DNA of 63,889 nt, counting the filler, from Kipferlia bialata (Eukaryota), in the NCBI GenBank assembly GCA_003568945.1. It is 6 parts of 6 records of this genome, joined end to end, with 100 filler letters (N's around TTAATTAATTAA, not from the genome) between each part and the next. Parts side by side here need not be neighbours in the genome. Positions count along the whole stretch, not along the records: positions 1 to 13,931 come from BDIP01000881.1; positions 14,032 to 27,959 come from BDIP01000882.1; positions 28,060 to 41,987 come from BDIP01000883.1; positions 42,088 to 56,013 come from BDIP01000884.1; positions 56,114 to 60,138 come from BDIP01000913.1; positions 60,239 to 63,889 come from BDIP01000946.1. One strand, written 5' to 3'. Within the stretch, counting starts at the first letter, position 1, and each line of letters begins with the position of its first letter. A model generated the notes under the pieces. It was not told where the DNA came from. It was given only the letters and a program-made list of their open reading frames with translations, and searched no databases. Below are positions 1 to 63,889 of this stretch, one piece after another. A program made the translations under genes and the position numbers.

Positions 1-54
<54 letters not shown>

Positions 55-420
55 TGTAAGAGGTAATTGTTAGATATATATCTTGAGATGGTGGGGTTGT
101 ATTAAGAGGTGGTGATACTGTGTGTAGTGCTGGGGTGGTACCAGGAGTGGATGGACACGTATATACTATACAGACTAATTCTACAAGACCCTGGACTAGA
201 TGTGTCTCCCTCTCTCCTCTCCCTCCTTGTATACACGTATTCATTGACTCAGGCTCAATGGCCGGACTGAATCTCTCTCTCTCCACCCTCCCTCAATCCA
301 TCTTTATACCAATTCAATGTACTGACACAGGATCCAACCCCAGACCTGGATATATACATACAGTGTAGATGCTACTTAGTATATATCCTGACTATGTATG
401 TTTACTGTATACTAATACAG

Positions 421-1732
421 GCCCCAACCCCTGAGCAGATCTGTGATACCTGTCAGTTCGAGGCTGAGATGGTGCAGGTATCTCTATATATACTATACAT
501 GAAAATATATATATTGTAAGAATGTACATATGTAAACATATAAAAAGTAAAGAATGACCATCTGTGACACCTGCCAGTTCGAGTGCAGGTATATAGAAAT
601 ACATGTATATTAACTATATCTACAGTATGTATCTCTATATATGGGACTGACACCTGTCAGTTCGAGGCTCAGATTGTGCAGGTGAATTGAGAGTATACAT
701 ATAGAGAGTAGCATATTAACCCCCCCCTCTCTCTCTCTCTCATGTCCAAAGCCCCTTATTCCAGACATATCATCTCTGACACCGATCGTGATGTATATAT
801 ATCCCCTAAGCCCTCGTTATTATATATATATATATATATCCTTAGCCCTTACTCCAGATCATCATTGAGGCTGAACATGATATCTTTCTCTCTCTCTCTC
901 TCCCTCTAGCCCCTTACTCCGGATCATCATTGAGGCTGAGCCCGTTATATTATATAGTAATATATATATACTATAGTATATGTATATGTCTATATATCCC
1001 CTCACTCATTTACTATAATACATGTATATGTGTATCAAGCCCCTCACTCCAGATCATCATTGAGGCTGAGCCCGTTATATTATATAGTAATATGTATATA
1101 CTATAATATATGTCTATATTTATATATCCCTCACTCATTTACTATAACACATGTATATGTGTATCAAGCCCCTCACTCCAGATCATCATTGAGGCCGAGC
1201 CTGATATCTCTCTCTCTTTCTCCCTCTAGCCCCTTACTGTATGTATATTTATATATATCTAACCCCTCACTCCAGATCATCATTGAGGCCGAGCCTGATA
1301 TATATATATATATATCCTAAGCCATCGTCATTATATATAAATTTATCTAGCCCCTCACTCCAGATCATCATTGAGGCCGAGCCCGACATGTCTGCAGATG
1401 ACGTCAGGGCACTGCTCGAGGACGAGTGCTACAAGACTATGGATAACGTATGTACATGTATATATATAGTGCTACTTGGCCAGGTATATAATATATATAT
1501 TATTCCACGAGACAATGGAGGGATTCAAGTGGACAGACATATATACTCTAGATACAAGGTTGACATCTCTCCAATATACATGTGTCAACTGTGATACTTG
1601 CCTCACCGAGTCCTACACCCTTTCCTACACCCTAACTCTCTCTTCTGCTGCACCCTTATTCCCAGGACCTGGGTATCCAGTACTGCATCAACCTCTACGA
1701 CCAGATGGTGGATCTGGTGGAGCAGGGTATGG

Positions 1733-1772
<40 letters not shown>

Positions 1773-2466
1773 CCTCACGTTCTATCAATGACATCCCACT
1801 GCTCTCTCACCCCCAGGCTACACCACCGACATTGTCTGTGAGCTCATGGGAAAGTAAGTGGAACATGCAGTTTAGTGAATGTATATACATAGTGGGTGAT
1901 GGATCATGTATCCTATGATACTGACAGTGTCTGTGAGCTCATGGGAAAGTAAGTGCATCATACATTAATATATATGTGTGTGTATCTATATATATGTATA
2001 TTGATAATGGGAGGTGACTCACCGATACTATTAGACTGATACCGACATTGTCTGTGAGCTCAAGGGAAAGTAAGTGCATACTCAAACATATTATTTAGTG
2101 AATGCATATACACAGTGGGTGATGGATCATGTATACTATGATACAGACAGTGTCTGTGAGCTAAGCGGAGATTAAGAACATACATACACTCATATATGAG
2201 AGTGGTTCTCATGTAGTGAGGTATGTGTGGGTGTCATGTATATGCATCGGTATGAAACTGTATTGTTCTGGTGTCAGTGCATTGTATAGTTACGTGATCA
2301 CAACCTCTACAATCGCATTGTGCCCATTTCCATTTCTGTAACTCCATTGACACCACGTGTGCTGGGAGCCATTTTTAGTCATATATTTACATGAACAGAT
2401 TGACATTACTAGTACGATTGATACATAACGGGGTGTATGTGTGTTACTAACGCCAGGTGTGCTTAG
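421..2466 (+). CDS. Saposin-B (SAPLIP) domain protein, multi-exon, 5' part probably upstream or off the contig
   Basis: Exons 421-477, 1364-1447, 1666-1726, 1817-1853 and 2457-2466 splice in frame to APTPEQICDTCQFEAEMVQIIIEAEPDMSADDVRALLEDECYKTMDNDLGIQYCINLYDQMVDLVEQGYTTDIVCELMGKCA*. This has the six-Cys saposin pattern (CxxC...C...C...C-x5-C). Confidence 0.85.
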
Positions 2467-2772
2467 AGTCCAAAGTTAGCTTAGCCGGACTGTGTAATAT
2501 TCTGGTTTCAACCACTATCCTAGCCTCTAGGTGATGGTTGGTGTGTGCGAGGAGGGTCCCTTGAAACAATAGATCCCATTGTGTGGAGTGATTCAAATGA
2601 GATTATGGCCGAAATACAAGTAGTAGAATAACTAACATTTGGATTGGAGTCTCTCACTTTGGCCAATAGATGGCGGCAGCTGCAAATACTCTCCCGCACA
2701 CTGTATTCCCACACATTGTCTCTACCCCTAGTCTAAATGTCTCAGATACACACTATACACGTTGGTGGCACC

Positions 2773-5700
2773 ATGTGTGGACTAGCCTCTACCATTGCTA
2801 TCATCATTGTTGCATCTGTCCTTGTGTCTGGCTGTACCTGCGCTGTCACTGTCAATGCAGCCATCAGACTACCCCCTGGCCATCCAGATGGGGGTATATA
2901 CCTGGCCACTGGTCTAAAAGAGCCATCCACTGCCTCCTTGGATGTGCAGGTGTATGATACAGAGCCAGGTGGGTCACACACTCTGGGTGGTGTTTATGCA
3001 GTATCACAAAGAGTTTTGAGGGTATTTATATTTCAACATCTCAGATATGCCATTTCTCTTGATTGGAGAGAACTTAGTTCAGATGGTGTCATTCCATAAC
3101 ATACCATAGTTGTATTCATTCTCAGGCTCTGCCGTAGACGTAGTCCTGGACTTAGTAGTGCCATGCACCACCACGGTGAGTGATCTTCAACAATATGTAG
3201 TAACACACTTCTACGGCTTTCTTGGACTGGAGAGTGTCACTGGTTACGTGGGGGTGTGATGTGCTACTATTGTTCAGAGCATATTAAATACTGATTCCAG
3301 GTCATCAACCTCCTGTACCCCCGTCTCTTCCCCTTCCCAGACCCTGAGGCCAGTGGTGTAGAGAGAGATACTAACAGTCACGACAGTGACCGTACCTTGC
3401 CCCCTGACTTCACATACCCCAACAGAGACGGAGGCGTCACATATAGGTAAGAGCCATTCACGTTCTCCCAGAAGAAGCCTCTATACTCAACTATCTTGTA
3501 ACAAAGATAGAGTCCTGCCTAATCTCCAGATACCTCCTTGGCTCCCTCGACTACCCCTTTGAACTAGTGGCCATATTCGAGGTGGACACAGTCGGGGAGG
3601 AGGTATGGTGACCCGTGTATTAACAATGACAATCTTCACTGCACATTTGAATGGGAGGTGGTATTGGTCACGGAGGAGGTGAGAGACCAGGTTACTACAT
3701 ATTCACTGGGTAGTCAGCTGTATAAAGATATGTAATGATTCCTTATGATAACAACCAGATCTACCCGTTCCTGCCAGGCACTGGGGTGTACAACCAACAG
3801 ACAGAGGTACTGCAGTCCGGTATTGAAGTGATGCTGTTCGATCCGGAGATAGTAAGACACTAATACCGGCTACGTATTGTTACAATACTATACGGTATAG
3901 TAATCTGGTAGAACATGAGCCTCATGATCTCTATAGATACTGTGGCATAGATACCCATGTCTCACTCACTCCAGGCCTCCCCAGGTGGTGTATACACACC
4001 ACTCCCCTATGACCCCATAGCAGTGGTCTTTGAGTGTCCAGACATAGAGACAGAGGCACTCGGCATGTTCTATGAGGTACTGTGCTGTCTACAAATACTA
4101 TACATTCTATATACTAATATCGAAACATTGTATAATACTATATGCTATATAATACAGAGAACCTCTATACTATTGAAAGATCCGATAGAGGTTGACAATG
4201 TGGATACTCGGTAACACTTCTCGTATTGCGTATGTAGTTCAAGTATTACACTTGACACTCAGGCTGCCAATGGTGACTCCTGGATAGACAACTCTGGCTG
4301 GCTGCAGGGGGAGGTCTGTGATCCGGAGCAGGTATGTGTTGATATAGTGTACTATATATGACATAGGGTCACTATTTCGTATTATGCCATTGTTACCCAG
4401 AGCATGTATGATTGTTCCACACACTCAATGTGTGACTTATGGTGTGATTTTCGTGTATACTTTGTCACCCCTAGGATTGGGCCGGTGTGACGTGTGTGGA
4501 TGGTCACGTCAAGGAGATACAGATCATAGGTACATGTATTGATACACTAAAAGAGCTATCAAAGTCGTCCCGAGACAACAGTATCTCTCACCATAGGGTT
4601 TGTGACCGGGTACCTTCACCCTGCCCTGCAGTGCCTCTCTTTCCTTAAGACACTGGAGGTGAGATGCATCATGCTACAAAGGACATAAAGAATGTAATAA
4701 CAAAAATGGTACTGTACTAAAGTATGATGTGAACTGGACTCTATTCTCATCACAGGCCAGAGGCGGTCTCAGAGGCACAATCCCTACCCTCAGCCCCACC
4801 ATGCAGTACCTGGATCTCATAAGTACGATGTATTGCTATGGAGTGTTAGACTACCTTACCACTATGATTACAAGCACTAATCAAGCAGGACCTCATAAGT
4901 ACGATGTACTGCTATTAAGAATCATGACAATAGTATATAGATACGTAAGTACGGAAATAGACCCGTCTGTAGCTACACTGTGTGCGTGTACATGTTAGAC
5001 GATATCTTTACCTTTGCTACATGTAACTGAATCTGTTTACTCATACCAGGCAATCCTCTTGGCCGGCCACGATGTGACGACCTGTCTCCGGTCATAGGGG
5101 TGGAACCTCTGTGCGAGCTAGTCAATCTGCAGGTATGCAATCTTCAAGGGTGAGAGTGAATTTCCACTATCTATTTCTCTTGTCATCTTTCTGACTCTTA
5201 GTACGCTCTCTTTGGTCAGAACCAGCTAGCAGGCCCCCTCCCGCAGTGTCTGTCCGACTTGACCTTCCTTAAGACCCTGGGTCTCAACCGCAACAACCTG
5301 TCTGGGTCCCTCCCGGACATGTCAGCAAGTGAGGTGGGTATATAGTGTAGGATGCGACGTGTTGGCCCTAGATATATGGAGTGTTCTTCCCTGATATGTA
5401 CCGAGATCCATGTAGCCACTGATATGTTTCAGTGGTATGCTTACAGGTTCATCTCTACGTGATTATAATATCATTATTGCAACTCTGATACCAACCCCAG
5501 TCACTTCGGGAGCTTGGTCTGTTTGGCAACCCGGTGGAGTGTGACCAGGTATAGTTGGTAGTAGATAAATTCAATCCTATATATACAGAGTTACATGTAG
5601 AGCAGGTATAGTTGTATCCTCTTGGAACCAATGACGAGTACCATCACTAGCGAGGCTATATATGGTACTACATAGTTCTCAAACTTGTCTGCTAACTCTT

Positions 5701-7030
5701 AGACGTTCCCTGACCTGGACTTGTACCTCTGTGGCTGTACCTTTGAGCAGGCATCTAGGTTAGTGACCCCTCTGTACATATTTCAATGCTCTGGTATATA
5801 CCAGTCACACTGGTAGTATTGGTTCTATGACTTGACATCATTGCGTAACGCAATCCCTTTACTTCTGACACTTCTGCTTGCACTCACGCAGGGACTTCTG
5901 CAGCAGACAAGAGCCTCAGGAGGACATGACGTCCCAGTACTTCAAGTGAGTATTATGCTATATACCACACAAATACTGGATGTGAGACCAAGAATGATTA
6001 TTGCCAAACATCTTAAGTATTCAGGCCTCTACCTCTAAGTAACAGGCTCTAACGCCAGCTGGCTGTCCTCCACTCCATCTGATAGTGACCCCCTTGCAGA
6101 TGGGTCTGATGAGTATCTGGTGCTACCTGGTGGGAATGGATGGTATGTAATAGCCCTCATACAATATTATACACTATGTTGACAATACATACTGCGGACT
6201 CAATTGTGAAAGTAGCTTTCACGACACATGACCCACACCTCAGTCTACTTGCTGGCCCTCAGGGATCAGGTCCAACGTCACACTCCTACAGGATACCCTA
6301 TGGGACGGCAGTGCATGTACCTGTCAGAGCCCTGTCCTTTGCTGAACCCTTGAGTGAGGGTGTGACTCTGGACGAAGCAAAGACTCAGACAGAGGAGGCG
6401 CTGATGGAGGTACAATTACTATATATGACATGTCAGAATCCTATTCCTTGACCTGTGTGAAGCCATATATATATACACTGCTATACATATATACACATTA
6501 CATATTTATATATATAAATGTATAGTATATTCAATAAGAATATATGATATAGAGAAATGTATACATAATCAGGAGTGAGCTACACTCCGTCTCACGTCAG
6601 ACCTTTGAGCGACGTGTTGTGATAGATGGCATGACACGGGGGACACTCTTCCCTGGATTCCTCCACTTTGCAAAGGCATACACCCTCAATGCACTGGCTG
6701 ATAACTCCCTGGGACATCCAGAGGGGGAGTGGGTGGTGAGTGTTATTACTCCTCACAGTGCAATGATATGTATTCAGCAATCTATCCTCAGTGCGATGAT
6801 GTTGTGGTGTGTTCTTACTGGAGAGATGAATACCTACGATAGTTGACAGGCCATTCTAACTCGAGGCAGGAGGTGGAGGCTGGTACGTGGCTGTCCCCGG
6901 TATGGCCAGGGGTCCCCACCAAATGGTCAGCACTGCCGAGTGGTATGTGTGTGAGACAGACAGTGAGACAGGGGTGGAGACATGCACGACTGAGTCATCG
7001 GAGGTGACATATGACATCGTGGTGCAGTAG
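2773..7030 (+). CDS. Secreted leucine-rich-repeat protein with LRR N-cap and an additional C-terminal domain, many exons
   Basis: Signal peptide MCGLASTIAIIIVASVLVSGCTCA; N-cap ANGDSWIDNSGWL..DWAGVTC; LRRs LRGTIP, NQLAGPLPQCLSDLTFLKTLGLNRNNLSGSLPDM. The donor AG|GTTAG near 5758 and acceptor ctcacgcag near 5891 continue the gene to ...EVTYDIVVQ* at 7030. Confidence 0.75.
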
Positions 7031-7326
7031 TGGCACATGGATAAAACACAAAAAAATAGATAACTGGAAAGAGTTCTTTCTAGGCTTGACGAGAACTTCA
7101 ACACACAAGTTTGCATCCATGTATTACCGAGATAGAAAGCCTCAATCTATATACGAGTCTCATGTTGCGAAGCCCTCACATTCAAGATGGCGTCAATCAT
7201 TACAGCTATGGGCCCAAAGTGTGCGTGAAGGACGATGTACTCCTCTACTAGACAGTAGCAGTTAGTAACAGGACACACAACACAAGAAGAACCCACTGAC
7301 CTCTATATAAGCCACGTTGCAGGGAC

Positions 7327-9440
7327 ATGTCAGTTGAACAGCCACCTGAGACCAGTATCATCCCTGACTCTCTCTTTGGGCGTCCCTTCACATGTCTCGG
7401 GGACCTCTTGCTGGAGGTGGAGAGAGAGACAGGGAGACAGTGGGAGGTGGCAGGTGAGGATACTTTGACACTATATCGACTTCTCTCTCCCTCTCTCTCG
7501 TCACCTTAACCTCAGCCAATGAGCAGACTATACGGTGCCTAGGTGAGAGGTGTGGGTGCCAGCTCCTGTTGACTCAGCCTACTGACGGGGTATACTCCCT
7601 TGTCAAGAGGGAGCTTGTCCCTGATGTTCCTGTCAGGATTCCTGACAGGGGACACTATTACACTCTAAGGCACCACGATCACGACGTGCTTCAGGTAATC
7701 TCTAACACATCACCGTCTCTTTTGTTTGTGCAGTATGGGTGTGTGGTTAACAGCAGTAGAGTTTCCCTCATATTCGCAACATATACACTATACTATACGG
7801 TAGAGGTCTGTATTGCAGGTTGTATACCCACCTGTCCACTCTCTAAACGCTATCATTCTCGGCGAGATTCTTTCGCCTCTCACCTCAGCCCTACTTGCAT
7901 GTGCGAAGCCTTGGTATGTGTTACATTGACCAAGACACTGGTCGGGACCTACGTCGGTACAGTAGACCTGTGGCGTGGCTATCCGCTAGGGAGTGCCTGA
8001 TTCCACTATTGTGCAGGCCCGAGATCCTCTGGGGACACAGCACTGGGTCAACTCACCATGTGCCAGTGGTACTCTATAAGGCAACAATGCCCACATTAGA
8101 GGTGCTTGAGGCTCGATCTTGTCCTAGGTAAGGGATTACTATACTTCGTGCCGCTAGAATGGTAACTACTCCTCCTTTCTACTACTGTTATTGTTTACCA
8201 GAGATCAATAGACTGTATCGTGTTTGCTTGGATTTGTCCAAGGTACAGGACACGTACAATCTACACTACTAAACACGTGATGAGCCAAACACGCACATAT
8301 CTCTAGAAACTGATATTCCATGTATAGGTATTTCCACCAGAGAATGAGTTCAGAGTTGATATGTGTATCGCACTTACAACAGGTTCCTCAGTATAGAACG
8401 TTTCCCAGTGCCCACTGAGGAGAGAAGGAAGAGAGAGATATACCGCCGTGCCTACTCAGCTCAGCTCTTCAACACAGTGGGGACCCAGGTAACCACACAT
8501 GTACCTAAACATATACACTGTACTGTTGATGTGGGTGTATATAGTAACTGACTAGCAGTTAGAACTCTGGGAATTGTAGACGCTATCGTATTCGTATTCT
8601 CTTGGCGTAAAGTGCCAACCGACAATCTGTGACAGATACACACTACATATTGGAGTAACATGTATTGATGATAATCAGGTTTTCATGTTTCTTCCTGGAG
8701 GCGGATACTATGCCCTTCACCTTGATACATACCAGTGGGAAGTGCTGGAATACCCGAGTAAGGATATGTGGCAGTTCTGTGATTGTCAAGAGGAGGAGAG
8801 TCTTACCTCTTTCGTGCTGGAAGATTGCATATACTATTGGGGGCAAGACGACTCCGTAAGAGATACAACCTACGCATGCACCAGGTATGACACCGATAGG
8901 CGTGTCTGGGAGAGAGTTGAAGTGCCTCACTCTGTTGTTCCAAATACTGCACCAAAGTCCACTAGGGACTCATGGAAGTGGAGGGTAAAGAGCTCTGTGG
9001 TACTAAGAGACACGGCTCACATATTCCTGGAAGGTAACACCAGTGCTGGTAGGTGCCACATAACCTATTCTACAAGAGAAGGGTTCCAGTATGAACAAAT
9101 TGTTGGTTCAACTGGTTTTGGGTACCTTTTCACCCGTGAGGTGGACGTTGCAGGAGACTTTGTAACTGCTGTCTGTGGCCAGAACCTCCTAGCCTATGAC
9201 TGTGTGTCAGGCATATCCAGCAGGTGGTGGATGAGCCTACATGCTATAGAGGGGCCATCTCTACCCATGCCATGTGGCACATCACTCTGGAGGGTCAGGA
9301 AGTATGACTATCCCTCCACCCAGACAGATGCCCTAGTGGTGACAGAGGTGGACAGGCAGTTGGTGTATCCACACCCTGAGATGTGGTGGGCACACACACA
9401 CGCACCGTACGCCTCGCAGGTGTTAGGGTCGGATTGGTGA
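7327..9440 (+). CDS. Divergent kelch-type beta-propeller-like protein, multi-exon
   Basis: The long last exon (ORF 8685-9440) has kelch-like motifs YYALHLDTYQWEVL, SFVLEDCIYYWG, RYDTDRRVWERV and SSVVLRDTAHIF. Upstream GT-AG exons run from the ATG at 7327. Confidence 0.55.
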
Positions 9441-10067
9441 TGGGGCGCCACATGATGTGTATATATGGTGGTGGGTTGGCTGATGTTATATGACCAATCC
9501 ATCAGGGGCTCTGTCTTGTGGCAAAGTACTTTACGTCTACCATCAGTAGCAAGATACTGAGTATCCACTCATCTCAATCACGTATATTATATATAACACT
9601 AATATTATTGATGCTGCATTGGGGAGTAGATTCAATCGAGTTGTCATTGAGTCACACCAGTGTGGTTGGATGTCTAACACTCTCTGTTACAATACGCTTC
9701 TTGGTATGGTAACAACTACACGCTGTCTCCATTAGGACGTCGAGTACTGATCATACATATAGAACTCATATTACCACAAAACCAAAGAATTACTGTTCAA
9801 TCAAGGCAACCCCATCTAGCAACTAGCAGTGTGGAACAATGTATCCAGAGTCATCATGCATCCATGGAATCTGGGGATTCTTCTTCAGGTTGTTAAAGGT
9901 GTCTTTCCTCAGGAAAACCCTGTATATAGGCACCACTCGAAAGTTACAGTGAGTCGATAGAAACCCTCTTACTATGATACCCTGCTGTTGAGAGTCTCAA
10001 CTTGAGGCCTTCACCTCACACTACCATTCACCATACACTGTCTCTCTACCCACTCGTCTGCTAGAGC

Positions 10068-11338
10068 ATGCCCAAGCCTCTCTCTGCCAATGATCTGCTA
10101 GACAGAGACGACTCTGTTCTGAGTCTGGAGTCGCTGAGCGGAGTCCCGCAACGGTTTTACCCCATCCCACTGTGCCACAACACCTGCCTAAATGTGTGTG
10201 ATCTCACCTTCCACCACATCACTAGACATGAGGGGGTGGCGCAACTAGTCCCTCCCGACCCTGGTGTGTACTCTGCATGTCCCTTTGATATCGGGTTCCC
10301 TCGTGCTGGATGCAGAATGGGGGATAGGGTCTTCATATACACGACACTCAGGCGCCGAGAGCAGCCAGATGGGGACATTCGTACCTCACTACCTGCTAAG
10401 CTGCTGATATACACTGTAGAGTCAGGTACGGAACTATATGGCTGTGATTCTATACCGTCACTCAAGAGAGAAACTGGACCAACAATAGTCTCACATACAG
10501 ACACATGGGAGGAGAAGACAGCAGGAGTCCCCAGAAGCATCAGCAGACATACGGTACTGACACTAATTTGTTAATGATTCCTGGGTTGCGTTTCCGACTA
10601 CATTGCTATCCTTATCCTACTAACGTTAGTCTCTAGAACCCTGTGGTGGTAAGCTCTTCCTGCTCAGTTCCGTGGACAACGGATGTGACGTCGCTGTGGT
10701 ATACCCTGACACCAACCCTGCTGTGGAGAAGCGCTGGGTGCTGACACTGCCACACACCCCTGTGATACAAGGGGAGACTTCGATTGTCTCTTCATCCCAC
10801 TTTACAGCCGATACCCTCCATGTGCTGCTAACCCGGGAATCAGGGGGCCCACGTGTGTTCAGAGAGTTTGTGTACCACACCGAGAGAGAGTGGCAGGAAG
10901 CAGAGAACCCACTCCCTTACCCCAGTTGCACATTCATGTGTGGGGTACCCAGTGACCACCTGACTCTTGCTATTGGGGTCTTCCTCCCACACACAATTCG
11001 GCTCATTGCCTTCAGCGGCATTGGACAGGACTGGACTGATCTTCGAGAGACCTCGTTTATCTGGAACGGACACTACCCACTCACAGCCACACAGAGTCTG
11101 GTGAGGACACTGGACTATGGAACCATGAGGTAAGAGAGTACTGCTCTTCATACTGTACTTGTGCAAACATATATTGTCACCTTCTATTTCCACTACAGAG
11201 TTGTATTGTAGCAACCAAAGTAGAAGTACCGTTGCATATACTGACACTGACCCCAGCATGGAGTGGTGTATCCTGCACGTAGACCACTCCTACATACACA
11301 GTCAGGGAGGGGTGCTAACAGCGGAGGACTTTCAGTGA
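10068..11338 (+). CDS. Hypothetical protein, possibly a divergent kelch-like paralogue
   Basis: Exons about 10068-10425, 10501-10552, 10630-11129 and 11257-11338. Motifs RMGDRVFIY, LLIYTVESDTWEE, CGGKLFLL and FVYHTEREWQE. Confidence 0.5.
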
Positions 11339-11643
11339 GGGTGTCTGAAGAGAGAATCTAAGTAGGCCTCCAGAGAACGAGAGAACGAGAGAACGATGTA
11401 CTATATTCCACATACGCAGAAGCACACTGTATCAACAACAGCGATTCAATAGACTGTCAACAGAGATACATGTTGAGTATCTGTCACATGACATTAATTT
11501 GTATGTGACTCTCTTCGTGATCGTCCCATCACCTATGAGTCTACTGATAGACTTACTAAGTACTGAAAGAGAAAGAAATTTACTGTATTGTTTCGGGTTC
11601 CCGCATTCTTGGAACAGAGAACACTATTGACTCTGAATCTCAG

Positions 11644-13643
11644 TGCATCTCATATACCCCGTGCGATATAAGTAGCGACACCTACCAATACAATGATGGT
11701 CCTATACTCCCTCTTGGTAAGTGGGACCCTCTTTCTTAGTCATTCCCTCTCATTCACTTATCTAAACCCAATCTGTGGCGTGGTATAGAGCAAGGCATTG
11801 CCTATGGGTCAGATGACAAATCTCTCACGCCACTCCCGCTCCCGCTCCGGCAGTCTTCCCCACCCCCCATCTACTACAGGGTATACCAGGGCACCGTTGA
11901 CACCCAGGACACCGGCAGTCACACCTAGTCTTGATCGAACCAGATTCAGAGTGTCAGTCCCTCCAGCCGTTATATAGCCACTTAGGTCTCTCATTTCTTT
12001 CTGGTCGAGTTATTCATTCTGTGTGCATAGTTGGGTAGTGCTCCAAATGTATATATATAGAGAGGGTAGTTCCTCCTTTAGTATTGAGAACACCACTCAT
12101 TTAGTACCATAGAGAGAGACAGATGAATATGAGAGAGAGAGTCACTGACAGTGGCACTATTTGTGACACAGAGTATGAGCTGTCACTACACCCACATTAA
12201 TACACTAAACTCCTTTGATGCTTTCCCTCCCTCTCTTTCACGCGCAGTTCCGTATTGTAGTAGTCTAGAGTATATTCAGGTTGGTGGAATCATTAGATCT
12301 TACTCAACATCCCCCCCCGCCCCGCCCCTATTAGCCCCTCTTACACTCATGTTCCTTGGTATTCCAAGCTCTCTATTCAGACACTCTCCTTTTCGTCCCA
12401 TTCCCTATACATATGAATATTCATATGTTCAGATTCCACAACCCTGTGTATGTGCCCCTCTGACTCTCCCTTATCCCCTCAGACTGCCGGTCCCCCACCT
12501 GTCCCAATGTACACAGAAAGTGTGCACATACACAGTAAGGAAGAGAGAGAGGGAGAGAGAGGGGGAGAGGGGGTGCTGGGTGATGTTGACCCTGCTCACA
12601 TTGTGAATGTAGGTATATATGCCAGTGCTACACATATATACAAGATACATGATGTATATACAATACCCATGCACCATACATTCAAATCTCAGACTCCTCC
12701 TCCTGCTACACCATCTACAACAACAGGACATTGTACATTGAATAGTATACATACATTCACTCTAGTGTGTATATGTGTAAGTATATACTGTCTTGCTGTC
12801 TTAACCTCAGGCTCCTCCTCCTGGTACACCATCTACAACAACATGATCCTGGAGCCCACTGTACCCTTCTACGCATCGGCAATGCCATCAGGTTAGGAAA
12901 TAGGGGTAAACACTATATGTACTATATTGTCACATATATATCTGAGTCAGATTCTGACTGTGTACTGTATGAAAACTGTGAGGTTCTGGAGGATCTATAA
13001 CTCCCTCAAGTAGGAGTATTTATATATCCAGGCATAACCACTCCCGATCAGTTAGTTGGTTGGTGTGGCAATACAACCATGTACTACTCCTCCATCTGGA
13101 GGGACACAGGGGGGGGGATGACATTCAACTATAACTACGCGGTGAGTGGGAATCCAATGGGTTTGTGCCATGTCTTGTCAGCTATGTATATGTTCATGTG
13201 TATGTAGAGGTCTGACCCCAGCTGCACTTCAACCCCTGTGGCAAGTATGTGGATGCATGTACCTACCCAGAGCAACCACCTGTGGGCATGTACCTGTCGT
13301 ACATATCAATCACGCCAACATACTTCTGGGGAGGTATGGCCACATGCAACATATACAACAGTATATATATATATATCTGTATGGCCACGAGTATAGTTTG
13401 TAGTTCTCTTCCTTGAATATATGTGTATTATGTGTATAGATATGCCATCAGACCCCAAGTGGCACATGTCTGTCACGATTATTATAGATAGTATGTGTTA
13501 ATTAGTATATATGTCAGCGGTGTATACTGTAGTTTGCATCAACTATGGTACTATATATATGTGCATCGTGTATACTAACCGTCAGACCACAACTGGCACA
13601 TGTCTGTCACAGTGGACACACCAGCTGCCCCAGTCAACCATGG
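11644..13643 (+). CDS. Multi-exon hypothetical protein (ends uncertain)
   Basis: GT-AG-bounded exons include 12811-12891 (SSSWYTIYNNMILEPTVPFYASAMPS), 13032-13141 (ITTPDQLVGWCGNTTMYYSSIWRDTGGGMTFNYNYA), 13222-13244, 13271-13332 and 13585-13643. No family recognised. Confidence 0.4.
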
Positions 13644-13931
13644 GTAAGTGCTGTTTGATACATTGTATACAATATGCAATTACCATATATTGGATTCAAT
13701 CCAATGTATGCACAATTACAAAGAAATACACAACATAATGTAGTGTCCTGTACACTCCCTAACTTTCACACCCTTCTCCCTCTTTGAGACGTCTTCGTAC
13801 GATATTGTCTATGGGTCCAGAAGCAGGAATAGACTCCTCTCTAGGGCCTCTTTAATTTTGGACACCGGACTTTCCTATTTTCCGACCGGAGACTAGCGCC
13901 GAAATCGTCCAAAACTTTTGAGAGCGTCCAA

Positions 13932-14031
13932 NNNNNNNNNNNNNNNNNNNNNNNNNNNNNNNNNNNNNNNNNNNNTTAATTAATTAANNNNNNNNNNNNN
14001 NNNNNNNNNNNNNNNNNNNNNNNNNNNNNNN
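13932..14031. other. Artificial contig spacer (N44-TTAATTAATTAA-N44); the same spacer occurs at 27960-28059, 41988-42087, 56014-56113 and 60139-60238
   Basis: Identical 100-nt N runs with a six-frame-stop linker. Confidence 0.95.
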
Positions 14032-14084
14032 TCGCGACCCTCTGCTTATGAGACAAATGCTCTAACCAACTGAGCTACGGTGAC
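14032..14084 (-). tRNA. tRNA-Met (CAT), probably elongator; 3' end cut off by the contig edge
   Basis: The minus strand reads GTCACCGTAGCTCAGTTGGTTAGAGCA TTTGT CTCATAA GCAGA GGGTCGCGA. The D-arm/A-box and an anticodon stem-loop with CAT are present; the T-arm is lost in the gap. Confidence 0.85.
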
Positions 14085-15730
14085 GTTACGGCGGAATGAC
14101 ATGTATGATTACTGGACCGTTCGGTGACGAGTTGCCACGTGGAATATGTGAAAATACTAGATCACTGCACTTAGGTAGTGCAGTGACGACTTACGCAGCT
14201 GGAAATTCTATTGTATCAGGTACATTCTTTACAGAGCTACGGTGACGTGCTCTTAAGATGCACATATAGTACTGGACCATCACAACGCGCTAGAAATACA
14301 CAAGAGACAATGCAATGACCATCAGCGAAAGGCAGCTACTGAAGCAGCATGGGATTGTCTAACAATATATATGCCGAGCTACGATGACAATCTCTAAACG
14401 ACATGTAGGATAACTGGACCAATAACATCGTCATCGTCATCGTCATCGTCTGAGCTACGGTGACATTCGTCTGTCATGACATGTAGTATTATCATAATAC
14501 TGTGTTACTGGACACTGATAATCTCTGAAAACGGACTTCCAATCGTATACTGGCCCCATACTACACTAAAGAGAGTGTTACATTCAGAGTCATCACCAAA
14601 TGTGGTGTTCTTAGTACACATATGTACAAAGAACAATGTCACATTCTCAAGAGTAGATGCAACAGACGACTGTCAGCAGCAAAACTCATATTCAGTGGTG
14701 TATTCAGTGTCAGTATTCATATACTTCATATACAGTGTCTCAGGGTGACGTGTGACTGTCACGATGATTAGGACTGACTGTAGGTGATCACTGTCAAATT
14801 GTTCAATGATCCTCAACGTGAGGGCCTGAAGTGATATTGTGACAGTTAAAGTGTATACAGCTGACTATGTACAGGGGATCACCCTGTAGCGCAGTGTATG
14901 ATGAGAGAAATCTTCCAAGGCACATGTTGAGTGATTGATGTCCTCACTAGATGAATAGTATATGTTATATAAAAAGTATCAAAATAGATGGCCTCTCAGT
15001 CTCGAAGGCCGCCTGGTTCGCACTCCGCTCTTCGAGCTCATCGATGAGCTAGTATGGACTTGTCTGATGAATAGATTCCTATCGTCATCGTCATCGTCAT
15101 CGCCATATGTGTCTGAGCTACGGTGACGTGGTCCCATGCGGTATATGTGATAATACTAGGTCAACAGGCCTTGCAACGTTGTCGTGTTTCTTCCAGGAGA
15201 TACATGCAGTGGCACAAGCCAAAACAATACGGTAAAACTTCACAAGAGACAAGGCATTGAACTTCATGAGGCAGCTACTGAAGCTGCATGTACTTGCCTG
15301 ACCAATAGATATACATATCGTCATCTTCATCGCCATCGCCATATATGTACCTGAGCTACAGTGACATGGGGGCAGCGTGATATGTAGTAGTACCGAACCA
15401 ACACAGTAACCAGAGCATGATAGAGCATGGAGGTAAACGGTGATATGCCGCATATCAGATATGCGGGTGCCACCACATATAGTACTACTGGTACTGGTAC
15501 TGATACTGGACCTTAATTTACAGGCGTGGAGCTGTCAATGTACCATATGATGTACCCAGAGGGCCAGTGGATCCAAATCCAGAGCCTTTTGGGCCAGAGG
15601 TAAAACTACACCCGAGACAGGGCAATGAACATCAGGAGAAGACAGCTACTGAAGCAGCATAACTTGACTGACCAATTAGTATACCTGTTGTCATTGTCAC
15701 CATATGTGTCTGAGCTACGTTGACGTGTTT
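14085..15730. repeat. Degenerate repeat region upstream of tRNA-Met containing copies of the tRNA 5' end
   Basis: (t)gagctacggtgac-like copies start at 14234, 14376, 14451, 15114, 15352 and 15711. A second module gagaca..gcaatga..cagctactgaagc.gcat occurs at about 14304, 15245 and 15614. Confidence 0.8.
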
Positions 15731-16404
15731 CCGAAGAGAATATATCATTGTACAAGGCACACTTGAAATTCCAGGCATTCGATTCAGACAAGGGCGAAAC
15801 AATAGCGGTAGAGCTTGTACAGACTGAGATACGATTACATGTCAACGTGTCATATACTTGATTCTTCTAGAACCGCTTACGGGATTTCTAGGCACCAGAT
15901 AGCTCGAGGACTCCATTCAGAAGCCTCAGGAAGTCTCTTTGGCTGGCTTAAAAGTGGAATTTATACACAAGCTTAACCTAAGCTGAGTGACGAGTCGTCA
16001 CTGACGAGGTTTATCGTGTATGTGGTGGTACGAAATCCGATCCCAATTCAATACTGAGCAACTCTGACGTACCAGTTAACTAATTATGTATCACTGTGAT
16101 GGAAATGAAAGTCAAAGACTGCTTGGAATTGGAATTGCATTATATACCAATACCGGTGCCGCATCACGCTACAACGTATCAACACATACAATCTATTCAT
16201 GGTTCTACTATGCTACACTACACACAACACTAATAGTATACAACCTACACACATCGATTCACACACACGTACTATAATCATACTACCCTATGGACAACAT
16301 CCACCGTCGCCCCCTCCTGTACTGCTACCTCTTCATACTATTCTAGCACCCACTATAACCGGAGCAAGCATAGTAAATGACCAGTATAACTAGCAACAGT
16401 ACTA

Positions 16405-19400
16405 CTAGTCGTCAGCCACCACCACCGGGATTGCTCTAACTGTGCTGCCAACAGGACTTGAGCTATCCCACATGTTGAGCTTGAAGATCAGTGGCTTAGT
16501 CGGTTGGCAAGCGTAGTAGCCGGGCTCTCCTTCGAGGATTCCATAGTCAAAGCTGAGCTGACCGTAGACATCAACCCACCAGGTAGCAGAGGAGTCAGTA
16601 TCGACAGTGTAGATACCCGGCCCGGAGATCCACTCGAGCTGCTCCTTCTCGCCAGAGATTGACTGCCATGTACATGACGTATCAGAAGCACCGTAGCAGC
16701 ACATGATCTCAGCCTCCAGCCCCATAGAGGTGACGCCATCGATACCCTCGTCTGCATACTCCCTTACTACACGAAGCAGAGGGTCAGTATCGTCTGTGGT
16801 CCAGGTGTCTCTACCCACAGTGGCAGAGGTGTAGCCGGGGAGGAACATGGAGGACACACTGTGTGCCTTGAGGGTACCCACATCAATCATGCTGTTACCA
16901 GCAATATCTCCAACCTCAAGGGTCATCTTGTTGAGTCCCGAACAGACAGAGTCCTTGGTGAGGGTGGCAACTGTCTCAGTCGTCTGTCCATCAACAAAGT
17001 ATGCAACAGCTAGGTCAAGACTCTCAGCTGAAGAAGCAACTGTACCATAGACAGAGAGTGTACCGGTGATTGTGACACTGGTGCTAGTAAGGGTGATATC
17101 TCCACTAGCGGACTCGAGAGTGAGTCCGCTGGCAGCAGAGAGCTTCAGGTAGTCTGCACTGTAAACGGACCAGTTCTGTGTTCTACCGTCATCAAACCTC
17201 TGGATCATCAGCGTGCTACTACTGGTGTTGTCCTTGACAAAGACTCCATCAGTAGTCAGTGACATATCATAGGTGGCACCGGTAAGTGTCAGAGTGTCAC
17301 TCGACGATACTACTGAGTCAGTGAACAGTCCAGCAGAAGTGAAACCAGCGGCAAGGTTGACGGGGCTGTTGAAGGTGATTTCGGTGAAGTCACCACTGAC
17401 CGGCAGACTGACACTGGACGTGCTCATGTTACTGACCTCCATAGTCATGGTTGTGATGCCACCGTCGGCCTGGAGGGGCAGGTCGGTGTAGATGTAGCCA
17501 CTGGAGAAGGCCATGTCGCATCCACTAGTCTGACCGTCCAAGCATATTGAGGGCGTTATGCCACCTTCTGCATATATGTTCTGCGCCTCTAGCTTGCCTG
17601 TCACAGACAATGCAGAGTCGATTGTGACATACTCTGCAGAGAGTCGGAGACCAGCAGCTACGCTATTGATATCAGTGGCCATCAACATAACGTCTATGCC
17701 AGTTGCAGATTCACTTGGCATCTCAAGGACACTGAGCTTGGCAGAGTTCGCGGTGAGTGAGAGAGAGCTTGATGTAAGAGAGAGCGACTGCCCCTTAAGA
17801 GACAGACTACTCTCAGCCTCAAGCTCGATACTCATACCAGTGACGTGTGTCGTGCCGCCAGAGGTGAGCCAGGTATCCTGACTCATACTGCCGAGGCCCA
17901 AGACTTCATAGGAAGTCACGTTCCAGGAATTGGCTGTCGTGTCCTCTAGGACTCTCAAGGCACTGCTTCCACCATGTGACAGATAGAACTCAGATGCCAC
18001 AACAGCACCGAGGTAGTACCCTCCAACCACCATAGAACCGGTGGCTAGCTCAATATCACCGGTCACAACGAGGTCACCACCAACAGAAACCTCCCCAGAG
18101 GTAAACAAGACGTCGCCACTAACACTCAACGGCGCCTCAGACACTGATGACAGGACATCTACCTGGAGTGTCTGTGCCTCCAGCAGGTTGTCAATCTTCA
18201 GATTGCCAATGTTGACAGCCGTGGTGTTAAGAGACATCACTGATGTGCCACCGGTGACAGAGAGGTCAAGAACACCCGTGGCTGCAGTGCCAGTAATGGT
18301 ATCCGTGTAGAGACTGGTAGCGTGGAGATCTGAGGCTACTGTTACGTTCAGAGAGCTGACGTAGAGACTCCGGTCATCGGCAATGTTGAGATAGGCCTCA
18401 GTCTCTCTCTGAGACTCCAGAGCCACTGTGACATTCCCACCTGCACCACCAGCAGTGAATGTAAGGGGGTAGTTGTCCGAGAAGAGGACACCTCCAGCGA
18501 GAGTGATGTCTCCCCCAAAGCGGGTGTTGTCAGCGACAGCAATCTCTTCGTTAGCAGCTATGGTGACGACGTCTCCAGCTAGGGAGATAGTGGAAGCAGA
18601 GGTCACATAAATGTCACTGGAGGAGGAGAGTCCAGAGGCGTTCACGTCCATCGTAGATCTTCCATCTGTGACAGACAGTGAATCAGCAGAGAGCTGCCCA
18701 CTGACAGCCACGTCACCTCCACACGAGAGAGACCCCTCAGTCGCACTCATGGAGTATCCAGATACATCCTCCACAGCCCTTGTCTCAATGACATCACCAC
18801 CGAACCTGAGTACAATAGTATCCAAATAGATATCCTCAACCTCAGCCTCTAGTGCAGAGAGGTATGGTACATCGATATCACTAGAGACAGTAAGGGATCC
18901 CTGGATCTCCACACTGTCCTCAGCAGCAGAGAGGAGGGGAACATACACCTCCTCGACTTCAACCTTAGTAGACATGTCAAGGCCCTTCTCAAGCACTGCG
19001 GGCTCCTCCTCTTCTTTTTCAACCAGCACCCACCCCACACTGAGTGTAGAGGTGTTGAGATCGCCATTAACATCGACTGTAGAATGCTCCACATTGAGGA
19101 GAGGCACCTCAGAGAGAAGGTCTGTAGTGTCAATGGGGATACCGGCACCGGCAGAGAGAGTGCTACTATGGAGCAGAGACGCAACCTCTACATCCCCAGA
19201 CACAACAACAGCTGTGTCGTTCAGAGACATCATAGGAGTCCGGTCCTCTGCACTCAGCGAGAAGTCAAGGCTCCTGGCACCATCGGTCCCATAGATACTC
19301 GTCATAAGAGCGTCGGTCTCCACAACAAAGTACTCATCTGCAGAGACAGTCACGTTCTCAGCAGTGAAGGACATGTTGCTATCGGCATTGAGGGAGAGGT

Positions 19401-22400
19401 CGAAATCAGCAGAAACTATGAGATCGATGGATGAGTAGACCTCCCATGCCTCTGGGTTGCGATACACATCCAGGTACTCACTACTCTCCTCCAACCATAA
19501 GGCTGCTGTGTAGATCTCATTGGCGGCGAAGTCACCATCACACACGATAGCCCCATTAGCAGCCGCAAGAGGTATTGTGTCTTCCTCCTCCTCACCCTCC
19601 GCCTTGGCAGTGAGTCTCTCTCCAGAAGAGGTGTCTCTGAAGCTGACAGAGTCAACAACAGTGACACCAGCAGAGAGTGTGCCGTTGATCTCCACAGTCT
19701 CGTCCTGTGCCACAAGAAGAGGCACATACTCTGCCTCAGTAACCTCCTCTACCTTAGTAACACTGAGGACCTCCAACTCCAGACCACCGTCACCCTCTTC
19801 AGAATCAGTCTCCTCGGTAGCTATCTGTACCCAACCCACGTTGAAGCTGGTGGCATTGAGGCACCCATTGACAATAACAGTGTCATCCAGTGCACTGAGA
19901 AGGGGGGTCACCTCTACACCCTCACCCTCAGTCACTGATGGTATCTCAGCGCTCTCAGTAATGGCCACGCCATAACCGACAGAGAGGCTCTCCACATAGA
20001 GCTCACTCTCAAACACTGCGTCACCCTCAACGACAAAGCTATCATCCGCAGATACAGTCACGTTCTCACCCGTGAGGTAGAGTACACTGTCAGAGGTTAT
20101 CTCGAGGTCTAAGGAAGACTCAAGGTACCACTGAGCCCTACCCATGTAGAGGTCGAGGTAGTCTCCATCCTCACCAGACTCCAGTGAGATCTCGTTAGAG
20201 TAGACTGTTCCGTCTACGAGGAAGTCCCCATCACAGGAGAGAGTACCATCGTCAGCATACAAAGTGGCGACTACTGGTAGCTCCTCTCCACCCTCAGCCT
20301 TAGCGCTGATGTCTTCAGAGTCCCCAGAGTACATGAAGCTGACAGAGTAGAGGTAGGTGTCCTCAGCGTAGAGAGAGCCATTGACTGACACTGTATCATC
20401 CAGAGCGGACAGGAGAGGTACATACTCGTACTGGCTGGTCTCAGTCTCTCCCTTAGTGGAGGCGAGTACAGGGGCAACCTCCGCACCCTCCACCTGCACA
20501 TACCCCACATTGAATGCTGTGGTGTTGAGACACCCGTTGACTACGACAGTGTCCTCCAATGCACTTAACAGAGGGACAGAGGTGGTCTCTAGGTCCTTTG
20601 TCACGGCAAAGACCTCAAGCATCTCATCATCTCCAGATGGAATCGGGTCTACCCCAATACCCACAGAGAGGCTGTCCATCTCTACTGATGTCGGGACATA
20701 CAGGTGGTCTGCATAGAGTTCTAACATGCTACCCTCACTGGCTGCGAGGGAAAGTGTGTCCAGACCAGATCCCTCCTCGGATGCACTTACAGAGAGAGAG
20801 AGAGAGCCTGTCACTGAGGAAAGGTCTGTGTCAATCTCGAGTACAAGTGGCTGCTCAGAGGAGTGGATCCTGCTGGTGGCCACTTCCCCTTCGACACTGG
20901 CACTACCCGTTACAGTGACCCCTCCAGAAACATCAAGACTGTCTCCAGTGAGAGAGAGATTGGGAGTCCTCTCAGAGTAGCCGTTAGTGATGGCGAATCC
21001 ATCCATAACCTCTAGTGAAGAGGCCTCAAGTGTGATATGTCCTAAGGTGCTACTGGCTAGGGTGGTGATCTCTAGACGACCCATCGAGGAGTCGGGGAGA
21101 GAGAGCAATGGCTGGTCAGTGTTGATGCTGCCATTGATTGTGAGGTCACCAGAGATGTCTAGGGTCTCCATAGAGACAGGACCAGACATTGAGATGCCAC
21201 GGTCACTGACATCGAGAACACCATCTCTCACCTGGAGTGTCTGTGCTGCCAGGTCAGCCTCTACTGTCAGAGAACCCTCAACCTCTACATCATCAGCAAA
21301 GCTCACTGAGTAGCCCACACTGCCAATAGAAACTTCAGAGGCGGACTGTCCGATCAGGATACTGCCACTGGCGTCGAGTGTAAGGTCAGTAGTAGACTGG
21401 ATGGTATCGCAAACAACATTTGACGAGAACACAGTCTCATCAGCGGTGACAGCAATGGAGCCGTCCTGAATCACCACTGAGGTAGTCCCACTGGTAAGTG
21501 ACACAGTATCTGCACTGATATTCGCAACAGTCAGCTCTGTGGCAGATAGAGTGCCACCGGAGATGGTCATATCAGTTGTGGTTATGCCATCTGGTACATT
21601 CAGGGAACCAAGTATGTCAACACTCTCTGGAGACAGTGAAAGAGACACTGACTCAACGGCGAGAGAGATCAACGCCTCAGATGCAATGGCAACACCGGCA
21701 GTGGAGATCTCAACAGTGTGAGCTGAGGGAGTGGATCCACCCTCTACAACTCTGGGGTCACTGACCCCACTGACTCCAAGGGTAAGACCATCTGCCTCTG
21801 TGCCTAGGATAGTCACAGCTGTCACCTCCCCCAGCACTTCCAGCGTGTTGGATACTAGCGTGTGACCAGCACTGTGTGACAAGGACACAACCTGAGCGTT
21901 GGATCCAACAGTCACATCTCCGTTGAATCCAGTAGCTCCCTGTCCGGCATCTAGAACAAGATCTCCACCCCTGGTACTGTCACTAGCACCACCGACCACG
22001 GTCACAGTACCACCTGCGACACCGGTACCGGCAGAGCCAGCGATGGTGATATCAGTCTGGCTGGAAGAGGATGCAGCAACAGAGAGAGTCACGGGGGTGC
22101 CCTCAGTACCAATGACCAGGTTCTGGAGCAGGTGAGTATTGCCATGGGCAATCAACAGCCCCTGGCTACTGGGGTTGATCTCCACAGCTCCCTGGGAGTC
22201 ACCTGCCGCCCGCCCGCTGTCCTCAACACCAGAGAGAGTGAGAGACCCAGGGGTATCAGAGGACCCCATAGCAGAGGCAGCACTGGCCCTAGTGATAGAG
22301 TAAGTATCAGTGGCTGTTGTGGCATCGCCAAGCACAAGGTTGGCGCCAGCGTGGGTCAGAGACGAGGCCTCGAAGGTAGTGGGGCCAGTCACAGAGACAC

Positions 22401-25400
22401 TGTTGGAGAGCAGGGAGAGGTTGTTGGACACGCCTCCAATGCTCACACTAGAGGTGGTACCAGTACCAATGTAGAGTGCAGAGCCACTGGAATCCAGAGA
22501 GAGAGCGGTGTTGGCAGTGTCAATGGAAGTGCCCACCACTAGAGGCACATTGATGGTAGCACTGCCATTGAGCAGCTCAAAGCTACCACTACCGGCCTGC
22601 AGAGTAGCGTAGTGGCCGGCAGCATCTGTATCTCCCATGGAGAGAGAGACAGTGGCGAGGGTCTGCAGTGGGGACAGCGTGTACTCGCCAGAGGTGTGGG
22701 AGAGAGACCCTGCTGCAAAGACGAACCCGTCTGAGCTGGGACCCTCGGGGTAGAGGCCGAGGGTAGGAGAGAGGGTGGAACTCGTTATGGCAGCTGCATC
22801 GGTACTATCTCCAAAGTACATGGCACCATTCGATGAGAATAGTCCATCAGAAGAGGTCAGAGAGCCCACAGTGGAGGCACCAGAGACAGAGAGAGAGCTG
22901 GGGTCAACGGGATACTAGGTAGACAGTATATATATCAGTATAGGGTGAATAGTACTGACCTCACTGTAACGGAGTCCATGACAAACTCCCCAACTGAGAG
23001 TGCACCAGTCACAGACAGATCTCCAGAGACAGAGGCATCTCCACCTGTGGTTGGTGATAGTGATTATATATATATATATATATATATAGTAACGCCTTCT
23101 TCGTTTCACCAATGAGTATATGCAATAAGTACGTTGAGGCATCTCCACCTGTGGTTAGTGAAAGTGTATGATAATACCACCCGACATATATAAGAGTGCA
23201 CTGCCATCTATATAGAGAATATGAGGCAGAGGCATCTCCACCTGTGATTAGTGGACTAAACTTCTATCTGAAAACGAAGCAATGGCTGTGATTCACTCGA
23301 CCACAGAATATGCTACCATTGAAATAGATTGGTAGTAGTATACGAGGAAGAGAGAGAGAGAGAGAGAGAAAGAGAGTACCTACTAGCAGGTCCCCATCTA
23401 ACGAGGAGTCACCACCCACAGAGAGAGAGGAAGGAACACTCTTGGACCTGAGATATTAGAAAACTACGCGCTTTCAGGATGAAGCTACACGATATCAAAA
23501 CAAAGAACAACATATCCTTCACGATGAGTAACTATACCTTGTCTGAGAGGGTGTGCCTATCTGGACAGACTGGCCAGAGGGGGCAAGGGTTACAGGGCCA
23601 CCTAGAATGAGACGGAACTATTAGTACCAGATATATGTCTGGTAAAGATACCATAGACATTTTCAATTATAGGTAGAGAATGTGTACCTAATGGGTCCAG
23701 TGTGATTCCGTTATATGCCTCTAGTACATCACGTAGGTATCAATATGCAATCATGCTAAGTTGATAATCGATACCTAGTGGATCCAGTGGGATTCCGTTG
23801 TCTGCCTCCAGTCCCTATCTATATCTATCAACATATACATACATGTATATACTCAAGAGTCGAGTAAGGATATACTAACCTAGTGGATCCAGTGTGATTC
23901 CGTTGTCTGCCTCCAGTGTGAGGTCCCCCTGTGCCTGGTTGGTGATGGTCGCAGCTGGGACAAATGTGCCTAATGGTGAGATACTAGTGGTGGTAGCAGA
24001 GAGAGCGTCAAGCAGTTAGAACACACAGTTTCGTCAAATATCACATGTCTCATCGTTTGACCCTATACGTATATATAGTGTGAATTCCTGATGACATGTG
24101 TATAGATGGCACCTGACTCATCATTGGACCCCATCTGGATGGTGCAGTGGTCATCACCATCTAGCCTGGTGTTATATGTATATAATCACTTCCTAATGGG
24201 TATATAATACTATAATAGATTATATATTGTACATTCACCTAATGTATGGTATGTTCCTTGTGTTGACAATCTCCAGAGAGGCACTGGGTATCTAGTGTAT
24301 GTATAGTATAATTCTATTAGGATTAGTATATATAGTGTGTATACCTGATGTGTGGCATGTCCCTTGTCTTGACAATCTCTAGGGAGGCACTGGGCAGAGG
24401 GGTGCCGATACCCACACACTCAGAGTCTGAAGGGTAAATATGTATAAACTACCTATGTGGATATAGGAAGAGAGATAGGGAGAGAGGGCCGATACCCACA
24501 CACTCAGAGTCTCGGCATAAGTATGTATACACTTATTACATAAGCTTAGCTAGGAGAGAGAGAAAGAAAGGGAGGGAGAGAGAGAGAGATGAAACCCACA
24601 TACTCAGAGTCTGGGCATTTGGTATGAAAACACATTCAATTCTCTATATGAGCGGTAATTATATGGAGAGGGGAATATGAACCATAATTATATAGAGAGG
24701 GGAATATGCCGGACGGGCATTGTCAGTTATATACCCGGGTGACATACTGACAATGAATACCGGTATAAAAAAGATAGTATACCTGGTATGACAGTGAGTG
24801 TTTGTTCACCTCTCCTGAAACACATAGAGAAGGACGTATAGAGTATATATTCTATATATAAATATATATATACCTGGAATGACTGTCAATGTCTGCAATC
24901 TCCACTGCCGCACTGTCATCACTGACAGCCAGAGTATATAGAATACGTATATACATATACATTAGTATATATACTATATTATATACTTATATACCTGGTA
25001 TGACCGTTAATGTCTGTGCAATCTCCACTGCCGCACTGTCATCACTGACAGCAAGGGTGTAATATACACATATATTTATATTAGTATATATACTATATTA
25101 TTTACTTATATACCTGGAATGACTGTCAATGTCTGTGCAATCTCCACTGCCGCACTGTCATCACTGACAGCCAGGGTGTAATATATACTCATATATACAC
25201 GTAAGTATATGTACAACAGTAAACTTATAGAAATATATACCTGGAATGACAGTGAGTGTCTGTGCAATCTCCACTGCCGCACTGTCATCACTGACATCCA
25301 GAGTATATATAATACATATATATACATTAGTATATATACTATATTATATACTTATATACCTGGAACAACCGTTAATGTCTGTGCAACCTCCACTGCCGCA

Positions 25401-26783
25401 CTGTCATCACTGACATCCAGTATTTTGAATACATATATATATACACTAATGTATTAGTATATATATATTGTATATATATATATACCTGGTATGACAGTGA
25501 GTGTCTGTGCAATCTCCACTGCAGCACTGTCATCACTGACAGCAAGGGTGGCCAGGACAGACGACATGGACAGAACTGCAACAGCCCCTGGTATTAGACA
25601 AATCCAAAAATAGATACACATATATATTATCATATATACTGAGACAGCAAGGGTGGACAGAAGAGACGACATGGACAGCACCGCAACTGCGCCTAGTGTA
25701 AGAGTCCGAACATACATATATATATATACTGATACTGCCACTGTACCTAGGCCAATTGAGACCACGAGCAGCACCAGTACAACTGCCAGGGTGACACACA
25801 TGCACTGCGATGTCTTGCTAGAGACATGTGAAGTGTTAGTAGGAGTGTAGGATGTGGTCTGCTTGGTGGTCTCTGGGTACTCGGGAAGAGGGGCAGCCAC
25901 ATAGACCTATTATGAGTTAGAATAGAGACTATATGAAGATAGGACGAGTCATAGTATATATATACATAGACAGTATACATATCACATACAAACCTGAGAA
26001 GGAATTAGAGATACCAGAGGCACTGTAGTGACTGGGGGCTGGGGAGGCATAGATCCAACATAGTATATATCTACCTATCTATCTATCTATCTATATATAT
26101 AGGTATGTGTGTGTATATAAATCTACCTGTGGCACTGTAGTGACTGGGGGCAGGGTGGCTGGGGAGGGCATGGGTCTGGGTCTGGACCCCTTGGCCTTGG
26201 ATCCTTGCAGTGAGTACACATCTATTCTATACAAACATATATACGTATATATATAGACATACATATACATTGGAGAACATGGACCCCTTGGCCTTGCTAC
26301 CTTGCAGTGAGTGTACACTGAATAATACACCAGGGTATATGCATATATACACACTCATATACATACATATCCTTAGGGTATGGGTCTGGGATTCTGTACA
26401 CACATATATATACCCTTCTTTCTGGCCATCGGCATGAAAATTGTAAATACTCTCAAATAGTAACGACACAATGGTATTTATGTATAAATATAAATATATA
26501 TATATATATATCCATACCCTTCTTTCTGGCCATCGGCATGGGCAGTGATGAATTCCTACAAACAATACAACTGATCACTCTTTTAGTTATACGAATAGTT
26601 ATAGCTCTAGTTCTCACCCTTCTTTCTGGCCATCGGCATCGGCCTTGGAAACAATATGAAAATAATAGACTTGCATATGAGTACAGTATCAGCATCATAT
26701 AGTACATACCCTTCTTCCTGGCCATGGGCATTGGCATGGGCATTGGGAGTGGAGATGATGCCGCTGAGAGAGGGGCCTATACC

Positions 26784-26814
<31 letters not shown>

Positions 26815-27690
26815 TAGTATGTATGATCCTTATTAATCTCACCCTTCTTCCTAGTCATCGGCATTGGCATTGGAAGTGGAGATGATGCAGCTGAGAGAGG
26901 GGCCATTGGAAGAGCACGACCAACACTAGGGGTCAGTCAAGGTAGAGAGACTCTGAGAGTGTATACACTATAGTATATATATATATATATATATATATGC
27001 ATAACATTGGAAGAGAATTATAGATTATAGAAAACAGTCCAATACTATGGGGAGAGAGTGCTTCTGCCCATAGTAACTACATATCTAATATCTTCATTAT
27101 CTACACATAGACTCTAACCTGGGTGACGCTCTGTTGTTTCCTCTCCCCACACTGGGTGAGTCTCACACTCTTCAATAGAAATATTGTTCATATAGTATAA
27201 AGTATAGTATAAATAGTATTCATATATTGTATGTATATATATACATGTACTCCTGACTGTTTTGAGTATATTCCTACCTGGGTGAAGCCCTTTCCCGTCT
27301 CTAGTGAGACTCATAGTATATATAGTACACACATTTCTATACACACACACATATATATATAGATACCAACCTGGGTGAAGCTCTGCTGTTCCCCCTGCCC
27401 ACACTGGGTGAGGCTCTGTTGTATGGTACTGTGGTGACAACAGCTCTCCTATTGTAAGAGTGGATGTACCTATATATATATGGGTGGGGATACAAAATAT
27501 TTCCATTACCATTAATGACAGGTATATTTATATATATACCTAGTCTGCACAGGTGGCAGGGGACTAGACACAGGCAAGGCCACGGGCTTAGGCATAGGAA
27601 GGGGGAAGGGCATGTTGCCACTTTTGCCCTTCTTGGCACTCTGCTTCTGCACTATCTGGCTTTGGATAGTGAAGACATCATCCCTGAAGT
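16405..27690 (-). CDS. Giant (>2,400 aa) type II membrane protein with a beta-strand-rich, acidic, tail-fibre-like ectodomain; 5' end probably incomplete
   Basis: The terminal exon of about 6.5 kb (ORF 16405-22869, acceptor near 22898) is S/T/G/V/D/E-rich with repeats. Small upstream exons encode a Pro/Lys-rich N-terminus (PLPMPMPMTRKKG), one hydrophobic segment (CVTLAVVLVLLVVSIGLGAVAVL, about 25550-25800) and the motif VGIGTPLPSASLEIV. Confidence 0.8.
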
Positions 27691-27915
27691 GAGCTGCGTA
27701 TTTACATTTGCATGTAATAACTACTGTGATTTAACAATCTGACTCTACTAGTAGAGAGTAAGACATCATCTGTGGAGTGAGGTACGAATGAATTATTCCT
27801 TACATGTATATAACTGGGAGCGATGCCTGTTCAAAGAGATAGGGATACAGTATCAGTATCAGTGAGAGAGTCGTTCCAACTCCTGTTTAATGGGTATGGA
27901 GATGGAGAGAGAGAT

Positions 27916-27959
<44 letters not shown>

Positions 27960-28113
27960 NNNNNNNNNNNNNNNNNNNNNNNNNNNNNNNNNNNNNNNNN
28001 NNNTTAATTAATTAANNNNNNNNNNNNNNNNNNNNNNNNNNNNNNNNNNNNNNNNNNNNGGCGTCTTTTTTTTGGATCCCCCCCCCCCCCCCCCCCCCCC
28101 CCTCACCCCCCAG

Positions 28114-28332
28114 GCCGGTGTGCGTGCAGTCATGGCAGCCAACAAGCTCAGCTCGCTCTCTGCTGCTGTTGAGAAGTATGGTACGGCATGTGTGTATGTG
28201 ATGACATGTCAACTACCTATCTATCCCCACACTCTCTCTGACCCCTTAGGTGGCAAGCCCATCCCCAAGAGGACCTCCGCCCCTGCCTCTGCCTCGGTCG
28301 AAGACGCAGAGGACATCGAGTTTGCATTCTAA
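28114..28332 (+). CDS. 3' end of a gene cut by the contig edge; the tail resembles CaMK-type kinase calmodulin-binding segments
   Basis: Two exons splice to AGVRAVMAANKLSSLSAAVEKYGGKPIPKRTSAPASASVEDAEDIEFAF*. The kinase resemblance rests only on 'AGVRAVMAANKL'. Confidence 0.4.
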   Translation, partial: AGVRAVMAANKLSSLSAAVEKYGTACVYVMTCQLPIYPHTLSDPLGGKPIPKRTSAPASASVEDAEDIEFAF

Positions 28333-28565
28333 GCAGAGAGAGGGAAGGAGAGGGAGAGAGTGGTTGTTTTACCTGGTCTGAAGGGGTATATGTGACTCCA
28401 TGTATGTGCCTGATTGTGTTCGGCTTGGTTCAGGGTGTTTTTGTACTAATGTAAATGTTACCCATGTGTTTCGATGGCAGAGTCGTATGGTTACTACAGT
28501 ATGTCTCTAGTCATGGTCTCTCTCAATGTCTGCAAATTCCTATTCTATTCTAACACACTGTCTCC

Positions 28566-30365
28566 TTACTGCTGTGGGATGGGCTCAGTCTCAGCCTCTG
28601 CCTCTGCCTCTATCTCTGCCTCCTCCCCCCTCTGTGCCTGCAGTCTCTCCCTCTCGTCCCCAGGCAGCAGGGCCCAGATGGCATCGGGGATGGACGGGCG
28701 CTCCTTGGTGCCCTGGGGTCAGAGAGGAGGCAGAGGAGACACTATGCACACACACGTGAGATCAATACCAATGCATCTCTGCCATACCTCAGCATACACA
28801 TTCTCCCAGAAGAGCGACAGCTTGTCCAGCTCTGCCGCCTCAAAGGCTAGGATGGAGTCGCTGGTATAAGGGACAGGTAGGTATACACATGCACCTATCC
28901 TCATATCACTCTATACACAACACCCATACCGAGTCTGGCTGTACCAGCTGTCTGCCCAGCAGTACAGCTTGGCGTGGTATGTGACGAAGTTGTTGAACAT
29001 GGCCTTCTGGACACTGTTCTTGGCAACCCTGAGGATAAGGGTGAATAGATATAATATACATGAGCATGTATAGACACTGACACTGATACTGTTCTTGGCA
29101 ACTCTGGCGGTGAGAGGATGGGTATATATATATATATCATGAGTGACTATGTCGTATATATGCATGTCCCCTCACCTTCCGAGCCCCATGACCTTGAGCT
29201 CAAACTTGACCAGCTTGTACACAGTCACGCAGGGGGTGCAGGTGGACTGGGGTGGGGGGTGACTGAGAACTATGAGGATATGAATATGGCCATAGTATCT
29301 ACTCACCTCCCACCCCTTAGTGCTGACTGGCACTCTCTGGGCAAGCTCAGGGGTGGTGAAGGTCTGCCTGAGGTAAGGGTAACGAGGAGAGAATAATAAT
29401 AATACTATGAACCTGGTACTGGGTGATGGAACAATCCCAATACGAGTATCTACACCGATAGGAAACATCACTCAACTAATCGAACGAAACAGAGATAATG
29501 ACACCACGTACTTGCTGGGGTCTATGTCGTCCCCGTGGTGGGATGCGATGTCGACAGTGTATCTCTGCACAGTGGCTAGCTCGGCCTGGGGGTCAGGGGG
29601 AGATGCGTGTAGGAAATGATACATACATATTACATATAGTGACATGCCTCTGACAGGTTGAATGGGTTTGCCGTGTCTCTGTCCTGGCCCCTGTCCCCGT
29701 CTATCAGTCTGGTGTGCAGCTCAAAGGTCAGCTTCGACTTGAGGAAGGGGGAGCTCAGCTTGTTCACTGGGGTGAGGGGGAGGAAAGTGCACCACTAGAA
29801 TATGTAATGTATATACTTCCTCCGTACCGACGTGTGTGGATGCGTTGATGCAGAACTCGTTGACGAACCTGGCCCTGGCTGGCATGATCTTGGTCACCTT
29901 GCCTAGGGTGAGGGAGAGAGGCTAGATGGGAGTGGGGGTCACTTTAGATAGTGTACAGAGTAACATGTGAATGCACTGACTCACCCTTGGGCAGGTGGAT
30001 CCTCTTGAATGTAAGCCGGGCATCCCTGTCCTCGTGTCTGATGCCAACCTGGGGGAGGGGCGGGGGAGAGAGTATGCATAGAAGAGTGTGGGGTTAAGGG
30101 GTTGGGGGGAGGGGGGCTATTCAGAGCGTCATTAGCTGGTATGAATTGACCGTTCTCCCCTCTTTTGCAATCAATCCAGTATACACAAGCATATAGAGTG
30201 CACTAGGCATACACATGTAGCTAACTGACTCACATTGACTATGGGCTCGATCCCCTCTGCACTGGTGCTGTCCTCAAGGGAGGCCCTGGCCACCATGTAG
30301 TGGTGCCCCCTGTCGGTCTCAGCAGCGGTCAGGGGGAGCGTGATGGCATACTGGAACAGATACAT
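28566..30365 (-). CDS. Phosphatidylinositol transfer protein (IP_trans/PITP family), multi-exon
   Basis: The N-terminus MYLFQYAITLPLTAAETDRGHHYMVARASLEDSTSAEGIEPIVN matches the PITP pattern EYRI.LP....EY.....YMVA..S.E....GEGVE. Later exons read TVYKLVKFELKVMGLG and NNFVTYHAKLYCWADSWY (cf. F..FHRQ.FCW.D.WY). Confidence 0.85.
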
Positions 30366-30549
30366 CGCAGCAGGTAAAGAGACAGGGACGTCAGTGCAGA
30401 GTCTCAAAGGGTTGCTACTCTGAACCCTCATTGAGTTGTCTGTGACAAAAATCCTGGACCAAACTTAGCCCAACTTGACCGTCTCTCATACATAGCAGGC
30501 AGGGTAGGCGCACACACACTCAAGGAGGGATTGAGAGCTCTGCGAGCAG

Positions 30550-33500
30550 ATGCCCACGCCTGGGGCTACTCCCACCAGGGAGAGGGAGAAAGCTAGAGCG
30601 AGGCGGCGGCGACAGGGGAAGGCGGCACCCAAGGACTCTAGCAGTCGCACCCCTGTGCGCCGTGTGACATCAGCAGATGGGCCTCTATCGATGGGGTCGA
30701 TATCCAGGGACCTTGCAGTCAATGTCAGCAGGGAGCACGACTCCTTCCGAGAGGGCACAGACGATGAGGCAGAGGGGACAATTCTCAGTAACTACAGGTT
30801 GGGGGCTTTATTTGTAATGGTATTGTAGGGAGAGAGTAGAGGGGGGGGGGGTGCGAGTGGTGTCTGTTTGCTGTATTATGGTGGTGGGTGTGTATGTAGT
30901 AGCGTCGAATCGTGCCTCTCTCTCTCTGTAATTTCAATGGTATTTGATGCCACTACTATTTCTGATACCATACACACAACCACACCCTCCCTCACCACCC
31001 GTGGTGTTGTGAGTAACACCATCTGGTCCTCACATGTTGTTGTTATATATGGCATTGTCTCCCTCCCCTCTCCCCCCCTCTCCCACCCCAGACATGTCTA
31101 TGTGAGGAAGTCCAAGAGAAGCACCAGCCAGCTAGGTGGGTGTATGTGTATATTCCAGTGTCCATATGCAGACTCAGTGTGTGTGTGATTCGATATATGA
31201 TGTCAGAAGTGATGGAGGGATAGTAATATATGTAGTGTATTTCTATCAAGCCTCTCTCGCCATCCCATCGTCCCTCACCCTCAGGCACCCGCCGTGTGCC
31301 CAGTCCCCGGCATGAGGAGGGACAGATAGAGCTGGCACCGCTGCACAGGTCATTCACAAGGTGGGAGCATGTGTAATTGTGTATGTTGTTGGTCCAACGC
31401 TTGTTACCATTGTCATTTGCTATATAACTCTGTCACTTACCCCAGGGGAGAGATGCTTGGGATAGAGAGACCCCCTCCAATGTCATCCAGTACACAGGGT
31501 ATGGGGATGCATCTCAATATGCATCATGTCTGTCAGTCTCAGTGTCTATATACAGTCACAATGAACACACTATATTTCTTTCCTGACCCCTAGGCCATGG
31601 CCACCGCACCCTGCTGGATGCCCTGACTCCCTCTGGCCTGACACCCACCCATGGGGGGCCCAGGACCCACACCTCCCCCACCTCCATGTCCCCCACTTCA
31701 TCCACAGACATGACAGAGGGCATGACAGAGGGCATGACAGAGGGCATGATGCTGGTGGGGGAGGCATCCCCAACGCCACAGGTACAGTGTGTATATATAT
31801 ATACCCTATTGATATACATATATGTATATATACATCAATACTGATGGCCTGATGCTGGTGGGGGAGGCATCACCCACGCCACAGGTACAGTGTATATAGA
31901 TGACATATACAGATTGGTGTATGTACATGACATTGACCCCCCAGACCTGGACCCCTGCCCTCCATAGGGCACAGAGGGCCAAGGACAAGGCACGGGAGAA
32001 GGCCCGGAAGGGACACAGGGCAGTCGGGGCATCACCCCACCACCCATTCGGGGACTCGCCAACCAGGTACTGCATAGATATAGATACATAAGTATGAGTA
32101 TGTATGTATATACGTGAGTATACCTGACCCCCCAGGGCCAAGTCCAGACACAATGCCCGCAACACCATGTTCAGCCAGCACATGAAGAGTAGGAATGACA
32201 TGACATCTACTAATGAGAGAGACAGACAGGAGAGGGAGAGGGAGAGGGAGAGTGTGACGAGGGATGCTGGGAGTAGGGGTTGGGACGGGAGGGAGAGAGA
32301 GAGTGAGATTGCCAAGGTGCTGAGGGAGAGAGAGAGGGAGAGAGGCGGGACACCCTCCCTGACCAAGGGAGAGAGGGAGAGAGACCGGGTGACGGTGTCT
32401 GCCCATGGAGAGCATCCGCTGGTGTCTCAGTCAAACAGAATCAGGTGGGTGGTGTGTTCATTAGTGGTATATGTATGCATAAGCTATATGTACTGACTTC
32501 AGGGCCAAGACTGGCATTGGTGGCCAGCGTGGCACCCCCTCTGTGACATCTACTCCATCTGTGACAAGGCAGAGGGGGGCTAGGGACACAGCGGGCACAG
32601 GCACTGAGGCCCGGCCCCCCTCCCCTCCCCCTGTCAATGAGGCCCTGTCTCTACTAAGGAGACTGGTGTCAGACCAGGCAAAGAGAGACAAGGTGGGGGG
32701 TGAATATATGTAATATGTCCATTGACCATTTATCCATCGTTTAGTTGTCCTCACCCCCAGTATGTGGACCCTCTGTTCAGCGCTGATGACGGTGCCCCAG
32801 CTGGACGGGACCAGCCACTAGTCAACCAGCAGCCATCTGCACCCTCAGATGCTATCAATGCCAGTGCCAATGCCAGTGGTAGTGGCATAGTGACTGATAG
32901 TAGGGGTGTGGGTGTGCACACACCCTCAGGGCCAGTTGTCGATGGGTCAGGGGCTGTCCTTAACCCCGACGACGCAGCATTCCTGGAGGGCAGGGTGCCA
33001 TTTGGACTCGAGTCACTCTCAGAGGTATATTCTACAGTGGTGCATACTATAGTACCTGTGCATCCGTTGATTCCTCTCCCCCCAGGTTGATGACGTACTG
33101 TCTAGTAGTATACTATGATTGTGTCAAGTGTGTATCCTCCTTTCCCCCCAGGTAGATGCGTACTGCCTTGTGCTGGATGAGGTCATGGCCAGGAGTCAGG
33201 CCCTGGACAGCCAAGTATTGGATAGGGTCAAGGCATACTTCCTAAAGAGACTACACAGGTGGGGGGTGGATATCTAGTATTGTCATGTATGGTACTGGCT
33301 CTGCCTATACATTCCTATCCATTGTGTGGTTTATATGTATATGCATTGTAACAGTTGTAGTTGTGGTTTCTCACCCCAGACAACCCCTTGAGATCCGAGA
33401 GTTGAGACGAGTATTGGACCGAGTGGAGAACCAACTCAGCAGTGAACAGGTGAGGATATGTGGCTTGTGGTATATGGCCCATTTTCTTGTCTCTTCGATA

Positions 33501-36500
33501 GTCACCCCAATCTCGTAGATTTGTAGTTGTATTAACATCTCATGTATGTCCTCACCCCAGGCCGGTCACCGGTCCGAGAGGTCCCAGCGGGAGAGGGTGG
33601 AGATGGAACTGGGTCACATGAGGTAGCAATATTTCAAGTACTGCATTTACAGTACCCCCCCCCCCCATCTCACCCCCCAGGTCGACTGTGACCACGCTGC
33701 GTGGTGATCTGTCTGGTGCGACCAAGGAGAGAGACAGCCTGAGGGGGGAGAACGAGGGGATCAAGGCAGACCTCCAGATGCTCAAACAGAAGCTGGACAC
33801 GTACGTGCAGTAATATACAGAATGATATATAGCAAGTATTGGATACCCTCTTCCACCTCCCTCACCCCCAGACTAGGCATGGAGGCCGAGCACCTGCGGC
33901 ACGAGAACAGTCTGTTGGTGTCTAGGAATACGAGTCAGACTGAGACCCTAGTTAGTGTGAGGACAGGGGGGGAGACCACACTCGACACACTCCACAACAC
34001 GTGCATAGAGAGGGACGGTCTGATAGAGAAGGTCATGAGACCCCTTGCTGAACTAGCAGCACCAGTCTTTGTCTCACCATTTACATCCCCCTCACCCCCT
34101 AGGTAGCCAAGGTTGAGGCCGCCCATGCCGCCCTATCCTCCGAACTGGCAGACGAGAAGGACAAGCACGCAGCCCAACTCGCGCAGAAGCAGGTGGGGCC
34201 AGTGGTTTCATATATCATTGCCAGATGCATACTTGCGATATGTTCCCCACCCCCCCATCCTCACCCCCAGAGTCTCTTGGCCAGTGAACAGCTGAGGGTG
34301 GCCACGCTCACTAAGGTAGGATGTTGTGACATTGTCAAACTGTTGAAACAGAGAGGGTCGTAATGTGTTGTCATCTCACCCCTTCAGGACCTGGCCGAGA
34401 TGCGGTCCAGACCCCCTGTGCAGAAGATAGTGTACATGCAGGCCAGAACAAGGGTCGAGAGCGCAAAGGTATACTCATGTATATATGTATACATACACCA
34501 TTAGATTTGTTTTGTTTGTGTACATGTGCTATACTTTGCTACCTCCCCCATCTCTGTCTGACCCTTAGGAGAAGGCCAAGCCCTCCACCCCCCAGGCCAA
34601 GAAGGGAGAGCCAACACGAGATGCCTCAGTGCAGACCAGACGACCAATGGTGCCCAGCGCGTCAACAGCACAGCTCAGACAGCAGGTATGGGAATATGGA
34701 TATACTATTCTAATTATTTTCAATATGCAGTGACATGACCCCCTCTAACCTTCAGGCCCAGGACAAGAAGAGGGAGAAGGAGAGGGAGAGAGAGAGGCAG
34801 AAGGAGAGGGACGAGATGGCCAAGGAGCGGGAGAGGGTGGCCAACCTCCTCAACACAGCAGAGATAGCCAAGGAGGCTGGGGAGATTGCACTCGAGGAGG
34901 CAAAGGCTCTGCAGGTGTGTGTTTATGTATGCTAGTATATACATATACACATATATTTTTATATTTGTATACATTTGTGTGTGTATACCTCCCCTCCCCC
35001 TGACCCCCAGGCGGATGTGTCTGAGAGGGAGGCAGACATGGAGGCAGACATGCTCAGAAAGACACAGGTACCTGGGGTTGGAATACTATGCATCCTTACT
35101 GATATTTGGTCTCACACTATTATGCATACCCTCACCCCTAGAACCTTGAGGCAAGGGAGAGAGACATGGCGTCTGAGAGACAGCGGCTGGAGGCCAGACT
35201 CGCCTTGGTTGAGAAGGAGAGGGAGGGATTCAGGGAGCAGGACAAGCTGTCGAAGGCCCAGTCTCTCAAGCAAATGGAGGGAATGACGTCTCCTAGGTAT
35301 GGTGCATCATATGTGTATACATATACTGTACCATGTCTATTACTGTACTTGTATATCTCCACCCCTCTCTCACCCTAGGACTGTGAGCAGACTGCAGCGT
35401 GACCTACAGGCAGCCAAGGACGCCCTGTTACAGGTGGGTACATCCTACTTTATACATACACTCATGATGCCCATATATACCCCCCCCCCCTCCCCTGACC
35501 CCAGGCCCAGCAGGACAAGCGGGATGTGTCAGCCGAGCTGGACTCTGTCCAGACCACATCCTCCAAGGACCTGGCCTCACTCGCAGCCAGGCAGATGACA
35601 AAGATACAGGTGGGTGGTATATTAGTATATTTTCATTGTAAGGCATGTGCTAACCTTAGGACCTCCGCAACTCCCTGACCGCTGAGCACGAGGGTGTCAT
35701 GACACAGAAGGACAAGGAGTACAAGGAGAGGGAGAAGGTACGTGGTGTGTGTGTATGTGTGTATGTATAAGTGTATCATAATAGCTACTTCATCGCCCCC
35801 ACCCCCCAGGTTGCTGAGATGGAGAGGGATGCCGAGATCAGAAGAATGAAGGAGGAGCATTCACTGATGAAGCAGGGCCTGGTCAGGAAGGACAGGTGGG
35901 TGGGAGTGTGTACATACATTCGAGATATATATGTATCTGTAGCATGTCTCCCTATTGTATATATATATATACCTGTCTGACCCCCAGGGAGCAGGCTGCC
36001 ACCATCGCCTCTCTGACCGAGGAGGTGTCCACACTCACAGCAAGGGCAGACGGGTTCAGGTGGGGTGGGGTGTTTGCGGGGAGTGTATTCTCTATGAGAT
36101 AATGAAGTGAGGGACAGTATTCATTACATATGTGTGCAAGGGCACACGGGTTCAGGTGGGGGGGGGGGGGGGGGATACGTAGAATGGATAGTATAAGAGA
36201 AGGTNNNNNNNNNNNNNNNNNNNNNNNNNNNNNNNNNNNNNNNNNNNNNNNNNNNNNNNNNNNNNNNNNNNNNNNNNNNNNNNNNNNNNNNNNNNNNNNN
36301 NNNNNNNNNNNNNNNNNNNNNNNNNNNNNNNNNNNNNNNNNNNNNNNNNNNNNNNNNNNNNNNNNNNNNNNNNNNNNNNNNNNNNNNNNNNNNNNNNNNN
36401 NNNNNNNNNNNNNNNNNNNNNNNNNNNNNNNNNNNNNNNNNNNNNNNNNNNNNNNNNNNNNNNNNNNNNNNNNNNNNNNNNNNNNNNNNNNNNNNNNNNN

Positions 36501-37146
36501 NNNNNNNNNNNNNNNNNNNNNNNNNNNNNNNNNNNNNNNNNNNNNNNNNNNNNNNNNNNNNNNNNNNNNNNNNNNNNNNNNNNNNNNNNNNNNNNNNNNN
36601 NNNNNNNNNNNNNNNNNNNNNNNNNNNNNNNNNNNNNNNNNNNNNNNNNNNNNNNNNNNNNNNNNNNNNNNNNNNNNNNNNNNNNNNNNNNNNNNNNNNN
36701 NNNNNNNNNNNNNNNNNNNNNNNNNNNNNNNNNNNNNNNNNNNNNNNNNNNNNNNNNNNNNNNNNNNNNNNNNNNNNNNNNNNNNNNNNNNNNNNNNNNN
36801 NNNNNNNNTCATTGACTGATTTTCCCCTTGTCCAATTCCCTCCCCCCCCCCCCCCCACCCGCAGCCTTCTCCGGCTGTGGGGCAGACGAGTACAGAAAGA
36901 GGCTCTTCCCCCACAGGGTGTATAGAAAGAGGTATGAATTGTGTGCTAGTTACTGGGTACTTGGGTTGTATACCCCATTGTGTGCACCGTGTACTGTGCA
37001 TAGCAGCATGTCCGACCCCAGGTTCCGCGTCTACATAGCCACCCTCAGAGAGCATGGGCAGTGGCCGGTGGTCAGGGGCCAGTCCCAGTCAGCCAAGCAG
37101 TGTAAGGGGGGATGCGGAGCTGAGAAGGCCCCCCTGCTACCAACCC

Positions 37147-37150
<4 letters not shown>
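30550..37150 (+). CDS. Large coiled-coil protein with a low-complexity N-terminus, many exons, interrupted by an assembly gap
   Basis: Many in-frame GT-AG exons are E/R/K/Q/L-rich (QPLEIRELRRVLDRVENQLSSEQ; AQDKKREKERERERQKERDEMAKERERVANLL; MASERQRLEARLALVEKEREGFREQ). The 3' end is uncertain. Confidence 0.65.
36205..36807. other. Sized intra-scaffold assembly gap
   Basis: About 600 N without the linker, inside the coiled-coil gene. Confidence 0.9.
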
Positions 37151-37194
<44 letters not shown>

Positions 37195-37639
37195 AGTTCA
37201 ATTGAATATGTAATGACTGCGTTCTTGTAATATCATTGTAACGCCTGTGTCCAGGTATAGTGGTACCCTTCCACTGATGTGTGAGACTGTTGTGTCTGTG
37301 TGTTAGACTATTGTCTTAGAATTGACGGTACAATAGTATGTGTGTCTTCGAATAGAAATAGAATTCTGGTTAGTGAAATAGTATAGCGTTCAAATGATCC
37401 TATAGGTGGGTTCTGGTCCACAGTCAATAGTACACAGAAGAATATCATACACACAGTCAATATATATTATACACAGCATAGGTATACCAATGTACAGGTA
37501 TGTTGAGAGCAATGACATACACAACACATGTATGAGAGACATCAACGGAGCATCAGAGTCTATTCACCGGCCTATCCCTTGCCACTCTACGGTCACGACC
37601 ATCTATGCCACACCATATCTGTATCACGAAGCCACCACC

Positions 37640-37991
37640 CTACATCACAATCTGCGCCTCCCAGATACTCTCCTGGGTGTGAGTATATGATATGAATATA
37701 TAAATATATATATACCAATGTATATATGAATGTATATGTATATATATATGGGGACTGACACGTACATATATATCGTGCATACACTTCTATAAACATGAAT
37801 ATATATATATACATGTATGTATCTACAGTTGTCCAGGGTGGACACACTGTGTATATGCACTGTATAGAATATTGCATATATAAAATGCGTGAAATTAGAT
37901 GGGATGCATTACGTACTATACCCCAAAAGTCGAAGGACACTGTGACAGACATCATGTGTATATATAGAGGTATGTACACACACACACACAG

Positions 37992-38024
<33 letters not shown>

Positions 38025-39445
38025 CATATGTATGCAGCCTGTGCACCTTGAGGGCCTTGTGGGGCAGGACCATGGCAGCCCTCACCACAGTCTCATCCTC
38101 GACATGCACATCCTAAGGGGTCAGGGACAAGGGTGGAGCAAGACAGAGGGTGTGGATGAGAAGAGGCGTACTCGTTGCATGTCACCAACTTCTCATACTG
38201 CACAATATAAATACAACAGTAGTCATCCGTGTCCATACCTCCCCCAGGACCGACATGTCACACACATGGGACCACCCCCCTAGGCTGCAGTAGGAGCCTA
38301 CGATGCTGGGGTCAGTGGCAGTATCAGGGTATGTAGTGTACACTATCCATACAATCACCCACCCCTAACTATCAGGGCCAGTGTCATATATATATCATAT
38401 ATATATACCTCCCCCCACCTGTGTGTGACGCATAGTGGTATAGTTGGAGAGTTGTATAGATGTGTATATGTACCAACATACTTATCTGTCACGCATAGGT
38501 TTCTGTATGTACATTTATATGGGTATGTATATATATATGGGTATATACATATATATGGGTATAGTATATATATGGGTATATATGACCCATGTGTATGTGC
38601 ATACCTGTCTGTGACGCATGCATGGCCACCCACCGTGGTGCAGGGCATGATGACAGACCGACGCACCCTGGCACCCTGGCATCAGGAGCATAGGTGTATG
38701 AGGTGTAATAGGTGTCATGGTTATCATGGGTATATCAAGACAGGTATGGATAGAGAGGGGGAGGGGATGATACAGCGACAGACATGTGAAACAGACGCGT
38801 GTACAAGGGTCAGTCGTATACACTGATAGATACACATTGGCATATGCTGACCCGCCCCCTGATACCCATCCGTGTTGCATACCTTGACCACCGTGGCCTG
38901 TCTCCCCAGCGTGGCGTAGGGCCCGATGACGGCACCTGGGGGGTAGGGGAGATAGGATGGGTATGATGGGCATGATGGGTATGATAGGTATGATGGGTAT
39001 GGTCTGAAGGGCATGTCAGGGGATATACTGGTACGAGGTCGTCCATAAACACGCCCATAGACACGCTCCCAATGAGGCCAATACACATATATACGTGTAC
39101 CCATACCCCCACACACCCACCCACCTGGCTCGACCCTAGCCTCGGGGTGTATCAGACAGGGAGGGATGACTCTGAAGGTCCCATCGCCTGCACTGCTAGC
39201 GACATCATGGCCGTCCTGGGAGTATGAGTATCATAGTATGAGTATCATAGTATGAGTATCATAGTATAGTCAGAGACATGCACACACACACAGGCATGGA
39301 TAGAGTATACACATACACATTGGTACCTCTCCGTTGTCTGTGTCCCTAGGCAGTATGGCACCCTCTCTCAGGTGGTTGTGCTATGGTCAGACGGCATACA
39401 CACTTGTACACACACTCAAATACCTATATATATATATATATGAAT

Positions 39446-39480
<35 letters not shown>

Positions 39481-41860
39481 ACTGTAACACCACTGCCCTG
39501 ACCTGGCTGTCGTAGTCTAGCTGCATCTGCACGGCGGCCAGGAAGTCATCTGGCTTGCCTATGTCCTTCCACATCCCTGGGGTGATGATATGGTATGGTA
39601 TGGTATGATATGATGATGATATGATGATGATGGTATGATATGATGATGATGGTATGATGATTGTATGATAAGGATATGGTATGGTATGATGATTATGGTA
39701 TGATATGATGATGATATGATGATGGTATGATATGATGATGGTATGGAGGGGACACGCACAGGGTATGTGTAGTGTATACACGTGACACTCCTACCTCTGG
39801 CACGTGGAGATATACCAAACCAGTATCAGTATCCAGTGAAGATAGGCATAGCACTCAGTAGGAATAGCCCTATATAAGAGATTATCAGACACTGAGTGTA
39901 TGTGCAACAAGCCCCCCCACCCCCACCCCTACCTGTGTGCTATATATATATATACCTGTGTGCTGGTAGCAGTACATCTCCCCCTTGGCAGCCACCCTTG
40001 GGAATATCTCTCTCTCCATGCTGGTGGGCTTGAGCTGGGGTGGGGGACGGGTACTTGTATACACATACAGGGAGTTGAGGTCCCACCTTGCCCATGTCCA
40101 TACTTGTACATGTGTACATCCGCATATAGTATAGGTATGTATATAATGATACCTTAACCATATCCAGCACTGACGGCTCTATGATGTACACACCCCCATT
40201 GATGAGGTTGCCAACATACGTCTGGGGCTTCTCGACAAACCTAGGGGGTAGGAACATACCAACACAACCAACAACAATCATGATAGCAGATACACACTCT
40301 GCCAGCAGAAGCACAAAAGTAGTGGAACTACTCAGTATACAAATACACTTCTCTATTAATACTATTGACATGCAATACAGGGGGTTGAGGGGACCTAGAG
40401 ACTGTCTTGTTCTGCTCAGAGGGTATACATACATACATATATACACATCCATATATACCTAGACACTGCGTTGTCCTCGTCACACACTATGACGCCAAAG
40501 CGGGACGGGTCTTCGACACTGGTGCCCATGATTGATATCATACCTGGGGGGGGAGGACACACATACACGACAGGGAGGTACATGTGTATACATATACATG
40601 TACATATATATAAATGAGAGAGACACGGAGGGCCCCGGCTGTCCTCACCTCCCTTGTCCCTGTGGAACTGGATCATGGCCTCGAGGGGGTAGTCGCAGAT
40701 GACATCGCTGGGGTCAGGGGTGCATGTAGTATGGGGCATATGATATATATATATATATGATATATGATATATATATATATGAATGGACATGGGAATATGG
40801 GATACAGGCTGTATATGATATGATTCAGGTATAGGACATGGGACATGGCATCAAGACGACCAGAGTGACAATCCACATCCATGCACCCTTGGCCCCATCA
40901 ATCTCAGAATCAATCTCAGAATCAATCTCAGAATCAATCTCAGAATCAATCTCAGAATACATCCCTGTACCTGTCTCAATACATGTCTCAATATATACCA
41001 CCACACCTGTTGCACACAAAGAATGGCTCTGCCTCGGCCCCGTTCTCCGGCATCAGGAGGGGTCTGGCCAGGGCTAGGGGGCCTCCTAGGGATTGGGAGT
41101 ATGGGGAGAGAGTCCAAAGAGGATCAGAGGGGAGAGAGGGATAAAGAGAGAGAGAGAGAGTCAGCAGACGGTGTGGATAGCACCCAATGGCACAGTGACA
41201 CTTTGTCTGAATATATATAAATATACACACATGATCTGTATATACATATATATATATATATATATGCATACATACCTGTCCCTAGAGGCTTTGGCTCGAT
41301 AGAGGACACAATCTTGACATTGTACTGGTCCTCCCACTTGCTGACATACCCTGCCGTAAGTACCCTGACATACAGTATCACAAGACAATGGGTGATTAGG
41401 CAGTGATTATAATATATACATGTATATATAGAGAGAGAGACAGATGATAAGGCGTGTTGAGTATCGTACACACGAGTGAGTGATATACAACAGTGAGGTG
41501 GGATATATGGACCGAAACATAACCAAGTGCCCCTGTCACTGTCACCCACATAGAGACATAGAGACATAGATAGGATACGCAGAATGAGGGACCGATGGTC
41601 ACACTCACCCTGCAGGGTCTGGGGGCAGTAGGACACGGCCAGGATGATGTCGGTCACACCCACACCGGCCAGGGCAGCTATCTGGAGCTGGGGTGGGTAA
41701 CGGGGGGGGCAGCATGGGTCCACTCAATCATAGTATAGTCATATACATACGATATAGCATAAAGTGTATACTGTATAGTATGCATACTGATACCTCAATC
41801 ATGGGTGTGTTGCAAAACTCAATGAGGGGCTTGGGGACAGTGATGGTCAGGGGGCGTAAC
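37640..41860 (-). CDS. GMPPB: Mannose-1-phosphate guanylyltransferase (GDP-mannose pyrophosphorylase); first exon(s) missing at the contig edge
   Basis: Exons read RLRPLTITVPKPLIEFCNTPMI, DIILAVSY, EPKPLGT/GGPLALA, EPFFVCNSDVICDYPL, VEDPSRFGVIV, RFVEKPQTYVGNLINGGVY, TSMEREIFP and GMWKDIGKPDDFL. The hexapeptide tail ends ...VLPHKALKESIWEAQIVM*. Confidence 0.93.
39580..39745. repeat. Intronic (GAT/GGTAT/ATG) compound microsatellite
   Basis: Visible run of gatgat/ggtatg units inside a GMPPB intron. Confidence 0.85.
40897..40958. repeat. Intronic 12-bp minisatellite (atcaatctcaga)x5
   Basis: Perfect tandem copies in a GMPPB intron. Confidence 0.9.
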
Positions 41861-42217
41861 CTGAGGTCATAGAAGTGGAGAGGCCTGGGTCTGGGTATAC
41901 ATCTATATACACCCATACACATATATACCGATACAATGAGGAGAGCAACGGGGGGGGGGGGGGGGAAATTCATAAAATTTGTTTTTTNNNNNNNNNNNNN
42001 NNNNNNNNNNNNNNNNNNNNNNNNNNNNNNNTTAATTAATTAANNNNNNNNNNNNNNNNNNNNNNNNNNNNNNNNNNNNNNNNNNNNTGACTGACAGTCT
42101 CTCTCTCTCTCTCTCTGTCTCTCTCCCCCCCCTCTCTTACCCAGACACCGACTCCCTGTCTGACAGTCTCTCTCTCTCTCTCTCTCTCTGTCTCTTTTTC
42201 TGCCCTCTCTTACCCAG

Positions 42218-42771
42218 ACACCGACTCCCTGTCTGGCACCACCGACAGTGCCGCAGCAGCCACAGCCATATCGACAGGGCAGAGGGTGCAGAACGGGAGG
42301 TTGGTATATACTATATCCCCTCCAGTTCATGTCTTCCCCAATTGTGTCTGCTCTATGTACATTGCAAAGTGTGTCTATCAAGTGTCTGACTCCTGTCTCT
42401 GATACTGGACTCTGACCCTTCAGACTGAACTCCTCTGTGCAGTACCCCCAGGACTATGAGACACTGTTGCAGTACTTGACAGACACAGAGGGGGGGAGGT
42501 ATATATGTATAGAGAGAGCGTATATATAGTACATAAAGGGAGAGACTATTACAGTACCTGACAGACACAGAGGGGGGGAGGTATATATACATATGTAGTG
42601 TAGTATAATACTTCACATATATGATCAGAATGGTTGAAAGAGAGATACTTTTACAGTACCTGACAGACACAGAGGGGGGGGATCAGGTGAGTTTATGTAC
42701 TGACCCCAACTTGGTAGTTACTTACTGGCAGAGACTACCTCACCGGTGTTATCTCCAAGACAGACGTCATC

Positions 42772-42821
<50 letters not shown>

Positions 42822-45210
42822 CCATCTCACTCCCAGAGACTACCTCACCGGCGTCATCTCCAAGACCACCCTGTACCATGCCACCCCAGCTGGGTTCATC
42901 GCACACGAGGCGTCCAGAGGGAGCTATGCAGACATAGGTGAGACCATACTATTGGTAGATGCTCTCCAATACTCTAACCCAGCCTCTGACATCATCGAGT
43001 CCCAGCCTGACCTACTCATGGGTGGGGGCAGTGAGTATCTGTCGAGTCTGCTGGGGACAGCGGCACAGCCCAGTACGGACAGGTGGGTGGATAGCTCCTG
43101 AGTAGAGTAGAGAGTAGAGAGAGAGTATAGTGTTGATCATCTATACTCATACGCAAGGTCGTCGCTTCCAGGCCTGACCACGTCTCTCCCTGTCGTGGGT
43201 CTGTACTCCAGTGGGTACATGCATCAGGTAGGGGGTATCATGAAGACACACAGTGTGCAAGCCTCGTAGCGTCAGTGATTCACTGACATACGCTTCAAGA
43301 GAAACCCTTGTCATCTTCCTCACCACCAGGTTGTGCAGCGTGATCCAGACGCATCAGAGACACAACCTACATTGCCTGAGATGGCATCTGCCGCACTGGC
43401 TGTGATGCAGGTATGTAGATTATATACCACAGTACTGTGTTGTGTCTAGTTCTCTGGCAGTGTTGGAGGAATGCAAGGGATGGACGAAGTGACTGTGCCT
43501 GTCTTGGAGTGTTATGGGTGCCCACCTCAGGCTGCTTCCGCTGAGCAGGGTAGGCCCTTCGCCCTAGTGATAGAGGCCTCATTCCCAGACCATGGTACGA
43601 TGAATCATCATTGATGATACGTCATTCAGTATTGGACTCCATACAAGAGTGTCATCACACTATGCATAGTGTCCTCCCACACCAGGTAGCCATGCCAACA
43701 ATGCCAATGTTGCCATGACAGAGGTATGAGTGATGAGATACCCCCAGATAGCCACTCACTCTCTACTATAACTGACAACAGGTCATTGAGCTCCACGAAG
43801 CAGTGCGGGACACCCTTGACGCCATAGACCTGTCCAACACCCTTCTGTTAGTGACAGCGGACCACGAGACAGGTGACTTCATTAGTATCTCGCACAGTAG
43901 TCCCTGGCGATCTATTAACCTATGATTGCATACTCTGACCACTAGGCAAGCTCGACCTTAACGCCACTGAGGTAGCCGAGGCACTCGCTGCCTGTGGTGT
44001 GTCTGCCCCAGCTGCCACTGGATACAGAGACATAGACACAGTGGCACAGGCCAGGCAGGACAGGTGGGGGTATGATGCCACCAGTTTAGGGATACTCTAC
44101 CGATACCTCTCTGACCCTAGAATCGATGCGTTAGGTAGCTCCTACTCCTGGGGCAGTGGGGGACATACGTCAAGGTATCAGAAGTGTCATTGCTGAGAGC
44201 TGTGTAGCGTATCACTACAACTGGATGAGGAGAGAGCGTGGGGCATACACCCACTAACCCAGGCATGTCCTTCTGGCTGGCAGTGGTCCAGGATCAGATG
44301 CCATAGGGGGACTCAACGGGTGGCTGGGGTCGCACAAAGGTATGATTGAATTGTCTTATACCGATTTTGACCAAGCAAGTGTGTGTGTATAGGCAGGGGG
44401 TCTGTATCCACTCTCAGAGTGGACCACTCTGGTTATGTGTCTAACCCAGGAACCGCCCAGATTCTAAGGAGTGTTGCTGGTGATGGCTGGACAGTGTCTG
44501 CTGACTATGGTAGTCCCTCTGTCCACTCAGTCTTTGAGGACGGATACACATGCGCCTGTAGCATAGGGGAGATTATCGAGGAGGACTGCTCCTGCGATGT
44601 ATATGGGGAGAGGGTGTACTACCTGTCACCAGTGGATGAGTTCGGAACACCCCTGACCTCTGAGCCCATGGGTACGTGGTATGCATGCCCCACCACCCAG
44701 AGTCCAGTGGCGTGCACCAACAGGATACACTGGAGTGATGAGTCAGCCACATATGCCCTCACCCTGGAGACACAGGAGCTGCGTAGGGTGTGTGCAGATA
44801 CCAACGGTGCCACTCCATGCAACATATCTGTGACGCTCTACCCAGACAGTGTGTCTACAGTTGGGGCATTCACCCTTACTATACCGGCCGCGTGCACTCA
44901 CATTGAGAGCCCTCCAATGCTGGTGCCTCTAGTCTTGGCTACTGCGGTCATTACAGTACTCATAGTGGGAGGCATTGCAGTCTGTGTACGCTCTGCATAC
45001 CCAAAGAAGGTCACGGTCCTCGCTACAGGGTTAGAGAAGGCTAACGGGATACCTGAGGAGGGAGGCACGCAGGAGTCTTGCGTCGCTGCAGTTAAGCAGG
45101 TATCCATTCCAAGAGAGGTCAGAGATGCGAGTTCATTGGGAGAGGGTGACGATGATGTGTGTATCGAGATGACCAGTGGTTCTGGTAACGGAGGAGTGCT
45201 CAAAGCATAA
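42218..45210 (+). CDS. Alkaline phosphatase with a Cys-containing C-terminal extension and a single TM helix; 5' end off the contig
   Basis: Motifs TDSAAAATAISTGQRVQNG (catalytic Ser), YHATPAGFIAH..SR, DLLMGGG, PTLPEM, VIEASFPDHGSHAN, TLLLVTADHETG and GGHTS. The last exon has the TM segment LVPLVLATAVITVLIVGGIAVCV. Confidence 0.9.
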
Positions 45211-45498
45211 TGGATAGTCGATATCAAAAAGAAGGGTTCATCTATATCTATCTGCTTAACATAGCACAAATTCTTAAAGAGAAATATATGACGCGTAGTA
45301 AGGGTCACGACTCCCTTACATCTGGTTATCAGGGCAGAGTCTGCGTCACAGGGAGAAAAGTGACATACGTGTGGTCGAATTCATCAACTGTACGGTAACT
45401 TGTCAAGGCACCACTTGTCACTGTCCACTTGTCAGACTGCCAATGCTGCCACACCACCTTCTCTTTCACTCGTCTTTCCATACTAAGTGTGAAGGAGA

Positions 45499-47286
45499 TG
45501 CGCCAACGACTACTCTGTGTCGTTGCGCTGCTGTTGCTATGTGTGGGGTGTTCTCTGGCGTCAAGTGAGAGCTGCCCGGTGTGTTGGACTGAGACCGAGG
45601 AAGACAGGACTTTCCCTGACTTCAAGGACAATACAGCACTAGGTCGGTCTCTTCGAGCACTGCTTTACATACTTAGTCACCACAATTGGGATCTTGTGTC
45701 TCGTATGTATCCCTGTGCTGCCGTATCCGAGAGTATTGACTCCATGTCACACAACTGGTCGTTCCGTGTAGGGATATACAAATCACCTCTCTTCTCTTAC
45801 ATCTCTCAGTTATAACTGATTCAGCGTGTTATTCTTTCATATACAGGTTAGAACCTTCCTATAGTGAAATCACCGGTATGTAGAAGGGCTTTTGTGTTCC
45901 TCTACTACGTGACTTTCAAGAGTTCAAAAACACTACACCCTCAATATGGGGTTGGATTCCTCTTAGTCACTTACCCCAGTTTGCCCTGACACTCCCTCAG
46001 GCAAAGCAGGGTGTTATCCGCTGTGGTGAGTTGACTTCCATTGTCTCACTAACACTTTCACGATAAGAAGACTTGTTGACAAGAACTCCGTCAATGCTTC
46101 TCAAATCGTTCAAATCATAATGTAGTATTATGCCTCTTCTCTCATTCTTCCTTGTTAATCCCAGTTTCCAAGGTCCCGACTCCATTGAGAAGAACCCACC
46201 CCTGACTGTTACGATAGACGCTGACGATGTCGTCCTAGCAGGTAATGAACTCTGTGTCACTATCATTAAGAGATTGTCAGGGTATGCGTGTCTATACATA
46301 TCAAACACCATAAAGGTGTAGGACCTACACTGTAGGTAGTATTTACTTGTGTGGGCCATCACATTAGTCACCCTGACAGGATGCAACTGTGTCAATCTAT
46401 TGATTCCAGGTGTGTTTGCCTACGATGCCTTGCTGTGGCTACGTGACAGATCACACTCCATTGGAGTATCATGGTGAGTGATATATATATATTCTGGGCC
46501 CAACATTACGTCCATACAATGACTAATTCCTCTGATTCTGAATTGTATGTCTCTGCTGAGCTCAGGGCCAACGAGTGCTTCTCTGTCATCATTGGTGGCG
46601 CCATCATTGTAACTCTCCTCCACTGCTGCTGTGCAGATGGGTGCTGTTGGTCGTTGCGGTATGATCACGCGACATGTCCCATTTGTGACAGTTACTATAT
46701 GTCGTCTGCACTCTCCTATCCGGATCACCCCAGTTCACACTGCCAAGAGGGATGCACGACTATCTGTTGCTGCAGATGCTGCTGCCCGGTATGTAGCTTA
46801 CTGTGTGTTACCGTGGGAAATTCCCACTGGGAATACGATCATACTTTGTACTCCATCTCCAAACGAGGAATTTCATTTTCGTAGCACCTATGTAGTCCCA
46901 GTTTCTGTCGGTATTACTCTCAGGAGCCGTATACAATGATAATGGCATACCTGGTGCGTATGGCTAACCCATTCATCTGTATCAATGTGTCTGACACGTG
47001 TTCGATGGTTAACCCCATAACTAACGACCAGACAATGAAAGCTAATGCCAAGTCGAAGTACGAAAGGTAATACGCAAAGCGGATATCAGACTTGGCGGTA
47101 TGTACAAAACTATCCATGTCCGGCAGCATTATACACTATGTACAATCTCGGGACTAACAGTATTCCTTGTGAGTCACAAGTTGTGACTCCTTAATCACTC
47201 AGCCAGAGTGCCATTCTCTCACACAGGACAAGGAGCAGAGTAACACACAGTGTTGCTGCTGTAGCCCAAGACTCTACATTGGGTGA
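45499..47286 (+). CDS. Type I membrane protein with signal peptide and Cys-rich cytoplasmic tail
   Basis: Signal peptide MRQRLLCVVALLLLCVGCSLA; TM segment CFSVIIGGAIIVTLL followed by HCCCADGCC and CTTICCCRCCCP; last exon ...NTQCCCCSPRLYIG*. Confidence 0.55.
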
Positions 47287-47428
47287 GACACCCTGTTTGA
47301 CATACATTATTATATTATATTATATTATAATACATTATTATATTATATTATATTACTATATTTTGAAGTCATAAAGAAGGGATTCTCATCACTAAATAGC
47401 CAACTTCCATTTGTATCCGAGAGTAGAT

Positions 47429-50400
47429 ATGAGTTGTCTCACTGCCAGATGGTGGCGCCGCCTGTTCTTCTGGGTAGACTTCACTAAGGGCAAGGAAGAG
47501 GTCAACGTAACTCGGGTATGATCACGGTATACGACACATATACCGTCTGTTGAGTGTTGACATTTACTATATGTTCATTCGTTGTCGACCCTTTTGTTTC
47601 TGCCTGTTAGTCTTGGACTCTGTGACTATACTACTATAATAGTATTTGCAACGGAGTTCTGTCATTAATTGTCTCATTGTTCAGCTTGATGCACGTATTG
47701 GAGTGACCAGGAAGGTGAAAGATGGAGACCTTTACCTTGCTAACGAAGGGTCTACCAACCTTGTAGGTACATTACATTACAGGAGTATACACGTAGCTGT
47801 ATTGTCACTTCTTAGTAGTCTTATTACACTCTCACTAACAGGCGGATGCATTTCCCTCATCCTCCATATCGTGGGAGCAGGCATGGTAGGGTGGACTATC
47901 TTTGCCACTCTGCGCAAGTATGAGCATCCACTGGACCTCCCCAAGGTATCTTGGACAGTATTATGTAATATCCAAGACTCTTCCAGATTCTATAATGACA
48001 ATTGTCTTTCTTCACGGACGTTGTCCATATTGCACCCACGGTAGTTTTACGTTTGACTGGAGGTCCTGATTCTCACCCCAGGATCTTTACGGACCCATGA
48101 GGCCAGACGAACCTCCATGCCTACGCGAGAGGTACATTGTGTACATGGTGCCAAATATCTACATCACTAGGTCTCAGGGAAACTACCCCGTCACTCCAGG
48201 TATGTTGAGACTGTGCCCTACAGTAGCCTTGATGTTACCATCGGAAAGTACCTAGGTACGTAGCCTTATACAAGGCACTGTGGGTCGTTGCAATGTATAC
48301 ACGTATGTTCTACAGGGACCAGTGCTCATTGAATTTCACTCCAGACACGAACTTGGCAGCCAACGACAACCTTTACGTAATTGAGGCTCTATCAGGTATG
48401 TCACAGTGTCATATGACACAGCTGAAAATCATGGTCTTCGCCATCACAGTAATTGTTACAGTTTTCATCTTTGAGCGTGGCATTGTGTTACAAAATATGT
48501 GTATACACCTCATGTTAGGCTCTGACTGGGGAGCGAAGTGTCTACCCACCAGTGCATCTATAGAGGCCATGTCCTTCACGGACAAGACCAGGTGTGTGTC
48601 TCTTGTCTATTCTTTCCGTCCCACAATAATCTAGGATAGTGAATTCCTAAGACTACTGCCAGACTCATCTTCTCCACCAGTGCCGGTACGCTGCCCTTCG
48701 AGGCACTGCCCAGCCTGGGGGTGGGGAGCAAGGACATTCCAACAACTGTAGCGGAGCTCAGGTGAGGATAGTGTCTTTGATCAATACAGGAGACAATTCT
48801 ACAAATATGAGTAGAGCCCTGTAGCGTTCTGACAAAGCAGGTCTGCTGACTGTGTGACAGTAAAGACCTCTGGATGTAACCTCATGGGTAAGGACAGAAA
48901 CAGTATACTAGATGATAGAACTGAGTTGTGTGTGACCGAGGACACAACTGATCCCTAACTTCCAGGTGGTGCCCCCTGCAGCGCCACATACACAGACCCC
49001 AAGTACGTCACTCTTTGTATCTAAAGATCGTATTGTATCTATACATGACTGAATCTTACCCTAGCAACACATTCAATCCTCTGGTCAGTTACGGTTGTTA
49101 CAAAGACGCAGGTGGAACCTACCACCACATCAGGTAAGACTAGGTCTCATAGACATGCGTGTAGCTGTGCAGTATCTCAAAATACCGATTGGTAACGGTC
49201 TCTGATAACAACAATGACACATATCGGACTCTACTACTTATGATGCTAAGTGATGATGATGACCAACAATTATTGTTGGCAACAATATTATCTCACACAG
49301 CGCTGTGTCCCTATCATGGGCTGCCGGCTACCCGTCCTTCACAGACATGACATTCAATGTCATGATGAGGCCCGCCTCCGAGGTGTGAACAGCTCACTCA
49401 ATATGGTCACATGTCTGGTGTGAGTCTCTATTGGTTCATACATACTTGTGCATTCTAACCTCAGGGACAATTCACACAGTTCGGTTTAGACGTCAGTACC
49501 GTCAGGTATTTTGCAGTATGTAAAGATGATGTCTACGTGTATTCATTGCTAAAGTGAGACTATAACACCCTCTTTCTCTTGTGCCTCCAATTATGCGCAC
49601 TCAGCTAATACACCTTGTTTCTACTATATGAATAGACATAACTATAGTAACACATACTCTTTTGATCCAAGCTCTGTGACTCATGTCAGGACCCACGTCT
49701 TCCCTGCCACGTTCAACCAGTACCTCATCACTGATGTTGTTGATGGCCAGGACACGGTGGAGCCTCTCATCAAGGGGCCCACGGCGGTACGTCGTATGTA
49801 CAATGTGGGAGCAGACAATCATATGCAAGTGTAGTCTACGCCTTGCACCTATGGTTGCATTTATCTGGAGCATGTATACCATTCTGAATTGTTTTTCAAT
49901 TATGCATGGCCTAAACTCCAGCTTACTGGCTTGTTGTCTGTGCGTCTAGGGTGGTGGCAGGAAGACATGGCATACCCCAGGTATCAAAGTTTGATTCAAA
50001 CATAATTGCATTAATGCAACTAACAGTGAAGTCAGTACTACAGTAGTACTACTACTCGTCTCCTGCACTTGCCAACACAGTCATGTGAAGCACTCTGCAT
50101 GAAATTACTCGATTGTGTTCTCTTTGTTAGCACTTACGCCAGGGATGACATGTCAGAAGAGGATGAGGCAACTGTGAGGGATGTAATTGTACCCGAGATC
50201 ATAGCCTCCTACGGCAAGACGGAGAGGTGTGTGTGCACTGTCAGTACAACTGACAGAGAACACTGTCTCAAGCATTATGCATTGATCTGTATTAACTCTC
50301 TGTCTTTCTCACCCTCAGCGACGTCCAGGAGTACACAGATCTGATCTGGAACCCCTTTGTTGAGAACAAGTTTCTGCAGGAGAATGACCCCTCGACTCCA

Positions 50401-52394
50401 GAGAATGATGTTGGCCGGCAGGATCCACTGAGAAGAGCGGTGCGTTACAGCTACTACAGAGCATTATCAAATCCTCAACACGATGTTTGTGTGAGTGATA
50501 CTTGTAACGGCAGGCCATGTGGGACGCTGAGCGCGAGATTCACTCAACCGTCGGGCCTCTACCCACAATCGCTATCGTGGCTGACAACCAGAACCCTGCA
50601 AGTGCGTAAGAATAGCAATTCTTCAGATACTATACAGTTCTTCCGGCTGTGTCTCTACCTCCATTCTTTGGTATTAATAGCAGTCTGTGACTCACAGAGG
50701 TAATTACAACCATGTTTCTAAACTCTTAATAGTAACCTGCCAGACATGTGCACCACAAGAGGTGTTGACGACAACTACTACTTCCACGGTGGTCTATGTG
50801 AGGTCATGATTGAAGGTACCACTTGGGTTCTGAAGTCACACAGTCAACGGAATCCCTTATCTACAAGTCATTCTCCTCATATCAGGTGACAGCTTGCCCG
50901 ACTATGACTATGTGTCGCAACAGCCGGACACCGTCCTCTGCGGCACCCAGCAGTTCTCAGTCGAGAGCCAGATGCTCACCCTGAGAGGTAACATCAGATA
51001 ACAGCCGTCGAATATCGTTGATAGTACTATGTAAGGTAGAGGGTCTCCATTGTATCACAGTAACTCCAGGCTGGTGCAAGCGGCACTTCTTCTTCAACGG
51101 GGACCAGGTACGACACTTGACATGACTGCTGCGTCATGATAATTCTCTATGTAGATGTATTGTGTACCTGTATTCATCGTCCAATTTGAGTACTAATTCA
51201 GGATGATCCCTGCCCAGGCCAGACAGTGTACTACGCATCACTCATCTTCACAATCGAGAGGTATTCATACACGTATTATACAAACAGCATGAGTAGCATA
51301 GTCACTGAGACTTCTATAGTGTTTAGTTGCCTTCTCATACCCAGCGACCCATCTGTGTGCCTAGCAACCGATGCCGCGGCCACCGAGGGCCTGTCGGTGT
51401 CACTTCACCACACCATCAGCGACCAGGTATGCTCTCCATGTACTGTCACCACTATATAACTAACAGTGACTTGAAATACCCACTTTCATACAACTCATTG
51501 GTATGTTCTAACATAGAGTTAAACTGGAACTAATTTCAGGTCACCTCTGTCAAGTATGACAATCTGCGTCGCACCAACCTTCTCTGGTCTGTCTTGATGA
51601 TAGCTGTTGGCTTTTTCAGCATCAAGACAGCGCTGACACTACTCCACAAGATCAACGGGTATGAACACTACAAGTATCTTGTCTGTTAAGATTCTAGTGT
51701 CTATCGAGTCTCGCGATTTGACGTGTTCTAAGGACAATAGCCTATTGTCAATAGGGCTTGAAGATCACCCACTTTACTCTTACCACTCAGGCCAGAGATT
51801 CCAAAGGCCACGGAGAAACAAAGGAGGCTTCGGACACTGGTATGTTTCGTATAGCGTGTTGAGACAGTGAATGGACGCCGCAGCACATGCTAGCCATCGA
51901 TGCCTTCGACGAAATCGCACATACATAACTAATGATTCCCCACGAAATAACGAGACTTACCCAAGATCAACAAGTCTCCGAACATGTCGCTTGATAGTGT
52001 ATTGAAGCAGCCCCTCTCAGATGCCGCAACCCAACATACGCCGCCTTGCACTGGAGTACCAGAAGACACAGGCACTAGCCGCCAGTCTGGCAACAAGACG
52101 GCCATTAGCCCCTCTGGTGTGTCACTAGGGACACTCTTGTCTGGGACGGATCCTGTGTCAGCCAAGCATACCAAGCCACCACGCAGGCAGCCTCTAACCA
52201 CAGCAAATGGAAAGGGTTCACAGCCTGTAAACCGTTCACAGGCACTCTGTGTTCAGCTGAGCCAGACCAGATCCATGAAGGAAGTGCATGAGTCCAAGAA
52301 CCGTGGCAAGAGACAGGGAAGGAAGCCAGAGAAGGACAAGGAGGGCCGTGTGAGTGCTGCCGACTCCGCCTATTCCGGTCCATACAGTGTGTGA
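47429..52394 (+). CDS. Two-transmembrane protein with a large luminal/extracellular loop, many exons
   Basis: N-terminus MSCLTARWWRRLFFWVDF...; TM1 STNLVGGCISLILHIVGAGMVGWTIF; many loop exons; TM2 LLWSVLMIAVGFFSI near 51580; low-complexity tail (ORF 51984-52394). Confidence 0.55.
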
Positions 52395-52959
52395 GAGGGT
52401 GCTACTCGCTCAGGCAGAGACACTAGACATCAGACTCACACTGGGAGCCATTGAATGGTTTAGCGTGGGGATTACTGTTCCCTTTACAAGGTGACTCTCC
52501 AATAGATTTGAATTTTAGCATTCGTGCATGCTCTGCGTGAGTGTCTATTCCATTCAACCTGATCCAGATAGCATTTGCCTGTCAGAAGTTCTCCACGTTG
52601 GAGAGACGCAGCATATAGTATACATATGATTGACTCTAGGGTGCCATTATGAACACAGGTAGCATTATCAAGGGAACTGGAGAGAAATTTCTTATTTACA
52701 GTGTATAATACGCTAGACGATGACTTTGCCTCAAATTTTCTATGTTTCGCTGATGCATCAGGTATACATCATGTTTGCTTGAGTATATACTGGTCTTTAC
52801 ATACCAAGGACGATACTTGTATACCACTGAACCTGCTAAGGCAACATTTACATAATGTGGGTAAGGCATCAACCGATATCTCCGAAATACTCAGTCGATG
52901 GAAAAACGAGGCAACAGATATGTACCCACAACCCTCTATTTCCTTTCCTCGAATAGTAG

Positions 52960-55103
52960 TTAAAGACGGAGAGGATGAGTAGAGTGTGTAGGACATCCCC
53001 ACACACCTTTCAACTCATTCTGACATCTCCAGGACTTCCCAAACTGACTTATCGTGACCATCAGTTGCCCTATCGTCAGAAACACATAGAATACTGGACA
53101 GTGATATCTAATAGGACTTGGGCATATGACGTCTATTATCGACCCCCTGTGCTGAATAGTCCCATACCTTCTGCTTGTCTGCACAATCATGGCCTGCCTG
53201 GGTGTACCATCATGGAGCCTGATCCCCTGTTTCACCTGATACCCGATGTTACACAGGTGGGTCCACTGTACAACGGGTTCAGAAGTGTTTGACTCTGTTT
53301 CAGTTGTCTCCGCTGTGATACCACCCACACCCCAGTACGGCTCAGGGGCACCATCTGCATAGTCCTGTGGGTAAGTGTTTATAGTGGACTATAAAGGCAC
53401 TAACAAGTAGCCTCACCTCATATCCCAGCATCAGCACCGACTCAGAGTAATTTTCTACCTCTTGCTCCCCTTCCCTCTCCTCTCCCCCAAGTACAATGGG
53501 CGATGGACAGTGGAAGTCCTCTGGGAAACCCTCAGGCATAGCAGTCTCTCTCCACCTACCCATTGCCTTCTTTCCCTTGGCACCCCTCTCACCTGCACGG
53601 TCAGCAGTCTTTAGAGTACTCAGTCAATGCAACAATATCGTACTCACTTCCTCACCAGAGGTGTATGTACCTGGGGTGAACACCAGGTGCCTGAGTACCG
53701 CATCCTCCTCGTCTAGGGTACCCATCAGGTGGACAGTGCCTCTCAGACAGTAGGCAGTGATGTCACACACTTGGAGGTTAGAGGAGTATAAACACACGTG
53801 TTCATATATAGTGCAGCGACTCCCGTACATATCCCTGCCTTCCCCGGCCTCTGTCTCTTCCACGTGGACACTGAGGGGTCAAAGAGGGAGGTTGGGCACT
53901 TCTCTCTTGGGGAGAGAGAGCAGTCAATGAGAAGGACACGATCAGTCACAGTCAGCAGTATGACCTAAGATATTAGAGAGAGAGGCGGTATATGAGGTGA
54001 TATAGTATGAGAGTACCCACCTCCCTCCCAGCCCTGGGTCTGTCACCTTTCCTAGGACAGTCCTCCCAGGCACCTGAGGGGTGGAGAGAGAAGGAGAGAG
54101 TGATAGAGAATAGGGTTCCAGAGGGTTATGTATATCTGTGTGAGAGTACAATGTCGGTTGCTCTGAAGTAGAAGGGAGAGACAGTGAACACTCACCTGTC
54201 TCTATACATTGCCTGACCATCCTACAATCAGAACGGTCCCCAGGCGTCTGCGGTAGGTAGTAACATATATATAATAATAAGATAACAATCATATCATATA
54301 CTGTACGTAATCCAAAGAGTGTGTGTTTGGAAAGTGGATGTTCACGCAAAGTATGGGATTGTCCGGTCACCACCCTTTTGGAAGAGAGAGAGGAGAATAT
54401 GTCCCGTACCTTACCCCACACATACACACTCCCCTGGCAGACAGTAGCCGCAGTGCCTAGGGTCAGGGCCAAAGGGTACTTATATGTACAGAGGTCTGCC
54501 TATTTGCACACGACTATAGACATTGAGTGAGAGAGCAACAGAGATGAACAGAGAGAACCATTGTGAGCCATTCTAGGTGTATATATAATACGGGGAAGCA
54601 ACATGAAGATACATAGGAGAGGGTGTGTGTGCGGGGGGAGGGGGTAGAGAGATATAGTATACAGCAAGACCAATATACACACAATAGTGTGTGACTATGG
54701 CCCACGCTACAACACTACACTCATGTGTAGTACCTGCGAAGTTCTGCTCCCATCCTTCTCTAAAGAGAGAGAGGGTGTATAACCCCTCCCCCTCCCCCTC
54801 CCTCTCCCCCTGTACCCTATACACAGACCCAGTGGTGTAGTCCATGACTAGACTGCCACCCAGGGCACAGGGGCCAAGACATATCAGGCGGGGGTTACCC
54901 CTTGCTAAGTGCTCATCTGTACAGAGAGGTTGAATCCTGGTCAGGTGAGACAAGAGGCAGAGAAAGAAAAATATTGTGTGAAGGCTTTCTCTCTCCCTGT
55001 CTCTCTCTCTCACTTCAGAATATGAACATCGTTCCTGACAAGAGTCTTACCTCATACGAGTAGTGCCTCCATGCTCTTGTTCTGCTTGGTGTACACTCGC
55101 CAT
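52960..55103 (-). CDS. Divergent kelch-like protein, multi-exon
   Basis: Exons include TAATVCQGSVYVWG, SLFDPSVSTWKR and AYCLRGTVHLMG. The first exon is MASVHQAEQEHGGTTRM ending at a GTAAG donor. The 3' end is approximate. Confidence 0.5.
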
Positions 55104-55249
55104 AAATCGCCTGGAAGAGGAATGTGAGTTCAACTTCAAGGACATCACTGATAGTGTTTGTCTTGGGGGGTCAAGGTAGATCTATGACTGCAACTCCAAT
55201 GTACCACTCTCTCCGTCAATATACTACCTACACCTTACCCCCGTCCCCC

Positions 55250-55939
55250 ATGCATGTGGATGTGAGTGACATGGGAGGGCGGCACCTATGCACCGTGCAA
55301 GTGCCGGGTGACCTCTCCCCCTCTGACCCTATCAGTGCCATGCAGCCCATGATACACAGGGCACTGAGGGAGAGGGAGAGGGGGGAGGGGGAGGCCAGTG
55401 ACTCAGACGCATGTGATATGGAGATGAATGGAGAGGGGAACGGAGCTATGGCTGAGGCCGCATCTACTGAGGCCGGATGTACCTGTGGGGCAGCCTCTGC
55501 CTCTATGTGTGAGGGGGACACACCCCTCGATTCCAGTGTGCCCACCGTCACCCGCTATACTGTTGGCCCTGGTCAGCTTGAGGTCAGTCCCTCCACCCCC
55601 CTTGCCTTTCTGCACTGCATGTCTAGTGTGGGCACAGTGCATGTAACAGCATGCTTCGATATTACTATGGATGACGATGCTGCAGAGACAGGGGTGGGCA
55701 AGGAGGAGAGCGCCCATCACTCCCCCCTCACCTTCACCGCCCCTGAGTGCCACTCCCTCCTCTCCCTCCCCAACTCCTTTGGTCTAGACTCAAGTGCTGT
55801 CGTGGTGTATGGTGATGTGGTCAATGCACTATCCCTAGACAGAGGCCTCCTGGTGACTGCAGTGGGGGGCAGAGTGAGACAGAGCCTGGTCATAGACACA
55901 GCTGCACTACCTGGTACACAAGGGGTGGTGTGCACAAAG
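55250..55939 (+). CDS. Hypothetical protein, first exon; remainder lost at the contig edge
   Basis: Open 230-codon exon from the ATG at 55250 to an AAG|GTGAG donor. Confidence 0.55.
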
Positions 55940-55965
55940 GTGAGTGTAATGTAAAGCACTGTTAG

Positions 55966-56013
<48 letters not shown>

Positions 56014-56117
56014 NNNNNNNNNNNNNNNNNNNNNNNNNNNNNNNNNNNNNNNNNNNNTTAATTAATTAANNNNNNNNNNNNNNNNNNNNNNNNNNNNNNN
56101 NNNNNNNNNNNNNCCTT

Positions 56118-56151
<34 letters not shown>

Positions 56152-56200
56152 ACATACATACTCCTGCTCATTCACCCCATCCCTCTTGACTCACATCAAG

Positions 56201-57281
56201 GAGTATCTACATCTAGGCGAGACCGATATGTCCCGTATGAGCGCAACCTTGGACAGCTTGCTGCGTAGAGCTACTGAGAGCACCCCCGAACCGACCAAGA
56301 GGCAGACACTGAAGCAGTGCAGCTACAATACTGTGTTGGAGGTAGGGCCACCCGTTTCACCATTCTGATTTGTCTTCCTCACATTGGCCAATTGCTAGTG
56401 TGCTGCCGCCTCGGCACTATATGTATATATATCCACGACACATACACAGCTCTCAAGCTGAACTCCAGGTAGCCAACAACGCTATTTCCCTCCTGTCCCC
56501 ATTCTGTAAGGACAGCCGTTTCAAGACAGCCACAGAGATGAGTATCGCGGCTATAGACGCTCTCTTTGAGACGTTTGAGCAGTCAAGAAAGGCCCGCCGT
56601 GTAGCGTATGACGTGATAGAGATGAGAGATGCCGATGCCACTGAGCTTAGCATCCATCTGCTGCAGGGCCTTACCACTAGGGTGGAGTCAGACCCTGGGT
56701 TGGCAAGGCTGGTGCTGACCTCCATTGGCCCCCAGGTGCCCTCTGACATGAGGGTGGCAGGGTTAGAGACAGCACTGCTCAGACTGGACGACAGTGATCA
56801 ACGCATGCTATTCACTCTCATGCAGAGACAGCCTAGCGTCAGGTGGGAGTTCTACAAGGTGGCTCTGGACCTCAGCACCCACTGCACCGAGGAGCAGCTG
56901 GGATGCTACTACCATGTGCGTCTAGGGCAGGTGGTTCATACCTGTCTGGAGTTGCTGGGCAGCAGAGCGAGGGAGGAGTTTAACAAGGTGCAGAAACGGA
57001 GCCAGACCTACAGGGAGAGTATCCGCTCTAGGACTGACCCTGTTGGTAAGGCGAGGGCACAGGGACTGGACCTCTTTGAGAGTGGTGTCAGTGGTCAAGT
57101 GAGTGTGGAGTGCTGGGAGGATAGGGAACCCTCCACTGATACCCCCCTAACCACAGGCCAGGTGGTGTGGGGGATATGTCGCTTCATTATACTTTTATTC
57201 GTTGGGTGTGTGGCAGCTCTCACACTTATGTTTCTATGTGTGCTGCTGTATCATTTTCTCAGTGAGATATTCTCACTATGA
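56201..57281 (+). CDS. 3' part of a helical hypothetical protein with a C-terminal TM anchor
   Basis: Exons about 56201-56341 and 56449-57281. C-terminal hydrophobic stretch VVWGICRFIILLFVGCVAALTLMFLCVLLY. Confidence 0.6.
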
Positions 57282-57596
57282 ACTGAAATAGAGTCTATTG
57301 AATAGGAATAGACTCTATTCCTAGTTTCTCCTGCCTAACCATGCTCTACACTATACACTCAAATCATTATAGGCCAACTATATCAGTGAATACTCTATAA
57401 GGATGCGAACTCTCATTGCCATTTAAAGAGTAAAGTGGAAACAAGAGCACATGTCAAACCGGCCACATAATTGAGAACAGAGGTGTGACTCGATAAGTAG
57501 ATTAAGCTTAGGTCTCTCTCTAGCCTCTCCACTCAGTCTCTGGATGCACATTCAACTATGCGGCGCCCCCACTACAGTTAACACACTCACCACCTC

Positions 57597-60238
57597 CTAT
57601 GTGCTGGCTAGACCCCTGGACAAGTCAGGCATCGATTTCATGCGGTGAATGTTGGATGTGTTGGGGGAGTTTGCGGCACATGTAGTTGCGGCCTACAGGA
57701 ACAAGACAGGCAGCTCTCCCTTCCTAGAGAAACCGGGTAGCCAAGCTACACTTGATAGACAGTGCTGCTTTTCACTAAAGAGACAATTGAAAGAGGAGAC
57801 ATACATCATCTATTGGAGTGTTGGACTACCTGTCCCCCCCTGGCTGGGAGTGGGACTCTGGCACCATGGACACCTTGCCCAGCTTCCTGAGGGGTTAGAG
57901 GCATATCACTGCATTCACACTCAATATAACGAAATACAATTCCTTCAAAAATACAAACAAGTCCTTGTGATACACGTTGGGGTACCTGTGGCTGCCTGAG
58001 AATGGGACCAGGTCCGGCACTGGCTGGGACAGGATGGCCTGGGCCTCAAGGCTGCCCTGACCAAGTCTCTCGGTCTGGAACATGCCTGGGGGGTTAGAGT
58101 GATACACTGTACATTCCCACTGTACAAGATATGATCCCTGTCCATACCTGGGTCGAACCCTGCCCTCTCCCCCAGGGCCTCTGTGGATGCTGCCCCGCTG
58201 TAGTGCAACGCATCTAGAGTGGCACGGGCTAGGTCACCAGACACTGAGGGGGTGAGAGGGGGAGATAGAGAGAGAGAAGGTGGCAAGGAGACAAACAGTA
58301 CCTGAGTCGAGCCTGGCTATGCGGGATATGGATGGGACGAGGCCTGGTATGGGGAGTGCCCTGTGGACAGAGAGGGCCCAGGCCCTGACGACATGCAGCG
58401 CAACATCAACACCCGCAGTCTGGGCCTAGGGGTGAGGGGCGAAGAGTGTGGAAAATCCAATAGACTACTACACAGAGCAATAGGTCATTGTATATCCATG
58501 TACCTGTATGGCGCTGGCCAGTGTAGTGAGCAGGGCAAGTACGGGTCTAGACGTAGAGGGGGCTAGGGGCTGGGCGGCAATGCGGGCCACACTAGTAGTC
58601 AGCACGTCCTGGCCTGCCTGGGGGTGAGAGAGAGGACAATACATAAATATGCATTACATAAACGAGCATTACATATATGAGCATGAGTGTCCTCACCTGT
58701 CTGTCTGGGGTTGATAGGTATGCCGACACCGCCTGCTGCAAGGGGGAGGACACATCCCCAGGGCATGCCTCCAGTAGTGCACATATGTTGACGAGTGCCT
58801 TGTTGTGCGTGTGGGGTGGGAAGTGGCAGAGGACAGCCACAGCGGCACACACAGACAGAGACTCCCCACTGCCAAAGAGAGAGGCAGCAGGGGTCCCCAG
58901 CAGCTGGGCGAGGGTGGCTGCCCCGTCCCTGTGTGCCTCGAGGGAGGGGTACTGCTGGGGGTAGGCAGCAGCCGCAGAGGAGAGGGAGGCAGAGAGGGGG
59001 AGACGGGTGGCCAGGGCGACGAGGAGGCGGGACCCCCCTGCGTAGAAGGGAGCCTCTCTGGCCCTGAGGAGCGAGAAGGCGAGAGGGAAGAGGGGGTAGA
59101 GGGAGGGCAGCACAGGCCCAGGGGCGATGTTGACGAGGAGGGTGAAGCACTGGGCAGCGTTGATGAGCAGGGATGCGGCATCAGGCTGTCCGAGTCTCTC
59201 CGACACCTGACCCACCACCACTGAGAGGTCAGTGACCAGGGTGGATACCAGCCTCACATCAGACCGGGACAGGGTCAGGGCACGGAGGAAGGAGGCGAGG
59301 AGAGAGAGGGCACGGGCCCTGGGGAGGTCGAGCCTCTGGGACCGTGCGAACTTGAGTACATACAGACAGGCAGCACGGACGTCGGCAGGCTGCAGGACGG
59401 GGGCGCATGCTGTGACTATACCCAGGACGACTGACTCGAATGAGACCCTGGATATGGTTGTGGAGAGGGGTGCGAGGATGGAGTCTGCCACGGAGGGGGA
59501 GAGGAGGCAGGACACACACGCCCTGAGGAGGGGGACGCATGTGTTGGAGACAACCACTAGGCAGCATGCAGCGGGGAAGAAGGCCCTGGGTCTGGATATG
59601 GGCACGTTCTGGCACACCTGGGCCACAGACACTGCGTACTCAGAGCCAGCCAGCACCTCGTCACTCAGCCTTGAGGGGTGAGTCAAGGGTGAGTGATTAG
59701 AATGAGAGAGAGAGTGTGTGTGTGTGTGTGTGAGTAGGCACCTGGCGACAAAGAGATCTGGGTCATGCTTGGCTATGAGTGGGATGAGGACTGCTAGGGA
59801 TCTAGCAGCCACCCTAGTTGATAGACAGTGTGACAGGACAATCTTTGTGTTGCCCTGTGTCCTGCCCTGCTTGGATGGGGCCAGCAGGGAGGACAGGATG
59901 TCAAGGACAACATACTCAGCCTGGGGGTTAAGTGTCACGCACTAACAACTCCCATAACACTACTTACAACACACACTGTACCTGGGTGTCTGATCTGTTC
60001 TCGAAGAATGTGGTGAACAGCTCAATCATGACCCTCTGCTTGTCAGTGTCCATGGCATCCAGACACACCAGAGAGGCACACGCTCTGGGGGGTGAGGGGG
60101 GGGGGAGTCACTGAGAGAGCACAGAGACACATAGAGTANNNNNNNNNNNNNNNNNNNNNNNNNNNNNNNNNNNNNNNNNNNNTTAATTAATTAANNNNNN
60201 NNNNNNNNNNNNNNNNNNNNNNNNNNNNNNNNNNNNNN

Positions 60239-60293
<55 letters not shown>

Positions 60294-62741
60294 TATATAC
60301 ATATATGTACCCACCTGATATGGCTGTGTTCCACATCCTGCTCTGCCTCTCCCGGGGTGTCTCCTCTATGTCCACAACCTCATCCTCATCACACCTGGGG
60401 GGTGAGGGAGAGTACAATGGGTGCAATACCTATAGACATAGATGGACGGTACTACACTCACTCTTCGTCTGAGAGGACTGGCACCAACAGGCCATCTGCC
60501 ACTGCCAGGTGGGACGGCTGGACATGTCTGGGGCTGACTGAGGGTGAGATACATATACATCTACATATATATATATCAAGATAGATAGAGAGAGAGGGGG
60601 CAGGACATGTCTAGGGCTGACTGATGTTAGAAGGCGAGAGAGAGGGGGGGGGGGGAGAGAGAGGGAGAGGGATACTTGAATGAGACAGTGTATGTATACA
60701 CTGCCTCTTGGCACGTACCGTGACAGACCTCACCCCTCAGACTGTACACATACTCTCCATTGCGGGTGGAGGCTGGGGGTGAGGGCAAGAGAGAGAGAGT
60801 GTGTGTGCGTGTATGTGCGAGAGGTATGTACCTGTGGCGACTGCCCCCCAGGGTATGGTCTTGACATCGATGGGGTCAGACAGGAAGTGCAGGTTGCTGG
60901 GTCAGAGGGGGGGGGGAGAGAGAGAATAGAGTGACGATAAATTACTATATGCATATTGTTGTGGTGTAGGGAAGAGTGTATACTAATACTTGTACATATA
61001 TGTTTATACTCAAATGCCCATCTCTTGTGGTAGTGTGGGGGGTGCAGAAGTGTATATATACTATATATATATACTATATATATACTTCATTCGTGTATAT
61101 ACCTCTTGTGGTAGTGTGGGGGATGGAGGGCAGAGGGGTGCAGAGGGGACACCATGGTCTTGAGGGGGTTCTCCCAGATCTGGAGGGGTGAGGATGGGAG
61201 TAGACCCAGAGGGTTAAAGAGAAAGGTGGAACCAGATAGCAATTGAGAGTACATGGAGTGGAGAATGCAAGGAGAATCGGAGAGGGAGAGACCCCGGCTG
61301 TCTTGTATACAGAGACATTAAATATATAGTGAAAGAATGACACATAGTATAGATTCCCACCCACCCCGTCTGTCTTTGTCACCACCACCCTCATGGCGTG
61401 CAGTCTCTCTCTCTCTCTCTCTCTCTTGATAGTAATATATATATATATACATATATATATATATCCACCCACCCCATCTGTCTTTGGCACGACCACCCTC
61501 ATGGCCTGCAGTCTCTGTAGGATGGACCGGACCTGAACCTCAGGCCGCAGCAGACGGCTAGGGGTACTGGGGTGAAAGGGAGAGGGAAGGAGAAATGTAT
61601 TATGGAGCATAGAATATACACTCAGTATTCCATATATGACGCTGTACCTGGCGACTGTGTCTGCCTCCCCCTCTGTCAGGTCTGCATACACGTGGCACAC
61701 ATCCTCAGTCTGGGCATGAGAGAGAGAGAGAGAGAGAGAGAGAGTATACGTGGCACACATCCTCAGTCTGGGCATGAGAGAGAGAGAGAAAGAGAGAGAG
61801 AGATACCACACCTGCTCAGCCGGGGAGTGTATGAGCCTACTGGCCCCCTTGGCCCTCTCTCTGCTGCTGTGTCTGTGGATAGAGGCAGAGAGGGAGGTGG
61901 GGGAGCGGGCTCTCTCTCTCTCCCGCAGAGAGGCCGAGAGGGACATGGATGACCTTCTGCTGTCCCCCCTGTCCTTGCCTCTCCTGCTCACTCGCAGACT
62001 CAGGGACCCAGAGTGGGGGGAGCGGCTCGAACCGCGGACCTGACGGTGGAGGGGTGGGCGGGAAAGAGAGGGAGAGAGAAAGGGAGAGGATGCATAGGAA
62101 GTATGAGAGAGCGATGTCCAGGGCAATCACACGCTTGCAGAGAGAGTAATTACCCTATCAAGCTCACAAGAGAGGGAGGAGAGAGAGGATATTGTACTAA
62201 CCTGGGACAGAGAGAGGGCGTTTCCCTGTGAGAATGACATGGCATGTGGCGGGTCCAGCTGGGAGCTGTGGGTGGGGTGTGCGGCCTGCGTGGGGGAGTG
62301 CGGGGCCAGTATGCTGTGTGTGTCGTCTGGGTCGAGGTGGGAGGTCTCCAGGTGGGACGTGTATATGCCGGACATACTCAGGGCAGACATGCCAAGACCA
62401 CTGTACTCGGCACCCGGCATGTGCTGCGAGGCAGAGTGCGTGGACAGAACTGAGGCGCTGTGGTCAGAGAGTATGCTCCCGCCATCTGGGTCACCCTCCC
62501 GAGGCCGCCCTAGGCTTTGCGGCACATCAAACACCGTCTCGGGTCCCAGCGATATAGGCTCACCCCACTTGATCGTGGACGAGTTGGCGCCGAAGGGGGC
62601 TCGTGGGGTGACCGCTGGAGCTGTGTTCTCAGTCTCTGCCTCCCCCCAGTCAACGTGGTCCCTCCCTCTCTCCCCCTCTGCCACTTGCGGCACTTCGCCA
62701 TGCCGCCCCGGGGTGCGGTACTGCACGAAACTGCTATGCAT
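57597..62741 (-). CDS. HEAT/ARM-repeat-like alpha-solenoid protein with a Ser/Arg-rich N-terminus (assumes both sides of the 60139-60238 spacer are one gene)
   Basis: The long Leu/Ala-rich helical exon at about 58700-59670 reads RARALSLLASFLRAL, LLINAAQCFTLLVNIAPG. The N-terminal exons 62203-62741 and 61812-62040 are low-complexity. Confidence 0.55.
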
Positions 62742-63223
62742 CGGAGCGCTGGGGTGACCGCGTACGTACGTGACGCTTGCGGCCAGACTGGAGGCTTGGA
62801 AGGTGTTTACAGAAGATGCAGCCCTGGACGAGTGAGGAAAGAGAAGGAGCACCGATATGCCGCGCAAACCCCTTTTGGTTGATTATCTAAAGCCTCTTTT
62901 TCTATTTCAATGACCCAGAACAGCCTCTATATACACTCTCACCACACACGCAGTGTCTCTGGGGGACTACGTGCATTCTTTTCGTCGTTCTGGGGCATAT
63001 ATATAGTGCCAGAGTGCAGATAGGGGGCATAATATATTTGACACTCAAAGTCGTTTGTGAACCGCCAAGTCCAAGCTGAGGTCGGTTTCAGTGTAACATA
63101 ACACAACATGCGTGTAGACCACACAAGACCACTATGTATAGAGAGGGTGGATGCTATGGTCGCTAGAGAGCGATATGGATATTATATACACAAACACGTA
63201 TGGCGTTTGCACCTATATCTATA

Positions 63224-63278
<55 letters not shown>

Positions 63279-63280
63279 AT

Positions 63281-63790
63281 TTAGTTAGCGCTGTTAGGCA
63301 CCAGGCACAGGAACTTGAACACGTTCTCTCCAGTGTTACGGAACTAAGGGTGAGACTGTGTATATATACATATATACATATAGAGTCTGACAGCAGGCAG
63401 AGGAGACAGAGTGGAGGGTCTATAGAATGCTGCACCTGGTGCTCCTCGTTGCATGGCACGAGGATGCAGTCACCGGCAGACACTGGCTTGTATCCAGAGG
63501 GGGTGTAGAGCTCACCCTGGCCAGCAAGGACATACACCTGGGGTCAGGAGGGGGACAAGAGACACAAAATGTGAGTGTATGTCCAGATATGTACATGGAA
63601 CCTGATATGTCACTAAACAACAGCTCACTCCTCCTAACTCAGCACAATGATCTAACAGAGTCAACATAGATGTCATCGACTCAGTGTTATATTTGTTCAC
63701 ATACTGAGTATATATGTATACCTCATGCTCCCATGCGTGGACGTGCTTGGGGGTGTTGCCTCCCTTGGCCAGATCGAACTGGCGCATCCT
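63281..63790 (-). CDS. Cupin-2 domain protein, TM1459-like; 5' exons beyond the window end
   Basis: Three exons splice to RMRQFDLAKGGNTPKHVHAWEHEVYVLAGQGELYTPSGYKPVSAGDCILVPCNEEHQFRNTGENVFKFLCLVPNSAN*. Cupin motifs HxH.WEHE and GD...VP..E.H are present. Confidence 0.88.
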
Positions 63791-63889
63791 GGTATAAGAG
63801 GGGAGTATAATGGAAGAGAGTATGTGTGTGTGTAAGAAGGGGAAGGGGGGGGGGGGGGGTCGTAGGATGTCATGATGAACTGATGGACA

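Follow-up and report, generated by a model that had tools for sequence, protein, structure and literature searches.

Approximately one in seven introns modeled in a 63,889-nucleotide window of the Kipferlia bialata genome (20 of 148) contains copies, 13 to 65 nt long, of the edge of an adjacent exon together with its splice signal. We tentatively read these copies, here termed echoes, as recombination-made mirages in which repair was anchored in conserved exon sequence and often templated by other alleles, an interpretation in which our confidence falls a little short of even. The window is the whole stretch of DNA analyzed; it joins six contig pieces of this free-living fornicate protist, and all statistics refer to it. 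The denominator was 148 hand-modeled introns in 12 genes, with 296 adjacent exon edges; the intron count is approximate, as the models of four of these genes (64 introns) had frame errors. An echo was counted if an intronic match to an adjacent exon edge scored at least 12. Four of the 52 hits were dropped before counting (three from two similar fibre exons that cross-matched and one mid-exon hit), leaving 48 scored echoes, 29 donor and 19 acceptor, in 28 families. Echoes below threshold that were recognized by eye (at 318, 4883, 33072, 38411, and 38475) were left out of the statistics.

Copies in the adjacent intron were found for 24 of the 296 exon edges (14 donor and 10 acceptor), compared to 0.32% in the introns of other genes. 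Their polarity is fixed: donor-edge copies lie downstream of the live donor and acceptor-edge copies upstream of the live acceptor, while the reverse arrangement occurred at 1 of 173 edges, as a near-whole-exon copy. Non-adjacent tests within the same gene reached a score of 12 in 7 of 1,040 cases, and the two strong matches among them were either overlaps of a short exon or this near-whole-exon copy. At score 12, exon-side matches anchored on GT or AG numbered 587 for near pairs and 31 for pairs from different contigs; at score 20, the numbers were 330 and 0. The near-pair counts take in repeats other than echoes. A good acceptor was present near 1 of 29 donor echoes (background, 4%) and a good donor near 0 of 19 acceptor echoes (background, 14%). 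The original prediction, made from the sequence alone, had described both the fixed polarity and the missing opposite splice site, and both were borne out. GT or AG was kept at the aligned position in 41 of 45 echoes, 25 of 48 echo splice sites equaled or outscored the live site, and the nearest spacer to a live site was never shorter than 35 nt.

Echoes had been described as window-wide, and they are indeed present in each of the four 14-kb pieces and in the last piece (the seven modeled introns of the 4-kb piece had none), but they are clustered by gene (permutation P = 5e-5). Echo-bearing introns made up 9 of 12 in a fibre-like gene, 4 of 7 in the last gene, and 2 of 4 in a saposin gene; two other genes had 0 of 18 and 0 of 35. 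As predicted, introns are lengthened by echoes, with a median of 236 nt compared to 95.5 nt. Ten of the 15 introns of at least 250 nt bear echoes, and 6,861 of the 21,434 modeled intron bases sit in echo-bearing introns, making this a sizeable route of intron growth in this window. Only lengthening of existing introns was observed, with neither intron positions nor exons gained.

In the saposin-like gene (plus strand), exon 421-477 has two donor-side echoes (560-583 and 648-681; span 560-681), exon 1364-1447 has five acceptor-side echoes within 858-1295, four of which keep AG, and exon 1817-1853 has three donor-side echoes within 1920-2169. Units 905-1034 and 1035-1163 of the acceptor-side array (plus strand) form a classical head-to-tail pair. 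Acceptor echoes at 12694-12728 (exon 12811-12891) and 13452-13476 (exon 13586-13643), both on the plus strand, show only non-synonymous scored differences. Single echoes are present in a gene that, from its motifs, we take to be PITP-like (acceptor, 29085-29102, minus strand), beside exon 31594-31781 (donor, 31840-31884, plus strand, with TCC CCA versus TCA CCC), and beside exon 35988-36059 (donor, 36136-36155, plus strand). In GMPPB-like sequence on the minus strand, exon 38605-38675 has two short donor echoes at 38411-38503, below threshold and outside the statistics, and exon 40459-40543 has a decayed donor echo at 40395-40418 with one synonymous and five non-synonymous differences. An alkaline-phosphatase gene (42145-42761, plus strand), the only one of seven proteins to which Pfam gave a name, has acceptor echoes at 42145 and 42732 and donor echoes at 42540 and 42642. 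Four echoes lie in the gene of the last contig (60599-61767, minus strand), at 60599, 61022, 61365, and 61745.

The fibre-like gene, on the minus strand, holds the densest set (9 of its 12 introns, as above). It has two acceptor echoes of exon 22965-23044 (23136-23241), two donor echoes of exon 23880-23969 (23688-23812), donor echoes at 24046 and 24239 of exons 24113-24165 and 24345-24426, respectively (24046-24288), and two acceptor echoes of exon 24345-24426 (24478-24610). The donor echo at 23775-23812 matches the exon edge at 37 of 38 positions, while its flank is unrelated. Exon 25486-25587 has a six-unit donor array (24783-25420), in which synonymous codon states for Leu, Thr, Val, and Ile form a mosaic and the flanks of most units are homologous, and an acceptor echo (25643-25690) with four synonymous and two non-synonymous differences. 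Exon 26127-26203 has a donor echo at 26019 and an acceptor echo at 26280 that contains a TCC/AGC pair (26019-26296); four donor echoes of exon 26843-26925 (26414-26777), two of exon 27371-27469 (27119-27291), and a weak acceptor echo of exon 27540-27683 (27754-27770; score of 12) complete the set.

Read-level checks covered one gene region, 22800-26328, with two runs: X1, a DNA run that is possibly the source of the window itself and consists of short-read contigs only, and X2, consisting of RNA-like contigs with a depth of 3 to 5, whose RNA status is a guess. These features of X1 leave some room for alleles having been mis-assembled into tandem copies, but an unbranched 1,540-nt X1 unitig (23384-24923) spans, without a single difference, seven scored echoes (including both at 23688-23812) and a portion of another. 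Its depth (490) is that of a single copy (neighbors, 443 to 476), unique tiles of the array have depths of 404 to 481 with one two-copy tile at 835, and X1 lists no variant letters over 22800-26328. Mis-assembly is therefore extremely improbable.

If echoes functioned as alternative micro-exons or as regulated alternative sites, the strong splice signals that they retain and the bias of their differences toward synonymous sites would fit. We consider this explanation very unlikely given that the opposite splice site is absent (1 of 29 and 0 of 19) and that X2 contigs, which bridge five echo-bearing introns of this one gene, splice every one of them at the outer live sites and pass over 10 scored echoes. 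The X2 contigs skip both donor echoes at 23688-23812, both at 24046-24288, and the acceptor echo at 25643-25690, and join exon 26843-26925 directly to 26203. Echo inclusion was not seen in these contigs, which drop rare forms, so that minor use is possible; public predicted proteins agree with the echo-free gene models. The original prediction was right that the copies are genomic and, in the spliced contigs available, skipped. Two other candidates were rejected: former micro-exons with lost acceptors, as no acceptor remnants and no bias toward lengths of 3n were found, and recursive splicing through AG/GT, as most acceptor echoes do not start with GT.

The exon parts of echoes are ~90% identical to the live exon. 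Every silent codon pair named in the original prediction is present, but the examples were selective: 59 of 118 distinct echo-exon differences are non-synonymous, the scored parts of both echoes of the gene at 12.7 to 13.6 kb show non-synonymous differences alone, and four of five gaps shift the frame. A synonymous bias nevertheless exists, with a dN/dS of 1 rejected (P = 5e-6). The accompanying argument, that a neutral duplicate should keep no amino acid identity, fails, since constraint on the live exon already gives a dead copy a dN/dS of ~0.5, which is the proper null. Such a value is expected if echoes arose by self-duplication of exon boundaries and decayed neutrally while the live exon drifted at silent sites only, with TA-rich flanks eroding by slippage and exon parts refreshed by conversion from the live exon. 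We regard self-duplication as a plausible account, though a less likely one than templating by other alleles. It also predicts the polarity, and the 18 single-echo families, with a dN/dS of 0.50 at kappa 2, match the plain null; an earlier state of the exon, one of the sources first proposed, is the same ordinary null. The non-synonymous half of the differences, the frameshifting gaps, the related flanks in 5 of 28 families, and the microsatellite-rich echo introns are likewise in its favor.

Other aspects of the substitution pattern go against self-duplication. In one clonal lineage with one live copy per site at a time, the ratio of 4-fold to 0-fold differences cannot exceed 2, a ceiling reached by reasoning that assumes equal mutation rates. 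The observed ratio was 3.3 (30/158 versus 33/576; P of about 0.01 to 0.03), above the 99th percentiles (2.5 to 3.1; medians, 1.5 to 1.8) of nulls simulated through the same detector, and 3.5 when stratified by base (P = 0.025). It stayed at 3.1 to 3.5 when any one gene was dropped; with the fibre-like gene left out, the ratio held with a P value of 0.135. CpG decay was rejected as the cause, with only 10 of 119 differences attributable to it, and the bias survived removal of CpG-prone sites (ratio, 4.2; P = 0.04). Comparison of echo with echo gave a dN/dS of 0.30 (P = 0.046), and multi-echo families gave 0.29 (P = 0.016 versus 0.5 at kappa 2), where the division into multi- and single-echo families was chosen post hoc, after the data had been seen. 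With one echo per family, dN/dS was 0.35 (P = 0.076 versus 0.5 at kappa 2; P = 0.17 at kappa 4), and the bootstrap interval for dN/dS, 0.26 to 0.54, takes in 0.5. There were no stops among 56 amino acid changes, which were milder than chance (BLOSUM62; P = 0.02). Changes private to one echo were synonymous in 19 of 41 cases, compared to 26% expected (P = 0.004), and variants common to several echoes in 12 of 14, a proportion that earlier states of the live exon likewise predict. Constraint showed no clear trend with distance from the junction. Taken together, these overlapping tests (P of about 0.01 to 0.08) are suggestive of a modest synonymous excess beyond the dead-copy null.

Seven of the 48 echoes, from 5 of the 28 families, have an intron-side flank that is recognizably related to the live one, and the remaining flanks are indistinguishable from unrelated introns at P < 0.02. 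Simulated self-copies retain detectable flanks in 79 to 99% of cases at a divergence of 0.12 and in 34 to 92% at 0.21, while the low detection is reproduced at a divergence of 0.21 to 0.3 if indels are as frequent as substitutions. Flank identity exceeds background at +3 to +20 and at -3 to -12, which suggests that many flanks are homologous but eroded. Divergence of the exon part and of the flank is uncorrelated (rho = -0.06; P = 0.70), a further point against self-duplication, and TA-rich flanks are up to 91 to 96% identical where exon parts differ by 9 to 10%. Four-gamete failures occurred in two of the four arrays with at least three echoes (in the six-unit array at 24783-25420, for 3 of its 10 informative pairs of sites, and in the other for its single pair), although recurrent mutation is possible in both.

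The same asymmetry of edge and flank is shown, with no splice site involved, by the 5' edge of a tRNA. A tRNA with a CAT anticodon is truncated by the contig edge, and its 5' part lies at 14032-14084 on the minus strand (Rfam RF00005, 30.1 bits; ARAGORN detected no tRNA), and upstream of it, at 14231-15724 on the same strand, are six copies of its first 13 to 16 nt. All six fall within 2.3 kb, with none across the other 61 kb, and they differ at 5 of 90 positions in the edge part and 46 of 147 in the flank. The six copies probably share one origin.

Templating by other alleles is suggested by the 4-fold/0-fold ratio above 2, the low dN/dS of multi-echo families, the lack of stops, the unrelated flanks, the uncorrelated exon and flank divergence, the mosaic array, and the tRNA edge. 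Under this scenario, a break in an intron would be repaired from one side: an end would invade via exon homology, and repair would copy across the intron into the neighboring exon for 13 to 65 nt before rejoining by microhomology. In one-sided invasion repair, one end is homologous and the other is joined without homology. Because copying would run into the neighboring exon, donor edges would come to lie downstream and acceptor edges upstream. Copies of whole exons, or those closer than ~35 nt to a live site, would disturb splicing and be purged. A sister-chromatid template would yield the classical head-to-tail unit (a minority), whereas another allele would supply an exon part with mostly silent differences together with its own diverged intron. 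Units would then decay neutrally and exchange exon parts by gene conversion, and the spliceosome would take the outermost sites, probably via exon definition. The echoes themselves likely have no function.

The allele component fits what is described for the lineage: metamonads without nonhomologous end joining (NHEJ) and fornicates that have lost Rad51A and retain two Dmc1 paralogues, according to the accessible text of PMC8516963, with Dmc1 known to tolerate mismatches (PMC8682777, PMC7809202, in the accessible parts). A second allele was not seen in X1 over 22800-26328, where variant letters are absent. In metagenomes, a scan with an exact 21-mer gave 0 matches to a second isolate, and of 74 pattern matches to the fibre-like protein, 0 were confirmed; neither is evidence of absence. 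A literature search for sex in Kipferlia gave nothing usable. It is not fully explained how allelic introns could be unalignable alongside a synonymous divergence of ~0.1 to 0.2, a weakness of the allele reading.

It is conceivable, but improbable, that recombination returns echo sequence to the live exon often enough for harmful echoes to be selected against in a large population, so that dead copies would be under second-order purifying selection. Such a load would give a ratio above 2 without sex, as well as the lack of stops, the mild amino acid changes, the mosaic array, and splice sites that are kept in 41 of 45 echoes and match or exceed live ones in 25 of 48. However, 91% retention of GT/AG is what 6% neutral decay would leave, frameshifting gaps persist, there is no clear junction-distance trend in constraint, and unrelated flanks are left unexplained. 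Paralogues elsewhere in the genome could also have donated coding-constrained differences and foreign introns, but we find this highly unlikely. The fibre-like gene matched only its own protein (1 hit among 7,990 candidates), as did the last exon of the phosphatase (1 of 3,434), X1 lists no variant letters in the exons of the fibre-like gene (85% cutoff), and echoes always adjoin their own exon. The proposed origin in another coding-constrained version of the exon is therefore retained for alleles, by the modest P values and the structure of the echoes, and disfavored for paralogues.

The arrangement had been thought undescribed, but it is published as mirage minisatellites in amphioxus, in Adh3, the globins BflGb6 and BflGb9, troponin C, and PGBD5 (PMC3087553, PMC3902484). 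As far as the accessible parts of these accounts go, amphioxus mirages are also tandem copies across 5' and 3' exon-intron boundaries, most of which keep AG/GT, with normal splicing undisturbed and, as may be the case here, signs of exchange between units. Kipferlia differs in being a metamonad protist with 20 of 148 introns affected, in the rarity of recognizably related flanks (7 of 48 copies, whereas units of BflGb6 are 81 to 100% identical as units), in a spacer floor of 35 nt (Adh3 units are 10 to 72 bp), in a tRNA edge with the same pattern, and in a synonymous excess beyond the dead-copy null, on which the accessible amphioxus text is silent. In humans, mutation of most minisatellites proceeds through interallelic processes (PMC2599865, accessible part), whereby units are gained or rewritten from the homologous chromosome, as we propose here; in the available descriptions, those processes and one-sided invasion act on preexisting repeats or engineered breaks, whereas the starting point of a Kipferlia unit would be an exon edge present only once. 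Internal duplication of genes, described as one origin of introns (Gao and Lynch 2009, as cited in the accessible part of PMC3087553), similarly involves partial within-gene duplications tolerated by splicing, but here without a new intron position or exon. We found no report of exon-edge copies in Kipferlia or another protist in the open-licence literature.

Considering a lineage with a mismatch-tolerant Dmc1 and without NHEJ, it is possible, though doubtful, that the introns of Kipferlia preserve other alleles as a kind of fossil record, in which repair from diverged homologues leaves the edges of exons and tRNAs beside themselves. If so, a single genome in which no heterozygosity is seen would reveal cryptic sex and a synonymous diversity near 0.1, and echoes in introns would preserve a record of earlier recombination and of diversity in the population, for a group in which the question of sex is open. 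Exon-definition splicing would be needed despite short introns, and allele templating would be one possible reason why polymorphic marine animals have mirages. Under any origin, the frequency of 20 in 148 introns extrapolates to thousands of splice sites that are strong yet passed over, which would be a ready test of site choice by a spliceosome that is reduced, with 87 of 174 proteins (PMC6679479, accessible part).

Proximity to dinucleotide runs was found for 21% of positions in echo introns and 6% in other introns. Microsatellites were present at 12 of 48 echo junctions compared to 21% elsewhere in the same introns, indicating no junction-specific enrichment. GA/CT runs were present at 9 of 48 echo junctions compared to 9%, which is a weak lead.

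Intronic copies of exon edges (echoes) were detected at a score of at least 12 for 24 of 296 adjacent exon edges, compared to 0.32% in the introns of other genes, confirming the original prediction that such copies occur. Copies of opposite polarity were found for 1 of 173 edges. Iterative searching and five extra terminal cases yielded 52 matches, from which 48 echoes in 28 families were retained. Echoes were 13 to 65 nt long and occurred in 20 of 148 introns; of the 15 introns with a length of at least 250 nt, 10 carried them. They were clustered by gene (P = 5e-5), with zero scored in two long genes (2773 to 7029 and 45498 to 52394; 53 introns). Microsatellites made up ~1% of intron bases in both echo-free genes versus 11 to 20% in echo-rich genes, and this echo-free, microsatellite-poor state suggests that repair or recombination differs by region.

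Assembled contigs and unitigs over 22800 to 26328 were drawn from two runs of one sample. In the DNA run, a 1,540-nt unitig covered seven scored echoes completely and an eighth in part, showing 0 differences at single-copy depth. Apart from one two-copy tile, all tiles of the six-unit array (donor echoes at 24783 to 25420, minus strand, of the exon at 25486 to 25587) were at single-copy depth, and no position in the region was listed with a variant letter. Mis-assembly is an unlikely source of the copies. Contigs of the second, presumably RNA, run contained five GT-AG joints, four across echo-bearing introns, and a loose end connecting 26204 with the exon at 26843. All joints used the outer splice sites and skipped 10 scored echoes, in low-depth contigs of one gene. 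Echoes lacked the opposite splice site, as had been claimed from the sequence, and it is unlikely that they are alternative exons, even though in 25 of 48 an echo's own splice site equals or outscores the live one.

The arrangement is already known from amphioxus as mirages, minisatellites whose tandem copies span an exon-intron boundary. As far as the available portions of two papers describe them (PMC3087553 and PMC3902484), the Kipferlia copies behave like mirages in four features; a further feature, whole-unit similarity, is lacking in most families, so we treat the copies as a mirage variant rather than a plain member. No report of such copies in a protist was found in open-licence papers.

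Under plain tandem duplication, the sequence after an echo donor or before an echo acceptor would be expected to repeat the live flank (the intron sequence beside the splice site). The live flank was detectably repeated in 7 of 48 echoes. In simulations with the divergence taken from zero-fold sites, detection was 79 to 99%, and it was as low as 7 of 48 only with high divergence and many indels. Since identity remains near the junction, many flanks are homologous, yet far more eroded than the exon parts. Divergence of the two parts was not correlated; one echo had 37 of 38 exon-part positions identical beside an unrelated flank, and two units whose exon parts differed by 10% had 93% of the flank in common. 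The six-unit array is a mosaic in which adjacent Leu and Thr codons occur in three synonymous states, and the nearest spacer was at least 35 nt in 28 of 28 families (P = 2e-7 under uniform breakpoints). Flank loss, uncorrelated divergence, the mosaic, the spacer floor, and copies of a tRNA edge are not predicted by plain tandem duplication; the plain mirage model is a close rival that we consider less probable, if still a serious one.

The tRNA in question, partial and with a CAT anticodon, lies with upstream copies of its 5′ edge at 14032 to 15724 (minus strand). Its first 13 to 16 nt (about 15) are copied six times upstream, inside diverged units of 76 to 660 nt. The edge differs at 5 of 90 positions, compared to 46 of 147 in aligned flanks; no tRNA-edge copies were found elsewhere in the window. 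These copies involve no splice site and suggest that the echo-forming process acts at the DNA level. The six probably have a single common origin, and the region may alternatively represent a tRNA array in decay or a SINE-like head.

The original prediction further held that echoes, often differing from exons at silent sites, derive from another coding-constrained version of the exon, an interpretation that our results support in part. With one echo per family, 39 synonymous and 39 nonsynonymous differences gave a dN/dS of 0.35 at kappa 2, rejecting 1 (P = 5e-6). The synonymous bias therefore stands, but the null of 1 does not: dead copies accumulate changes at every site and the live exon adds silent changes only, so the ordinary expectation is ~0.5. 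Departure from 0.5 was modest (P = 0.076 at kappa 2; bootstrap interval, 0.26 to 0.54). A kappa-free test was somewhat stronger, with 30 of 158 four-fold versus 33 of 576 zero-fold sites differing (ratio, 3.3; P = 0.025 stratified by base). Six simulated nulls, each passed through the same detector with 250 replicates, all had 99th percentiles below this ratio, which was stable upon dropping any gene (P then 0.02 to 0.135); its excess persisted after removal of CpG-prone sites (window-wide CpG observed/expected, 0.42). Echo-only comparisons gave a dN/dS of 0.30, and a post hoc split of the families gave 0.29 for multi-echo and 0.50 for single-echo families; 19 of 41 echo-private changes were synonymous.

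Because one clonal lineage has a single live copy per site at a time, a ratio above 2 would require either that two alleles are selected simultaneously or that dead copies are themselves under selection. If the excess is allelic, synonymous diversity would be ~0.08 to 0.11, as calculated from 0.19 and 0.057; neither the DNA run over 22800 to 26328 nor metagenome scans yielded a second allele. The strong form of the prediction, introns as an archive of other alleles, is rather doubtful. Conversion load is quite improbable, a smaller rival than the plain mirage model, and paralogue donors are unlikely. The best fit is recombinational repair, which would be one-sided and anchored in the exon, often with the homologue as template, and completed by microhomology joining; copies disturbing splicing would be purged, and conversion among units may follow. 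Fornicates, as described in available parts of PMC8516963, are without NHEJ and Rad51A and have two Dmc1 paralogues, an inventory that fits such a mechanism.

K. bialata is a free-living, intron-rich fornicate according to the available text of PMC5874029. Hand modelling gave the 148 introns in 12 genes; in eight models the frame is open through every echo-bearing exon, and four with remaining frame errors served as denominators only. Predicted public proteins agree with the models of the fibre-like gene (residues 55 to 367) and the phosphatase (1 to 533), whose last exon matches K. bialata alkaline phosphatase. The fibre-like gene (16405 to 27683, minus strand) encodes a 2,502-aa protein, with one exon of 6.5 kb, a membrane segment predicted by eye near the N terminus, and two small exons similar to each other; its long ORF (16405 to 22914) has 100% identity to a K. 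bialata protein. No Pfam family was found for this protein, nor relatives among 7,990 candidates. In the PITP-like gene, the intron at 29586 to 29647 (minus strand) is probably of the GC-AG type, its donor being the sole one to leave the frame open in our sequence models. Across the modelled introns, the acceptor consensus places the branch point near the AG, as also described for Giardia and Spironucleus in available parts of PMC6679479. Artificial N-linkers (13932 to 14031, 27960 to 28059, 41988 to 42087, 56014 to 56113, and 60139 to 60238) join six unrelated contigs, and adjoining pieces are not genomic neighbours; an internal N gap spans 36205 to 36808. Short, wholly intronic tandem repeats with units of 3 to 28 nt occur at 39594 to 39746, 40897 to 40956, 39227 to 39264, and 47306 to 47355.

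Follow-up and report, generated by a model that had tools for sequence, protein, structure and literature searches.

The tRNA-Met gene and its upstream array

The window, the whole 63,889-nt stretch of DNA that was analyzed, comes from Kipferlia bialata, a free-living fornicate whose 51-Mb assembly is fragmented and probably diploid (PMC5874029; the word "tRNA" is absent from the main text of that report). The window contains a tRNA-Met(CAT) gene on the minus strand that is broken only by the end of its contig. The run of N's beside it (13932 to 14031) is a fixed spacer, and DNA to the left of 13932 was treated as unrelated to tRNA-Met; a reading of that DNA as the downstream flank of the gene was rejected. 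Identical 100-base spacers lie at 13932 to 14031, 27960 to 28059, 41988 to 42087, 56014 to 56113, and 60139 to 60238. The first four pieces measure 13931, 13928, 13928, and 13926 nt, so that the window is probably a chain of contigs sorted by length, and neighborhood across the spacers carries no meaning. A 604-base N run at 36205 to 36808 is of another kind.

The remainder of the gene was supplied by contigs of two public runs of one sample, X1 and X2, which hold the array DNA described below. Loose ends of these contigs add the T-arm, the 3' strand of the acceptor stem, and a T-rich tail, resulting in a normal cloverleaf. The acceptor stem includes two G:U pairs, at positions 2 and 7 (window 14078 to 14084 plus the contig loose end), and the G1:C72 pair and TTC loop are features that we take to fit an elongator tRNA-Met. 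ARAGORN and Rfam missed the gene because the contig stops at nt 53. Over the array, neither program found a tRNA or other RNA family, and none of 26 weak matches fell within 14032 to 16400.

Upstream of the gene, its 5' end recurs as short copies, here called echoes A to F. The six copies named in the original prediction were borne out; all are on the minus strand, with starts at 14246, 14388, 14464, 15127, 15365, and 15724 (1, 2, 0, 0, 1, and 1 mismatches, respectively, over nt 1 to 14). When the first 13 nt of the tRNA were searched against the window with up to two mismatches, 11 matches were found, compared with 1.25 ± 1.19 expected, and 0 of 100 shuffles reached 11. With at most one mismatch, there were seven matches, consisting of the gene and the six echoes, all within 14072 to 15724 and on one strand. 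The copies had been described as 13 to 14 nt long, an end point that did not hold, since four of the six run to nt 15, where they terminate in TAGCTCAG. No copy of tRNA nt 16 to 53 was found inside the array. The parts of the array are as follows.

13932..14031, no strand: artificial spacer between contigs, from sequence; it hides the 3' end of the gene and the downstream DNA.
14032..14084, minus strand: tRNA-Met(CAT) gene, nt 1 to 53, cut by the contig end; from sequence, with the remainder in X1 and X2 contig loose ends.
14085..14120, minus strand: flank lying upstream of the intact gene; the GGTCCAGTA motif is at −34; from the motif and flank comparison.
14122..14164, minus strand: 7-nt echo remnant plus flank, which shares 78% identity with the flank of echo C; the same flank precedes a full echo at another locus.
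14234..14246, minus strand: echo F, nt 1 to 13 exact, its body lacking left-arm homology in a homology scan; 11-bp hairpin at 14161 to 14187.
14287..14388, minus strand: echo E (nt 1 to 13, one mismatch) and a left arm that has lost its repeat tract; from alignment.
14426..14464, minus strand: echo D (nt 1 to 15 exact), fused directly to the inverted-repeat tract, the remaining arm deleted; from sequence.
14736..14749, minus strand: possible decayed echo; weak body homology (P of about 0.02), to unit A only.
14945..15050, minus strand: unrelated multicopy exon-like piece that interrupts unit C; from raised depth and variant contigs.
15054..15127, minus strand: echo C (nt 1 to 15 exact), 10-nt linker, 25-nt inverted-repeat arm (15078 to 15102), and start of the left arm; all 25 bases of this repeat arm match the reverse-strand arm that precedes nt 16.
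15169..15183, minus strand: decayed echo with a substitution and flank in common with echo A (likely a local duplicate); flanks 65% identical.
15229..15365, minus strand: echo B (nt 1 to 15, one mismatch), followed by left arm for about 120 nt; from alignment.
15597..15724, minus strand: echo A (nt 1 to 15, one mismatch), followed by left arm for about 115 nt; from alignment.
15825..16068, minus strand: two weak, uncertain copies with three mismatches (starts 15838 and 16068); from the search for tRNA 5' ends.

Five of the six echoes (A to E) run into a common "left arm" that consists of a 10-nt linker, a (GACGAT)n tract, and a module of about 60 nt. The sequence elements that had been reported between the copies were likewise recovered: a tactggac motif (plus strand, at most one mismatch) lies upstream of the gene and of three of the six echoes (at −32, −32, and −50), a second module occurs three times at 77 to 80% identity (in A, B, and E, as the approximately 60-nt part of the left arm), and a (tcgtca)n tract is clear behind three of the six echoes. 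In echo F, left-arm homology is absent (z at most 1.9); the hairpin at 14161 to 14187 (minus strand) sits in this sole armless unit. Weaker copies start at 14128 (7 nt), 14749, 15183, 15444, 15838, and 16068, and only the copy at 14128 is backed by outside sequence. With the weaker copies, most of which are uncertain, the array comprises at most 12 units in 2 kb.

Other features of the window were also recorded. The exon-like piece at 14945 to 15050 (minus strand) joins the truncated arm of unit C where the two share a short similar motif. An unbroken frame of 2169 codons at 16405 to 22914 (minus strand), rich in Ser, Thr, Gly, and Val with an acidic middle, gave no Pfam match and is unusual in an intron-rich genome. 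Across 87% of its length, one ORF of the window matches K. bialata KIPB_007081 with 100% identity.

Junctions at one base step of the tRNA

Run X1 probably stems from the window's own sample and may be its source, and is hence not independent of it; it shows other loci too. Copy numbers were estimated roughly, as unitig depth divided by a single-copy unit of 507 (from six single-copy contigs, 458 to 533). By this measure, tRNA nt 16 to the end in X1 (depth 6717) corresponds to 13.3 copies and tRNA nt 1 to 45 (depth 3600) to 7.1 copies, and the X1 contig graph forks between nt 15 and nt 16. All three X1 contigs with a loose end at this step continue as the left arm in reverse complement (agreement 0.98), and the 6 to 7 surplus copies of nt 16 to the end adjoin, likewise in reverse complement, the (GACGAT)n arm found behind the echoes. 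The arm at these right junctions is identical to that of unit C at 25 of 25 bases, including three nonrepetitive bases at its inner end; beyond 25 bases the right and left arms diverge (the right arm is visible for 30 letters). Right junctions total 6.6 copies if the unlisted contigs start at 14040 (the listed contig accounts for 2.0, and the others were solved from the depth table), so that the ratio of intact genes to right junctions is near 1:1, and one left-junction unitig (nt 1 to 15 plus left arm) is present at 4.3 copies.

At the step itself no base is lost or duplicated, with four of the six echoes stopping at nt 15 and the right junctions beginning at nt 16. The inverted repeat is 25 bp long and lies 10 bases from the left junction and 3 bases from the right junction. 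A second tRNA family, which differs at 6 of 43 letters and has 9.4 copies, served as a control and formed an unbroken 82-nt unitig with no fork. The genome thus holds about seven intact tRNA-Met genes plus fragments of two kinds, whose junctions with the tRNA lie at neighboring bases. Because both junction types are tied to one arm each of an inverted repeat, they were read as the product of an insertion between nt 15 and nt 16. A spliceosomal intron at this position was rejected because neither strand of the insert has GT-AG ends, and a simple fold-back would not set an arm exactly at nt 16.

Whether other tRNA loci carry such copies had been named as decisive for the original prediction. For tRNA-Met they do: two other intact copies have an echo, 170 and 193 nt upstream. 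The contig matches listed comprised 15 of 62 pieces and 11 of 16 pieces; among them, upstream DNA is visible for 3 of the approximately 7 intact genes, and all three have an echo within 200 nt. In X2 record 11, an echo with arm precedes the intact gene by 170 nt and a second lies 159 nt further (X1 joint depth 416), and in X2 record 10 an echo with arm lies 193 nt upstream of the gene. A further contig, of 565 nt (record 7), holds two echoes and no tRNA piece among the matches listed; there, the flank of the 14128 remnant precedes a full echo. Two unit periods in the window, 182 nt and 142 nt (a unit with a 37-nt deletion), agree with this spacing of 160 to 200 nt, and periods of 280, 378, and 285 nt are at odds with an arm of fixed length. 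The upstream flanks of the intact genes fall into groups of about three and two copies.

X2 records 9 and 10 are long contigs that meet at a tRNA-Met copy, with depths of 280 and 989 compared with 7 for the contig of the neighboring gene; if X2 is RNA, as we guess, they may reflect a long transcript across the tRNA-Met locus.

Origin of the echoes

To examine how the units arose, their parts were compared. The flanks of the six echoes and the gene had a mean identity of 0.53 (21 pairs, 0.41 to 0.61), relative to a shuffle mean of 0.44 and a 95th percentile of 0.53. The arms are 0.77 to 0.80 identical, and nt 1 to 13 of the echoes depart from the gene at 3 of 78 positions. Against a decay of 11%, this conservation had a P value of about 0.03, weakened by the fact that the echoes were chosen for likeness. 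Flank, echo, and arm thus diverge unevenly (0.53, 0.96, and 0.78), which argues that the array is not one unit copied and evenly decayed. Two pairs do resemble local duplicates, with flank identities of 0.78 (15127 and 14128) and 0.65 (15183 and echo A), and local duplication probably made some units. We infer several separate insertion events together with some local copying.

That a site-specific element cut tRNA-Met between nt 15 and nt 16 is likely, given the junction data. Of the origins offered in the original prediction, relics of a tRNA-targeting element fit these data best. The same prediction also held that the echo mechanism acts at the DNA level, triggered by boundaries between conserved and variable sequence. 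An origin at the DNA level is supported, and the window is rich in short local duplications; a general trigger of this kind is not required and would not lead one to expect the mirror junction at exactly nt 16.

Our preferred account in full, put forward tentatively, is that an element with a 25-base inverted repeat likely brings a replacement tRNA-Met gene, located about 180 bases in from its left end, and that the echoes are its left scars. An insertion would leave the flank, nt 1 to 15, and the left arm before a new intact gene and would put the right arm and nt 16 to the end behind it. The new gene would be the next target, and left scars would stack upstream. Because the right scar would repeat 59 nt of the intact gene in direct orientation, recombination would remove it far more easily than a 15-nt left scar, and this could explain the one-sided pile-up of left scars. 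Frequent short tandem duplications and deletions would later scramble the old units. A replacement gene would account for the 160- to 200-nt period and for the near 1:1 count of genes and right junctions. Unit F and the missing old right junctions count against it, and the purge step must explain the latter: no diverged old right junction was found at 80% likeness among the contigs, and no contig with both insert ends, or with the right arm behind an intact gene, was found among the X1 and X2 matches listed. The window also shows no polarity, in that the best-kept arm (C) is 1 kb from the gene and the nearest unit (F) is armless. Further points against it are the periods of 280, 378, and 285 nt, the single tRNA piece listed on the downstream contig X2 record 9, and the lack of a convincing transposase or recombinase match in the ORFs scanned.

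The same element lacking a tRNA cargo would produce the same junctions and is possible, with less to recommend it. About six loci would be disrupted, and repair from an intact paralogue, or deletion into a tandem copy, would leave nt 1 to 15 and a partial left arm, with local duplication adding units. Such repair suits metamonads, in which classical end joining is absent and reliance on homologous recombination has been argued (PMC8516963). The arm remnants do vary, from about 10 to 120 nt, and the flanks are diverse; low flank identity would likewise be expected if the flanks derive from different paralogues. Behind one gene, X2 record 9 (a downstream contig of about 1.8 kb) has a single tRNA piece, and hence no right junction, among the matches listed. 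Cargo-free repair predicts neither the 160- to 200-nt period that recurs at three loci nor the similar numbers (near 1:1) of intact genes and right junctions.

A history without a mobile element, which is close to the view taken in the original prediction, is unlikely. In it, a palindrome would have been broken in one old rearrangement and its two sides joined to nt 15 and nt 16, with both products spread by segmental duplication and by the tandem duplication of about 100 bp that is habitual in this genome. The 64-kb window does hold 23 clusters of short local direct repeats, some of many copies, with a median shortest period of 105 bp; some echo units are clear local duplicates, and the grouping of intact-gene upstream flanks would fit segmental spread. 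In addition, 25 ORFs scanned gave no convincing Pfam match of any kind, and no transposase or recombinase was found among them (9 of 24 array ORFs were scanned with Pfam, with one subthreshold match). This rearrangement would, however, require both reciprocal junctions to be amplified 4- to 7-fold and yet remain nearly identical, and the uneven divergence of flank, echo, and arm argues against it, although the echoes were chosen for likeness. The local-repeat clusters, which include 752 to 1393, 12685 to 12846, 24778 to 25728, and 26404 to 26904, are of interest in their own right, as several copy an exon edge with its splice site.

A split or intron-bearing tRNA-Met, in which nt 1 to 15 with a trailer and a leader with nt 16 to the end are transcribed, paired via the 25-base arms, and spliced, is very improbable. 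The break is exact, with nothing gained or lost, perfectly complementary arms (25 of 25 bases) lie beside it, the 3' pieces are near-identical to the gene (one variant, one letter off), and echoes retain the upstream motif. On hand inspection, however, a bulge-helix-bulge cannot form (two of four central pairs, with the arm 10 and 3 bases from the cuts). There are about seven intact genes, the old 5' pieces decay, and the insert would exceed about 250 nt, 125 nt of its right end not being among the left-arm matches listed. Four units folded no better than shuffles (z of −0.12 to 1.18), and this gives no support to a structured noncoding RNA in each unit.

Relation to known elements and implications

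Dada transposons, compared here on the basis of main-text descriptions (PMC3706591, PMC8869645), resemble the K. bialata insert in that they enter multicopy tRNA genes at a specific site, the A box, and the Perkinsus Dada families share its left junction, TAGCTC followed by AG. Like Dada, the K. bialata insert occupies a fixed site in a multicopy small RNA gene, with left ends at nt 15 in four of six echoes and right starts at nt 16 in three of three contigs. The two differ in that A-box Dada families duplicate nt 8 to 13 (6 to 7 bp), whereas the K. bialata right junction begins at nt 16 with no duplication (nt 8 to 15 are missing). The missing duplication lowers the case for kinship, although one-sided loss or replacement of the target duplication has been reported in Dada. 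Dada elements also have no terminal inverted repeats, only subterminal ones of 7 to 9 bp, in contrast to the 25-bp repeat here; they are 4.7 to 11 kb long and encode a DDE transposase with a DxxH motif and zinc fingers. Neither a carried replacement gene nor stacked 5' scars are mentioned for Dada in the main-text descriptions, and no report of Dada in metamonads was found in the literature.

Nonautonomous terminal-inverted-repeat elements (MITEs) share with the K. bialata insert several near-identical copies and inverted repeats near both putative ends. No coding sequence was noted in the visible part of the insert, and nine array ORFs gave no convincing Pfam match. The K. bialata insert differs in its strict tRNA site, in its asymmetric ends, which extend 10 and 3 bases beyond the repeat, and in having no target site duplication, as nt 15 and nt 16 abut the insert. 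Spy is described as a terminal-inverted-repeat group that likewise makes no target duplication.

Prophages and genomic islands that integrate into tRNA genes break the gene, restore an intact one, and leave a displaced fragment beside it. The K. bialata array differs in being eukaryotic, in its stacked 5' ends with flanks, and in that no integrase was found; gene carriage is only inferred here. Nested tRNA cassettes in CPR bacteria may be a further parallel, although they lend no support to the reading given here.

Archaeal split tRNAs (PMC3218864, PMC4033280) are described as two exactly abutting pieces with complementary trailer and leader, as in K. bialata, which differs in having no bulge-helix-bulge and in retaining intact copies. 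Split tRNAs are tabulated for archaea only in the review sections concerned (PMC3218864/PMC4033280). The tRNA arrays of Entamoeba (PMC2652664) are likewise tandem and tRNA-linked, with short repeats, but their units, as characterized there, contain whole genes and are uniform, whereas those of K. bialata contain 15 nt of the tRNA and are diverged, with the mirror junction elsewhere. The earlier suggestion of a decayed Entamoeba-type array was abandoned because the units are not whole genes. A tRNA-derived SINE was rejected because the units break off within the A box and upstream flank is retained in several, and TRE5-A-type insertion near a tRNA (as defined in PMC3706591) was rejected because the junctions lie inside the gene.

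No description of such a tRNA-Met insert was found in the literature covered, mostly open-access journals with Repbase outside its scope, and the available text of PMC10045372, PMC12730594, and bioRxiv 10.64898/2026.05.21.726589 holds nothing on one. The left-junction 24-mer had no match among metagenome contigs, and the right-junction 25-mer had none among viral contigs. A gapped junction pattern matched one metagenome contig (L001), in which no tRNA was called, and the match was judged to be chance.

Strictly site-specific DNA transposons are rare in eukaryotes, and Dada has been named as the first such group in the main texts cited (PMC3706591, PMC8869645). If the element proposed here is real, it would add a further type: an inverted-repeat element of a metamonad that makes no target duplication and cuts, at a single base step, a tRNA gene with only about seven intact copies. 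Should it also bring along a replacement gene, this would illustrate how such an element survives when its target is essential and present in few copies, and the array of 5' scars would be a record of earlier insertions. The local repeats may reflect a genome-wide habit of an intron-rich, end-joining-deficient protist. The locus would also offer a concrete route from insertion to an anatomy like that of a split tRNA; that K. bialata has itself gone so far, with a eukaryotic split tRNA-Met born of site-specific insertion and pairing via former transposon inverted repeats, is highly doubtful.

Follow-up and report, generated by a model that had tools for sequence, protein, structure and literature searches.

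The closest described counterparts of the protein considered here are the MAT fibres of Bdellovibrio bacteriovorus that lack an S74 domain (Bd2133 and Bd1334). In the portion of PMC10769870 used here these are intertwined trimeric beta-helices with an adhesive tip, made by a bacterivore from a multi-gene family whose members exchange parts. A signal peptide is followed by a conserved domain, ~130 aa long and rich in beta structure, at the base, then by a beta-rich shaft and a small C-terminal tip (disulphide/Trp). The same portion gives a capping-loop consensus common to MAT fibres and MyRF, V-G-x-G/N-polar-X-X-P-X-X-X-L, one position of which was apparently lost in text conversion. MYRF, a eukaryotic membrane protein and transcription factor, is a precedent for phage-like triple beta-helix parts in eukaryotes; as described in the excerpt of PMC8326128 used, it has the same loop motif, and its helix is short and cytoplasmic and precedes a self-cleaving ICA. 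Two further types of long beta-structured protein have to be compared: autotransporter beta-helix adhesins (Fap2, 9qe7; pertactin), which are long beta-solenoids, and phage and giant-virus tail fibres combining 12-residue GDASLN.RLFVG-type repeats with S74. Three of the latter (P0008, P0010, and P0012) are metagenomic proteins that we take to belong to giant viruses. Among protists, the BspA/Pmp-type proteins of Trichomonas are borrowed surface proteins.

The Kipferlia bialata gene KIPB_004215 (name from the source record) encodes a protein of 2,502 aa, P0002, and lies in a window, the whole stretch of DNA analysed, of 63,889 nt. Joining its 13 exons reproduces the stored P0002 exactly, and 12 of 12 introns are GT-AG and in frame. 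In window coordinates, the features are:

16405..27613, minus strand: whole gene KIPB_004215, translating to P0002
27613-27540, 27448-27371, 26925-26843, 26203-26127, minus strand: exons 1-4
25906-25747, 25587-25486, 24426-24345, 24165-24113, minus strand: exons 5-8
23969-23880, 23601-23538, 23447-23380, 23044-22960, minus strand: exons 9-12
22897-16405, minus strand: exon 13, the large exon, 6,493 bp
25802..27613, minus strand: N-terminal part, aa 1-139, exons 1-5, basic and Pro-rich, putatively cytoplasmic
25545..25801, minus strand: hydrophobic segment, aa ~140-172, interrupted by intron 5, putative type II signal-anchor
24380..24415, minus strand: capping-loop-like motif VGIGTPLPSASL, aa 196-207, fitting the consensus in the portion of PMC10769870 used
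22870..23447, minus strand: GD.SL.GDL.V stretch with a 6/12-residue period, aa 288-347, in exons 11, 12, and the start of 13
21979..22762, minus strand: near-identical block of 784 bp, aa 385-645, two-copy in the genome
21823..22122, minus strand: GG.V.V.GG / GGDL.L.AG module, aa 598-697, single in P0002
18500..20679, minus strand: three tandem acidic repeats of ~230 aa, aa 1079-1805, found by chunk self-comparison
16408..16881, minus strand: C-terminal tip, aa ~2345-2502, with 4 Cys and 6 Trp, putative binding domain

All 12 introns fall within the first 339 codons, while exon 13 holds 86% of the coding sequence; GC3 is 0.55 in small and large exons alike. Among contigs from one RNA-type run, spliced joints were present for five of the nine introns examined, including intron 5 (25586^25746). 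Introns 4, 6, 11, and 12 had no RNA joint among the contigs listed, repeats being skipped at two of these joints; introns 1-3 lie outside the stretch examined. No sequencing run is recorded as RNA, and stretches lacking RNA cover count as no evidence. From the spliced joints, the equal GC3 across exons and the paralogues on other Kipferlia contigs, KIPB_004215 is a real, spliced host gene, as the first-pass annotation had argued from its many 5′ introns. That annotation placed the gene at 16405..27690. The gene, which is on the minus strand, stands, but its annotated start is at 27613. Since the frame stays open upstream of this, beyond an AG at 27685-27684 that might serve as acceptor, a longer N-terminus is possible.

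A basic, Pro-rich N-terminus and one transmembrane segment had also been proposed, and both are borne out. Residues 1-140 contain 21% Pro with a net charge of +14, and there is one strong hydrophobic peak (KD 2.98 at 144-162, against 1.56 for the runner-up). No N-terminal signal peptide was found in P0002, the hydrophobic segment being internal (140-172). Its flanks (6 K/R before, 10 D/E after) have the type II charge pattern, also seen in the paralogue P0005, whose N-terminal part resembles that of P0002 and contains a WW domain. By the positive-inside rule, the N-terminus would be inside and the C-terminus outside.

The outer part consists of ~2,330 acidic residues with short strands and Gly turns. 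The pattern exceeds chance: G[DNSTE][LIV]x[LIV]xG occurs 10 times (0.6 +/- 0.8 in shuffled sequences) and [LIV]x[LIV]xGx[LIV] 24 times (3.4 +/- 1.8), neither count being reached in any of 500 shuffles, while a helix-type hydrophobic pattern is rarer than chance (2 vs 11.6). Gly autocorrelation is positive at lags 6, 12, and 18 (0.04-0.05, SE ~0.02). The beta pattern attributed to more than 2,200 aa is thus present, but the repeat zone itself covers only ~2,150 aa, followed by a tip of ~160 aa. The motifs quoted earlier are all there, once each: VGIGTPLPSASLEIV at 196, GGDLVLDAGQG at 649, GDLTINGSI at 922, and GDLVVTGDI at 1946. VGIGT..P...L.V, on the other hand, is no repeat in P0002, where the full VGIG..P...L motif is single; this one capping-loop-like copy (196-207) is kept in P0005 and in four of the ten outside matches described below.

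The net charge of the outer part is -277. With 13% D/E and less than 3% K/R, the ectodomain and the anionic surfaces of bacteria would push each other away, unless bridged by cations. Sequons are weakly enriched (22 vs 16.2 +/- 3.4 shuffled; 31 of 500 shuffles). In the ~230-aa acidic repeats, the later copies are 50% and 41% identical to the first, each repeat having two VPLLSA..D.V..NG.L cores; no relationship to the GG module was detectable. The strong acidity, these repeats, and the paralogues were absent from the first-pass annotation.

By sequence comparison, KIPB_004215 belongs to a Kipferlia family of at least three genes, the others on other contigs, that have a common base, module, and tip and differ in length. 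The GG module of P0002 scores 183 against that of P0006 (shuffle maximum 76), and its motif occurs three times in P0002 and 21 times in P0014. The Cys/Trp-containing tip reported earlier is likewise shared: the P0002 tip scores 99 against the P0006 C-terminus (maximum of 1000 shuffles 58), with the Cys/Trp frame kept at only ~32% identity and with a module-to-tip distance that differs by ~1,450 residues between the paralogues sharing it. An exon boundary at 267/268 is common to the paralogues. Over the 784-bp block DNA depth is 818-852, against ~490, and an RNA-type contig through it continues into sequence like that of KIPB_014727; of the 9 variant sites, 8 are at codon position 3. Since the paralogues sharing this near-identical block are otherwise 36-62% identical, mosaic exchange is suggested.

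Similarity beyond Kipferlia is limited. A search with residues 192-697 gave 15 matches, 10 of them from outside Kipferlia (11 of the 14 non-self matches were looked up by name), and no named MAT protein was among the 15. The ten are repeat proteins with best single-domain scores of 12-24 bits, and for eight of them the matching PHROG families carry the label tail or tail fibre; two have a weak S74 match with SDxxxK. Masking the 60 residues 288-347 removes all ten. P0002 has no match at E 0.001 in Pfam, NCBIfam, PHROG, or PDB, the best being non-significant and to fibre or spike proteins (PDB 4s36, a baseplate protein, E 0.069; a fibritin-labelled PHROG, E 0.0088; for P0005, a tail-fibre PHROG at E 0.065), and PDB profile searches with queries A1, A2, and A3 gave nothing under E 0.04. 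It has no PF13884 match at E 5, and SDxxxK is absent from it and from P0006. For P0002, tblastn gave no hit either among 50,697 phage records or among 72,556 plasmids; P0014 and P0006 likewise had none in phages. Word-index searches returned only the query itself among 7,987 proteins scored, one match among 7,990, and, for the last 298 residues, none among 7,989 proteins of 523-2,000 aa. No relative was confirmed among pattern-scan candidates from metagenome contigs (74), viral contigs (0, 121, and 28) or GTDB genomes (58). Residues 698-2204 were covered by word-index, tblastn, and profile libraries, outside the full HMMER scan. Atlas neighbours of P0003, the sole query answered, were phage hypothetical proteins (0.88-0.89), a lead only.

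The earlier interpretation of a domesticated fibre is partly supported: the host gene, the single membrane segment, the short-strand beta repeats, and the conserved tip are borne out. As to descent from a phage or giant-virus fibre, outside similarity comes down to residues 288-347 and one capping-loop motif, with no S74. On these sequence comparisons the link to such fibres is thin, and a viral origin is unproven. Two other identities were set aside, that of a Bactofilin (PF04519 14.8 bits, cut-off 27.9) and the Giardia VSP or diplomonad cysteine-rich type, since P0002 has 17 Cys with no CxxC and its anchor is near the N-terminus.

Fold models are of low confidence. AlphaFold2 gave pLDDT 36.4 for residues 2105-2502 alone and 42.6 for P0006 (alignment of 4 rows), modelled as a single-chain parallel beta-helix with Z 9-10 to PL6 lyases, Fap2, and tailspikes and with long strands predicted in the tip. 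A comparison with fibre structures, proposed earlier as a check, found no Foldseek match at E 0.001 for either (PDB and BFVD for P0006, whose best rows were tailspikes and tail fibres, TM ~0.2).

Set beside the non-S74 MAT fibres (PMC10769870, portion used), KIPB_004215 likewise has a conserved base, a beta-rich shaft with the capping-loop motif, no S74, a small Cys/Trp tip, and a family exchanging parts. It differs in being eukaryotic and intron-split, in having an internal membrane segment and a putative cytoplasmic part of 140 aa instead of a signal peptide, and in being 2.5 times longer and very acidic. With the S74-bearing fibres of the P0008, P0010, and P0012 type it shares the 6/12 repeat at 288-347 and a VGI[GN]...P...L motif, but the similarity covers ~60 of 2,502 residues, and Asn makes up ~10% of those Asn-rich proteins against 2.8% of P0002, in which Ser/Thr amount to 25%. 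Unlike that of MYRF, its putative helix is ~2,150 residues long, outside, and followed by no ICA. The likeness to autotransporters comes through the P0006 monomer model and through P0003, a paralogue fragment, alone of five family proteins (P0002, P0005, P0006, and P0014 being the others) in passing the TIGR02601 autotransporter strand-repeat cut-off (20.9 bits vs 19.85); P0002 has an N-terminal anchor and no translocator-barrel match in Pfam or NCBIfam.

The reading that we favour, tentatively and with somewhat less than even confidence, is that KIPB_004215 encodes a surface fibre of type II topology that works in the manner of the non-S74 MAT fibres. Three chains of the outer part would likely be wound into a phage-fibre-type beta-helical rod, as suggested by the capping-loop motif together with 6/12-residue repeats like those of S74-bearing fibres. 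Scaled from three MAT structures, the predicted rod would be ~66-139 nm long and project from the cell surface; its shaft, acidic and in part glycosylatable, would act as spacer, and the tip would probably bind prey bacteria or substrate. Where phage and Bdellovibrio fibres are attached to the virion or the outer membrane, this one would be held by its signal-anchor. Its folding would, like that of non-S74 MAT fibres, start with no cleaved S74 chaperone, and paralogues would vary in length and parts through repeat expansion and gene conversion. Points in favour are the type II charges, short-strand pattern, capping-loop motif, tail-fibre-labelled outside matches, non-significant best matches to fibre or spike proteins, conserved tip, and lifestyle, K. 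bialata, a free-living flagellate, being described in the part of PMC11145212 used as attaching by its rear end and filter-feeding on bacteria. Points against are the confinement of matches to 288-347, the negative family, PDB, phage, and plasmid searches, the lack of S74, the single-chain P0006 model, TIGR02601 in P0003, the acidity of the ectodomain, and the missing joints. A more specific history seems rather doubtful to us: that in a phagotrophic eukaryote a trimeric fibre derived from a phage or bacterium became a signal-anchored surface family with cytoplasmic tails, reshuffled through gene conversion as phage tail fibres are, a counterpart of the MAT repertoire for prey recognition and possibly the vane-hair protein of an excavate flagellum.

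With the same topology and adhesive role, each chain might instead form a parallel beta-helix alone, as in autotransporter passengers or bactofilin, with an estimated single-chain length of ~50 nm, short beta repeats having converged on a fibre likeness. The P0006 model and TIGR02601 hit speak for this, as does a Bactofilin-type match (E 0.035 in P0002, also in 9 of 10 outside matches); but a one-chain prediction at such pLDDT cannot show an intertwined trimer, the loops between modelled strands are of irregular, fibre-like length, and the capping-loop motif was described from trimeric proteins (PMC10769870, portion used). We consider this unlikely, and give the same low weight to a structural filament, with the protein as a subunit either in the tape-like hairs of the posterior flagellum vane or in a protective acidic coat: contig depth says little about expression, and a tip diverging within a conserved Cys/Trp frame is what variable binding tips show.

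An error in the gene model, with the large exon unspliced to the membrane exons or paralogues mis-joined across the 784-bp block, would be quite improbable. Introns 6, 11, and 12 are among those with no RNA joint, the large exon has an in-frame Met of its own, and no listed contig spans the block. At six sites there, the window has the letter of a paralogue-dominated RNA contig and not that of the DNA contig, so that at least part of the block is a collapsed consensus. The intact splice signals and skipped repeats weigh against it, and the block-sharing paralogue keeps the order of membrane segment, VGIG motif, and block; RNA depth is 3-7 in the exons on both sides, against ~92 and 113 in the other branch pair, which favours the assembled pairing. 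The intronless 6.5-kb exon and the similarity to viral-fibre repeats might recall an endogenous viral remnant or contaminant with no working host gene, but this is largely refuted and very remote, given the spliceosomal introns, the intact 2,502-codon frame, the uniform GC3, single-copy DNA depth like that of the flank, the common exon boundary, and a window with no long ORF of a viral family.

Little is known at the molecular level of how small flagellates grip bacteria and surfaces. From VSP, cysteine-rich, and BspA searches, the K. bialata genome was concluded to encode few surface proteins (PMC5874029, portion used); the KIPB_004215 family, which has no LRR in P0002, unlike the BspA type, escapes such searches. 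Among the literature matches listed, with subscription papers and supplements outside the scope, no work on KIPB_004215 or on Kipferlia fibre proteins was found. With this family, prey capture, rear-end attachment, and the vane hairs each gain named candidates. Should its members prove to be trimers homologous to phage fibres, a predatory eukaryote and a predatory bacterium would have come to the same hardware and the same mosaic evolution; otherwise, they would still make up a hitherto undescribed orphan family of surface proteins, giant beta-solenoids.

The gene KIPB_004215 (16405..27613, minus strand) lies on the 14032-27959 piece of the window (13,928 bases), the pieces being separated by N linkers; its product, a 2,502-aa "hypothetical protein" of Kipferlia bialata (here P0002), was the sole match in the first protein search. 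Joining 13 exons across 12 GT-AG introns gives an exact translation to KIPB_004215, with a GC content of 36% in introns and 54% in exons. GC3 does not differ between the small exons and the last one of 6,493 bp (0.55 in each), which marks the large exon as native in composition, and the gene's intron richness is normal for a genome with a reported 124,912 canonical introns (PMC5874029).

Splicing was checked by aligning contigs from two runs of one sample to 15600-26200; one run, X2, is called RNA-type by guess. Its joints match introns 5, 7, 8, 9, and 10 exactly (five of the nine introns in this range), and the same joints are absent from the DNA run; introns 4, 6, 11, and 12 have none among the X2 joints listed for 15600-26200, where repeats beside 11 and 12 were skipped. 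Much of the large exon lies under RNA contigs, at depth 3-7. Given these joints and this cover, KIPB_004215 is transcribed and spliced, and the first-pass annotation's picture of a many-intron host gene stands. The predicted continuity of the membrane exons with the large exon rests on the gene model; that this model is wrong seems quite improbable. The reading frame stays open 5′ of the annotated Met, beyond a possible acceptor at 27685-27684, and since the piece ends at 27959 an additional 5′ exon is possible.

Scattered through the introns (22960-27450) are numerous partial copies of exons, each centred on a splice site. The 3′ ends of exons 2, 3, 4, 6, 7, and 9 are duplicated downstream with their donors (exon 6 in six copies, 87-94% identity), and acceptors with exon starts upstream for exons 4, 7, and 12; of 51 short-range duplications detected across the window, 21 fall within this 4.5-kb zone. 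The RNA-type joints of introns 5, 7, and 9 bypass the copies. Other features of the window are:

14032-15724: tRNA-derived repeat array downstream of KIPB_004215, with a tRNA 5′ part (CAU anticodon; Rfam, 30.1 bits) at the piece edge (14084-14032, minus strand), whose 5′ end recurs in degenerate form six times as far as 15724 (7 matches vs. 0.15 expected)
28500-29500, minus strand: end of an intron-rich gene, phosphatidylinositol transfer protein-like (one exon, E 0.0024, below cut-off), on the next piece and not necessarily a genomic neighbour of KIPB_004215
39940-41723, minus strand: nucleotidyl transferase-like exon fragments (E 0.015), which we take to be probably a sugar-phosphate guanylyltransferase
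44371-45210, plus strand: 279-codon open frame resembling a type I surface protein, with a Cys-rich part and C-terminal hydrophobic segment; no family above cut-off

The anatomy of P0002 agrees with the basic Pro-rich N-terminus, one membrane segment, and Cys/Trp-bearing C-terminal tip described in the first-pass annotation:

aa 1-139: basic and Pro-rich
aa 140-172: sole strong hydrophobic segment
aa 196: VGIGTPLPSASL, single copy
aa 288-347: 6/12-periodic stretch
aa 598-697: GG module (GG.V.V.GG / GGDL.L.AG)
aa 1079-1805: three repeats of ~230 aa, the later two sharing 50% and 41% identity with copy one
from about aa 2345: Cys/Trp tip

The 60 residues before the hydrophobic segment carry 6 K/R and 2 D/E, and the 60 after it 3 K/R and 10 D/E; by the positive-inside rule, P0002 would thus be a type II anchored protein with its C-terminal 2,330 residues outside. 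These are 25% Ser/Thr and 13% Asp/Glu, with a net charge of -277. Pairs of hydrophobic residues are favoured at i,i+2 and disfavoured at i+3 and i+4, Gly repeats with lags of 6, 12, and 18, and G[DNSTE][LIV]x[LIV]xG occurs 10 times (0.6 expected), which indicates a helix-free ectodomain of short strands and Gly turns, much as first annotated.

A HMMER scan with residues 192-697 against 1.84 billion representatives (E 0.001) gave 15 matches, five from Kipferlia (self included) and 10 from outside, the latter metagenomic repeat proteins without names or loosely named. Their profile content includes PHROG tail families (8 of 10), Bactofilin (9 of 10), and weak S74, the Peptidase_S74 chaperone domain (2 of 10); four carry the VGI[GN]...P...L motif, and top single-domain scores are 12-24 bits. 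Reversed and five shuffled queries gave zero matches, so the outside match is motif-specific; it is also narrow and depends on residues 288-347, whose masking loses all 10 outside matches and keeps four from Kipferlia. At E 0.001 P0002 had no family or solved-structure match in profile and structure libraries, and searches of collections from phages, plasmids, viruses, metagenomes, and GTDB gave none either. The proposed phage or giant-virus fibre likeness comes down to the motif-specific match at 288-347 and the single capping-loop motif. The best sub-threshold rows for P0002 and its family are repeatedly fibres or spikes. The odds that the gene descends from a fibre of prokaryotes or viruses are about even, with no donor nameable; that the spliced, compositionally native gene is a viral remnant we regard as very improbable.

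Our tentative reading of the product, by analogy, is a trimeric fibre that has a signal anchor and ends in a binding tip: the anchor would hold P0002 in the membrane, ectodomain outward, three chains would form a trimeric beta-helical fibre, and the C-terminal tip would be the candidate binding part. Neither the P0002 structure model (residues 2105-2502, pLDDT 36.4) nor that of its paralogue P0006 (42.6) is reliable, and Foldseek, proposed at first pass for comparison with fibre structures, found no match at E 0.001 with these low-pLDDT models. The P0006 monomer model, an array of short strands, resembles single-chain parallel beta-helices over residues 1-330 (Z up to 10.2, rmsd 4-6) and so supports a beta-solenoid, one chain and three not being separable by a monomer model. 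A monomeric beta-helix adhesin, which fits that model too, is unlikely; from the usual rise per residue, a single-chain helix would be about 50 nm long. Scaled from the dimensions of the Bdellovibrio MAT fibres (Bd3182 taken as 922 aa from a construct end in PMC10769870), the ectodomain would reach 66-139 nm.

The non-S74 subgroup of MAT fibres is the closest working analogue, and the putative trimeric P0002 fibre may work like them. As described in PMC10769870, they have a conserved base, a trimeric beta-helix with capping loops, surface display, and small tips bearing disulphides and Trp, with parts exchanged; glycan binding is demonstrated there for one member. Residues 196-207 of P0002 fit the capping-loop consensus. 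P0002 differs in having no signal peptide and, among the 15 HMMER matches, no sequence match to a named MAT protein, and thus is not a MAT member; an S74 fibre identity was rejected. A structural hair or coat is as doubtful as the monomeric adhesin. PMC11145212 describes K. bialata as fixed by the posterior end, with bacteria drawn in through a groove and with tape-like hairs arranged in a row along the posterior flagellum.

Paralogue counting, another first-pass suggestion, gives at least three Kipferlia genes, several records being fragmentary:

P0005 (KIPB_012948): WW domain, basic Pro-rich part, membrane segment, VGIG motif; base 62% identical to P0002
P0003 (KIPB_014727): Kipferlia match in the HMMER scan
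P0006 (KIPB_011504): Kipferlia match in the HMMER scan
P0014/P0018: spread over three locus tags, with the GG motif occurring 21 times

P0018 is one 1,878-aa partial paralogue under three tags on three contigs (KIPB_002501, 004294, 006255), either a recent triplication or assembly redundancy. The WW domain of P0005 (residues 17-46, 31.8 bits) opens the putative cytoplasmic part, followed by Pro-rich sequence, and suggests a tie to trafficking or the cytoskeleton; any missing upstream exon of KIPB_004215 might encode one too. The tips of P0006 and P0002 are homologous (score 99 vs. a maximum of 58 in 1000 shuffles), lying ~190 and ~1,650 residues, respectively, from the GG module.

The exon boundary at 267/268 of P0002 coincides with the end of P0005 and the start of P0003, and the P0003 end is the loose-end sequence of an RNA contig sharing 21979-22762 with the window. 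Together P0005 and P0003 (547 residues) account for 1,641 of the 1,686 unlike bases in that contig, and so are probably a single gene, B. The shared 784-bp block has about double depth in the DNA run, and eight of its nine variant sites are at third codon positions. It is nearly identical between the two paralogues, whose flanks are 36-62% identical, which points to recent conversion or segment exchange. RNA depth is about 92 and 113 on the gene B branches and 3-7 on both KIPB_004215 flanks, which argues weakly for correct pairing of the flanks in the assembly. Within the block, six sites may carry gene B letters.

Literature searches gave no publication on KIPB_004215 or its family among the results listed. 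A phage-like triple beta-helix is already known in a eukaryotic membrane protein, MYRF, as reported in PMC8326128. What sets KIPB_004215, which is real and an orphan, apart is the predicted type II anchor with its cytoplasmic part, together with the lack of S74 and a paralogue family of mosaic make-up.

Follow-up and report, generated by a model that had tools for sequence, protein, structure and literature searches.

Copies of exon sequence that lie within introns are not expected to keep the signature of a protein reading frame. In Kipferlia bialata, a free-living fornicate protist, introns contain copies of their own flanking splice junctions (here called echoes; donor echoes repeat the end of the preceding exon with its GT, acceptor echoes the start of the next exon) that do keep such a signature, beyond what copying followed by decay would leave, and at many splice sites. 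The question raised by this locus is how such copies arose. All counts are from the window, i.e., the whole stretch of DNA analysed (63,889 nt), along which positions are numbered.

An array of exon-end copies in a 1059-nt intron

The array lies in the gene for KIPB_004215 (2502 aa; 100% identity across the 400 residues searched), for which an 11-exon model agrees with the database protein (P0001) along 330 aligned residues. The protein has one hydrophobic helix close to the N-terminus and a long C-terminal part rich in Ser, Gly, Thr and Val; judging from these sequence features, it is likely to be a surface protein. Its sole Pfam match, Bactofilin, is sub-threshold (E = 0.035), and the one shorter relative to be found (P0003; a partial sequence, with 36% identity in the best alignment) leaves the echoed exon uncovered. 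The read-through ORF used as a query gave no match, a metagenome scan with the exon motif gave 0 matches, and ARAGORN reported 0 tRNAs. The protein also contains a translated repeat, RASPSVGR, twice, with differing codons. The features of the gene and of the focal intron are as follows.

16405..27613 (-): host gene, Kipferlia bialata hypothetical protein KIPB_004215 (protein search and exon model)
25486..25587 (-): live exon, 102 nt, phase 1-1, 3' end echoed (RNA contig 25488-25586 joined to the upstream exon; in P0001)
24427..25485 (-): intron, 1059 nt, with six donor and two acceptor echoes (join across it from the database protein)
25360..25420 (-): donor echo 1, TTA ACG type; A>D, I>V, I>V (junction to the live copy's spacer inside DNA contig 25391-25520, depth 404)
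25241..25304 (-): donor echo 2, CTC ACT type; A>D (DNA contig 25145-25275, depth 441)
25114..25178 (-): donor echo 3, TTG ACA type; same protein as the live end for 21 codons (sequence comparison)
24995..25059 (-): donor echo 4, TTA ACG type; same protein as the live end for 21 codons (DNA contig 24955-25046)
24874..24935 (-): donor echo 5, TTG ACA type; 2-nt deletion (DNA contig 23384-24923, depth 490, 0 gaps)
24783..24808 (-): donor echo 6, short (26 nt), CTC ACT type (sequence comparison)
24591..24610 (-): acceptor echo, far copy of the next exon's start (sequence comparison)
24488..24510 (-): acceptor echo, near copy of the next exon's start (sequence comparison)
24345..24426 (-): next live exon (database protein model; RNA contig over 24344-24406)

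In the array, the end of the preceding exon, with its GT donor, occurs in six copies arranged head to tail (TRF period 119, 5.8 copies, score 823, far beyond chance), each unit of ~120 nt comprising the exon end, the donor and ~60 nt of intron; the first unit spans the exon-intron boundary, and the GT is intact in 6/6 copies. The live exon end has its donor after 25486. The five copies of the initial annotation, ending at 25360, 25241, 25114, 24995 and 24874, are present with all five codon strings exact, but its count was too low, a sixth copy of 26 nt ending at 24783. The differences, which it had called synonymous, are mostly silent, the exceptions being A>D in copies 1 and 2 and two I>V changes in copy 1. 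As it had also reported, the copies ending at 25114 and 24995 each encode TLAVSDDSAAVEIAQTLTVIP with different codons, and the copy ending at 24874 carries a 2-nt deletion, which recurs in DNA contig 23384-24923. Three codon haplotypes are present at Leu-Thr. The units are mosaic, with a mean column identity of 81%, and in the four-gamete test there were 13 failures among 66 column pairs, some between columns only 6-11 nt apart. Echo 1, the nearest to the live copy, is the most diverged, and distance from the live copy gives no order of divergence.

The tandem array is genuine. DNA contigs bridge the junctions from the live copy to copy 1 and from copy 2 to copy 3 and carry copies 5 and 6, all at single-copy depth, and the depth of the array units (404-490) equals that of the unique flanks, so that there is no common collapsed form and the array does not reduce to one copy per haplotype. 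Among the DNA contigs listed over the array, 0 other letters (alleles) were found.

Echoes across the window and their codon signature

We identified 44 echoes (26 donor and 18 acceptor) at 25 splice sites within 64 kb, from 27 hand-picked sites, of which 2 had no echo at score 11; the reading frames outside KIPB_004215 are our own models, Pfam-backed in 3 genes. Outside these counts are a donor echo of ambiguous status (near 61030-61120) and some weaker ones noticed by eye; one control match (score 36) was rejected as an artefact of an arbitrary exon-1 start. Echoes are present also in enzyme-like genes (PITP, alkaline phosphatase; Pfam), and no insert family stood out among the window repeats. 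The exon-like part of the echoes measures 13-65 nt (median 29) and the intron part of the units has a median of 68.5 nt (minimum 35), compared with a median of 74 nt for 15 echo-free introns; for the seven introns whose echoes are strong, dividing intron length by (1 + echoes) gives 80-118 nt. Of the 44 units, 17 have a length divisible by three, as by chance, and among the echoed donors there are several without a terminal AG.

Distinct variants fall at third codon positions in 61 of 102 cases, and the ratio of 0-fold to 4-fold divergence over the 25 splice sites is 0.31 (44/498 vs. 40/140; bootstrap 0.23-0.48), which supports, as far as tested, the proposal that the copies diversified under protein-level constraint. 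This value holds for the true frame; the two wrong frames give 4.0 and 2.3. The ratio is expected to be 1 under neutral decay and ~0.57 (0.56-0.58) in a simulation of copying followed by decay with the same detector (p = 0.019 vs. 0.5, and p = 0.004 vs. 0.57). In the focal array, there are 5 variants in 42 zero-fold sites vs. 8 in 13 four-fold sites (p = 0.004 against neutral). The ratio is stable across six parameter sets (0.29-0.37) and when one site is left out (0.29-0.34), and base composition does not explain the bias (0.077 vs. 0.293 at AT sites, and 0.098 vs. 0.280 at GC sites). The ratio lies only modestly under 0.5 (p = 0.067 once the focal array is removed, with a bootstrap interval up to 0.55; p = 0.076 for the focal array alone; p = 0.34 for acceptors alone; and p = 0.06-0.09 with two laxer mismatch settings), and the amino-acid changes in echoes are barely more conservative than random (p = 0.066).

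Comparison of the two sides of the copied junctions shows that donor echoes have an exon-side identity of 0.88 and keep the GT in 24 of 26 cases, with an identity of 0.64 at +3 to +6 (background 0.39; 0.55 without the focal array) and of 0.36 at +13 to +24 (background 0.30), and that acceptor echoes have an exon-side identity of 0.94 and keep the AG in 17 of 18. The gapped identity of the intron sides is 0.62 vs. a background of 0.57. This profile, with exon sides at ~0.9 and intron sides near background, looks like one between orthologues, although the contrast is inflated because the echoes were found by exon-side similarity. In echo 23775, the exon side differs at only 1 of 38 nt, yet identity falls right after the GT. 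Intron-side identity exceeds the 95% background in 4 of 26 donor and 3 of 18 acceptor echoes; some units are thus close copies on the intron side too, and duplication on the same chromatid must therefore also occur.

Splice-site use and cryptic acceptors

Comparison of RNA and DNA contigs covers positions 22500-26300, at an RNA depth of only 3-5. RNA contigs take the outermost splice sites in 5 of the 8 echo-bearing introns of KIPB_004215, skipping the echoes, and two further features of the gene illustrate this.

25643..25692 (-): acceptor echo in the upstream intron, a copy of the 5' half of the live exon (branch-like motif and AG of its own; RNA joint 25586-25746 skips it)
26204..26842 (-): intron; four donor echoes, one acceptor echo (RNA: first donor to last acceptor)

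The most upstream donor is used in four neighbouring donor-echo introns (RNA depth 3-5; one echo is weak, and one join is from a loose end), and the distal acceptor is chosen with the upstream copy skipped both at the RNA joint 25586-25746 and at the loose end at 26204, which matches the live exon end rather than an echo and skips the acceptor echo at 26300. Both in the database model and in the RNA joints, echoes sit within single introns, with no new spliced intron. None of the RNA contigs listed reaches across the focal intron, and its copies 1-6 are left uncovered by them, which is no proof of silence because contigs drop rare forms and repeats are partly skipped; from the database protein, in which the array is absent, and from the neighbouring introns, we infer that these copies are skipped in splicing. 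As far as tested, the copies look untranslated, as the initial annotation had it. Such arrays are a natural test of splice-site choice, won by the first donor on one side and by the last acceptor on the other, in a protist whose introns are short and whose spliceosome is reduced (87 of the 174 proteins searched, according to the available text of PMC6679479).

In a set of 26 live acceptors (9 of 35 acceptor positions being left out), a branch-like YTNAY lies 4-7 nt before the AG in 24. Of the 45 AGs in the array, 43 have no such motif, in agreement with the claim that no branch and AG precede the copies, but 2 have one at the live spacing, at 25445 (out of frame) and at 24851 (in frame, before copy 6), so that frame and motif coincide in 1 of 45, serving copy 6 only. 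The further claim that internal AGs would shift the frame was wrong: 10 of the 45 would yield in-frame mini-exons, and AGs in copies 1-4 would permit 33-nt mini-exons of the VEIAQTLTVIP type. All six copies end in CCAG, followed by GT, with a YTNAC 11 nt upstream, compared with 4-7 nt at live acceptors.

Origin of the echoes

The chances seem to us about even that the array consists of ~120-nt junction-spanning duplications, silent as the first donor wins, that were mostly templated from divergent alleles. The copies are likely to be silent, since the first donor is the one used in splicing; if they were templated from divergent alleles, each would have acquired its differences during the time in which it still served as a functional exon end. 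In this model, a homologue would serve to repair a break, or a mis-registered exchange, close to the end of an exon; repair products with one splice site would survive, the outer site being used, and those with both sites would create a new mini-exon and be removed, which would limit a unit to roughly the length of one intron and a portion of an exon. Unequal exchange inside the exon-like part would then expand and shuffle the array, and copies would decay once intronic (A>D, the 2-nt deletion). In favour of this origin are the ratio below 0.5, the identity profile resembling that of orthologues, the mosaic focal copies, the outermost splice sites taken in RNA, and unit intron parts close in length to echo-free introns. 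It also suits the repair machinery: according to the available parts of the papers, fornicates have neither NHEJ nor Rad51A, and their Dmc1 is present as two paralogues (PMC8516963), and Dmc1 tolerates mismatches (PMC7809202).

Templating from alleles needs alleles ~20-30% apart at four-fold sites, with introns that are nearly unalignable. Four-fold divergence of this size between alleles is at the extreme end of known diversity. Against it, no allele was directly observed, either as other letters in the DNA contigs listed or in the metagenome motif scan.

Repeated duplication of the live end of one and the same chromosome at different times, the live copy changing silently, the echo decaying neutrally and TA-rich spacers mutating much faster, requires neither sex nor extreme diversity and alone accounts for half of the silent bias. 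It agrees with the near-exact units with matching intron sides, with the missense changes and frameshift in the focal copies, and with a bootstrap interval that reaches 0.55 once the focal array is removed. However, by our reasoning, the ratio should then be at least 0.5, because one clonal lineage has only one coding copy at a time, and the observed 0.31 lies below the predicted ~0.57 (p = 0.004-0.02). The fall in identity directly past the GT, even in echo 23775, and the lack of order by distance, with the nearest echo the most diverged, also argue against this origin, which we consider unlikely.

Missense echoes might instead be purged by ongoing selection, if repeat collapse or conversion moved echo 3' ends into the live exon, in a very large population or by a programmed DNA step. 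The mosaic copies indicate exchange with the live end, the group repairs by homologous recombination including single-strand annealing (PMC8516963, available part), and the human CBS junction duplicate has been proposed as a template for live-exon changes (PMC2630376, available part). This is nevertheless rather improbable: array depth speaks against a common collapsed form, the contigs listed (repeats partly skipped) contain no hybrid joint between live end and echo, the frameshifted copy persists and, by our reasoning, a sufficiently high collapse rate would leave echoes too short-lived to diverge.

Similarly improbable is that the echoes were former or occasional in-frame mini-exons, i.e., translated peptide repeats that later lost their acceptor, with both copies coding at once. 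Although such an origin would account for a ratio below 0.5, for the intact GTs and for intron-sized, unrelated spacers without invoking alleles, and could draw on the 10 in-frame AGs and on the differently encoded RASPSVGR pair in KIPB_004215, of the 10 in-frame AGs only 1 is preceded, at the distance usual for live acceptors, by a branch-like motif, RNA skips echoes wherever contigs bridge them, the enzyme-like genes are unlikely to tolerate peptide repeats, and multiples of three among unit lengths are at chance level.

Recursive splicing, with the AG-GT of each echo as a ratchet point for removing a long intron in ~120-nt steps, would suit the CCAG-GT ends with YTNAC in six of six copies and the 80-118 nt of intron per (1 + echoes), but is highly improbable given the 11-nt branch spacing, the echoed donors that do not end in AG and a codon meaning that would not be preserved over 60 nt. 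An assembly artefact that stacked haplotypes or paralogues in tandem is scarcely credible either, since, even if the DNA run is possibly the source of the assembly itself and so not independent, and none of the DNA contigs listed spans the whole array, separate contigs bridge its junctions at full single-copy depth with 0 other letters.

If the copies do stem from other alleles, a single genome preserves earlier variation and recombination of its population, in a lineage not known to be sexual; the introns would then document genetic exchange that is otherwise hidden, and the absence of NHEJ and Rad51A would be tied to gene structure. More tentatively, Kipferlia introns may lengthen by ~100 nt at a time, as Dmc1-based repair captures working splice junctions of deeply diverged homologues, with one genome archiving several former alleles at a large fraction of its splice sites. 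Were this true, introns would grow by a route not yet described, and the sequence itself would testify to cryptic sex or hybridisation and to extreme diversity in a free-living fornicate.

Comparison with known systems

Introner elements would likewise leave intron-like inserts with flanking duplications at many sites, but their target duplications are 3-9 bp (PMC9860276, the main text of which does not mention Kipferlia), compared with 13-65 nt (median 29) for the duplicated exon part here, which speaks against insertion of an introner or DNA transposon. Intron gain by tandem duplication also involves a duplication across an intron-exon boundary; it creates a new intron, whereas the Kipferlia copies lengthen an existing one, with no new exon in RNA where bridged. 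In tandem duplicated exons (mutually exclusive or micro-exons), each copy would have its own branch point and in-frame acceptor, a combination offered by only 1 of the 45 AGs in the array.

In the literature covered, which excludes subscription journals and supplements, we found no description of the codon signature of echoes; single-locus analogues of the arrays are already known. The human CBS allele c.[833C;844_845ins68] is a 68-bp duplication of an intron/exon junction in which the distal site is used, the copies carry different alleles and gene conversion with live exons has been proposed; in contrast to the echoes, it is one polymorphism with one nucleotide difference, and the available part of its description (PMC2630376) reports neither an array nor a codon-level signature. 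Intron 7 of human F7 (IVS7) contains a 37-bp VNTR with 5' pseudo-sites, in which the first unit crosses the exon-intron boundary, several intact downstream donors are normally silent and the most upstream donor is used (PMC1557585, available part). Its pseudo-sites are described there as identical minisatellite units at one locus, whereas the Kipferlia units are not near-identical, being mosaic (81% mean column identity) with intron sides near background, and measure ~120 nt, with at most 65 nt of exon, mostly silent differences and poorly related intron parts, at 25 sites in 64 kb.

Structure of the array in KIPB_004215

Intronic duplicates of an exon end with its GT (donor echoes) form a tandem array, the focal array, in the host gene KIPB_004215. 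The initial annotation had listed five copies that differ by synonymous codons; these, with their quoted codons, were reproduced, but five is not the total, as a sixth copy is present.

Features of the focal array and its host intron
25587-25486, minus strand: live exon (the part used in the gene model), ending in CCA G/gt
25485-24427, minus strand: array-bearing intron (1059 nt) of the 11-exon model; the array lies wholly within it
25360, 25241, 25114, 24995 and 24874, minus strand: ends of donor echoes 1-5 (last 61-65 nt of the exon), each with its own GT
24783, minus strand: end of donor echo 6 (26 nt)

TRF describes the array with a period of 119, 5.8 copies and a score of 823. Over 21 codons, copies 3 and 4 translate exactly as the live end does, in agreement with the earlier claim that two copies encode the same peptide, and the 2-nt deletion reported for the last quoted copy is present in copy 5. 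Missense changes comprise A>D in copies 1 and 2 and two further I>V in copy 1; counted by eye, the alleles over 64 nt hold about ten silent changes, three missense changes and one frameshift. Of 42 zero-fold sites 5 are variable, vs. 8 of the 13 four-fold sites (p = 0.004 for departure from neutrality, an optimistic value since the array was chosen for its bias). The copies are recombinants, with 13 of 66 column pairs incompatible under the four-gamete test and three Leu-Thr haplotypes (CTC ACT, TTA ACG and TTG ACA) shuffled against 5' and 3' variants. Copies 2-5 share an approximate start point, so that a single founding junction was probably re-used. The letters at this start point (ACCCT; 25173-25178 and 25054-25059, minus strand) are those directly before the real acceptor of the intron (24430-24435), a match that may be a microhomology through which the exon end and nearly the whole intron were first duplicated together.

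Contigs of the DNA run X1, possibly the data behind the window itself, cover the copies as follows.

X1 contigs over the array (0 other letters in each)
25391-25520: live end, spacer and start of copy 1; depth 404
25145-25275: copy 2 into copy 3; depth 441
24955-25046: copy 4; depth 835, or 576 when corrected for shared words, which explain part of the excess
23384-24923: copies 5-6 and flank; depth 490

Given these joins and a depth like that of the unique flanks (443-490), the copies lie head to tail; the collapse to one copy per haplotype that the initial annotation had envisaged was not seen, the depth being that of a single copy. None of the pieces listed spans the full array.

Over the 400 residues searched, identity of the long downstream exon to Kipferlia bialata KIPB_004215 is 100%, and along an aligned 330 residues the 11-exon model agrees with that protein. 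The published model is a prediction, because AUGUSTUS, aided by transcript hints, produced the species' gene models from a short-read assembly (excerpt of PMC5874029). Pfam returned no family above threshold for the protein. Upstream of the database start, an open frame and an echoed acceptor at 27660-27790 (minus strand) suggest that the gene begins further 5' than annotated.

Echoes elsewhere in the window

A repeat scan of the window, in which six contigs are joined by N-linkers with a stop-codon spacer (at 13932, 27960, 41988, 56014 and 60139) and the third contig contains an N stretch (36205-36808), yielded 116 local pairs, which we read as lying mostly at splice sites. Echoes, including those of exon starts (acceptor echoes), were found at 25 of 27 splice sites, 44 in total (26 donor, 18 acceptor); these sites were hand-picked for having repeats, and echo frequency is not derivable from them. 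Density is uneven: 8 of the 10 host-gene introns examined carry echoes (7 strong, 1 weak) vs. two echoes in the gene at 31600-36200, where 15 introns measured are echo-free. Spacing is narrow (median 103.5 nt), and the intron part of the unit has a median of 68.5 and a minimum of 35, vs. a median of 74 for echo-free introns.

Other genes considered
28800-30400, minus strand: intron-rich phosphatidylinositol transfer protein (PITP)-like gene with echoes
38280-41900, minus strand: intron-rich nucleotidyl transferase-like gene with echoes, mannose-1-phosphate guanylyltransferase-like by our reading
42140-43600, plus strand: intron-rich alkaline phosphatase-like gene with echoes
421-2200, plus strand: small gene, saposin-like by our reading of its cysteine pattern; single exons without Pfam match

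In the host gene, reading frames were taken from the database protein; elsewhere they are our own models. Pfam supports three genes: alkaline phosphatase (E = 3 × 10−8) and, with matches short of the curated cut-off, PITP (E = 8 × 10−4) and NTP transferase (E = 0.006). Five further exons had no Pfam match. The saposin-like gene has five acceptor echoes and several donor echoes, and the changes in its acceptor set are nearly all silent.

Probable past coding constraint on the copies

Among distinct echo variants, 61 of 102 fall at third codon positions (p = 4 × 10−8). Changes affect 44 of 498 zero-fold sites vs. 40 of 140 four-fold sites, a ratio of 0.31 (bootstrap over sites 0.23-0.48), which excludes neutral decay of the copies (expected ratio 1). 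Dropping the focal array gives a ratio of 0.34, restriction to the other genes 0.30, and keeping just the nearest echo at each site 0.31; six other settings range over 0.29-0.37, and the wrong frames yield 4.0 and 2.3. None of the 44 amino-acid changes is a stop codon, and their conservativeness is marginal (p = 0.066). We are confident that the copies, by whatever route they arose, are duplicates within introns that bear the mark of earlier constraint as coding sequence.

Silent bias has a simple explanation if the live copy keeps changing silently while its echo decays. By our reasoning, however, the average ratio for a single lineage cannot fall below 0.5, because one lineage has only one copy coding at any time; sequence exchange between the live copy and its echo would leave that limit in place. 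Simulated copying followed by decay, analyzed with the same detector, gave 0.56-0.58, and the observed ratio departs from single-lineage expectation (p = 0.019 against 0.5, p = 0.004 against 0.57), by a modest margin (against 0.5, p is 0.067 when the focal array is left out and 0.34 when acceptors are taken by themselves). We regard the single-lineage explanation as unlikely, and selection still acting through collapse as more doubtful still.

Splicing and identity across the junction

The run X2 is RNA by the tool's guess, with GT-AG joints in minus-strand orientation. These skip 25587-25745, 24165-24343, 23969-24111, 23600-23877 and 23446-23535; in addition, 26203 is connected by a loose end with the preceding exon's live end. 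X2 bridges 5 of the 8 echo-bearing introns of the host gene, the focal intron not among them, and in all five the first donor and last acceptor are used. After exclusion of 9 mistyped positions from 35, 26 live acceptors were usable, and in 24 of them YTNAY ends 4-7 nt ahead of the exon. The statement in the initial annotation that internal AGs would shift the frame does not hold for 10 of the 45 AGs in the array, of which 1 has the motif at live-acceptor spacing. Given outermost-site use in neighbouring introns and these motif-poor in-frame AGs, the focal echoes are likely silent in splicing. Descent of the echoes from former mini-exons is, to us, as doubtful as selection through collapse; recursive splicing of the echoes is very improbable, and so, with the copies joined in X1 contigs, is an artefact.

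After a fresh tandem duplication, identity would be expected to extend from the splice site into exon and intron alike. Donor echoes have identities of 0.88 over the last 12 exon bases and 0.94 at GT, then 0.64 at +3 to +6 (background 0.39), 0.53 at +7 to +12 (0.34) and 0.36 beyond (0.30); acceptor echoes have 0.94 in the exon, 0.70-0.76 in the branch region and 0.44 further out. This exon/intron contrast is inflated by exon-side detection and by slippage in TA-rich DNA. Gapped intron-side identities average 0.62 (background 0.57) and 0.61 (background 0.55), with 7 of the 44 echoes above the 95% background; focal copies 1-5 (0.67-0.77) are among the better-matching cases. Judged from sequence comparison, the profile is that of orthologous junctions.

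The acceptor echo at 26300 (minus strand) makes a perfect AG/GT site and reads GGT AGC vs. GGA TCC in the live exon at 26203, both Gly-Ser, with the serine codon family swapped. The 159-nt intron 25588-25746 (minus strand) is stop-free in frame and opens with codons reading GTVAVS, resembling GAVAVL of the next exon, possibly a trace of intron origin by a duplicated AG/GT exon segment.

Proposed origin

We give about an even chance to the copies having been templated mostly from a homologue. If DNA close to an exon end broke, or exchanged out of register, repair from a homologue would place two junctions in tandem, and the event would be nearly neutral because the outer splice site is used. 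Units with both intron ends would become a mini-exon and be lost, whereas unequal exchange within the exon-like part would add further exon ends. Both copies would have been coding through most of their divergence, on different chromosomes, with decay only after capture. Junction-spanning duplications with silent pseudo-sites are already known at single loci, and outer-site use in human F7 IVS7 (passage of PMC1557585) and CBS 844ins68 (passage of PMC2630376) resembles the echoes here. Fornicates are described as being without NHEJ and Rad51A and as having two Dmc1 paralogues (excerpt of PMC8516963), and Dmc1 as tolerating mismatches (excerpts of PMC7809202 and PMC6719624), which makes templating from a homologue plausible and is not evidence for it. 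No allele was found in X1 contigs or in the metagenomes scanned. Literature search listings gave no account of Kipferlia echoes, nor of copies of this kind with a codon signature; 'duplicat', 'ploid' and 'heterozyg' have 0 occurrences in the main text of the genome paper, although supplements could bear on the matter.

Over 22500-22762 (263 identical bases), DNA depth doubles to 852, and an RNA contig, identical there, has a depth of 92 vs. 3-5 elsewhere. The contig then diverges, and its onward translation matches the paralogue KIPB_014727, which shows that diverged paralogues have recently undergone conversion or chimeric duplication. Another RNA contig matches 33 nt of exon 2 (26171-26203), is unlike the window on both sides, and has a depth of about 90 (from bins), like the paralogue's transcript.

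At a contig end, 14032-15720 (minus strand), ARAGORN called no tRNA in a region with a tRNA-like 5' half; at least 5 short look-alikes of its first 15-18 nt lie upstream, spaced 160-660 nt, and may represent either a tRNA-derived repeat or a non-coding gene's echoes.

Follow-up and report, generated by a model that had tools for sequence, protein, structure and literature searches.

Skipped copies of exon junctions in introns of Kipferlia bialata and an AG/GT motif that is likely a by-product of one of them

In the potato RdRp gene, a tandem duplication across an intron-exon boundary is described to have created an intron (PMC4974935). Internal gene duplication, as treated by Gao and Lynch in 2009 and cited in that paper, belongs with the intron gains by duplication of an AGGT-containing exon segment. 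Intronic acceptor-donor signals are known in another setting, the ratchet points of recursive splicing, which are described as conserved, located mostly in long introns, equipped with a competent donor and associated with a cryptic RS-exon (PMC8605326). Kipferlia bialata is an intron-rich free-living fornicate for which 124,912 GT-AG introns have been reported (PMC5874029), and it is reported to retain 87 of 174 spliceosomal proteins, while no snRNA candidates were detected (PMC6679479).

The window analysed here is a stretch of 63,889 nucleotides of the K. bialata genome, joined from six records, and all positions count along it. We mapped the public KIPB_004215 protein to exons on its minus strand. 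The long open reading frame at 16405-22914 matches K. bialata KIPB_004215 with 100% identity, no Pfam family scored above cut-off in this protein, and over the examined junction the public protein reads ...MTRKK-GSKAKGSRPRPMPSP.... In the text below, an exon or splice site in use is called live, and a copy of an exon edge that lies in the adjoining intron is called an echo. A slash marks the junction (AG/GT). The features of the locus are the following.

16405..27613, minus strand: gene KIPB_004215, placed by mapping the public protein; 2502-aa hypothetical protein encoded by 12 short exons and then one 6.5-kb exon
26843..26925, minus strand: upstream live exon, (S)VGRALPMAPLSAASSPLPMPMPMTRKK(G), whose donor is the used donor (RNA and public protein)
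26204..26842, minus strand: 639-nt GT-AG intron with four donor echoes and one acceptor echo (RNA junction)
26710..26777, minus strand: donor echo 1 of the upstream exon 26843..26925, GT intact
26618..26650, minus strand: donor echo 2 of the upstream exon, GT intact
26518..26547, minus strand: donor echo 3 of the upstream exon, GT intact
26414..26446, minus strand: donor echo 4 of the upstream exon, GT intact
26375..26399, minus strand: perhaps an older fragment from inside the same live exon (score 29, below threshold and uncounted)
26280..26312, minus strand: acceptor echo, 12 intron bases including AG 26302-26301 plus 21 exon-derived bases (alignment; skipped in the main mRNA)
26297..26299, minus strand: three adjacent differences between echo and live copy (Gly GGA/GGT; Ser TCC/AGC), of which 26299 creates the GT
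26222..26279, minus strand: 58-nt TA-rich spacer from echo to live acceptor; A+T 76%, against 34% in the live exon
26127..26203, minus strand: live exon of KIPB_004215, (G)SKAKGSRPRPMPSPATLPPVTTVPQ (public protein and RNA record 13)
26019..26043, minus strand: donor echo of the live exon 26127..26203, in the next intron (alignment)

On the minus strand, the live acceptor has its AG at 26205-26204 and the exon from 26203 reads GA TCC AAG GCC AAG GGG TCC. The echo has its AG at 26302-26301, and the exon-like bases 26300-26280 read GT AGC AAG GCC AAG GGG TCC. The 12 intron bases before the junction show no difference between the two copies, and the intron flank of the echo outscores every foreign flank. 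The echo is a direct copy of intron and exon bases (12 + 21) beside its source. The original prediction had placed it, with these letters, 100 nt upstream of the live acceptor; the letters and the order held, while the offset is actually 97 nt. Once the G of the upstream exon is added, both copies encode G-S-K-A-K-G-S, and the prediction was right that three adjacent substitutions (26299-26297) leave this peptide unchanged. Splicing at the echo would add 97 nt and run into a stop. Given this, and since just 21 of the 77 exon bases are present, a mutually exclusive duplicated exon was rejected. In addition, a further RNA contig matches 33 bases of the live exon head (26171-26203), up to the first base of the exon, and differs on both flanks; the SKAKGSRPRP motif of this other transcript is either paralogous or due to chance.

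The contigs of run X2 were taken as RNA by guess, and the guess was borne out by their GT-AG joints; at a depth of only 3-5, and because contigs lose rare forms, they report the main product, and minor use of echo sites is still possible. RNA record 13 covers 26125-26204 and then continues with letters of the plus strand of the window at 26844-26873. Therefore, the main mRNA joins the donor at 26842 to the acceptor at 26204, skipping all four donor echoes and the acceptor echo of the 639-nt intron. The acceptor presumed live is thus used in the RNA contig as well as in the public protein, and the echo is passed over in the main RNA, as had been proposed. Elsewhere, the joint 23599/23878 skips two donor echoes, the joint 24164/24344 skips one, and the joint 25586/25746 skips an acceptor echo with AG/GC (25692). 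The outermost sites, namely the first donor and the last acceptor, were used in all four RNA-bridged introns that carry echoes. In the RNA a single intron is removed across the echo, and no new intron is spliced between the copies, as intron gain would require. Non-canonical GT..GG introns that would turn echoes into real exons were rejected on the RNA joints, which are GT-AG and skip the echoes, and coding on the plus strand was ruled out by these joints and by the minus-strand mapping of the public protein. DNA records 4 and 8 span several echoes together with their live exons, without differences from the window. The echoes are therefore physical rather than assembly doubles, and two haplotypes doubled in the assembly are ruled out for the echoes that these two records span.

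Further observations concern the host gene and its neighbours. The N-terminus of the KIPB_004215 protein contains RASPSVGR twice, an exonised repeat. At 27672-27789 (minus strand), the frame of the gene is still open 5' of the annotated Met and contains an extra acceptor, with an acceptor echo 88 nt from it; the public model may be missing 5' exons. Within the long exon, an RNA contig of depth 92 matches 22500-22762, likely also leftwards, and then continues into unrelated sequence, and the DNA depth there is 852, compared with 440-490 in the vicinity. Part of this exon is likely shared with a second locus of higher coverage. Elsewhere in the window we take the gene at 28567-30361 (minus strand) to be PITP-like, that at 39800-41900 (minus strand) to be mannose-1-phosphate guanylyltransferase-like and that at 421-1857 (plus strand) to be saposin-like. 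The neighbour gene at 42218-44174 (plus strand) encodes an alkaline phosphatase (PF00245). Local alignment found echoes in the alkaline phosphatase, PITP-like and saposin-like genes as well.

For the census of echoes, a codon-blind repeat search was combined with local alignment of 28 hand-set exons, picked partly for showing repeats, to their flanking introns. The search gave 46 echo alignments, of which 43 were kept at a score of at least 32 and three (<32) were dropped; among foreign introns used as control, 4 of 1196 reached a score of 30 and none of 1196 reached 34 or more. The score of the acceptor echo at 26280..26312 never occurred in these controls, which makes this copy more than a chance match. 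The intron set comprised 65 hand-modelled GT-AG introns from eight genes, after three of 68 had been dropped for mis-set borders; exon chains that lost frame were set aside, which concerned gene K entirely and genes B and E in part. The acceptor echo at 26280..26312 is one of the 43 copies spanning an exon edge in the window. Their polarity is strict: all 17 upstream echoes touch the 5' edge of their exon, 25 of the 26 downstream echoes touch the 3' edge, and contact with the opposite edge occurs in none of the 43. At 2-10 nt from the junction, identity on the intron side was 0.72 at acceptors (control 0.46) and 0.53 at donors (control 0.31); it fell to background by 20-40 nt, with homology extending 10-20 nt into the intron. 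The echo's own flank outscored 90% of foreign flanks for only 9 of 25 donor and 9 of 17 acceptor echoes. This edge-touching polarity, together with the short intron homology, is the mark left by tandem duplication across a junction.

Echoes were present in 16 of the 65 introns, a share likely inflated by the choice of genes. These introns have a median length of 249 nt, compared with 83 nt, and contain 5.5 copies of TATATA per 100 nt, compared with 1.25 (P 1e-6). The decoy sites are generally intact, with AG in 16 of 17 acceptor echoes and GT in 20 of 22 donor echoes, and the echo scored at least as high as the live site for 15 of 22 donors and 6 of 17 acceptors. Most acceptor echoes (14/17) are out of frame or contain stops; the three that are in frame and open have offsets of 105, 75 and 105 and mostly synonymous changes. 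Two further features of KIPB_004215 are used below.

25643..25692, minus strand: acceptor echo of a later exon, AG/GC; passed over in RNA; differs by 4 synonymous and 2 replacement changes
24783..25420, minus strand: six donor echoes of a single exon, forming an array in which three synonymous Leu-Thr codon pairs recur

Several single cases were also noted. At 846-1447 (plus strand), five successive acceptor echoes precede one exon, four of them with AG/AT and with scores equal to or near that of the live site; this series is the strongest test case for outermost-site choice. At 1817-2175 (plus strand), three echoes repeat the end of a last exon including its stop codon, which indicates that the duplication process is not limited to splice sites. 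The intron 25746-25588 (159 nt, within 25454-25906, minus strand) is open in frame throughout, and its acceptor echo lies 105 nt upstream, in frame; retention or use of the echo would therefore add a hydrophobic stretch after an apparent membrane segment. By eye, the start of this intron resembles the head of the next exon (GTVAV vs GAVAV). At 14033-14079 (minus strand), a tRNA-like piece is truncated by the assembly gap (21 bits in Rfam, under the cut-off; ARAGORN found no tRNA), and a 14-mer from its 5' end occurs six times in 14033-15724, against 0.03 expected. These copies are either tRNA-edge echoes or decayed tRNA copies.

The exon parts of the echoes are about 90% alike to the live exons (151 differences in 1458 nt). 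Across the 43 echoes, 64 of 128 unique nucleotide differences fell in synonymous codon changes, compared with 37.7 under neutral change when the substitution types are kept (0 of 20000 draws). Part of this excess is trivial, because the live exon, held to synonymous changes by selection, contributes to the differences too. A two-branch null, in which only the live copy is constrained, predicts a synonymous share of 0.455. In its composition-conditioned form, which is conservative since it conditions on the observed spectrum, this null was not rejected for the 43 pooled echoes (0.50 vs 0.455, P 0.18) and gave P 0.046 for 25 independent echoes. In a two-branch codon simulation of these 25 echoes, which assumes uniform base mutability, 38 of 69 changed codons were synonymous against 25-26 simulated (P 0.002-0.004), and the two multi-hit synonymous codons had P 0.006. 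Among simulated echo sets, 0.2-0.4% contained a fully synonymous run of three and about 2% a serine family switch, neutral and two-branch alike, figures that are qualified by the triple change having been singled out afterwards as the most striking case. Together with the 64 of 128 differences, they uphold the original view that neutral decay is very unlikely to give three adjacent synonymous substitutions. Differences between sister echoes also favoured third positions (28 of 52 vs 19.1 expected, P 0.005; 19 of 37 vs 13.6 with the largest array excluded, P 0.03), and in the six-copy array at 24783-25420 the pairs CTC-ACT, TTA-ACG and TTG-ACA recur out of order. Judged from the sequence, the non-coding echoes likely diverged while coding, most simply as alleles that would have been joined by unequal exchange.

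Other origins were weighed against this reading. A tandem duplication on the same chromosome, after which the echo decays neutrally and the live exon takes only synonymous changes, requires neither alleles nor sex; the serine switch would then be a multi-nucleotide or two-step change of the live copy, or luck. The pooled analytic test (P 0.18) agrees with such a history, about 1.4 runs of at least three differences are expected among the echoes anyway, the changes that all sister echoes have in common are mostly synonymous, as expected for the live branch, and serial re-copying of a changing live exon could yield the third-position differences between sisters. However, the simulated 25-26 synonymous codons fall short of the observed 38, a fully synonymous triple and a serine switch appear in 0.4% and 2% of simulated sets, and in one array the recurrence of three Leu-Thr codon pairs does not follow age order, which makes this history rather unlikely. 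We regard as less probable still that both copies once coded on one chromosome, with the upstream head spliced as a small exon or alternative acceptor, diverging synonymously and then falling silent, a few perhaps being still in use. The geometry is that described for intron gain in potato (PMC4974935), three of the 17 acceptor echoes keep an open frame and carry mostly synonymous changes, and the RASPSVGR repeat has been exonised. Against it stand the added 97 nt and the stop met from the 26301 echo, the 14 of 17 acceptor echoes that are out of frame or carry stops, and the lack of an upstream acceptor at most donor echoes; whole-exon duplication with trimming should in addition leave halves of reversed polarity, of which the 43 echoes include none. 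An assembly or consensus error at the three differing bases could hide in 26212-26330, which neither run covers with a contig. It is nevertheless extremely improbable, since the flanking DNA contigs, at a depth of about 440-490, show no difference from the window and extend across other echoes, an error would be synonymous for only three of the 27 three-base blocks at 26297-26299, and the same bias runs through many echoes.

A further alternative concerns the AG/GT itself. The original prediction read the 26301 echo as a recursive (zero-length exon) site that lets the intron be removed in two steps, and the gained GT as a means of neutralising a decoy acceptor. The GT does follow directly on an intact acceptor (AG 26302-26301, GT 26300-26299), the juxtaposition that ratchet points have in their sequence, and the acceptor matches the live one in strength (2.7 vs 1.9 bits). 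The hexamer GTAGCA serves as a donor once among 65 live donors, recursion has been described in human introns shorter than 1 kb as a minor stochastic route (PMC10156609), and since the final mRNA would be identical, the RNA contigs are compatible with recursive use. However, the expected enrichment did not appear window-wide: of 17 acceptor echoes, 2 had AG/GT, which in one case came from a live AG/GT and in the other (the 26301 echo) was gained, compared with 13 of 65 live acceptors, and including a dropped echo with an inherited AG/GT would give 3 of 18. The donor regenerated at 26300 reaches 2.2 bits, below 63 of 65 live donors, although the real donor of this intron is weak too (4.4), and the 639-nt host intron falls short of the long introns that are typical, not absolute, for ratchet points. 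RNA-supported live acceptors with AG/GT (23601, 23447) begin normal exons, the serine switch is left unexplained, and the 15 echoes without GT require some other means of skipping; one of these, the AG/GC echo at 25692, is skipped just the same. Recursion at the 26301 echo is therefore very unlikely, though it may rarely occur, and the proposed role of the GT in neutralising decoys is not supported; given the counts and the generally intact decoys, a rescue based on GT is neither enriched nor needed. A single third-position glycine change turns AG/GA into AG/GT, and the motif at the 26301 echo is likely a coincidence, a by-product of this difference.

It is highly probable that the 26301 echo is a by-product of junction duplication. 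The full account, in which it is a skipped tandem junction copy, likely from a diverged working allele, with the GT as a likely by-product, has about an even chance in our judgement. It would connect the junction-spanning copy, the outermost sites in the main mRNA, the unenriched AG/GT and the synonymous-biased differences through allelic exchange, persistence through skipping and position-based skipping. Unequal exchange or template switching between homologues, misaligned by about 100 nt in introns rich in TA microsatellites, would set the exon head of allele A before the whole exon of allele B; equivalently, the live exon may later have been overwritten by allelic recombination. The silent differences, including the serine switch, would have arisen while both versions coded. 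Since the half-exons are mostly untranslatable, another allele is the simplest source. An allelic source also fits exon parts that are about 90% alike beside intron flanks that often cannot be aligned, and microsatellite slippage could do likewise. In minisatellites, inter-allelic transfer of repeats gives arrays that mix allele-specific units. Against the full account count the two echoes of gene C, with no synonymous and five replacement changes, the replacements in echoes, which are not clearly conservative (BLOSUM P 0.16), and the pooled P of 0.18. A mixture of allelic and neutral echoes might give over-dispersion among echoes; the codon simulation found none (P about 0.4), and this was also counted against the allelic account. 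The DNA run shows no alternative letters of a second allele where it covers 22500-26330. An allele or paralogue with GGT AGC was sought in JGI metagenomes, where the protein search gave 74 pattern matches, none confirmed, and the motif search none, and a protein search found no shorter homologue of KIPB_004215 residues 1-345; these blanks show only that no relative is among the sequences covered.

Junction copies would persist because they are skipped. The skipping most likely depends on position, given the A+T contrast of spacer and exon and the constant use of the outermost sites where RNA tells. A UA-rich spacer may mark everything between the outer sites as intron, or the shortest whole exon may be the unit defined; neither rule would act through damaged splice sites. 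In plants, splice sites are chosen at AU/GC boundaries, an AU-rich positional choice.

The lone AG/GT is the minor part of these results, and the pervasive, silently skipped echoes are the interesting one. They form a natural experiment on splice-site choice, in which splicing ignores decoys as strong as the real sites, some of them with 12-14 identical nt. Should the echoes stem from other alleles, a single assembly that looks haploid would preserve a record of earlier allelic diversity and recombination, and the growth of introns by junction duplication could be measured; introns would then record cryptic recombination or sex in a metamonad. Taken together as one general statement, that Kipferlia pervasively lengthens introns by tandem copying of exon edges with intact sites from diverged alleles, that these introns archive alleles, and that the reduced spliceosome follows an outermost-site rule, the idea is possible and somewhat doubtful.

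Within the literature searched, which consisted of titles and abstract openings and included few subscription papers, we came across no account of junction copies in Kipferlia that are pervasive and skipped; the main text of the genome paper does not contain 'duplicat', and its supplements may mention such repeats (PMC5874029). The serine TCN/AGY switch by two adjacent changes that keep serine, as in the echo, is described between functional orthologues (PMC6872785), whereas here one side is an intronic copy. Like ratchet points, the echo places an intronic AG before a GT and is absent from the mature mRNA, but the 639-nt intron and the unenriched AG/GT set it apart, as its weak donor may (PMC8605326, PMC10156609). 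Intron gain by a duplicated AGGT exon segment likewise makes exon sequence intronic through a local tandem duplication (PMC3265369, PMC2891723); in Kipferlia, by contrast, an existing intron is lengthened and none is new, and the non-coding copy has diverged like a coding one. The duplication of human FGG exon 8-intron 8 also copied an exon end and its donor in tandem into the intron; it is described to give aberrant transcripts and disease (PMC9052919), whereas introns in Kipferlia carry up to six intact donor copies each and the main mRNA is correct where RNA bridges them. As in potato RdRp, the duplicated unit is an intron tail plus an exon head carrying branch site and acceptor (PMC4974935). 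The upstream copy in potato is spliced in and delimits a new intron, while the copy in Kipferlia is skipped, and here the phenomenon extends to 16 of the 65 introns examined, with serial arrays and a mirror form on the donor side. Single junction duplications are thus known already; their pervasive and silently skipped occurrence in Kipferlia appears to be new.
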